32,000 nucleotides of DNA, taken from positions 2,460,001-2,492,000 of the forward strand of contig NZ_CP034549.1 in NCBI RefSeq assembly GCF_003966335.1. Direction: 5' to 3'. Position numbers and translations under genes: made by a program. Below, piece by piece: positions 1 to 32,000 of the stretch. Origin of the DNA: Nonlabens ponticola (lineage in GTDB: Bacteria; Bacteroidota; Bacteroidia; Flavobacteriales; Flavobacteriaceae). A model generated the notes under the pieces. It was not told where the DNA came from. It was given only the letters and a program-made list of their open reading frames with translations, and ran no database searches. Each line of letters begins with the position of its first letter. Position 1 is the stretch's first letter.

Positions 1-653
1 TGGATCTTGCCTGCGGTCGTGGTCGCCACAGCATGTATTTGAACAAGCTGGGTTATGATGTGACTGGTGTAGATTTGAGTGAGAGTAGTATAGCTTTCGC
101 GAAAGCGAGATTAAAAAACATCAAAGAAGGACACTTAGAACTGGACGAGCCTGATCAATCCTCGCTGCAATTGGATCGCATCAAGTTTGCCGTACACAAT
201 ATGACGGTGCCTTATACTGATACCTTTAATGCGGTGTTCAATCTCTTTACCAGTTTTGGATATTTTGACGATCCACAGGATAATCAAAGAACTGTAAGCA
301 GCATCAAGAAGATGTTGAAGCTTGATGGATATGGAGTGATTGATTTTTTCAATTCGCATCACGTGATAGAGCATCTTGTGCCTTATAATGAGAAAGAAGT
401 GCGCGGCATCATGTTCAAGCAATCACGTAGGTTTGAGGATGGTTTTATCTTCAAGGACATAGAGTTTGAAGACGACGGCGAGCGCTATAAGTTTACCGAG
501 CGCGTGAGTGCATTGACTCAGGAGGATTTCTTGAATTACCTCGACACTGCTAGTCTCGAATTGGTACACACTTTTGGCGATTATCAATTAGCTGACTTTG
601 ATCAAGAAACATCACCACGATTGATACTGGTTTTTAAAATCGCTGTGTCATGA
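1..653 (+). CDS. class I SAM-dependent methyltransferase (5' end lies outside the window)
   Basis: The frame stays open back to the window edge. Codons from position 3 read DLACGRGRH, which matches SAM-binding motif I and continues into the listed ORF 33..653. The stop overlaps the next start (ATGA at 650-653). Confidence 0.8.
   Translation, partial: DLACGRGRHSMYLNKLGYDVTGVDLSESSIAFAKARLKNIKEGHLELDEPDQSSLQLDRIKFAVHNMTVPYTDTFNAVFNLFTSFGYFDDPQDNQRTVSSIKKMLKLDGYGVIDFFNSHHVIEHLVPYNEKEVRGIMFKQSRRFEDGFIFKDIEFEDDGERYKFTERVSALTQEDFLNYLDTASLELVHTFGDYQLADFDQETSPRLILVFKIAVS
93..106. repeat. iterated palindrome copy 1 (GCTTTCGCGAAAGC)
   Basis: Perfect 14-mer inside the methyltransferase CDS, read as A-F-A-K-A. 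Confidence 0.95.
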
Positions 654-1318
654 ATTACCTGTTCACATTTCTAGCAGTTGTTGCTGGCGCCTTGCTTGCC
701 TGGCAAGTGCGTGAGATCTCTAGAAAGCGCTTGAAATTGCTACTGGCATTCTCTGGTGCGTTATTGCTAAGTGCGGTCGCTACAGAATTCCTACCTGAAA
801 TCTACACAGAAGGCTCGGTTGATTACGGCATCTACCTTATCGCTGGTGTTTTTATCCAGATCATTCTTGAATTCTTCTCAAAAGGCGCGGAACATGGACA
901 CTTGCACATCGATAAAAATGTAAGTGCTTTTCCTTATGCCCTATTTTTAAGTTTGTGTTTGCATGCTTTTCTTGAAGGAATGCCATTGCAATCCAACGAT
1001 AGCATGGTTTATGCGATTGCCGTTCACAAACTGCCCATCGCCTTTATTTTTACGGCATTCTTGATAGCAAATAAGGCCAGTTTTGTACGCATATTCATTG
1101 TAATGAGCATCTTTGCGGCTATGTCGCCACTAGGAACACTGCTAGCTGCAGAAATAGGCTGGGTGCAAGAAGTCATGTTGCCTATAAAGGCAATAGTTGC
1201 AGGTATCGTCTTGCACGTATCTACCACGCTCATTCTTGAGTCGAGCGATGGTCACAAGTTCAACCTTGCCAAATTGCTTGCGATGATTCTAGGTGCTGCA
1301 CTGGCTTTTTTGATTTAA
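650..1318 (+). CDS. ZIP family metal transporter
   Basis: 222 aa polytopic membrane protein with a His-rich loop (AEHGHLHID) and ZIP-like LHAFLEGMP and HKLPIAF motifs. A 4-nt overlap with the upstream gene suggests translational coupling. Confidence 0.6.
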   Translation: MNYLFTFLAVVAGALLAWQVREISRKRLKLLLAFSGALLLSAVATEFLPEIYTEGSVDYGIYLIAGVFIQIILEFFSKGAEHGHLHIDKNVSAFPYALFLSLCLHAFLEGMPLQSNDSMVYAIAVHKLPIAFIFTAFLIANKASFVRIFIVMSIFAAMSPLGTLLAAEIGWVQEVMLPIKAIVAGIVLHVSTTLILESSDGHKFNLAKLLAMILGAALAFLI

Positions 1319-2071
1319 TCATTTCTTGACAAACACCATGCAATGCTGCCATGGTAGGTGATCAATATTTTCTTTGAGCTTGAATCCGTTGGCGTTGAAC
1401 TCTTTCACGGCTTGAGCCTCGCTCATTTTATGAATTGTCTTTATAGGAATTTGAGGATCCTCGCCGCGATATTCAATGAGATAGATCTCGCCATCTTTCT
1501 TTAAGGCCTTGCGCATAGACGCAATCATCGCTACCGGAAAGCTGAATTCATGATACACATCTACCATCAAAATTTTATCGACAGAGTTGGATGGCAAATT
1601 CACGCTTTTCTCTGACCCTAAGATTAGCTCTACATTTTCAATGTTACTTTCTTCTTTTTTGTAATTCATCGCCGCCAGCATCTCTGGCTGTATATCGACA
1701 GCATAGATCTTACCTTCAGGTACCTGTGGTGCCATTTTAAACACATGATAACCAGATCCAGCGCCTATATCTGCAATGTTATCATCTGGCTGAATGTTCA
1801 TGTTTTCAAGCAGGATGGATGTGTTTTCTTCTTGTTCTCTTTCTGGACGCTCCAGCCATTCCATGCCTTGAAATCCCATGACATGCGCAATCTCACGACC
1901 CATGTACCACTTGCCTATACCATTGATGCTGCCTGATTTATAGACGTAGTCTTGAGAGCTTTCGGTTTGTTCGTCTGACCGAGTAGAGTCAGTAGTTTGG
2001 GTTTGTCCTTTGCAGCTTGTGAGCGAGAAGCTTAAAAATATTAATGAAAAGATGTATTTGAAGTATTTCAT
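1319..2071 (-). CDS. SAM-dependent methyltransferase with lipoprotein signal peptide
   Basis: N-terminal signal ending in LTSC (lipobox-like). Motif I reads IADIGAGSGYHVF, followed by YAVDIQPEML. Confidence 0.75.
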   Translation of the reverse strand: MKYFKYIFSLIFLSFSLTSCKGQTQTTDSTRSDEQTESSQDYVYKSGSINGIGKWYMGREIAHVMGFQGMEWLERPEREQEENTSILLENMNIQPDDNIADIGAGSGYHVFKMAPQVPEGKIYAVDIQPEMLAAMNYKKEESNIENVELILGSEKSVNLPSNSVDKILMVDVYHEFSFPVAMIASMRKALKKDGEIYLIEYRGEDPQIPIKTIHKMSEAQAVKEFNANGFKLKENIDHLPWQHCMVFVKK

Positions 2072-2117
2072 ACTCTGTTGGTCGTGAGAACGATGAATCA
2101 GTTACTTCAAATTTATA

Positions 2118-3119
2118 TTAGGATTGTGATTGACCTGTTTTTTCAAAATACTTATTTACCACACCCAGCTGAATGAGTTGCTCCAATTTTCTATCTTGAA
2201 ACTGCCTCACATGCTCATGAGCGTTTTTGATAAGTTGAGCAGCTTTATCGGCATGATCGATAAAGGATTGTAAGCGTTCATTGAGGTTGGAATAATCGTC
2301 ATTTATCAGAATATAATGATGATCAGGAATCAAGGTGCCTTCCATAAACCAGCTTTCATACTTAGGTTTTGGCATGACGGCAATGGAATTTGAGGACATC
2401 ACCCATTTGAGATTAGTGGCCACATCATTACCTTCAATACATAGGATAAACTTGTAATCCAACTGTTGTTCAATAGTCATTCTAGGTTTTAGAAACTCCT
2501 CAAAGTCGGCGGTTTTATTTACCTTGCCTATATCACACAACGGACTATCAAAATACTGCTGGACAAACTGCACTCGATGTGGTTGTGCCGCTCTCATCTT
2601 GCCACGCCATACCAGCCGGTCCTGTTTCTGTGTAAATGATTTCCTATCGCTGTCGACAAAATTAAAATGCCTAACCGCGTTAAGTTTCATCAAAACGGAG
2701 TTCTCGTGAGGTACTTGAATAGGTCTGGTTTTTACAAAACTAGCTTGATCGGGCACAGTGGTTACATCGCCAGGTTCTACGAGAAACTCGAGATTAGGAT
2801 CAAAAGTTTTTAAATGCTTTTTGAGATCAAAATAATAGACCTTCTGCTTTTTGGGTCGTGAGTAATCTGCAATCGATATCGGATTGATAAGTTCCCGCGG
2901 TTGATCAAGTTTATTATAATAATTGATACGAGCTAGAACTTGTTGTTGCGTGGTTTGATCTAAAGAATCAAAAATAACTTGAAAGGATTTTCTTCTAGAA
3001 AAATCGGGTAGCCATTCCTGAGCGTAAGCACTAATATAATATCGCAACTTACTCTGTTTGTACTTACCTGATAGCCTGTCTAAATCACCCAACATGATTT
3101 TTAAACTTACAATATTCAT
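2118..3119 (-). CDS. glycosyltransferase family 90 (CAP10/KDELC-like) protein
   Basis: The block KFILCIEGNDVATNLKWVMSSNSIAVMP...WFMEGTLIPDHHYILINDDYSNL resembles the GT90 signature region. Confidence 0.6.
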   Translation of the reverse strand: MNIVSLKIMLGDLDRLSGKYKQSKLRYYISAYAQEWLPDFSRRKSFQVIFDSLDQTTQQQVLARINYYNKLDQPRELINPISIADYSRPKKQKVYYFDLKKHLKTFDPNLEFLVEPGDVTTVPDQASFVKTRPIQVPHENSVLMKLNAVRHFNFVDSDRKSFTQKQDRLVWRGKMRAAQPHRVQFVQQYFDSPLCDIGKVNKTADFEEFLKPRMTIEQQLDYKFILCIEGNDVATNLKWVMSSNSIAVMPKPKYESWFMEGTLIPDHHYILINDDYSNLNERLQSFIDHADKAAQLIKNAHEHVRQFQDRKLEQLIQLGVVNKYFEKTGQSQS

Positions 3120-3123
3120 AAAA

Positions 3124-3756
3124 TTACTTGAGCACCAGCCATACCATCACTGCGTGACTAAAACTACCGCCCAAAACAAATAGGTGCCAAATCACGTGGT
3201 TGAAATACAGTTTACTCCAGGCATAAAAAACGATGCCGACTGTGAAGAACAGGCCACCTGCAATCAACGCGTACATTTGAGCATCAGTAAATACGTCCCG
3301 CAAGGCAGGTAAATCAATAACGATAAGCCAACCCATGACCAGATACAGCAAACTGCTGAAAACATCATATTTACCAGTCAAAAACAACTTCCAAATAGTA
3401 CCAAAAGCCATGATACCCCAACTTATCATCAAAATTAAATGACCATTGGATCCATTGAGTGACAACAAACATATGGGCGTATAGGTTCCTGCAATACTTA
3501 TATAGATCGAGATATGATCCATCTTTCGCAGTCGCCTCTTCAATCTACCCATGGGAACATGATGATACCAGGTAGATGCGGTGTATAGAAAAACCTGAGA
3601 AAAGCAATAAACTCCTATTGCGATTAGCGAATTAGGACGACCATCTGCGATAGCCTTAGGAATCATAAAAAAAGACAGAATTATAAATACAGCAAGCCCA
3701 AAGCCATGCGTGTAAACATTCCAGCGTTCTTCTTTAAGCGTTTGAGGTCTAGACAT
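3124..3756 (-). CDS. hemolysin III / PAQR family membrane protein
   Basis: 210 aa with about 7 TM segments and conserved His-containing motifs (NVYTHGFG, WYHH, HISIYISIAGTYTP, HLFVLGGSFSH). Its start overlaps the upstream gene's stop by 8 nt. Confidence 0.8.
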   Translation of the reverse strand: MSRPQTLKEERWNVYTHGFGLAVFIILSFFMIPKAIADGRPNSLIAIGVYCFSQVFLYTASTWYHHVPMGRLKRRLRKMDHISIYISIAGTYTPICLLSLNGSNGHLILMISWGIMAFGTIWKLFLTGKYDVFSSLLYLVMGWLIVIDLPALRDVFTDAQMYALIAGGLFFTVGIVFYAWSKLYFNHVIWHLFVLGGSFSHAVMVWLVLK

Positions 3757-4702
3757 CTATTGCCATTGTGATCATTTTCTTTCTGGCCTGCTCATATTCT
3801 GCTACTACATTCTCTATGACCTGAGCGGCAGGTAGAATATCATTGATCATTCCAGAGACCTGACCTATTTCAAGTTCGCCTTCATCCATATCGCCTTCAA
3901 ACATGCCTTTTTTGGCACGAGCGCGCCCTAGTAATTTTTGTAAATCTTCCTTTGACGGACTTGACTTATATAATTCTTGAACATCATTCCAAAACTTATT
4001 GCGCATCAACCGCACGGGTGCTAATTCCTTAAGTGTGAGATGTGTGTCGCCCTCGCCGGCATCAACGATAGCTTTTTTAAAGTTTATATGACTACTCGCC
4101 TCTTCAGTACAAACGAAACGACTGCCCATTTGAACACCATGGGCACCCAGTGTCATGGCTGCCAGCATACCTCTACCCGTGGCGATACCACCAGCAGCAA
4201 TGAGCGGTATATCAATAGCTTCAGAAACCTGTGGAATAAGAGTTAGCGTTGTCGATTCCTCACGGCCGTTGTGGCCGCCAGCCTCAAAACCTTCCGCAAC
4301 GACGGCATCGACTCCAGCTTCTTGAGATTTTAAAGCAAATTTGACTGAACTCACCACGTGAACCACAGTAATGCCAGCTTCCTTGAGTTGTGGTGTGTAG
4401 CTTTTAGGATTTCCTGCGCTCGTAAAAACGATTGGTACTTTCTCCTCTATGATAATGTCCAGTATCTCATCAAGATCTGAATAAAGTAATGGAACGTTGA
4501 CACCGTAAGGCTTGTCCGTTGCTTTTTTGGTTTTTTGGATATGCTCACGTAAAACATCTGGGTACATCGATCCAGCACCAATTAGTCCCAAGCCGCCAGC
4601 ATTACTGACTGAACTAACTAGTTTCCAGCCGCTTGCCCATACCATACCTCCTTGAATGATTGGGTATTTTATATTGAACAGTCGGGTGATTGGATTTTTC
4701 AT
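3749..4702 (-). CDS. NAD(P)H-dependent flavin oxidoreductase (nitronate monooxygenase / FabK-like family)
   Basis: N-terminal YPIIQGGMVWASGWKLVSSVSNAGGLGLIGAGS and AEGFEAGGH motifs are typical of the NMO/2-nitropropane dioxygenase fold. Confidence 0.8.
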   Translation of the reverse strand: MKNPITRLFNIKYPIIQGGMVWASGWKLVSSVSNAGGLGLIGAGSMYPDVLREHIQKTKKATDKPYGVNVPLLYSDLDEILDIIIEEKVPIVFTSAGNPKSYTPQLKEAGITVVHVVSSVKFALKSQEAGVDAVVAEGFEAGGHNGREESTTLTLIPQVSEAIDIPLIAAGGIATGRGMLAAMTLGAHGVQMGSRFVCTEEASSHINFKKAIVDAGEGDTHLTLKELAPVRLMRNKFWNDVQELYKSSPSKEDLQKLLGRARAKKGMFEGDMDEGELEIGQVSGMINDILPAAQVIENVVAEYEQARKKMITMAIDV

Positions 4703-4795
4703 GGCTGCAAAGATAATGGCTAATTATTGCTAGCAGTGATATTCACTTATTAGGGAACTTTGTCAACGGAACAACTAACTATTTACCTGAAAGCT

Positions 4796-6373
4796 TTAGT
4801 CGATAACGATCTTGAAGGAATTCAATCCATCGTTCAGTGCAACGATATAAATACCACTAGACAAAGTATTGAGATCAAAAGAGGATTTCCCTGTTGCATT
4901 GTTTAGTAATAGTTGTCCTTGCAAATTAAAGATAGAAACCTTACTCACACTAATATCGCCAGCGACTATTGTCAAAATATTACTTCTCACGTAGTATTTA
5001 AAATCTTTGGGCTGCTGGACAAAATCATTTGAAAGTGTATTGAAAACCGCACCAAAATCTGGAATGCCATAACCCAACTGATTATCAGGATTATCTGCTT
5101 GAGTGGCACTTTGTCGCACGGCTTCCATCAATTCTTGGGGTGTTCTATCTGGAAAAGCGCCAACCAGCGATGCCATAGCACCAGCAATAACTGGTGAACT
5201 ATAACTTGTACCGTTGCCACTTCGCAAATCATCACTCTCATTAATCAAAATCGTGCTGCTACCTTGCGCCACCACATCTGGTTTTATGCGACCATCAAAT
5301 GTTGGCCCGATGCTAGAGAAATCGGACTTACTTTCATTTGCGGTGACAGACCCTATGGTAAACACACCATCTGCATCTGCTGGTGCGGCGATGTATGGAT
5401 AGCTATTTACTCTACCAAAGTTTCCTGCGCTAGTAACTACCAACAATCCCTTTGCCGCGGCAATTTCTGCACCTCTTGATATGAATGAACTTCCGTTCAT
5501 GTCTTCATAAGTAAGACTCTCGTTATCATTGGCAAACTGTAAATATCCCAACGAGACATTTACTACATCAACACCTAACGAGTCTGCACGCTCTGCAGCC
5601 GCAACCCAATAACTCATTTCCACAGGAGTTTCAGATGTCTCATCTTCTGTACGATATAGATAATAAGACGCATCTGGAGCACTACCTTCAAATTGTGTGT
5701 CGCGACTTGCTCCCATGATGCTCAAGACTCTAGCGCCATGAAAGTTATTACCATAAATACTCTCATCACCATCCACAAAATCATAACCTCCTAAAAGATT
5801 GCGATTGGATCGCATTTGCTCAAAAGCTGTGTTAGTATCCACGCCAGGAAACCCACTATCAGTCACGGCAATAATTACATCAGTACCTATGTGACCAGCA
5901 TCATGCAATTCATCCAGTGCAATCATCTCAATCTGGTTTGTAGCACTACCATAGTCCAGCGGTGGATCAAGATCTTCCTTGAACTGATTTAGCTCTATTT
6001 GACTAGCACTTTTGCTTTGGTCTGCATAATCTACTCGTTCTACAAAATCTAGGTTGTTGAGCGCCTCGATATCCTCAAACTGACCTACCACGTGCACGCA
6101 ATTATTCCACTTGGACTGGGTACGGTAATCAATTCCCGTTTGTTGTTTGATCGTGGCTACATAAGTCTGATTCATAGGCACATCGCGCTCGTCTAGAGTG
6201 ATACCGTGGCGCTGTTTGCGATCTAGCGCACGCTGCGTCAACATGGTGGTTGGGTTGTCTAGGAATGCCTGCTCTTGCGGCTTATCAGTAAAATAAACCC
6301 AAGCATGTAGTTGTTGAGCAGATAGTTCTCCTACCAGCAACAAAGTAGTGACTATAAATATGATCTTTTTCAT
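4796..6373 (-). CDS. secreted S8 (subtilisin-like) serine peptidase with T9SS C-terminal sorting domain
   Basis: Signal peptide present. Catalytic triad contexts are VTDSGF (Asp), HGARV (His) and GNGTSYSSPVIAG (Ser). The C-terminus (...SGIYIVALNDGLNSFKIVID) looks like a Por/T9SS CTD. Confidence 0.85.
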   Translation of the reverse strand: MKKIIFIVTTLLLVGELSAQQLHAWVYFTDKPQEQAFLDNPTTMLTQRALDRKQRHGITLDERDVPMNQTYVATIKQQTGIDYRTQSKWNNCVHVVGQFEDIEALNNLDFVERVDYADQSKSASQIELNQFKEDLDPPLDYGSATNQIEMIALDELHDAGHIGTDVIIAVTDSGFPGVDTNTAFEQMRSNRNLLGGYDFVDGDESIYGNNFHGARVLSIMGASRDTQFEGSAPDASYYLYRTEDETSETPVEMSYWVAAAERADSLGVDVVNVSLGYLQFANDNESLTYEDMNGSSFISRGAEIAAAKGLLVVTSAGNFGRVNSYPYIAAPADADGVFTIGSVTANESKSDFSSIGPTFDGRIKPDVVAQGSSTILINESDDLRSGNGTSYSSPVIAGAMASLVGAFPDRTPQELMEAVRQSATQADNPDNQLGYGIPDFGAVFNTLSNDFVQQPKDFKYYVRSNILTIVAGDISVSKVSIFNLQGQLLLNNATGKSSFDLNTLSSGIYIVALNDGLNSFKIVID

Positions 6374-6382
6374 AACGGTAAT

Positions 6383-7561
6383 TTAAGCAATAACACCCGA
6401 ACCTAGGCATTCACCATCTTGATACCATGCGGCAAATTGACCAGAGCTTATCGCGCTTTGCGCATTATCAAAGATCACATAGAGACCTTCTTCTCGCTGG
6501 TGTAAGGTAGCCGGCTCTAATGTTTGTCGATAACGTATGCGCGCCATAACATCCATGGTCTCACCTACCATAATCGATAAATCTGGTCGTATCCAGTGTA
6601 CCTCATCTTGTGCAATAAACAGTCCACGACGGTACAACCCTGCATGATCTTTACCTTGACCTACGTATATAGTATTGGTTTCCACATCAGTCTCTATGAC
6701 AAATAAAGGCTCAACCGTACCACCTACGGCAAGACCACGACGCTGCCCACGTGTAAAATAGTGCGCACCTTGATGTTGTCCTTTTACTTGTCCATCTGTT
6801 TTTTCATAAGTACGCTTTCGCGAAAGCGTAACAACCTCATCATCACTACTACCAGTCATACTCTTGTGCATGCTAACGGATACGGGAACCTCAACGATAT
6901 CACCAGTTTTAGGTTTCAATTGTTGTTGTAGAAAGTCTGGCAAGCGCACCTTGCCAATAAAACAAAGGCCTTGACTATCTTTTTTACCAGCGGTAATCAA
7001 ATCTTGGGAAGCTGCAATCTCACGAACTTCAGATTTTTGAAGATGACCTATAGGGAAAAGTGTTTTGGCAAGTTGGTCCTGTGATACCTGACATAAAAAA
7101 TAGCTTTGATCCTTGTTAGAATCGGCGCCACTGATCAATCGGTGAACTTGTTGATCGTCAATGGTGATGGTATCTTTTTGACAGTAATGTCCAGTTGCAA
7201 CAAAGTCTGCACCTAGATTCATGGCTATATCCATAAACACGTCAAACTTGATCTCACGATTGCAAAGTACATCAGGGTTGGGCGTACGACCGCGTGCATA
7301 CTCATCAAACATGTAATTGACTATTCGATCCTTGTACTGCTCGCTTAAATCGACTGTCTGGAATGGTATGCCCAACTTGTCTGCGACGAGCATGGCATCA
7401 TTAGAATCTTCTAGCCATGGACACTCGTCACTTATGGTCACGCTGTCATCGTGCCAATTCTTCATAAACAGACCTATCACTTCATGACCTTGCTCGATAA
7501 GCAAATGTGCGGCTACACTGCTGTCAACACCACCTGAAAGTCCTACTACTACCTTTGCCAT
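6383..7561 (-). CDS. mnmA: tRNA 2-thiouridine(34) synthase MnmA
   Basis: PP-loop GLSGGVDSS plus full-length MnmA-like sequence. I take the ATG at 7561 ([11 protein letters not shown]) as the start, not the TTG at 7579 used by the ORF track. Confidence 0.9.
6811..6830. repeat. iterated palindrome copy 2 (TACGCTTTCGCGAAAGCGTA)
   Basis: Perfect 20-bp palindrome inside the mnmA CDS, read on the minus strand as T-L-S-R-K-R-T. Confidence 0.95.
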
Positions 7562-7730
7562 GCTGCAAAAATAGCGCAACTATAAATCTTTGTGCTGACG
7601 AGTATATTTTATTTAACTATGAGAAGTTTCTTGGTTTCTATGACCAGTACAACTTCGTCACAAAATCGCCTAGTTACGGCAATAGATGCGCCATAGATTC
7701 GTTATTTTGCCAGTCCTAAATACCTGTTGA

Positions 7731-8687
7731 ATGAAGATGCGTTTTTTATACCTATTGTTTGCTTTCTCCCTGATTATAAGTTGTACCGATGAGGACGATA
7801 ATAACAATGTTATCAATGGACCCAGCGCACTTGATTTTGTCAGCGAGAGTCCAGATCACACAATACTGTTGCAAGCGCTGGAACGTACTCGTCTTGACGA
7901 GTCACTTGAGACCAGTAATAACTTAACGATTTTTGCGCCCAATGATAATGCTTTCCGCCAATTTCTTGCGGCCAATAATTTTGGTAGTGTCAACTCTATA
8001 CCAGAGGATCTCCTGACGCTCGTTCTTCAATATCATATACAGAATGAGGTTAAAACAACCGATCAATTAGGATCTCAGTATTTTAAAACGCTAGCTACTG
8101 TTGATAATGACCAACTAGACGTGTTTGTGTCAAAGGATGAAGAAGACAACTTGCGACTCAACAACGAGGCAGATGTGATTCTTGCAGATGAAATAGTAAG
8201 TAACGGTGTGATACATGTAATCGACGATGTACTTGATATACCTAGTGTGGTCACTTTGATCGCGGCAAATCCCGATTTTGACTTGCTAGAAGAAAGCTTG
8301 AGACAAGAAGGTCTTGCCGTAACCCTAGATGATCTAGAAGATGCTAGTGCTCCATTCACCGTTTTTGCTCCTAGCGACGCAGGTTTTCAAGCATTTATTG
8401 ACGAGGATGAAGAAGATGGATTTGAAGACAGTGATGATGTACTAGAGCTGGATAATCTTGATGATATCTTGTTATATCATGTTCTAGGAGATAACGCTTT
8501 AAGGCTTGAAGACTTTGAGGATGGATCGACCATTGGTCCATTAGGCGATGGTACTTTTCTCCTGGCGACGTCCAGCGGTTTTACCATTGCTGATGAGAAT
8601 GATCGCATCACAACGATTGTGACTACAAACATTACTGCCTTTAATGGCGTGATCCATTCGCTAGACAACATATTGCTACCAGAGTAA
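7731..8687 (+). CDS. fasciclin (FAS1) domain lipoprotein, two FAS1 repeats
   Basis: Lipoprotein-type signal (LIISC). The FAS1 motifs occur twice: TIFAPNDNAF...NGVIHVIDDVL and TVFAPSDAGF...NGVIHSLDNILLP. Confidence 0.85.
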   Translation: MKMRFLYLLFAFSLIISCTDEDDNNNVINGPSALDFVSESPDHTILLQALERTRLDESLETSNNLTIFAPNDNAFRQFLAANNFGSVNSIPEDLLTLVLQYHIQNEVKTTDQLGSQYFKTLATVDNDQLDVFVSKDEEDNLRLNNEADVILADEIVSNGVIHVIDDVLDIPSVVTLIAANPDFDLLEESLRQEGLAVTLDDLEDASAPFTVFAPSDAGFQAFIDEDEEDGFEDSDDVLELDNLDDILLYHVLGDNALRLEDFEDGSTIGPLGDGTFLLATSSGFTIADENDRITTIVTTNITAFNGVIHSLDNILLPE

Positions 8688-8688
8688 C

Positions 8689-9150
8689 ATGAAATTTACT
8701 CTAGCAATCAAGCACAAAGTCCATCAAGCATGCATAAAAGTTGTTGCAGATAAGATCAAGCTGATCAATCAAAATCTTGCAGAATTGATGCATGCAAAAA
8801 CCAGCGAAACCAAAAGTAGTGCTGGTGACAAGTATGAGACTGGTATGGCGATGATTCAAAATCAAGAAGAGCTTTTTAAAACACAGCGAGCACAGTATTA
8901 CTCACAGCAAGCTGCCTTGAACAAATTGGATCCTGGCACTGCTCATGAGATAGCGCAGCGTGGGTCGCTTGTGCAAACCACTGCAGGAATCTTTTACTTA
9001 TCGGCGGCGCTGGGAAAACTTGAGCTAGATGGCATGGAAGTTTTTGCCGTTAGCATGGAATCACCTATTGCGCAAGCATTGGAAAATGGTAAAGTGCAAG
9101 ACGAATACGTCGTCAACGGTTTGAAAAACCGTATTTTGCTGCTGATCTGA
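8689..9150 (+). CDS. conserved hypothetical protein (possible GreA/GreB C-terminal-like domain)
   Basis: 153 aa ORF lying 1 nt after the fasciclin stop. The C-terminal part (VSMESPIAQALENGKVQDEYVVNG) resembles the GreA/B C-terminal SPIG..L.G motif. The function is uncertain. Confidence 0.45.
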   Translation: MKFTLAIKHKVHQACIKVVADKIKLINQNLAELMHAKTSETKSSAGDKYETGMAMIQNQEELFKTQRAQYYSQQAALNKLDPGTAHEIAQRGSLVQTTAGIFYLSAALGKLELDGMEVFAVSMESPIAQALENGKVQDEYVVNGLKNRILLLI

Positions 9151-9161
9151 CTCATTTTACT

Positions 9162-9620
9162 ATGAAAAAACTAGAAGCACAAATTGACGAATTGCAAGAA
9201 TTCTATCAAATGGGTGATTTGTCAAAGGCACAAGTTTCCAAAAGTGGCATTTATTGGCATGTGGATCACTGCTTGCGTATTCTTGAGGCTGTGCCACAGG
9301 CCTTGGCTTCTTCTACCGCGGTAGATTATAAACCTAAAAATAGTTTTACCAAATTTCTGATTATGACCACCGGTTGGATTCCTAGAGGAAAAGGTCGCGC
9401 TCCCAAGTATGTTACTCCAAAAAAAGGCAACATTCCCGAAACGGTGATCGAGCAGCGTTTTGAAAATGCACGACAGCAAGTTAATACATTGAAAGATCTG
9501 GAAGCCGATAAGCATTTTTACCATCCGCTATTTGGGTCATTGACTAAGAAAAAGGCGATTAAGTTTTTGGGCATTCACACACATCATCATCTCAAGATAT
9601 TGAGAGATATGGTCGCCTGA
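9162..9620 (+). CDS. DinB-superfamily / DUF1569-like protein
   Basis: 152 aa. The C-terminal HPLFGSLTKKKAIKFLGIHTHHHLKI motif is typical of DUF1569/DinB-like four-helix proteins. Confidence 0.55.
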   Translation: MKKLEAQIDELQEFYQMGDLSKAQVSKSGIYWHVDHCLRILEAVPQALASSTAVDYKPKNSFTKFLIMTTGWIPRGKGRAPKYVTPKKGNIPETVIEQRFENARQQVNTLKDLEADKHFYHPLFGSLTKKKAIKFLGIHTHHHLKILRDMVA

Positions 9621-10178
9621 TTAGAGCTTTTCAAGTTTAGCGCCATCCCATGAATAGGTCATTACAGGCTCTCTAACAGCTGGCTGTCCAAATTGACGAG
9701 ACTTCACAATAATGTCTATGAGGCTTTTGCCGTTTTTGCTTTCGCGAAAGCGTAACTCATGCACATAATTAATCCCATCATAATATTCATTTCTCAATAA
9801 TGGCAACTCTACAATACTGTCTTGAGTCATAAATAAATATCGATCAATTTCAAAACGATCGTTAGCCATAAATTCCGAACGCAATAGCACGATTTCTTTG
9901 ACATTAGGTAGAGTTTCATCCAGCTTATAAACATTGGCAGCCTGCATGCCAGCCACTTCATCTTTTTCAAGAATTATTGCCTTAACCGGAGTTCCTGTTG
10001 AGTCAGATAGAACGGATCTTATCACAGCATGATGCTGCAAGGACTTTCTAGCCCTTTCCATGTCCTCCTTACTAGATATGGATAGTGTGTAATAATCAAT
10101 AGGAATTAATCCAGCGGCTGTTTGAGCCATTGCATGAACACCTAGTAACATTGTGGATAAGAAAAATAGCTTTTTCAT
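9621..10178 (-). CDS. hypothetical secreted protein
   Basis: The ATG at 10178 gives MKKLFFLSTMLLGVHAMAQ, a signal peptide. I recognise no family. It contains one copy of the iterated palindrome. Confidence 0.6.
   Translation of the reverse strand: MKKLFFLSTMLLGVHAMAQTAAGLIPIDYYTLSISSKEDMERARKSLQHHAVIRSVLSDSTGTPVKAIILEKDEVAGMQAANVYKLDETLPNVKEIVLLRSEFMANDRFEIDRYLFMTQDSIVELPLLRNEYYDGINYVHELRFRESKNGKSLIDIIVKSRQFGQPAVREPVMTYSWDGAKLEKL
9738..9751. repeat. iterated palindrome copy 3
   Basis: Perfect 14-mer inside hypothetical CDS 9621..10178, read on the minus strand as R-F-R-E-S. The right flank is GTAAC. Confidence 0.95.
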
Positions 10179-10241
10179 AAGTAATAATAACGATGACAAA
10201 GTACAGCATATTTTGATAAACCATATTTTTACATCAAAATA

Positions 10242-10928
10242 TTGAATGTGCGTATAGATATCATCACCGTATTACCAGAATTGATTGAAAGCCCGTTTGA
10301 GGCCTCTATACTAAAGCGTGCTGTTGATAAAGGCCTGGTAGAAGTTCATATGCACAACTTGAGAAAATATGGTCTTAATAAGTACAACCAGGTAGATGAT
10401 TACCAGTATGGTGGTGGCGCTGGCATGGTAATGATGATCGAGCCTATCGATAATATGATCTCACAGCTCAAAAGCGAGCGTGAATATGATGAAGTGATCT
10501 ATATGACACCCGATGGTGAGACGCTCAATCAAGGAATTGCCAACCATTTATCGACTAAAGGGAACTTAATTATCCTATGCGGTCATTATAAAGGGGTTGA
10601 TCAACGAGTACGTGATCTATTCATCACTCGTGAAATTTCTATAGGTGATTATGTATTGAGTGGCGGCGAGCTGGGAGCTGCGGTATTATGTGATGCGGTG
10701 ATACGATTAATTCCTGGCGTGATTAGTGATGAGACTAGTGCGTTGACTGATAGTTTTCAAGATGATTTGCTGGCGCCACCAGTTTACACGCGACCAGCAA
10801 ATTATAAAGGACACGAGGTTCCTGAAATCTTGACCAGCGGTAATACACCTGCTATCGATCAATGGCGTGAGGATCAAGCCTACGAACGCACAAAAAAGCG
10901 CAGACCTGATCTTTTAACTGACAATTAA
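10242..10928 (+). CDS. trmD: tRNA (guanine37-N1)-methyltransferase TrmD
   Basis: [10 protein letters not shown] start, [13 protein letters not shown] and [11 protein letters not shown] motifs. The start may be the in-frame GTG at 10248 instead of the TTG at 10242. Confidence 0.9.
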
Positions 10929-10976
10929 TATCGATTAATAGTCAATATTGTTTAATTTTGTTTTAATCAGGTAATT

Positions 10977-11330
10977 ATGAAAATACTTTTACTCTCTTTT
11001 CTTCTTAGCTTTTACAGCGTGGCAAGTTATGCAGCGACTGTAGAACCTGTTGTGATTACTACCAGCGTTGATACACAAAAGCCTGAAAGCATGCGCCTAA
11101 TCAATAATCCTGTCAAGGATGGCACGCTTAAAATCCAGATACTTAACGCGCAAAGCCTGACTATGAATGTTGTGATCATCAACAGTTTAGGCAAGGAAGT
11201 ATATCGAGCGCAGCGCAGCCTCAATAAACAGGCTCAATTGTTTGATGTTTCTACGCTAGCATCAGGCATTTATTTCTTGAGAGTGAACACAGAGTCTTCA
11301 AACTTTGTGAAGAAACTCATTGTACAGTAA
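10977..11330 (+). CDS. small secreted protein that is almost only a T9SS C-terminal sorting domain
   Basis: Signal peptide MKILLLSFLLSFYSVASYA, then about 20 residues, then a CTD-like block (LINNPVKDGTLKIQ...NSLGKEVY...ASGIYFLRVNTESSNFVKKLIVQ). Confidence 0.65.
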   Translation: MKILLLSFLLSFYSVASYAATVEPVVITTSVDTQKPESMRLINNPVKDGTLKIQILNAQSLTMNVVIINSLGKEVYRAQRSLNKQAQLFDVSTLASGIYFLRVNTESSNFVKKLIVQ

Positions 11331-11384
11331 GTCATTTATTATTTATTAAAATTTGGTTGCTTAAATAATCTTCTTATTTTTGCA

Positions 11385-11392
11385 CCTCGTAA
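11385..11392 (+). promoter_or_regulatory. Bacteroidota-type -7 promoter box (TATTTTTG) upstream of rplS
   Basis: Matches TAnnTTTG and lies 64 nt upstream of the rplS ATG. It is followed by GCACCTCG. Confidence 0.45.
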
Positions 11393-11455
11393 AAAATAAC
11401 CTCTGACGATAATCGTGAATGTTGTTTTATTACCTAACAGATTAAATCTATTAAG

Positions 11456-11809
11456 ATGTCAGATTTAGTAAAATTCGTTCAAGACGAGTTTATTGAGAAA
11501 AAAGAGTTTCCTAAGTTCAGCGCTGGTGATACGATCACGGTGTATTATGAGATCAAGGAAGGTGAAAAGAGTCGTACGCAGTTCTTCCGCGGTGTGGTTC
11601 TACAATTGAGAGGTTCTGGTAAAACTAAAACCTTTACTATTAGAAAAATGAGTGGTAACATAGGTGTAGAGCGTATCTTCCCTGTGAACTTGCCAGCTAT
11701 TCAAAAAATTGAAGTCAATAAAGCAGGTAGCGTACGTCGCAAGCGTATCTTCTACTTTAGAGAACTTACAGGTAAAAAAGCCCGTATCAAAGAGGCTCGT
11801 AGAAAGTAA
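11456..11809 (+). CDS. rplS: 50S ribosomal protein L19
   Basis: 117 aa with the GDTITVYYEIKEGEKSRTQFFRGVV and RRKRIFYFR L19 signature regions. Confidence 0.95.
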   Translation: MSDLVKFVQDEFIEKKEFPKFSAGDTITVYYEIKEGEKSRTQFFRGVVLQLRGSGKTKTFTIRKMSGNIGVERIFPVNLPAIQKIEVNKAGSVRRKRIFYFRELTGKKARIKEARRK

Positions 11810-11831
11810 TCTGTCATTACCGTTTATATTT

Positions 11832-11859
11832 AAAACCGCTCTATCGAGCGGTTTTTTTT
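11832..11859 (+). terminator. rho-independent terminator of rplS
   Basis: Hairpin CCGCTC-tatc-GAGCGG flanked by an A-run and followed by T8. Confidence 0.8.
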
Positions 11860-11882
11860 GTTGGGTAGATGGTGATAATTAT

Positions 11883-11896
11883 GCTTTCGCGAAAGC
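11883..11896. repeat. iterated palindrome copy 4
   Basis: Perfect 14-mer in the spacer just after the rplS terminator. The outer arms GTGAT...ATCAC can extend the hairpin. Confidence 0.95.
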
Positions 11897-11998
11897 TAAC
11901 ATCACAAAATTCCAACTAACAATCAAAATGAGCAGTACAAAGCGCTACCAAAGTGCTAAGGCTACCTAAAAATGGCTGCTAAAACCTCGTTCAAGCAT

Positions 11999-12006
11999 TA
12001 TATTTG
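11999..12006 (+). promoter_or_regulatory. -7 promoter box (TATATTTG) upstream of icd
   Basis: Matches TAnnTTTG and lies 55 nt upstream of the icd ATG. Confidence 0.4.
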
Positions 12007-12048
12007 TTACCCGCGTGAAACCACGTGTTTGAATTAAATTAAAATTAA

Positions 12049-14280
<2,232 letters not shown>

Positions 14281-14301
14281 ACACTATTTATAGAGTCATA
14301 G

Positions 14302-14335
14302 AATACCGATCTTCAAAAAAGGTCGGTATTTTTTT
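14302..14335 (+). terminator. rho-independent terminator of icd
   Basis: A 10-bp stem AATACCGATC / GGTCGGTATT (one G-U pair) followed by a T-run. Confidence 0.8.
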
Positions 14336-14370
14336 GTGCTATATTTCAAGTACCAACCAACCTCAATATC

Positions 14371-14784
14371 ATGCACTTACTTACAATCGAGTATCCAGTC
14401 TGGTATCAGTTTTTGATGTATTCTCATTTAGCCACGGTGATTCCCTGTGTGTTTCTGGGTGCTTATCTCCTAGCCTTTTCAAAAGGAACTACTACGCACA
14501 GGATGCTGGGTAAAATCTATATGAGTCTCATGTTCATCACAGCGCTCATCACCATCTTTATGCCAGCTATGGTAGGCCCAACGCTGTTTAACCATTTTGG
14601 ATGGATCCATTTGTTCACGCTGCTTACACTATGGACAGTGCCTACCGCTTTGATTGCTGTGCGCAAGGGTAACATCAAAGCTCACAAACGCAAGATGGTT
14701 TTGCTCTACATTGGCGCTTTGCTCATTGCAGGTGGATTCACTTTTGTTCCTGGCAGGTACATGCATGAACTAGTGTTTGGGTAA
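14371..14784 (+). CDS. small integral membrane protein (DUF2306-like)
   Basis: 137 aa with four predicted TM helices and HRMLGKIY and AHKRKM motifs. Confidence 0.5.
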   Translation: MHLLTIEYPVWYQFLMYSHLATVIPCVFLGAYLLAFSKGTTTHRMLGKIYMSLMFITALITIFMPAMVGPTLFNHFGWIHLFTLLTLWTVPTALIAVRKGNIKAHKRKMVLLYIGALLIAGGFTFVPGRYMHELVFG

Positions 14785-14803
14785 TATTGTGAGGATTGTA
14801 TGT

Positions 14804-14827
14804 ATTACGCTTTCGCGAAAGCATAAT
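14804..14827. repeat. iterated palindrome copy 5
   Basis: Core at 14809-14822. It forms a 24-bp palindrome with one mismatched pair (ATTACGCTTTCGCGAAAGCATAAT) in the spacer between convergent genes. Confidence 0.95.
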
Positions 14828-14846
14828 AATCACAAACTGTTTGACT

Positions 14847-16100
14847 TTAAAAATACTGACCTATACCAAAGACGAATCCTTGAGTAGAATCCTGCGTCAC
14901 GCCAACACCGTAATCAATGCGAAATACCGTATTGAATATCTGCTTGTGAATAAATCGTAATCCCAAACCAGGATAAACCCTGATGTTTTGCCTACTGCCA
15001 AAATCTGAAAAACGACCACCTGGATTGCGCCAGCTACCTGCATCTACAAATACATTAGTCTGTAGGACAAACCAGTCGCGTTCCCATGCGGTGTGTCGGT
15101 ATTCTGTATTGAGGACGATGGCACCAGTGCCACGATCTATTGTGTTTCCCACGCCACGTATATTCAAATTATTATCTACTGCAAATGGAGCAAATGGCGA
15201 GTCGTCATTTGAAGCCAGTCCTAGTCTGAGCCTGTTTGCCCAATTGCCTTTCTCGCCTACTCTAGTAAAATAAAGAAAGTCATTGCGAGCAATAATAAAA
15301 TCTGGTAAAGCACTATCGGTACTTATCACATATTGCGCATTAAAAATACTGCGGAAACCACTGATGTACTGGTAATAATTATCCAGTCCATTATACTCGT
15401 AAATTCCTTTTACCAGTGATTTATCGACGTCAAGATCTTGCGGAATTCCATTCTGGGTAGCGCCACGCAAATACTCATAATCTTCATTGAAAAAACTATA
15501 ACCTACAGCGACACGATGTCTAAGGTTTATCTGATACAGCAATGATAATTCATAGCTAGTGTTGTTGTATTTATAGTCTGCAACACCATTAGATAAAAAA
15601 ACAGGTTCCCGTGTGGTAAAATCTTGATAGCCTATGGCAAGTCCTAGATGCTTACTGAATAAAATTGGCGCGCGGATGTTGATACCATAGGAATCAAAAA
15701 TATCCTTTTGGTAAAATACGCCTGCTGCGATGCCACGACCTAGCAGGTTGAATTCTGTGACGCCTAGTCTGTAGGCAAACTCGTCATCGTTTGTCGTATA
15801 AAAGTTGACATAAGGAATGATGGTCCAATTCTCTTGCAGACCATAAACCACTCGCACACCATTATCCTGTTCGTATACCTGGTAATATGCATGTGCGATA
15901 CCAGGCTCACGACGCAGTCTGATCATATCTCGCTCGAGCAAGGTGCTGTCCAATTGTTGACCTACTTCTAATTCAATAAGCGTATTGAGATAAGACAGCT
16001 TATTCTTTTTATGGTCTTGCCATTGCAATTTTACCACAGTCTGACTGTAAACAGATGAGGATAAAAGGAGAAAGACAAGGAGCCTTAAATCAAGCTTCAA
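14847..16100 (-). CDS. Omp85/BamA-superfamily outer-membrane protein (POTRA plus beta-barrel)
   Basis: Signal peptide, a POTRA-like N-terminal region, alternating beta-strand pattern and a C-terminal aromatic residue (...GIGQYF). Confidence 0.55.
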   Translation of the reverse strand: MKLDLRLLVFLLLSSSVYSQTVVKLQWQDHKKNKLSYLNTLIELEVGQQLDSTLLERDMIRLRREPGIAHAYYQVYEQDNGVRVVYGLQENWTIIPYVNFYTTNDDEFAYRLGVTEFNLLGRGIAAGVFYQKDIFDSYGINIRAPILFSKHLGLAIGYQDFTTREPVFLSNGVADYKYNNTSYELSLLYQINLRHRVAVGYSFFNEDYEYLRGATQNGIPQDLDVDKSLVKGIYEYNGLDNYYQYISGFRSIFNAQYVISTDSALPDFIIARNDFLYFTRVGEKGNWANRLRLGLASNDDSPFAPFAVDNNLNIRGVGNTIDRGTGAIVLNTEYRHTAWERDWFVLQTNVFVDAGSWRNPGGRFSDFGSRQNIRVYPGLGLRFIHKQIFNTVFRIDYGVGVTQDSTQGFVFGIGQYF

Positions 16101-16111
16101 AAAGAAAATGC

Positions 16112-16996
16112 TTAAAATACCAATCGCAAACCTATATTAAAGGTCTCGCCTAGACCGGTATTGTTTCCGCGTATGAAGTTAGTGTATAATGCCTCAATAT
16201 TGAGCTCATCGGTAAGTTGGTATTTTGCGCCACCACCCAATGCTGTGAAATCCTGTTCAAAATCATTCCCCAAATCAATGCGCTGCGAGTGTTGTGCTAG
16301 CGCAAGAACAGTAAATTTTGACCATGGAAAGTAACTCACAAAAACACCTGGCGTCAAATTCAAACTATCGTTTGCAAAGCTGTCTTCATCTTCTCCAAAG
16401 CTAAGTTCTGTATTAAGCTCAGTAAAGATTTGCCATTTGTTGCCTGGAAAATTGTAGTCGTAGAAAAACCTATTCTGGAAAATATATCCGTCTTGATCTA
16501 GGAAAACGCCATCTTCTGTTTCATTATCCACTAGCGGAATGAAAAAGGAACTCTGAATGGAAAAATTATTCACGCTTGCAAATGGGACAAACTTGACAGA
16601 TGGTGCGATGGACGTTAGCCCAGATCTAGCAGTACCACGCTCTCCATCAAATTGAAAGACTTCTAGCGGACCTCTATCATTCACCACATTACTGCGCGCT
16701 TCTAGAATCAGACCTACATTCCAACGGCGGTTACTGCCAACGCCAGTGTAGGCCTCGATGGTAGATGTAAAAAAGGTCTGGCGTGGCTCACGACCATCTG
16801 TAAAGGTGCTTTCTGTTTGCGTGTACAGGTTGTTGAACCATTTGATGTCATATTGACCTTGACCTATCAACTTTGATGGAGTTAGCGTTTGTATGACAGA
16901 ACCTTGAATTTCCTGATCTGCATCATCCTCTTGTGCGGTGACATGTAACGGAATAACTGATAGTAGTAAAAGACTTAATAGAATGAAATTTTTCAT
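16112..16996 (-). CDS. hypothetical outer-membrane beta-barrel protein
   Basis: Signal peptide, alternating hydrophobic pattern and terminal ...GLRLVF. It lies 11 nt upstream of the Omp85-like gene. Confidence 0.5.
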   Translation of the reverse strand: MKNFILLSLLLLSVIPLHVTAQEDDADQEIQGSVIQTLTPSKLIGQGQYDIKWFNNLYTQTESTFTDGREPRQTFFTSTIEAYTGVGSNRRWNVGLILEARSNVVNDRGPLEVFQFDGERGTARSGLTSIAPSVKFVPFASVNNFSIQSSFFIPLVDNETEDGVFLDQDGYIFQNRFFYDYNFPGNKWQIFTELNTELSFGEDEDSFANDSLNLTPGVFVSYFPWSKFTVLALAQHSQRIDLGNDFEQDFTALGGGAKYQLTDELNIEALYTNFIRGNNTGLGETFNIGLRLVF

Positions 16997-17020
16997 GATA
17001 TAAGGGGTTGGTGGATTAGT

Positions 17021-17728
17021 TTATAGCTTGTTGATTTTCCAATTATAGGTGTAGAAAGAGACCTTAGTGTTTTCATCAACTGGATTTGTGAGATAAGCAT
17101 TGATAAAAGTCAATGTCGTGTTTTCACCTTGATTAAAATCTTGGGCATACCACTCAAAAATTTGTGAGACCTGCAGCTTTTTCCCTTTGGTTTTGATAAA
17201 TGATGGATTGTTGATCGCCTTACTCGTTTGAGCGGTCAATTGCCTATCTAACGTATCTGGCTTATAAGTATTAGGAATGATAGGTGGACAACCCAATGCA
17301 CCGCAAACTAGCACAAAATGTACTCGAGCATCATTGAATTGTTCTCTTAGTTTTTTGTTCTCAATGTCATTCAAGGTTAAAGTCTCGCCGCCAACCTCTC
17401 GTTTGGTATTGTCAAAGAATCCTTTCACATCTAGTGGTGAGTTGACAGGATAAGCTTCTACCAATCCATTTATTACGTGCAAATTATAAGCATTGATCCA
17501 GAAGGCTTGATAATCTGCTGGGCTGCTTTTTGAAACGTTGATTGCTTCAGCTTGGGTAATGAGTTTGTTCAATGAACTAGGGTCCTTTTTAATTGCTGCA
17601 TAATCAACCTTGCCATTAGAAACATAAGTCTTAAGGAAAGCATCGGTATCTTCATAAAAGGATGCTGTTTGAGCTTGACCATAGTTGGAGACGATAATGA
17701 GAAATAATAATGCAAATAGATTTTTCAT
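17021..17728 (-). CDS. DUF547 domain-containing secreted protein
   Basis: The ATG at 17728 gives the signal peptide MKNLFALLFLIIVSNYGQAQ. FWINAYNLHVI and VHFVLVCGALGCPPI are DUF547 hallmarks. Confidence 0.7.
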   Translation of the reverse strand: MKNLFALLFLIIVSNYGQAQTASFYEDTDAFLKTYVSNGKVDYAAIKKDPSSLNKLITQAEAINVSKSSPADYQAFWINAYNLHVINGLVEAYPVNSPLDVKGFFDNTKREVGGETLTLNDIENKKLREQFNDARVHFVLVCGALGCPPIIPNTYKPDTLDRQLTAQTSKAINNPSFIKTKGKKLQVSQIFEWYAQDFNQGENTTLTFINAYLTNPVDENTKVSFYTYNWKINKL

Positions 17729-17867
17729 CGTAATAAGTTTAATAGCGTTGAATGCTGATGACAAATCTAGAGCGACATAGAAGTTTCTTATTAAACCATA
17801 AATCCCAAATAGTTATAGATTATTCCCTTACTCAATTCTATCCACCCATTAATTAGTCTTAAGACAC

Positions 17868-17898
17868 AAAAAAACCGACGCTATAAAAGCATCGGTTT
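17868..17898 (-). terminator. rho-independent terminator of the MBL-fold lipoprotein gene
   Basis: On the minus strand: ACCGATGC-ttttata-GCGTCGGT followed by T7. Confidence 0.75.
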
Positions 17899-17920
17899 AG
17901 TTTTTAATTTTAATATTTCA

Positions 17921-18733
17921 CTAGCCGCGCTGCGGATACCAATCCATAAGTGTCACTTCAATTGCATCACTACCTTGATTGACAAGAGACTTGAATTTCT
18001 CAACATCGCTCAAACCGTCCGTTCCTCGGTAGTGAAAAGGAATAACTTCCTTAGGAGCAAAATCTAATACCGCATCGGCTGCCTGTTCTACATCCATGGT
18101 GTACGGTAGGTTCATACATACAAATGCCTTATCGATATTTTCAAGATTACGCATTTCAGGAATACCTTCTGTATCTCCAGAAATATATACTCTGTACCCA
18201 TTCTTTTCCAGCACATAGCCATTACCGCGTCCTTTCACATGTTTGTCCAATCGACCTTCGGTAATATTGTACATAGGTATGGCCTTAATAGTCAATCCGT
18301 TTCGGGTAGCGACGTCACCGTTGTTTAGGACAACCGTTGGCTTTAAATCATCACCCAGTTGGTCAGCTACCGCTTGAGGTGCAAATAAGAAATTGGACTT
18401 ATTGGCTACTGCCATAAGAGTTTCTTTATTAAGGTGATCGCCATGAATATCAGTTACTAGAATGATATTTGCTTCTGGCTTACCTTCAAATGCTGTGGCT
18501 CCACCAACAGGATCATTGTAGATAATCTGGTCATCCCATTTCATCACAAAAGTTGCATGGGATATAGGCATAATCTCAATAGACGGTATGTATTCCTCAT
18601 CATTGGATGCAGCACTTTGCTGTTCTTCTGTTTGGTTATTTGCAGTAGTATCTTCCGTAGTACTTGCGTTGTCTTTGCAAGCCATTAATGACAGACTCAA
18701 GAAGGAAAGTAGGAGTAATTTTTTCATGATCAT
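17921..18733 (-). CDS. MBL-fold metallo-hydrolase lipoprotein
   Basis: Lipoprotein signal (LSLMAC). The VTDIHGDH metal-binding motif and a later ISGDTEG motif are present. Confidence 0.7.
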   Translation of the reverse strand: MIMKKLLLLSFLSLSLMACKDNASTTEDTTANNQTEEQQSAASNDEEYIPSIEIMPISHATFVMKWDDQIIYNDPVGGATAFEGKPEANIILVTDIHGDHLNKETLMAVANKSNFLFAPQAVADQLGDDLKPTVVLNNGDVATRNGLTIKAIPMYNITEGRLDKHVKGRGNGYVLEKNGYRVYISGDTEGIPEMRNLENIDKAFVCMNLPYTMDVEQAADAVLDFAPKEVIPFHYRGTDGLSDVEKFKSLVNQGSDAIEVTLMDWYPQRG

Positions 18734-18877
18734 TTTTATTGGTCAAAGATAAAATCATGGAACAGGCTCGATGTTAAGCTTTTGAGAAATGTCAAGCGTC
18801 ATTTTATGATCTAGATTTAGGATACAGGTATGCACATGTCTTAACTATTCTCTAGCGATCACTTATTTTAAATGCAA

Positions 18878-18885
18878 TAGATTTG
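18878..18885 (+). promoter_or_regulatory. -7 promoter box (TAGATTTG)
   Basis: Matches TAnnTTTG and lies only 17 nt upstream of the ATG at 18903. Confidence 0.45.
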
Positions 18886-18902
18886 CCAGTAAATACGACA
18901 AG

Positions 18903-20054
18903 ATGAGCAAGCTTACTAGCCCTAATTATGTGTGCGTTCATGCCGGTGATCTCAAGGACACTACATTTGGCGGCGCCACTGCTCCTATTTATACATCGAC
19001 TACATATGACTATCGCGGTGAGGGCACAAATTTATATCCGCGCTATTTTAACACGCCTAATCAAGTAGCGCTGGCTCAAAAAATGGCAGCACTGGAACAG
19101 ACCGAGGCTGCTCTAATCTTTGGTAGCGGTATGGCGGCGATAAGCGCCGTTTTTATGGCGTTTCTCAAACAAGGAGATCACATCATCCTACAACGCGCAA
19201 TCTATGGTGGCACGGCACATTTTGCAGCAGCAGAATTTGATCGCACGGGTATAAGCTACACCATGATTGAGCATGTCGATGAAGAAAGTTTACAGACCGC
19301 ACTCAAAGAAAACACTAGGATGATCTACATCGAGACACCTAGCAATCCCTTGTTAGAAGTTGTGGATATTGAGGTTGTTTCAGCTTTCGCGAAAGCTAAC
19401 TCCCTAAAAACTGCCATCGACAACACATTTGCCTCACCTATCAACCAGAATCCTGCAAACTATGGTATTGATATCATTATACATAGTGCGACTAAATACC
19501 TAGGCGGTCACAGCGATATTTGTGCTGGTACGGTTTCTGCCTCACAGGTGGACATTGACAGATTGTGGAAAACTGCCAAGAATTATGGCGGTAGCCTGAG
19601 CGATGTTACCGTTCACTTATTAGAACGTAGCATAAAAACACTAGGATTAAGAGTCAAGCAGCAGTCTGAAACCGCTCACAAACTAGCCGTTGCACTAGAG
19701 CTCAATCAAGATGTTGAATCTGTAAATTACCCAGGTCTTGAATCTCACGCACAGCATGAGATTGCCAAAAAGCAAATGCGTTATTACGGCGGTATGATGT
19801 CGTTTGTACTAAGCTCAAAAATCGACGACGACCAGTTTTTGAATCACTTGAAGGTCATAAAACCAGCGCTAAGTCTTGCTGGTGTAGAGTCTACAATCTT
19901 ATCACCACGTTTGACCTCTCATAGCTTATTGCCAGCAAAAGAAAGAAGAGAACAAGGTATCGATGATCGTTTGCTACGATTTTCAACTGGAATAGAAGAA
20001 CTTGAAGTACTTCTAGAAGACATCATGCAAGCTCTTGAAAACAGCAGAAAATAA
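18903..20054 (+). CDS. PLP-dependent trans-sulfuration family enzyme (cystathionine gamma-synthase/lyase or beta-lyase type)
   Basis: Cys/Met-metabolism PLP family features: SGMAAI, VDNTFASP and the PLP-lysine context HSATKYLGGHSD. Confidence 0.85.
   Translation: MSKLTSPNYVCVHAGDLKDTTFGGATAPIYTSTTYDYRGEGTNLYPRYFNTPNQVALAQKMAALEQTEAALIFGSGMAAISAVFMAFLKQGDHIILQRAIYGGTAHFAAAEFDRTGISYTMIEHVDEESLQTALKENTRMIYIETPSNPLLEVVDIEVVSAFAKANSLKTAIDNTFASPINQNPANYGIDIIIHSATKYLGGHSDICAGTVSASQVDIDRLWKTAKNYGGSLSDVTVHLLERSIKTLGLRVKQQSETAHKLAVALELNQDVESVNYPGLESHAQHEIAKKQMRYYGGMMSFVLSSKIDDDQFLNHLKVIKPALSLAGVESTILSPRLTSHSLLPAKERREQGIDDRLLRFSTGIEELEVLLEDIMQALENSRK
19382..19397. repeat. iterated palindrome copy 6 (AGCTTTCGCGAAAGCT)
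   Basis: Perfect 16-bp palindrome inside the trans-sulfuration enzyme CDS, read as S-A-F-A-K-A-N. Confidence 0.95.
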
Positions 20055-20058
20055 TCTT

Positions 20059-20778
20059 ATGAAATTAGACATTCTCGCCATAGGCGCACATCCAGACGAT
20101 ATTGAATTAAGTTGTGCAGGTGTTCTTGCTAAGGAAGCTGCAGCAGGAAAGAAAATAGGTATTGTAGATCTTACCAGAGGTGAGCTAGGAACAAGAGGAA
20201 CACCAGAGATACGAGATCAAGAAGCCACTAAAGCGGCAAAAATTTTAGGTGTTGCAGTAAGGGAAAACCTAGGTTTTGCAGACGGCTTTTTTGTAAACGA
20301 CAAGCAACACCAACTCGAGATCGTCAAAATGATACGCAAGTATCAACCAGAAATCGTCATTTGCAATGCGGTAGAAGATCGGCATCCAGATCATGCCAAA
20401 GGATCAGACCTTACAAGCGTGAGCTGTTTTCTATCTGGCTTGAGAAAAATTGAAACCCTTGACGATCAAGGCGTGAACCAAGAACAGTGGAGACCTAAAA
20501 ATGTGTATCACTACATACAATGGAAAGACCTCGTTCCCGATATAGTTGTTGATATAACGGGTCATCTAGAAACTAAAATGGATGCCGTGAAAGCTTATAA
20601 GTCGCAATTCTTTGATCCTGACAATAACGAGCCTGCAACACCTATAAGTAGTAATAACTTCTTTGAATCTATAAGGTATAGAGCCGCCAATCTAGGCAGA
20701 TTGATAGGCACTGATCATGCAGAAGGTTTTACTACTGAGAGGTATCCAGCGGTAGACAGTCTATTTGACCTCAAATAA
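20059..20778 (+). CDS. bshB1: LmbE/PIG-L family deacetylase, BshB1-like (bacillithiol biosynthesis)
   Basis: The ATG at 20059 gives MKLDILAIGAHPDDIELSCAG, and HPDH follows later. The TTG at 20035 used by the ORF track would overlap the upstream gene. Confidence 0.75.
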   Translation: MKLDILAIGAHPDDIELSCAGVLAKEAAAGKKIGIVDLTRGELGTRGTPEIRDQEATKAAKILGVAVRENLGFADGFFVNDKQHQLEIVKMIRKYQPEIVICNAVEDRHPDHAKGSDLTSVSCFLSGLRKIETLDDQGVNQEQWRPKNVYHYIQWKDLVPDIVVDITGHLETKMDAVKAYKSQFFDPDNNEPATPISSNNFFESIRYRAANLGRLIGTDHAEGFTTERYPAVDSLFDLK

Positions 20779-20793
20779 ATAATGGTAAAAGTA

Positions 20794-20823
20794 TTTGTGA
20801 TTTTGAGAAATGCTGTAAATTTG
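20794..20823 (+). promoter_or_regulatory. putative promoter of tRNA-His (-33 TTTG, -7 TAAATTTG)
   Basis: TTTG at 20794-20797 and TAAATTTG at 20816-20823 are separated by 18 nt. The tRNA starts 65 nt downstream of the -7 box. Confidence 0.5.
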
Positions 20824-20887
20824 CATCCGCTTAACAGCTAGTGGTTGATGATCTTGAGATCCACTTTAATAAAACTCACATTGATAT

Positions 20888-20962
20888 GGTGGTTGTAGCT
20901 CAGCTGGTTAGAGCGCTGGTTTGTGGTGCCGGAAGTCGCGGGTTCGAATCCCGTCTTCCACC
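20888..20962 (+). tRNA. tRNA-His (anticodon GTG) with encoded G-1
   Basis: Manual cloverleaf: D arm GCTC/GAGC, anticodon loop TTGTGGT (GTG at 20923-20925), T arm GCGGG-TTCGAAT-CCCGT, G-1 opposite C73. The acceptor stem GTGGTTG/CTTCCAC has two U-U mismatches. CCA is not encoded. Confidence 0.8.
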
Positions 20963-21284
20963 CTAAAAAGGTCTTAGAGAAATCTAGGGCCTTTTTTAAT
21001 TTTTGGCCTCTTATATATCGATACATTAAGGGATGAGAAGTTTATGCTGAGCGCAGTCGAAGTAAATCCCGTCTTCCACCCTAAAAAGGTCTTAGAGAAA
21101 TCTAGGGCCTTTTTTAATTTTTGGCCTCTTATATATCGATACATTAAGGGATGAGAAGTTTATGCTGAGCGCAGTCGAAGTAAATCCCGTCTTCCACCCT
21201 AAAAAGGTCTTAGAGAAATCTAGGGCCTTTTTTAATTTGGTGAATTTTTGCTGCATGAAAAAAGGGATGAAAAGTTTATGCTGA
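20947..21284 (+). repeat. 118-bp tandem repeat array that begins inside the tRNA-His T-loop (2 identical units plus 1 diverged unit)
   Basis: Units start at 20947, 21065 and 21183. Units 1 and 2 are identical over 118 bp. Unit 3 shares the first 56 bp (tRNA 3' end plus terminator) and a 22-bp block AGGGATGA(G/A)AAGTTTATGCTGA. Confidence 0.9.
20970..20997 (+). terminator. rho-independent terminator after tRNA-His
   Basis: Stem GGTCTTAGA / TCTAGGGCC (with G-U pairs), loop GAAA, followed by T6. It is repeated in each tandem unit. Confidence 0.7.
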
Positions 21285-21781
21285 CCTTACAGAACGACCT
21301 TTTTCTTTTTGAATTTGGATCCAACGATTAATGATAATCATATCGCTCGTTTCTTTTCCAACTAAACTTTATGAAGTCAAGTTTAGCCACTTGCATTTCC
21401 ATCAGATAAAATGTCTTTACCCTACTAAATCACTTCCATTTTTATCAGCCTAAAATTGTAATATGACGTTTTGAGCACGAAAACGTTGTAGTAGCACCGT
21501 CAAAAAGTTCATTTTATTGATGGTTTTATGTAGTAATTCTCCTACCAAATGTTAAAATATCACGAATTTCTCTTTTAGTTTTAATAACAAAATTTACTCT
21601 TAAATTCTACTGATAGCAGTATATCAAAGCCGTTTGTTAACTTCGATTTTAAACATTTGAACAACTTATTGTTAAATTAATATCAAAAACGGCTTGCATG
21701 TCTAGTGAGAAAACCCATACATTTAGACTTCTGCAGAACTAAACCATTTAACTTAATCATTAACCCCTAAACAAACCCAAA

Positions 21782-22639
21782 ATGAAATTCCAATTATTAA
21801 AAAAGTCTTTCCTTGGACTCTCAGCATGCGCACTAATTTTTACTGCATGTTCTAAAGATGAAAACGTTGATCAAATCGAGCAAAAATCTGACCTTGAAAG
21901 AGCAAAAGAATATGCTGAAGAAATAGGATATCACCCAGATGACATTATGATTGACAACTTCATGTTGCCTGATGGTACAAAAGAAGAGCGCATCTTTATT
22001 GAAGATGATATCGCTCTTGCACCAACTGATTTTTATGCACTTGCTCCTATAGATGCTATGCCAGCTGTTGATGATCTTGCTAAGCAATATCGTACCAACA
22101 ACCTAGTAACTGGTAGCAATCGTACCATTGACATCATTGGTTACACTGGTGGTAGCAATGCACTTACAAGTACACAACGTACTGCGTTGCAATGGGCTGT
22201 AAACAATTATAACAGATTGAGCGGTGTTTCTTTGACTTTCCGTTTGACTTTTGGTACTGACTATCAAAGTAAGGACATGGTAATATACCGTAACCCTAAC
22301 AACGCTGGTGCTGGTGGATCTGCTGGATTCCCATCAAATGGTCGTCCTAACAAATTTGTACAACTTTATAGAGGTATGGATTCTTATGACACTAACACTA
22401 ACGAGCACGTAATCACTCATGAGATAGGTCACTCAGTTGGTTTCCGTCATACAGATTACTTCTCACGTGCATCTTGTGGACAAAACACTAATGAAGGTAG
22501 CGCTGGTGTAGGTGCTATTAGAGTAAGTGGTACTCCTAGCGGTTATGACGCAAATTCTATCATGCTAGCTTGCTTCGGTCAAGGTGAAGATGGAGAATTT
22601 GGTGCAAATGACATCACTGCTTTACAAGCGATGTACTAG
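21782..22639 (+). CDS. secreted metzincin-type zinc metallopeptidase (HEIGH motif, M57-like) lipoprotein
   Basis: Lipoprotein-like signal (LIFTAC). The extended zinc motif HEIGHSVGFRH matches HExxHxxGxxH. Codon usage is strongly biased toward CGT and GGT. Confidence 0.75.
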   Translation: MKFQLLKKSFLGLSACALIFTACSKDENVDQIEQKSDLERAKEYAEEIGYHPDDIMIDNFMLPDGTKEERIFIEDDIALAPTDFYALAPIDAMPAVDDLAKQYRTNNLVTGSNRTIDIIGYTGGSNALTSTQRTALQWAVNNYNRLSGVSLTFRLTFGTDYQSKDMVIYRNPNNAGAGGSAGFPSNGRPNKFVQLYRGMDSYDTNTNEHVITHEIGHSVGFRHTDYFSRASCGQNTNEGSAGVGAIRVSGTPSGYDANSIMLACFGQGEDGEFGANDITALQAMY

Positions 22640-22666
22640 AATAAAGTAACTTATAGCTTTCATAAG

Positions 22667-22692
22667 GCCCTGATAGATTTTTCTATCAGGGC
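22667..22692. terminator. shared hairpin terminator between the convergent peptidase and apt genes
   Basis: Perfect 10-bp stem GCCCTGATAG / CTATCAGGGC with loop ATTTTT, followed by T-rich sequence. Confidence 0.7.
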
Positions 22693-22700
22693 TTATTTAT

Positions 22701-23222
22701 TTAGTAATGTATGAGGCTATGGACCGGACTATGTTTCAATCGCTTTCTGCCAGCTAGAAAATCAAGTTCAATTAGGAAACTATAACCTACCACGGTGCCT
22801 TTACATTTTTCAATCAGTTGACTAGTAGCTAATGCTGTACCGCCAGTAGCAAGCACGTCATCATGTATGAGGACGCGAGCATCTTTAGGAATCATGTGCT
22901 GCTGTATCTCTAGAGTATCCTGACCATATTCTAGATCATACTGTTCCTGCACCACAGCTCCAGGTAATTTACCAGGCTTGCGTACCATGACAAATGAAGC
23001 ATCAAGCGCATCAGCCACCAGCGTACCAAAAAGGAAACCTCGCGATTCCATACCCACGACTACATCTATTTCCTTGTCCTTATATTTTGTTGCTAGCAGT
23101 GAGGTTATTGTCTTTCTCGCTTTCGCGGAAGCTAACAAAGGGGAAATATCCTTAAACACGATTCCCACTTGAGGAAAATCAGGTACATCCTGCACTAATC
23201 CTTTTAAATCTTCTATTTTCAT
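22701..23222 (-). CDS. apt: adenine phosphoribosyltransferase
   Basis: DFPQVGIVFKDISPLL and the PRPP-binding motif VLIHDDVLATGGTA. Confidence 0.92.
   Translation of the reverse strand: MKIEDLKGLVQDVPDFPQVGIVFKDISPLLASAKARKTITSLLATKYKDKEIDVVVGMESRGFLFGTLVADALDASFVMVRKPGKLPGAVVQEQYDLEYGQDTLEIQQHMIPKDARVLIHDDVLATGGTALATSQLIEKCKGTVVGYSFLIELDFLAGRKRLKHSPVHSLIHY
23119..23132. repeat. iterated palindrome copy 7 (one mismatch: GCTTTCGCGGAAGC)
   Basis: Lies inside the apt CDS and is read on the minus strand as A-S-A-K-A. The single A-to-G change is at 23128. Confidence 0.8.
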
Positions 23223-23274
23223 GATCTAAATATACTGCGACATTCAAGACCAGCAATTTTCTAACAATTTCCTT

Positions 23275-25122
23275 ATGAGATTCTTACCCTTATTACTTTT
23301 AGCCTTCTCTCTATGCAGCAATGCACAAGAAAGTGCCAATTCCAGAATCAAAGACATTACCATTTATTTACAGGGAGCTCGCGTTACCAGAGACGTTGAA
23401 TTAACTGTAATAAGCGGTAGCAACGAGATCGTCATTAGTGACCTGTCGCCTGAAATCACATCAGAGAGCATTATGGTATCACAACTTAATGGTATGAGTT
23501 TGTCAAGCGTAAATTACAGTACCACATCGTTGAGTAAAAAAACTTCAAGTGAAAACCTTAAATTAATAACTAGAAGCCTAGACAGCGTGCAACAAGCGCT
23601 TTATCAATTTAATTCTAGATTAAAAGGGAACCGTGAAGAAGTTGCGATACTACAAACCAATCGTCAACTTAATAGTAAGGATACTGGGATGAGCCTTGCC
23701 CAAGTAAAGGCTTTTGCCAGCTATTACAACGACCGTCTAGAAGCGTTGAGCCTTAAGGAATATGAATATAATGACACTATTGAGGAATTACTAGAGCGAC
23801 AAACGGAGCTTGAAAACGAAAAGTCAAAAATCAATCCTGCAGCAAATGAAATGCGTGGAGAAATTAGGCTTTCCATTAACAGTACCAAAGCGATGAAATC
23901 AACGATAAAGATTACTTACAACTTGAGTAATGCCGGCTGGGTGCCCTATTATGACATTTATGCCGCTGGTGGCAGCAATAATGTTGACCTCAAATTTAAA
24001 GGACAAGTATACCAAACAACAGGAACTGATTGGGATAACGCGATGATCACTTTATCCACTAGTGATCCCTATCAAGACAATACAAAGCCAGATTTAAAAG
24101 AGAAGCGTCTAAATTTTGTGAGATACAATCGAAGGAGTATGTCTGTAAGTCGTGGCAACCGTAGATACAATCCTACAGTCAAAACAGTGAGCGGTAAAGT
24201 TACTGACGTAACAGGAGAACCACTCTTAGGTGCAACTGTAATTGTTAGAGGTACAAATAATGCAACTACAACAGACTTTGACGGTAATTATAGACTAGAG
24301 ATAACGGACGGAACTTCAATAACTACAAGTTTTTCTGGCTATGAGAGTGTAACAAGTCCTATCTATGCAAGCACAATGAACTTTGAATTATCTGTAAGCT
24401 TAGATGCGGTTGTGGTTACGGGTTATAGAACTTCAACTAGAAAAAAATCAAATGTTACAGCATCAGTAGAAGATAAAGAGGAATTATCTACCGTAAGTGC
24501 CGTGGAAGAAAATTTAGCTTCACGTAGTTATAAATTGCGACTACCCTATTCAATACCATCGACTGGCGAGACCATCGATATTCCTATTTCACAAGATAAG
24601 CTGGATGCCACCTATGGATACTATAGCGCTCCAGTCATCAATCAAAATGTATTCCTCACCGCTCAAATGAAGAACTGGGAAAGCCTCAATTTAATACCTG
24701 CTGAGGCAAGTGTGTATTTTGACGACAGTTTTACTGGTAGCATATACTTTGATACTGATACTACCGATGAATCGTTGACTGTAAGCCTAGGCGTCGATCC
24801 ACAAATAAGCGTCGAACGCAAAGAAGTAACTGATTTTAAGTCACAATCAATTTTTGGCACCAAAAAACGAGTTGACAAGGTTTATGAAATTATTGTCAAG
24901 AATAACCGCAGTAAATCTATCGACTTAAAATTACAGGATCGCATTCCAATTAGCAGCAATAAAGAAATAGAAGTCGATGATATTGAAACAGGCGATGCTA
25001 CCATGGATCAGGAAACGCGGCTGCTTACATGGGACATTAATTTGAATACTGGATCCCAAGTAAAAAAGCGATTTAGCTATCAGCTTGAATATCCTAAGAA
25101 CAAGCGTATCAATCTAGATTGA
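23275..25122 (+). CDS. DUF4139/DUF4140 (MuiA-like) family protein with an embedded CarboxypepD_reg-like domain
   Basis: Signal peptide. DUF4140-like N-terminus (ITIYLQGARVTR), a coiled-coil region, a central VSGKVTDVTGEPLLGATVIVRGTNNATTTDFDGNYRLEI block (CarboxypepD_reg-like) and a DUF4139-like C-terminus. Confidence 0.6.
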   Translation: MRFLPLLLLAFSLCSNAQESANSRIKDITIYLQGARVTRDVELTVISGSNEIVISDLSPEITSESIMVSQLNGMSLSSVNYSTTSLSKKTSSENLKLITRSLDSVQQALYQFNSRLKGNREEVAILQTNRQLNSKDTGMSLAQVKAFASYYNDRLEALSLKEYEYNDTIEELLERQTELENEKSKINPAANEMRGEIRLSINSTKAMKSTIKITYNLSNAGWVPYYDIYAAGGSNNVDLKFKGQVYQTTGTDWDNAMITLSTSDPYQDNTKPDLKEKRLNFVRYNRRSMSVSRGNRRYNPTVKTVSGKVTDVTGEPLLGATVIVRGTNNATTTDFDGNYRLEITDGTSITTSFSGYESVTSPIYASTMNFELSVSLDAVVVTGYRTSTRKKSNVTASVEDKEELSTVSAVEENLASRSYKLRLPYSIPSTGETIDIPISQDKLDATYGYYSAPVINQNVFLTAQMKNWESLNLIPAEASVYFDDSFTGSIYFDTDTTDESLTVSLGVDPQISVERKEVTDFKSQSIFGTKKRVDKVYEIIVKNNRSKSIDLKLQDRIPISSNKEIEVDDIETGDATMDQETRLLTWDINLNTGSQVKKRFSYQLEYPKNKRINLD

Positions 25123-25172
25123 TAAAACTTACAAAGAGTTCTTTATTTCCTTCTATGGTTATAAAAAAGTTT

Positions 25173-25180
25173 TATATTTG
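25173..25180 (+). promoter_or_regulatory. -7 promoter box (TATATTTG) upstream of tRNA-Arg
   Basis: Matches TAnnTTTG and is followed by GCACCCGC. It lies 32 nt upstream of the tRNA 5' end. Confidence 0.5.
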
Positions 25181-25211
25181 CACCCGCTAAAGAACGATTT
25201 TAGCACTATTA

Positions 25212-25285
25212 GGCCTCGTGGCGCAACTGAATAGCGCACTTGATTACGGCTCAAGAGGTTACAGGTTTGAATCCTGTCGAGGTCA
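25212..25285 (+). tRNA. tRNA-Arg (anticodon ACG)
   Basis: Manual cloverleaf: acceptor GGCCTCG/CGAGGTC (one G-U pair), D arm GCGC/GCGC, anticodon stem CTTGA/TCAAG with loop TTACGGC, T arm ACAGG-TTTGAAT-CCTGT, discriminator A. Confidence 0.9.
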
Positions 25286-25296
25286 CGACACTTAAG

Positions 25297-25327
25297 AAAC
25301 CACGCTCATAAAAATGAGCGTGGTTTT
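25297..25327 (+). terminator. rho-independent terminator after tRNA-Arg
   Basis: Stem CCACGCTCAT / ATGAGCGTGG extended by an AAA/TTT pairing, loop AAAA, followed by TTTT. Confidence 0.75.
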
Positions 25328-25453
25328 GTGTTTCTTGAAGTGTTGAAAGCCTTAGGGCTTTCATAAATGAAAAGAGATACAAAATCAGCCACGAGCTAAG
25401 GAGTGGCGTAGTTTCTTATTTGCAACTTTGAGCTCATTCAGGATCATGTGAAT

Positions 25454-25472
25454 AATCCTGTCGAGGTCACGA
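25454..25472 (+). repeat. exact 19-nt copy of the tRNA-Arg 3' end
   Basis: AATCCTGTCGAGGTCACGA is identical to 25270-25288. It is preceded by CAGGAT, which can pair with ATCCTG like a T-arm. Confidence 0.9.
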
Positions 25473-25561
25473 ATGAATAGCTTGATAAGAAAAAACGCCA
25501 AGTTTCCTTGAGCTTTTTTTGTTTGTGGAATTCTCAAAGCGGAGTTTTGCCAGGTTATTTT

Positions 25562-25577
25562 ATCCCGTCGAGGTCAC
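25562..25577 (+). repeat. degenerate 16-nt copy of the tRNA-Arg 3' end
   Basis: ATCCCGTCGAGGTCAC compared with ATCCTGTCGAGGTCAC shows one mismatch. Confidence 0.75.
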
Positions 25578-25866
25578 TACACTCAGGAAAGGATGCTCAA
25601 ATAAACGTTAATTGTAAACTCAAGAGAGTATTCAGTTTTGGCTTGAATTATGACCGTGAGGGCCATAATAATCAATGTACTGATACCAAGCGTTGGCTGA
25701 TATATATTTGATGCTTAATTACATAAGCTATTCAAGAAATCAAATTATAAATCTGAAATACGCTTTTGCTAATTGATTTCTTCAAGCCTACAATTATAAT
25801 CCAGCAATTCATTTCAAACCTTTTTGATTAATTCACGTCTTATAGGAAATTCTAAATGTTGGCCTC

Positions 25867-28089
25867 ATGAGAATCCTATACTTTATCATCATTCTTACTA
25901 CTACTGGTGCCTTAGGACAGACAAGGCAAGAACTTTTGGATGCTGCAGCAGCATTTCCACCTATGCCACGTGAAACGATAGACATGATACCTTTTGCTGG
26001 AAGATCACTTTCCTTCGGATCAGGAACTCCGTTTAATGATTTGGAATATACTATCATGAACTTTGATTACATCGATGGGGAAAATGGTGGTAGCGACACT
26101 TTCATGCCAGTGCGCCCGTCAGAAAAATTTCCTGGATCAAATTCAGTCAAGTATGCCCGTAGTGTTTTAAACACAGACCTAAATGAGGCCTATGACACGG
26201 GAAACAGAGATCGCTTTATTCTTGGAACCTCAGCATACGACTTACCATTTTTTTCTAGTGGCTCGGATAATATTGATAATGATTATATGGTAATTCAGCA
26301 TTTTGATTACGAGTTTGGTGCAATAGAGCTTAATGGTAAACCATTAGATTATAAATTACTCAAGGCAACTGAATCTGAAGGAGTAAATACATCTGGTAAT
26401 TATCTATTTCACACTGCAAATTTCAATGCTACTGGTGAAGTGGACTTGATTGCTTTCATCTTTCCATGTGACGATCTGCAAGACAACGTTAGCGGTTCAT
26501 CACCGCAGGATTATTCTACCCTTTGTAATCAATCACAAACCTTAGACCTTGACAATAGAAATCAGTTTGTTTTCTCTACTCCAATTGAAACAACTCCTAG
26601 TATTCCGCAAGCCATAGCTCAATATGGTGGCCCTGGTAAAGAAGTTATAGGAGGCATGACCGCTGATAGCGATGGAAATGTTTATCTCATGGGAGCTACT
26701 GATAGTGACCTAACGGGTGATGGAAATATCGATAATGAAATATTTATTTCTAAAATCGATCCGTCTGGAGAGTCCATTTGGGTATACTCTCTACCACAAA
26801 AAAATGGTGCGCTTTTATTTGATGCAGTCACAGACGAAGAATATATTTATGTATGCGGCCGTACATTAGACGCTATTCCAGGATATTCTAATGCTGGACG
26901 ATGGGATGGAGTTCTATTGAAAATAGATATAAACACGGGTATTCTTGTGGCATCAAATCAATGGGGAAATAGTGGTATTGATGGATATGGTAATATAGTG
27001 CTGGATGAAAATGGTGGACTTTATGTATCTGGACAAGGATCACCAAATAATGGAGATGGTGGTACCGATAATGCTTATCTAGTCGCACGGCATAAAACCT
27101 CTGATTTGAGTAATGACTGGCGTGTTATTGAACCAACTACCGCAACAGGATTTTCAGCAAGTGCAGAAGCTTGGGGTGGATTATATTTCAAGAAAGGTGC
27201 TACACAATCAGAAGACAGAATTGTAGTTGCTGGCTGGTATATCGCTGCTGGAGGTGCAAATAACTTTGTATCTGTTTACGATAATCTTTATGCCGAAACT
27301 CCTACTAGACCGCATTCCATCGTGTTTTCTTCTCCTGGTTCACAAGCGGATTGGGTAATGGACAACGTTATTGATAGTGAAGGTAATATTTACATAGCTG
27401 GATACACATCTGGTAATTTACAGGGTGGTCATCAAGGTCAAGGAGATGCCTATGTGAGAAAGTATAGCCCTAGTTTAACTAATCCTCAGACACTTCAATT
27501 CGGAACTCCTCAATCTGACATGGTTAGAAAAATGGAAATTGATGGCGAGGACAATATTTATCTGGTTGGACATACTTACGGTAATTTATTCGCTTCAAAT
27601 GCAGATATCTCTTTAAACACAGGTGATGTGTATGCTTATAAATTAGATTCAGATTTGAACGTGTTGGCAAGCGTGCAGCTAGGAACGCCTCACGAGGATC
27701 GGGCTTTTTCAGCATTCAAAAATAATCTATTATTCATGGGCGGAATGACCGAAGGAGTTATCAAGGACAGCTCAAAAGGCAGTTTTGATGGTTATGTATT
27801 AGCATTAGATCCAACGAATTTAGAATTGTCGGGAACCACCTTATCTACCAATGAAGAAACGTTAAACTCTGGTTTACGACTTTATCCTAATCCAGTAATA
27901 CAACAACTGCGCATTCAGGGTAACATTAGAAATGCTAGCCTTAAAATTTATGATTTGACGGGTCGCTTAATGATGAGTCAAGATAATTTCAATGGAAGTT
28001 TAGATGTTTCCAACATTAAGACTGGAAATTATATAATCGCTCTAAAGAATGACAACCAGTCAAAAACCTTTAAAGTAATAAAGTTGTAA
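25867..28089 (+). CDS. secreted beta-propeller (SBBP-repeat-like) protein with T9SS C-terminal sorting domain
   Basis: Signal peptide. Recurring D(S/E)xGNxY(L/I)xG(x)T motifs (DSDGNVYLMGAT, DENGGLYVSGQG, DSEGNIYIAGYT, DGEDNIYLVGHT). The C-terminus LRLYPNPV...KIYDLTGRLM...GNYIIALKNDNQSKTFKVIKL is CTD-like. Confidence 0.7.
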   Translation: MRILYFIIILTTTGALGQTRQELLDAAAAFPPMPRETIDMIPFAGRSLSFGSGTPFNDLEYTIMNFDYIDGENGGSDTFMPVRPSEKFPGSNSVKYARSVLNTDLNEAYDTGNRDRFILGTSAYDLPFFSSGSDNIDNDYMVIQHFDYEFGAIELNGKPLDYKLLKATESEGVNTSGNYLFHTANFNATGEVDLIAFIFPCDDLQDNVSGSSPQDYSTLCNQSQTLDLDNRNQFVFSTPIETTPSIPQAIAQYGGPGKEVIGGMTADSDGNVYLMGATDSDLTGDGNIDNEIFISKIDPSGESIWVYSLPQKNGALLFDAVTDEEYIYVCGRTLDAIPGYSNAGRWDGVLLKIDINTGILVASNQWGNSGIDGYGNIVLDENGGLYVSGQGSPNNGDGGTDNAYLVARHKTSDLSNDWRVIEPTTATGFSASAEAWGGLYFKKGATQSEDRIVVAGWYIAAGGANNFVSVYDNLYAETPTRPHSIVFSSPGSQADWVMDNVIDSEGNIYIAGYTSGNLQGGHQGQGDAYVRKYSPSLTNPQTLQFGTPQSDMVRKMEIDGEDNIYLVGHTYGNLFASNADISLNTGDVYAYKLDSDLNVLASVQLGTPHEDRAFSAFKNNLLFMGGMTEGVIKDSSKGSFDGYVLALDPTNLELSGTTLSTNEETLNSGLRLYPNPVIQQLRIQGNIRNASLKIYDLTGRLMMSQDNFNGSLDVSNIKTGNYIIALKNDNQSKTFKVIKL

Positions 28090-28213
28090 TGTTTGTCATA
28101 GACCTTCATTTTAAAGCAAGAATTTCGCAATCCTTCAAGATAGAATAGTATTTCTGGTAGATCCTAAACTAAAACTTTCTATGCTCAACTAATCTTCTCT
28201 TTATCTAGGTCAG

Positions 28214-28221
28214 TATCTTTG
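28214..28221 (+). promoter_or_regulatory. -7 promoter box (TATCTTTG) upstream of the Crp/Fnr-family gene
   Basis: Matches TAnnTTTG and lies 27 nt upstream of the ATG at 28248. Confidence 0.4.
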
Positions 28222-28247
28222 ATTATTATGAGCTCATTAAATAACTA

Positions 28248-28898
28248 ATGCAGTTCAGAAGCGGCATTTACATGATCCAAGAACTAAAACGACACTTTGC
28301 AAATCAGTTTGAGCCAGCTCTTCTGGAAGAAATTGAGCAAACAGCAACCGTTCTTGAGGTTGCAGAAGGCACAGATTTGATAACGCCTGGTCAGTTTGTA
28401 AAATCCATGCCGCTGCTCATTTCTGGAAGTATCAAAATCTTGCGACCCGATAGCAATGGCGACGAGCTTCTACTCTACCATCTTGAAAAAGGTGATACGT
28501 GTGCGATGTCGCTTACCTGTTGCATGGGACACACGCAAAGTGAAATCCACGCGGTGACCGAAACGCCAGCCCAAGTTCTCATGATACCCATTGCCAAAAT
28601 GGAAGAATGGTCCAGCAAATACAAGTCCTGGCGCAATTTTGTATTCTCCAGCTACCACTCACGCATGATGGAAATGCTGGAAAGCATAGACAACATTGCT
28701 TTCAATAACATGGACGAGCGTTTGCAGAATTACATAGACGACAAAATAAAAATCCTGAACAGCAAACACATCTATACTACTCATAAAGAAATAGCTCAGG
28801 ACCTGCATACAAGCCGTGTAGTCATATCAAGACTGCTCAAAAAGATGGAAATCAACGGCAAGATCAAATTACACCGCAGCTTTATCGAGGTCCTGTAA
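28248..28898 (+). CDS. Crp/Fnr family transcriptional regulator
   Basis: cNMP-binding-like beta-barrel region followed by a C-terminal HTH (THKEIAQDLHTSRVVISRLLKKME). An alternative in-frame ATG lies at 28272. Confidence 0.8.
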   Translation: MQFRSGIYMIQELKRHFANQFEPALLEEIEQTATVLEVAEGTDLITPGQFVKSMPLLISGSIKILRPDSNGDELLLYHLEKGDTCAMSLTCCMGHTQSEIHAVTETPAQVLMIPIAKMEEWSSKYKSWRNFVFSSYHSRMMEMLESIDNIAFNNMDERLQNYIDDKIKILNSKHIYTTHKEIAQDLHTSRVVISRLLKKMEINGKIKLHRSFIEVL

Positions 28899-28921
28899 CA
28901 AGGGTTACATACATTCCGATG

Positions 28922-28946
28922 ATTGGCATCTAATTTTGATGCCAAT
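28922..28946. promoter_or_regulatory. perfect inverted repeat ATTGGCATC-N7-GATGCCAAT (candidate operator or RNA hairpin)
   Basis: Two 9-bp arms with a 7-nt spacer, located between the regulator stop (28898) and the TauE ATG (28959). No T-run follows. Confidence 0.4.
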
Positions 28947-28958
28947 TCAAACAGGAAT

Positions 28959-29759
28959 ATGGAAATCATAGAAATTCTAGGCTACTCAGGTGCGCTGCTC
29001 ATAGGTCTCGTTCTCGGATTAATAGGTGGTGGTGGTTCTATCTTAACCGTTCCCATTCTGGTCTATGCACTAGCCATCAATCCCGTTACGGCAACCGCCT
29101 ATTCCCTATTTGTCGTGGGTTCTACATCTCTTGTAGGTGCAGTTAAGAACATGATTAAAGGCATGGTAGATTTCAAAACCGCCATCATTTTTGCCATTCC
29201 AGCCTTTATCGCTGTCTATTTAACCAGGGCATTCTTGATCCCAATTATTCCAGAAATTCTTTTCTCGATCGACGGATTTGAAGTCACAAAGAACCTAGCG
29301 ATCATGCTATTCTTTGCCGTTATTATGCTGCTGGCATCCATCTCTATGGTTAGGAATAACAGAAAGGAAAATGAGGAAGAAACCGAAATCAAATACAACT
29401 ATCCGCTAATCATTATTGAAGGTCTGGTCGTGGGAACCATCACAGGAATTGTAGGTGCAGGCGGCGGTTTTCTCATTATTCCCGCATTGGTTTTGCTGGC
29501 AAATCTACCTATGAAAAAAGCGGTTGCCACCTCACTTTTTATTATAGCGATCAAGTCACTTATTGGATTTGTGGGCGACGTTCAAAATCTAGCAATAGAC
29601 TGGAATTTCCTTTTGGTTTTTACGGGACTATCTGTAATCGGGATTTTTATCGGCGTCTGGCTCAACAAATTTATAGACGGTAAGAAACTCAAGAAAGCGT
29701 TTGGTTGGTTTGTACTCGTGATGGGTATTTACATCATCTATAAGGAACTAGCAGGATGA
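28959..29759 (+). CDS. sulfite exporter TauE/SafE family membrane protein
   Basis: The ATG at 28959 gives MEIIEILGYSGALLIGLVLGLIGGGGSILTVP. The internal repeat GIVGAGGGFLIIPAL is typical of TauE/DUF81. The track's TTG start at 28923 lies inside the inverted repeat. Confidence 0.8.
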   Translation: MEIIEILGYSGALLIGLVLGLIGGGGSILTVPILVYALAINPVTATAYSLFVVGSTSLVGAVKNMIKGMVDFKTAIIFAIPAFIAVYLTRAFLIPIIPEILFSIDGFEVTKNLAIMLFFAVIMLLASISMVRNNRKENEEETEIKYNYPLIIIEGLVVGTITGIVGAGGGFLIIPALVLLANLPMKKAVATSLFIIAIKSLIGFVGDVQNLAIDWNFLLVFTGLSVIGIFIGVWLNKFIDGKKLKKAFGWFVLVMGIYIIYKELAG

Positions 29760-29786
29760 TTTGAATGTTACACAGTTTGTTATAAG

Positions 29787-29806
29787 TACGCTTTCGCGAA
29801 AGCGTA
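29787..29806. repeat. iterated palindrome copy 8 (TACGCTTTCGCGAAAGCGTA)
   Basis: Perfect 20-bp palindrome in the spacer between the TauE gene and the MBL-rhodanese gene. Confidence 0.95.
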
Positions 29807-29943
29807 ACAATCATCATAAATCTAAACAAGAAAACATATCGTAAACATGAAAAAAGATGCAAAAAAGCCCTAAAAAGTGGTAAAATGTATCAAAAGTTAC
29901 CGAATGCTATACAATGCGTGACTAATTTTAAACAAAAAGAAAG

Positions 29944-31272
29944 ATGAATATCAAGCAATTTGAATACAAGCCGCTGGCACATTATAGCTATGCCATTGAG
30001 AGTAATGGAAAGGTTGCTGTAATCGATCCTGAACGTGATCCTGCGCAATATCTAGCATTTGCAGAAGCGCACAATGCGAAAATTGTTGCTGTTATAGAAA
30101 CACATCCCCATGCAGATTTTGTGAGCTCGCATCTTGAACTGCACAAAACGACTGGCGCTACCATTTATAATTCTGAAAAATTAGGAGCTGACTATCCGCA
30201 TCAGGCTTTTGACAACGGTGATCATATCGATCTAGGAGACGTGAAGATCAACGCTATTAACACGCCAGGTCACTCGCCAGACAGCATCACCATCGTTGCT
30301 ACAAATGGAGAAGAAACTGCTCTATTTACAGGCGACACCTTATTTATAGGCGATGTAGGAAGACCAGATTTGAGAGAGAAAGCAGGCAACATGCAAGCCA
30401 AAAGAGAAGAGCTGGGCGAGATGATGTATGAAACGATTACTACTAAATTTAATGATCTACCAGATAATGCCTTGGTATATCCTGCGCATGGTGCAGGATC
30501 TTTATGCGGTAAAAATATGAGTGATGCCGCGAGCAGCACCCTAGGTGATGAAAGAGCCAGCAATTGGGCTTTCCAGTCGCAGAGCAAAGAAGAGTTTATG
30601 AATACCATTCTCGATGGACAACCATTTATCCCATCTTATTTTGGGTACGACGTGGATCTCAACAAAAAAGGCGCAGCTGATTTACAACCTAGTGTTGATG
30701 CAATACCTTTAGAAGAAAGTGCTCAGGCGAGCGGTTTGATCGTGGATATGCGCGATGAGGCTGATTTCAAGAGAGGTCATTTGCCTGGCAGCATCAACAT
30801 CATGGCTGTATCGGACAATTCTAAATTTGAGACCTGGTTAGGCTCTATCGTTGAACCAAAAGAAGCATTCACACTGGTCATTGACAAAAAAGAAAACAAA
30901 GACAAATTGCTGCATCGCATTGCCAAAATAGGTTATGAAAAGCAACTTAACAAAGTGATCACGTTAGCAAATAACGGCTTGAATACAACAGAGAGACTTG
31001 ACCTATCAGATTTTAAACAGCATCCTGAGAACTACACTATCGTTGACATACGCAATAATAGCGAGATTGATGAAGGTAAAATATTTGATGGTGCCCTAGC
31101 GCACCAATTGAACGAGTTGCGTGACACCGCAGATCAAATACCAACTGACAAACCTATTGTGGTGCATTGTGCTGGCGGTTACCGCAGCGCTGCAGGTAGT
31201 AGTATTTTGAGCAAAGCGCTTGATGATGTAAAGGTTTATGACTTGAGCGATGATGTAAAGCAGTTTCAATAA
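29944..31272 (+). CDS. MBL-fold persulfide-dioxygenase-like domain fused to rhodanese domains (CstB-like architecture)
   Basis: N-terminal ETHPHADFVSSH metal motif, with later PGHSPDS and YPAHGAGS. The C-terminal rhodanese active-site loop reads HCAGGYRSAAG. Confidence 0.75.
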   Translation: MNIKQFEYKPLAHYSYAIESNGKVAVIDPERDPAQYLAFAEAHNAKIVAVIETHPHADFVSSHLELHKTTGATIYNSEKLGADYPHQAFDNGDHIDLGDVKINAINTPGHSPDSITIVATNGEETALFTGDTLFIGDVGRPDLREKAGNMQAKREELGEMMYETITTKFNDLPDNALVYPAHGAGSLCGKNMSDAASSTLGDERASNWAFQSQSKEEFMNTILDGQPFIPSYFGYDVDLNKKGAADLQPSVDAIPLEESAQASGLIVDMRDEADFKRGHLPGSINIMAVSDNSKFETWLGSIVEPKEAFTLVIDKKENKDKLLHRIAKIGYEKQLNKVITLANNGLNTTERLDLSDFKQHPENYTIVDIRNNSEIDEGKIFDGALAHQLNELRDTADQIPTDKPIVVHCAGGYRSAAGSSILSKALDDVKVYDLSDDVKQFQ

Positions 31273-31273
31273 G

Positions 31274-31281
31274 TATTTTTG
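31274..31281 (+). promoter_or_regulatory. -7 promoter box (TATTTTTG)
   Basis: Matches TAnnTTTG and is followed by CACCCTG. It lies 27 nt upstream of the ATG at 31308. Confidence 0.4.
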
Positions 31282-31307
31282 CACCCTGAAAACATAACCG
31301 GATTGTA

Positions 31308-32000
31308 ATGTCAAAAAAACGATCATTATTGGTTTTTAGGGTGCTTCTATTAATAGGTACGGCGGTCTCCTTATATTTTGTGCCTTGGCCTATTGTCATG
31401 GCGTGGATACAGCCCTTACCAGATACGGTGCAGGAACAGATAGATCAAGTTCATGAATACGGATTTGATGGCATCATCGTGTATGTGGATCAAAAAGGCA
31501 AACCACCTGAATTCTATACAGCAGGTTACAAAAACACTGAGAGCAAAACACCAGCAGACGCGCAGTCATTGTTCAAGATTGCTAGTGTAGAAAAATTATT
31601 CAAAGCTCTAACGGTTGCAAAACTGAGTTACAGAAATCATTTATCGCTGGATAGAAGTCTTGCAGCATATTTACCAGACCTGAGTAAAAACGTCAAAAAT
31701 GCTGATGAGATTACTTTGAGAATGCTAGTGCAGCACCGCAGCGGTATTCCTGATTATACGTACACTAAAGACTACTGGGCAAATCCCAAAAACACAGTCG
31801 AAGAAAACCTAAATCTTATTACAGACCAACCAGCAGAATTTGCGCCTGACACTGATTATGGTTATTCAAACACAAATTATTTGCTATTGGGCAGAATCCT
31901 AGATCAAACTCTAGGCTACAATCATTTTCAATATATTGAAAATGAAATCCTCAAACCCTTACAATTAAATAATATTCACACATCCATAAATGAAGTAAAC
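31308..32000 (+). CDS. serine hydrolase of the beta-lactamase (class C-like) family, 3' end outside the window
   Basis: This ORF is absent from the track because it has no stop in the window. I translated it by hand from the ATG at 31308 and it is open to position 32000. It has an N-terminal TM/signal segment, an S-x-x-K motif (ASVEK) and a YSN motif. Confidence 0.7.
   Translation, partial: MSKKRSLLVFRVLLLIGTAVSLYFVPWPIVMAWIQPLPDTVQEQIDQVHEYGFDGIIVYVDQKGKPPEFYTAGYKNTESKTPADAQSLFKIASVEKLFKALTVAKLSYRNHLSLDRSLAAYLPDLSKNVKNADEITLRMLVQHRSGIPDYTYTKDYWANPKNTVEENLNLITDQPAEFAPDTDYGYSNTNYLLLGRILDQTLGYNHFQYIENEILKPLQLNNIHTSINEVN

What the first reader, a model, noticed from the sequence alone, without database searches (positions are those of the whole stretch)
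93..29806. Over-represented perfect palindrome GCTTTCGCGAAAGC in spacers and in coding sequence in all three frames
The 14-mer occurs perfectly at 93, 6814, 9738, 11883, 14809, 19383 and 29790, and with one mismatch at 23119. Spacing between copies is 2.1-6.7 kb. There are 4^14 (about 2.7e8) possible 14-mers, so a 32-kb window should contain far fewer than one copy of any given one. Three copies are intergenic and five are inside CDSs. The coding copies are read in different frames: AFAKA/ASAKA in the methyltransferase, trans-sulfuration enzyme and apt; LSRKR in mnmA; RFRES in the hypothetical protein. That pattern argues against a shared protein motif and points to selection or spread at the DNA or RNA level. 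Several copies extend to 16-24 bp, with consensus (T)TACGCTTTCGCGAAAGCGTAA and a recurrent asymmetric TAAC flank. The behaviour resembles cyanobacterial HIP1, neisserial and Haemophilus uptake sequences, or dense binding-site arrays. The TTTC-NN-GAAA architecture also recalls ParB parS and Noc NBS palindromes. The core contains TCGCGA and CGCG. The function cannot be determined from sequence alone.
Basis: partly seen in the sequence, partly recalled or inferred. Interest (0 to 1): 0.75.

Follow-up and report, generated by a model that had tools for sequence, protein, structure and literature searches.

The report
Iterated 14-bp palindrome in marine flavobacteria
Nonlabens and Dokdonia chromosomes carry the perfect palindrome GCTTTCGCGAAAGC about every 3-5 kb at evenly spaced positions conserved between species, which looks like a flavobacterial counterpart of cyanobacterial HIP1 or of DNA-uptake/Chi-type "self" tags, though its reader protein and function are unknown.

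Summary

The window is Nonlabens ponticola. The 14-mer is abundant in every Nonlabens and Dokdonia locus examined (25 perfect and 7 one-off copies in 117 kb). It is absent from about 400 kb of other Flavobacteriaceae and from two virulent Nonlabens phages.

- **Origin:** copies arise by point substitution, not insertion.
- **Conservation:** copies sit at orthologous positions in species with 70-80% protein identity, while intergenic flanks have diverged.
- **Spacing:** copies are over-dispersed, with almost no pairs closer than 0.8 kb.
- **Location:** copies occur in all three reading frames and are 2.7-fold enriched between genes.
- **Dyad requirement:** half-sites are not enriched, so the whole dyad is the unit.

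New finding: each strand is G/T-rich and C-poor for about 25 nt 5' of the core, with T every third base. This holds regardless of coding frame.

Mobile-element, peptide, terminator and parS/Noc readings are rejected. The best reading is a selectively maintained, HIP1/USS/Chi-like self-DNA tag read as a dyad, probably in DNA uptake or recombination (confidence about 0.4). A nucleoid-architecture site is the main rival. I found no published description.

The parts
93..106 (.). Perfect 14-bp core inside the class-I methyltransferase ORF (33-653, +), read as AFAKA. The left arm 63-92 is G/T-rich.
6814..6827 (.). Perfect core, extended to the 20-bp palindrome TAC..GTA, inside mnmA (6383-7579, -) and read as LSRKR. 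It lies in a roughly 30-aa lineage-specific variable linker. The right arm 6828-6857 has no G for 26 nt.
   Evidence: the orthologous copy is in Nonlabens sp. Hel1_33_55 (L121:714)
9738..9751 (.). Perfect core in the hypothetical ORF 9621-10199 (-), read as RFRES. It is not at an orthologous position in L121.
11883..11896 (.). Perfect core in the spacer downstream of rplS (11456-11809) and about 30 nt downstream of that gene's own intrinsic terminator. The left arm 11853-11882 has no C and the right arm 11897-11926 has no G.
   Evidence: 14/14 invariant in three Nonlabens species, while the surrounding spacer has diverged and carries indels
14809..14822 (.). Perfect core between the convergent genes DUF2306 (14371-14784, +) and ORF 14847-16100 (-).
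   Evidence: orthologous copies are L122:6217 (perfect), L121:8944 and L124:3404 (one mismatch each)
19383..19396 (.). Perfect core in the Cys/Met-metabolism PLP enzyme (18903-20054, +), read as AFAKA.
   Evidence: identical DNA 14-mer in all five Nonlabens-clade loci (70-80% aa identity). Outgroup genera have AKLAKQ/AKIAKK with no gap, so the copy arose by substitution.
23119..23132 (.). One-mismatch copy GCTTTCGCGGAAGC (A10>G) in apt (22701-23222, -), read as ASAKA.
   Evidence: the same variant sits at the orthologous site in L121:19176 and L123:12537, so the copy is ancient and held by the protein's Ser codon
29790..29803 (.). Perfect core, extended to the 20-bp palindrome TAC..GTA, in the spacer downstream of the TauE/SafE gene (28923-29759, +).
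11853..11926 (.). Example of the full composite element: a roughly 30-nt G/T-rich, C-poor 5' arm, then the core, then a roughly 30-nt A/C-rich, G-poor 3' arm. Read on the other strand, the pattern is the same.
   Evidence: statistics over 164-169 sites; the arms do not add significant folding energy

Best explanation
SHOWN. GCTTTCGCGAAAGC is a lineage-specific, highly iterated palindrome of the Nonlabens/Dokdonia chromosomes.
- It occurs about once per 3-5 kb, which extrapolates to roughly 600 copies in the 2.9-Mb N. ponticola genome.
- Copies are created by point substitutions at nearly matching 'proto-sites'.
- Copies are kept perfect at the same positions for as long as it takes proteins to diverge to 70-80% identity.
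- Copies avoid each other at distances below about 1.5 kb.
- They are tolerated in all reading frames and favoured in spacers.
- They act as a whole dyad, because half-sites are not enriched.
- Each copy is embedded in a roughly 40-70-bp dyad-symmetric context: semi-conserved T-(A/C)-C|G-(T/G)-A, T at -4/-7/-10/-13, and G/T-rich, C-poor strands running 5'->3' toward the core from both sides.

INFERRED. The core is bound as duplex DNA by a clade-specific homodimeric protein. It serves as a 'self' tag in DNA uptake and/or RecA-dependent recombination and repair. This is the role now emerging for cyanobacterial HIP1 and long known for USS/DUS and Chi.

On this reading, processing that starts or stops at the core leaves 3'-ended single strands that are G/T-rich in triplet register. 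That is the kind of sequence on which RecA filaments are most stable. This would hold whichever side the processing comes from, which could explain both the palindrome and the mirror-image arms.

The central CGCG is probably a host methylation site, as the centre of HIP1 is.
For: - **Abundance and clade restriction:**. There are 25 perfect and 7 one-off copies in 116.6 kb of loci not chosen for the motif, and 4 perfect plus 1 one-off in 22.9 kb of D. pacifica. There are none in about 380 kb of other Flavobacteriaceae or in 22.9 kb of Patiriisocius.
- **Maintenance rather than decay:** 169 perfect, 20 one-off and 16 two-off copies, against 0.05 one-off expected by chance. Note that about 91 of the 169 perfect copies are guaranteed by how the 8-kb blocks were selected.
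- **Orthologous conservation with diverged flanks:**
- **Birth by substitution:** the PLP enzyme, and GcvP, where GTTTTTGCAAAAGC in D. pacifica corresponds to the perfect site in other Dokdonia.
- **Over-dispersion:** the coefficient of variation of spacing is 0.53 against 0.94 for random placement (P about 5e-5). In 91 independent 8-kb blocks there is 1 interval below 800 bp against 15 expected.
- **Whole-dyad unit:** half-sites have observed/expected ratios of 0.4-0.9. TTCGCGAA occurs 0 times against 4.5 expected outside full sites.
- **Arms:** C falls from 0.19 to 0.07 and G+T rises. This is seen at all three codon positions, in all frames, on sense and antisense strands, and in spacers. 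T is phased every 3 nt (intergenic 0.56 vs 0.40, P=1e-7). The arms are no more complementary to each other than their base composition predicts.
- **Absent from foreign DNA:** virulent Nonlabens phages P12024S and P12024L have 0 copies against about 7.6 expected. A phage contig with structural genes carries 3 copies in 12 kb.
- **Centre probably methylated or restricted:** phage CGCG observed/expected is 0.21, alongside GGCC at 0 and CCGG at 0.06.
- **Literature:** HIP1 is under selection and non-randomly spaced (PMC5861425). Methylated HIP1 raises transformation more than 100-fold 'reminiscent of Chi' (10.1101/2024.09.10.611283). HIP1 abundance correlates with DNA-uptake machinery (10.64898/2026.06.24.733823). 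Riemerella columbina (Flavobacteriales) is naturally competent and prefers its own DNA (PMC7965970). RecA filaments are most stable on TGG-type triplet repeats and least stable on CCA (PMC3763553).
Against: - No reader protein, competence phenotype or methylation data exist for Nonlabens or Dokdonia, so the functional step is inference by analogy.
- Known uptake sequences and Chi sites are short and asymmetric. A 14-20-bp perfect palindrome is more typical of a dimeric duplex-binding protein with any function.
- The in-phase triplets in the arms are T-N-N (TTT, TGA, TAA, TTG), not specifically TGG.
- The G/T-rich 'islands' around E. coli Chi were later attributed to codon usage (references 22-23 of PMC3763553). 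That explanation fails here, because the skew is frame-independent.
- One-off copies are rarer relative to perfect ones than in USS/DUS genomes.
- The arm skew could instead be a mutational footprint.
- Spacing statistics use partly orthologous loci. One search is the independent test.
Confidence: 0.4

Rival explanations
1. Nucleoid-architecture site. A clade-specific nucleoid-associated or ParB/Noc-like protein binds the dyad. Regularly spaced copies would act as loop anchors, supercoil-domain barriers or loading sites.
For: - The dyad symmetry and the whole-dyad requirement.
- Even spacing with exclusion below 1.5 kb.
- Positional conservation.
- Intergenic enrichment of 2.7-fold.
- Absence from virulent phages.
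- This is the model Xu et al. favoured for HIP1 (PMC5861425).
Against: - The model gives no reason for strand-polar G/T arms with 3-nt phasing.
- The density is 10-100 times that of known specific architectural sites such as parS, NBS, SBS and matS (own knowledge).
- Half-site identity to parS and NBS is only 3/8 and 3/7.
Confidence: 0.25
2. Footprint or target of a dyad-symmetric DNA-cleaving or modifying enzyme. The copies could be strong sites for a type II topoisomerase. Alternatively they could be sites of a CGCG-centred methyltransferase/nuclease pair. In the second case, biased repair would convert near-matches into perfect sites and repeated nick/resection cycles would deaminate the exposed 5' arms (C>T, A>G).
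For: - A 4-bp CGCG centre fits a 4-nt staggered cut, and the most tolerant position (5/10) flanks it.
- Near-cognate cores are depleted (TTCGCGA 9 vs 22), as expected if they are converted or selected against.
- The arm skew keeps G+C constant and equals amino-to-keto (A,C to G,T) changes on the strand that 5'->3' resection from the core would leave single-stranded.
- Phages avoid CGCG.
Against: - The skew is nearly as strong at first and second codon positions as at third positions. A purely mutational cause is therefore unlikely unless sites sit only in unconstrained segments.
- Over-dispersion and conservation are not predicted by a simple by-product model.
- TCGCGA and CGCG themselves are not enriched outside the sites.
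Confidence: 0.12
3. RNA- or ssDNA-level hairpin, acting as an mRNA stabiliser, a bidirectional terminator or a Rho-loading signal (the 3' arm is C-rich and G-poor in either transcription direction).
For: - The core folds as a 5-9-bp stem with a CGCG loop, at -7.3 kcal/mol for the 22-mer as DNA.
- Three window copies lie just downstream of genes.
- The 3' arms are C>G, like Rho-utilisation (rut) sites.
Against: - 67% of copies are inside genes and roughly uniformly placed along them.
- Intergenic copies occur in all gene arrangements, including 11 divergent ones.
- rplS has its own terminator upstream of the copy.
- No T-tract follows the hairpin.
- Six of ten position-5/10 variants break the pair and none is compensated.
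- Rfam finds nothing at the sites.
Confidence: 0.05
4. Miniature mobile element of the REP/RAYT, MITE or Rickettsia-palindromic-element type, recently spread by insertion.
For: The motif is a repeated palindrome present in both genes and spacers. Palindromic insertions that preserve the reading frame are known in Rickettsia (own knowledge).
Against: - Alignments show no insertion at the PLP, apt or GcvP sites.
- Copies are orthologous across species, and the apt copy shares the same mismatch in three species.
- The flanks of different copies are unrelated apart from base composition.
- No transposase is associated with the copies.
Confidence: 0.03

Closest known systems
HIP1 (GCGATCGC), the highly iterated palindrome of cyanobacteria
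   Same: - It is a perfect palindrome hyper-abundant in one lineage.
- It lies in genes in all frames and in spacers.
- It is conserved between genomes more than its surroundings, and it is non-randomly spaced.
- Its centre is a (probable) methylation site.
- Its function has long been unknown and is now being linked to transformation and Chi-like recombination.
   Different: - The core is 14 bp (20 bp with the extension) rather than 8 bp.
- Density is about 1 per 3-5 kb rather than up to 1 per gene.
- The phylum is different (Bacteroidota).
- The strand-symmetric G/T arms and short-range site exclusion have not been reported for HIP1.
- Methylation has not been shown here.
DNA uptake sequences (Haemophilus USS, Neisseria DUS)
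   Same: - They are clade-specific 'dialects' at high density and evenly spaced.
- They occur in tolerant coding positions and in spacers.
- They are stable at homologous positions and absent from unrelated DNA.
- The USS also has an extended flanking context.
   Different: - USS and DUS are asymmetric 9-12-mers, often paired as terminators, with many one-off copies.
- Here the unit is one perfect dyad that is not a terminator, and one-off copies are few.
- Competence of Nonlabens and Dokdonia is unknown.
Chi recombination hotspots
   Same: The density is similar (E. coli has about 1 per 4.5 kb). Chi also occurs in genes and spacers, marks self against phage DNA, and is associated with G/T-rich sequence preferred by RecA.
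   Different: Chi is 5-8 nt, asymmetric, read as single-stranded DNA and co-oriented with replication. Here the full palindrome is required. Polarity is seen only as the species-specific TAAC flank.
REP/BIME elements of enterobacteria
   Same: These are hundreds of palindromic copies per genome that bind gyrase, IHF and Pol I and have been proposed as domain organisers.
   Different: REPs are imperfect, 20-40 nt, strictly extragenic, clustered, and mobilised by RAYT transposases. None of this applies here.
parS / Noc-binding site (NBS) palindromes
   Same: They are 14-16-bp dyads with T-rich and A-rich half-sites (TTTC..GAAA).
   Different: The sequence differs in most positions. parS and NBS number about 10-70 per genome, with an ori-centred or ter-excluded layout. 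Here there are hundreds of copies, found all along the chromosome.

Membership tests
HIP1-type highly iterated palindrome | Perfect palindrome orders of magnitude above compositional expectation | tested here: met
   There are 8 copies against 0.13 expected in the window. Across clade loci there are 169 perfect copies against 0.001 expected in 769 kb.
HIP1-type highly iterated palindrome | Present in coding sequence in all frames and in non-coding DNA, so not a peptide motif | tested here: met
   113 copies are in CDS (frames 67/22/24) and 56 are intergenic. The encoded peptides are AFAKA, xFRES and LSRK.
HIP1-type highly iterated palindrome | Sites conserved between genomes beyond neighbouring sequence (selection) | tested here: met
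HIP1-type highly iterated palindrome | Sequence GCGATCGC or a close variant, in cyanobacteria | tested here: not met
   The sequence is different and the organisms are Flavobacteriaceae.
HIP1-type highly iterated palindrome | Core methylated by dedicated (orphan) methyltransferases | not testable with these tools
   The only evidence is indirect: Nonlabens phages avoid CGCG (O/E 0.21).
DNA uptake sequence (USS/DUS) | Preferential uptake of DNA carrying the motif by a naturally competent host | not testable with these tools
   Competence and preference for own DNA are known in Riemerella (PMC7965970), but not in Nonlabens or Dokdonia.
DNA uptake sequence (USS/DUS) | High density, even spacing, clade-specific, lacking in foreign DNA | tested here: met
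DNA uptake sequence (USS/DUS) | Asymmetric 9-12-mer, frequently as inverted pairs forming terminators | tested here: not met
   The motif is a single perfect dyad. It occurs in all intergenic arrangements and in CDS, and it is separate from the rplS terminator.
Chi site | Short asymmetric motif that is active and over-represented on its own | tested here: not met
   Half-sites are not enriched outside full sites (O/E 0.4-0.9).
Chi site | Orientation bias with respect to replication | tested here: inconclusive
   The core has no orientation. The TAAC flank is on the + side in 6 of 6 window copies that carry it. The ori/ter position is unknown, and N. ponticola sequence outside the window could not be fetched.
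Chi site | Modulates RecBCD/AddAB | not testable with these tools
   -
ParB parS / Noc NBS | Match to the consensus TGTTNCACGTGAAACA or ATTTCCCGGGAAAT | tested here: not met
   Centre-aligned half-sites share 3/8 positions (parS) and 3/7 positions (NBS), by inspection of the sequences.
ParB parS / Noc NBS | Few to tens of sites with an ori-proximal or ter-excluded layout | tested here: not met
   The density is 1 per 3-5 kb. Hits lie at 0.88, 1.38, 2.15 and 2.82 Mb of the 3.37-Mb Dokdonia sp. R86516 chromosome.
REP/RAYT, MITE, Rickettsia palindromic element | Copies are insertions relative to empty orthologous sites | tested here: not met
   Protein alignments are gap-free at the sites. The proto-site is seen in D. 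pacifica and Patiriisocius.
REP/RAYT, MITE, Rickettsia palindromic element | Extragenic location (REP) or shared flanking element sequence (MITE/RPE) | tested here: not met
   67% of copies are in CDS. Flanks share only base composition.
Intrinsic terminator | G+C-rich hairpin followed by a T-tract at gene ends | tested here: not met
   The hairpin is weak and is followed by A/C-rich sequence. It is found in CDS and in divergent spacers.

The most novel reading that the evidence does not exclude
The element could be the first sequence-specific self-DNA tag (uptake and/or Chi-like recombination signal) in Bacteroidota, with RecA-friendly G/T arms on both strands.

It could also be one member of a wider, undescribed class of CGCG-centred 14-20-bp iterated palindromes read by a conserved protein family. 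A marine Gemmatimonadota MAG carries GACGTTCCCGCGGGAACGTC at a similar density, in genes and spacers. Its half-site matches the flavobacterial one at 6 of 10 positions, and 3 further positions are pyrimidine-for-pyrimidine changes.
Probability: 0.2. Interest if true: 0.85.

Novelty: new variant of a known kind. Interest (0 to 1): 0.72.

Why it matters
Iterated 'self' motifs (USS/DUS, Chi, HIP1) are among the few genome-wide signals that link sequence to DNA uptake, repair and chromosome biology. None has been described in Bacteroidota.

This element has practical advantages for study:
- It is long and perfectly defined, which makes pull-down, DAP-seq and synthetic-DNA tests simple.
- It occurs in cultivable marine model genera. 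Dokdonia sp. MED134 is a proteorhodopsin model organism.
- It carries a strand-polar flanking signature that makes specific, testable predictions about single-strand intermediates.

If it enhances transformation or recombination, it would help build genetic tools for marine flavobacteria. It would also provide an independent system for resolving the 30-year HIP1 question.

It is also a practical marker. Its presence or absence separates host DNA from virulent phage DNA and could help with binning or host assignment.

Tried and rejected
- **Literature:** the 14-mer is not printed in any paper of the library. TTTCGCGAAA gives only unrelated hits. Searches for Nonlabens or Dokdonia with 'palindrome', and for HIP with flavobacteria, gave nothing relevant.
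- **Extended hairpin:** arm-to-arm complementarity is no higher than composition predicts, and folding z-scores are modest. Rejected.
- **Peptide motif:** rejected on frames and intergenic copies.
- **Insertion or mobile element:** rejected.
- **Terminator:** rejected.
- **Position within genes:** only a slight 5' excess, probably from over-extended ORF starts.
- **Other 'dialects':** no iterated palindrome was found in about 20 loci of other Flavobacteriaceae.
- **Skew versus site presence:** I compared arm skew in orthologues with and without a site. There were too few pairs and the alignments were uncertain, so the result is inconclusive.
- **TGG-specific triplets in the arms:** not found.
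- **More N. ponticola sequence:** three look-ups failed because the genome is not in the gene-position index. As a result, no whole-genome count or ori/ter analysis was possible.
- **Symmetric double mutants** (which would indicate hairpin or dimer co-variation): none among 16 two-off copies in the flavobacteria. Most of these simply lack the outer GC on one side.
- **HNH endonuclease coincidence:** HNH endonuclease genes contain a copy both in phage contig L213 and in the Gemmatimonadota locus. I judge this coincidental given the site density.

Full report
**1. Observation**

A mismatch-tolerant search finds perfect GCTTTCGCGAAAGC at 93, 6814, 9738, 11883, 14809, 19383 and 29790. It also finds GCTTTCGCGGAAGC at 23119 and nothing with two mismatches. 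Shuffles expect 0.13 matches. The words contained in the motif are also the most repeated 10-, 12- and 14-mers in the window.

- AFAKA in a methyltransferase and in a Cys/Met PLP enzyme.
- ASAKA in apt.
- LSRKR in mnmA.
- RFRES in a hypothetical ORF.

These frames were checked.

**2. Organism and distribution**

An Rfam L19-Flavobacteria leader and a 100% protein match identify the window as Nonlabens ponticola.

- About 91 blocks come from Dokdonia, Nonlabens or unnamed Flavobacteriaceae MAGs. They often hold 2-3 copies per 8 kb and lie at widely separated chromosome coordinates.
- The rest are single hits scattered over unrelated phyla, as chance predicts.

In loci fetched through proteins, and therefore not selected for the motif, density is as follows:

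| Source | Length | Perfect | One mismatch |
|---|---|---|---|
| Window (N. ponticola) | 32 kb | 7 | 1 |
| Nonlabens sp. Hel1_33_55 (L121) | 21 kb | 5 | 2 |
| N. dokdonensis (L122) | 21 kb | 7 | 1 |
| CP050461 (L124) | 21 kb | 5 | 2 |
| N. ulvanivorans (L123) | 21 kb | 1 | 1 |
| D. pacifica (L328) | 23 kb | 4 | 1 |

About 380 kb from some 20 other Flavobacteriaceae contigs has no perfect or one-off copy and no other iterated palindrome. Patiriisocius marinus, the nearest named genus to Dokdonia by GcvP identity, also has none in 22.9 kb.

Nonlabens and Dokdonia do not appear among each other's 120 best hits for the two proteins searched. The distribution may therefore be patchy rather than that of one simple clade. 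Single copies with the typical flank occur in Altibacter, Leeuwenhoekiella and Flavobacterium sp. LPB0248.

**3. Not a mobile element, peptide or terminator**

At the PLP-enzyme site the alignment has no gap. All Nonlabens have SAFAKA, where Salinimicrobium, Gramella, Polaribacter and Gillisia have AKLAKQ, AEISKK, AALAKE and SKIAKK. The apt site is likewise gap-free against solved homologues.

In GcvP the perfect site exists in only part of Dokdonia. D. pacifica has GTTTTTGCAAAAGC (three mismatches, AVFAKA) and Patiriisocius has CTCTTTGCTGAAGC. The site was therefore built by substitutions, one of them non-synonymous, from a near-match.

Of 169 clade sites, 113 lie in ORFs (frames 67:22:24) and 56 lie in spacers. 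That is a 2.7-fold intergenic enrichment (P=2e-12). The spacers are of every gene arrangement: 20 ++, 14 --, 11 divergent and 7 convergent.

Position along genes is nearly uniform. The rplS copy lies downstream of a separate, conserved intrinsic terminator. The hairpin itself is weak.

**4. Conservation**

The identical DNA 14-mer sits at the orthologous PLP position in all five Nonlabens-clade loci (70-80% protein identity). The apt copy carries the same A10>G mismatch in three species. The mnmA, rplS-downstream and DUF2306-downstream copies are also shared.

In the rplS spacer the 14 columns are invariant, while the rest of the spacer has substitutions and a 22-24-nt indel. A similar pattern is seen downstream of DUF2306. 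Independent block pairs confirm the result, for example N. xylanidelens against a Nonlabens MAG and D. ponticola against a Dokdonia MAG at 47% local identity. A probable cross-genus case is D. pacifica L058:6091 against L010:6188.

There is also turnover. Several sites have no counterpart in the other species. One is decayed in N. ulvanivorans: GCTTTTGCGAAAAC, opposite a perfect site in CP050461.

Across clade loci there are 169 perfect, 20 one-off and 16 two-off copies, with 0.05 one-off expected by chance. About 91 of the perfect copies are guaranteed by how the blocks were chosen, so the unbiased ratio is nearer 4:1.
- Half of the one-off changes fall at position 5/10, next to the central CGCG.
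- Most two-off copies simply lack the outer GC on one side.

**5. Spacing**

Copies repel each other. In the unselected loci the coefficient of variation of the intervals is 0.53, against 0.94 for random placement (P about 5e-5). No interval is shorter than 933 bp. These loci are partly orthologous to one another, so they are not fully independent.

The independent test uses 91 blocks from about 45 assemblies. It gives 1 interval under 800 bp against 15.3 expected, and 8 under 1500 bp against 26.6 expected. None of 20,000 simulations was as extreme.

**6. The unit is the whole dyad**

After masking the sites, half-site words are not enriched (O/E 0.4-0.9). The inner palindrome is if anything avoided: TTCGCGA occurs 9 times against 22 expected, and TTCGCGAA 0 times against 4.5. 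TCGCGA and CGCG are at expectation.

**7. A new feature: strand-symmetric arms**

I pooled the 5' flank of each strand (328 arms).
- C falls from 0.19 to 0.07-0.10 between -30 and -4.
- G rises to 0.24-0.28 and T to 0.42.
- A falls to 0.23, and G+C is unchanged.

The mirror image (A/C-rich, G-poor) lies 3' of the core. The skew is present in spacers, in each of the three frames, and on both sense and antisense arms. It affects all three codon positions and shifts amino-acid usage, with V, D, E and G favoured upstream and T, Q, P and K downstream.

Position-specific preferences extend the motif to T-(A/C)-C|G-(T/G)-A and to T at -4, -7, -10 and -13. This phasing holds in spacers (0.56 vs 0.40, P=1e-7) and in frames 0 and 2. 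The two arms of a copy are no more complementary than their base composition predicts, so this is not a longer hairpin.

Phage-borne copies show the same style of flank.

The polarity means that the G/T-rich strand always runs 5'->3' toward the core. That is the strand left single-stranded by 5'->3' resection from the core. It is also the strand preserved 5' of a Chi-like stop. G/T-rich triplet repeats give the most stable RecA filaments and CCA the least (PMC3763553). However, the in-phase triplets here are T-N-N rather than TGG. A deamination footprint (C>T, A>G) on the exposed strand would give the same composition.

**8. Phages**

Most of the 118 viral-contig hits are single chance matches. 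A few low-G+C contigs carry several copies. One of them, L213, encodes portal, protease, major head, adaptor and tail proteins and has 3 copies in 12 kb.

The two isolated virulent Nonlabens phages, P12024S and P12024L (35.7 kb), have none. Their best match has 3 mismatches, against about 7.6 copies expected at host density (P about 5e-4). These phages also nearly lack GGCC (0 vs 35), CCGG (2 vs 34) and CGCG (9 vs 44). That is a restriction-avoidance pattern. It implies that the host restricts and methylates CGCG, which is the centre of the palindrome.

**9. Mechanism**

Shown:
- The signal acts at the DNA level.
- The whole dyad is the unit.
- It is selectively maintained or driven.
- It is clade-restricted.
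- It is evenly spaced.
- It is specific to host DNA.

Inferred, at about 0.4 confidence: it is a recognition site for a dimeric protein that tags self DNA for uptake and/or recombination.

The analogy rests on HIP1 and on competence in a related order.
- HIP1 is under selection and non-randomly spaced (PMC5861425).
- Methylated HIP1 raises transformation more than 100-fold and is described as Chi-like.
- HIP1 abundance co-varies with uptake machinery.
- Natural competence with preference for own DNA has been reported in Flavobacteriales (PMC7965970).

The main rival is a nucleoid-architecture site (0.25). It explains the spacing and conservation but not the polar arms. A topoisomerase, nuclease or methylation-repair footprint (0.12) explains the CGCG centre, the depletion of near-cognate cores and the skew, but not the strength of the skew at non-synonymous positions. 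RNA-level and mobile-element readings are weak (0.05 and 0.03).

**10. Comparison and novelty**

The element behaves like HIP1 and like USS/DUS or Chi, but it fails the defining sequence and geometry features of each (see the membership table). It is not parS/NBS-like in sequence or in copy number.

No paper in the searchable library mentions the motif. I rate it a new variant of a known kind. It is an iterated palindrome in a new phylum. It has an unusually long perfect core, short-range site exclusion, and a strand-polar flanking signature not described for the known examples.

**11. Limits**

- No complete genome could be scanned.
- The genome-wide copy number (about 600) is therefore an extrapolation, and ori/ter relations are unknown.
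- The ORF caller is crude.
- Some 'orthologous' block pairs at 30-50% identity may be paralogues.

Noticed in passing
L280:334-351, 2410-2427, 5199-5216, 7739-7756; L323:6394, 7636, 8471, 11266, 13033, 13806, 19822, 19967: A marine Gemmatimonadota MAG (related to Ca. Palauibacter, G+C 0.64) carries its own iterated palindrome, (GAC)GTTCCCGCGGGAAC(GTC). In 21 kb there are 4 perfect copies, 3 one-off copies and one symmetric two-off copy (GTTTCCGCGGAAAC), in both genes and spacers, and all four copies in the 10-kb contig L280 are 2.1-2.8 kb apart. Its half-site matches the flavobacterial one at 6 of 10 positions, and 3 further positions are Y-for-Y changes. No G/T arm skew is evident. A 67%-identical relative (L324) has none.
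   Followed up: partly
window 6828-6833, 9752-9757, 11897-11900, 19397-19400, 23133-23136, 29804-29809: The (G)TAAC flank occurs in 6 of 8 window copies and always on the + side. It is almost absent in other genomes, and the orthologous sites there read GAAC, GAGC or GTGC. It looks like a species-specific, polar extension of the motif. Uniform orientation over 30 kb (P about 0.03) hints at a link to replication direction, but this could not be tested beyond the window.
   Followed up: partly
L325 and L326 (Nonlabens phages P12024S/L, whole genomes): Both virulent phages almost completely lack GGCC (0 vs 35 expected), CCGG (2 vs 34) and CGCG (9 vs 44). The host loci show milder avoidance (O/E 0.68, 0.58 and 0.79). 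This suggests three 4-bp restriction-modification specificities in Nonlabens. Each phage also encodes a DNA methyltransferase.
   Followed up: partly
window 20947-21300: The 3' end of tRNA-His (20889-20963) starts a tandem array of 118-nt units: two identical units and a third at 60% identity. Each unit begins with AATCCCGTCTTCCACCCT. This looks like repeated att-site remnants of integrative elements.
   Followed up: partly
window 25271-25314 and 25562-25605: The 3' end of tRNA-Arg (25212-25286) and the sequence just downstream are duplicated 291 nt further on at 80% identity. This is another probable integration scar.
   Followed up: no
clade loci, outside full sites: Inner parts of the palindrome are under-represented when they are not part of a full site: TTCGCGA occurs 9 times against 22 expected, and TTCGCGAA 0 times against 4.5. 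TCGCGA and CGCG are at expectation. Near-cognate sites thus seem to be either completed or purged.
   Followed up: partly
window 6383-7579 (mnmA), residues about 230-260: MnmA has a roughly 30-residue linker with no counterpart in the solved S. pneumoniae or E. coli enzymes. The linker is highly variable between Nonlabens species except for the LSRKR encoded by the palindrome.
   Followed up: partly
L213:191-204, 6705-6718, 11185-11198: A phage or prophage contig with portal, protease, major capsid, adaptor and tail genes carries three perfect copies about 5.5 kb apart. One copy lies inside an HNH endonuclease gene. Related IMG/VR contigs share some of these sites.
   Followed up: partly
L124 (CP050461) vs L110, L071: The unnamed complete genome CP050461 is 98-100% identical to a contig labelled 'uncultured Aquimarina sp. 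3-198_2', and it carries the Nonlabens-type palindrome. The Aquimarina labels of L110 and L071 are probably wrong.
   Followed up: no
window 11397-11424: An Rfam L19-Flavobacteria ribosomal-protein leader lies upstream of rplS (45.6 bits). It is what first placed the window in Flavobacteriia.
   Followed up: yes
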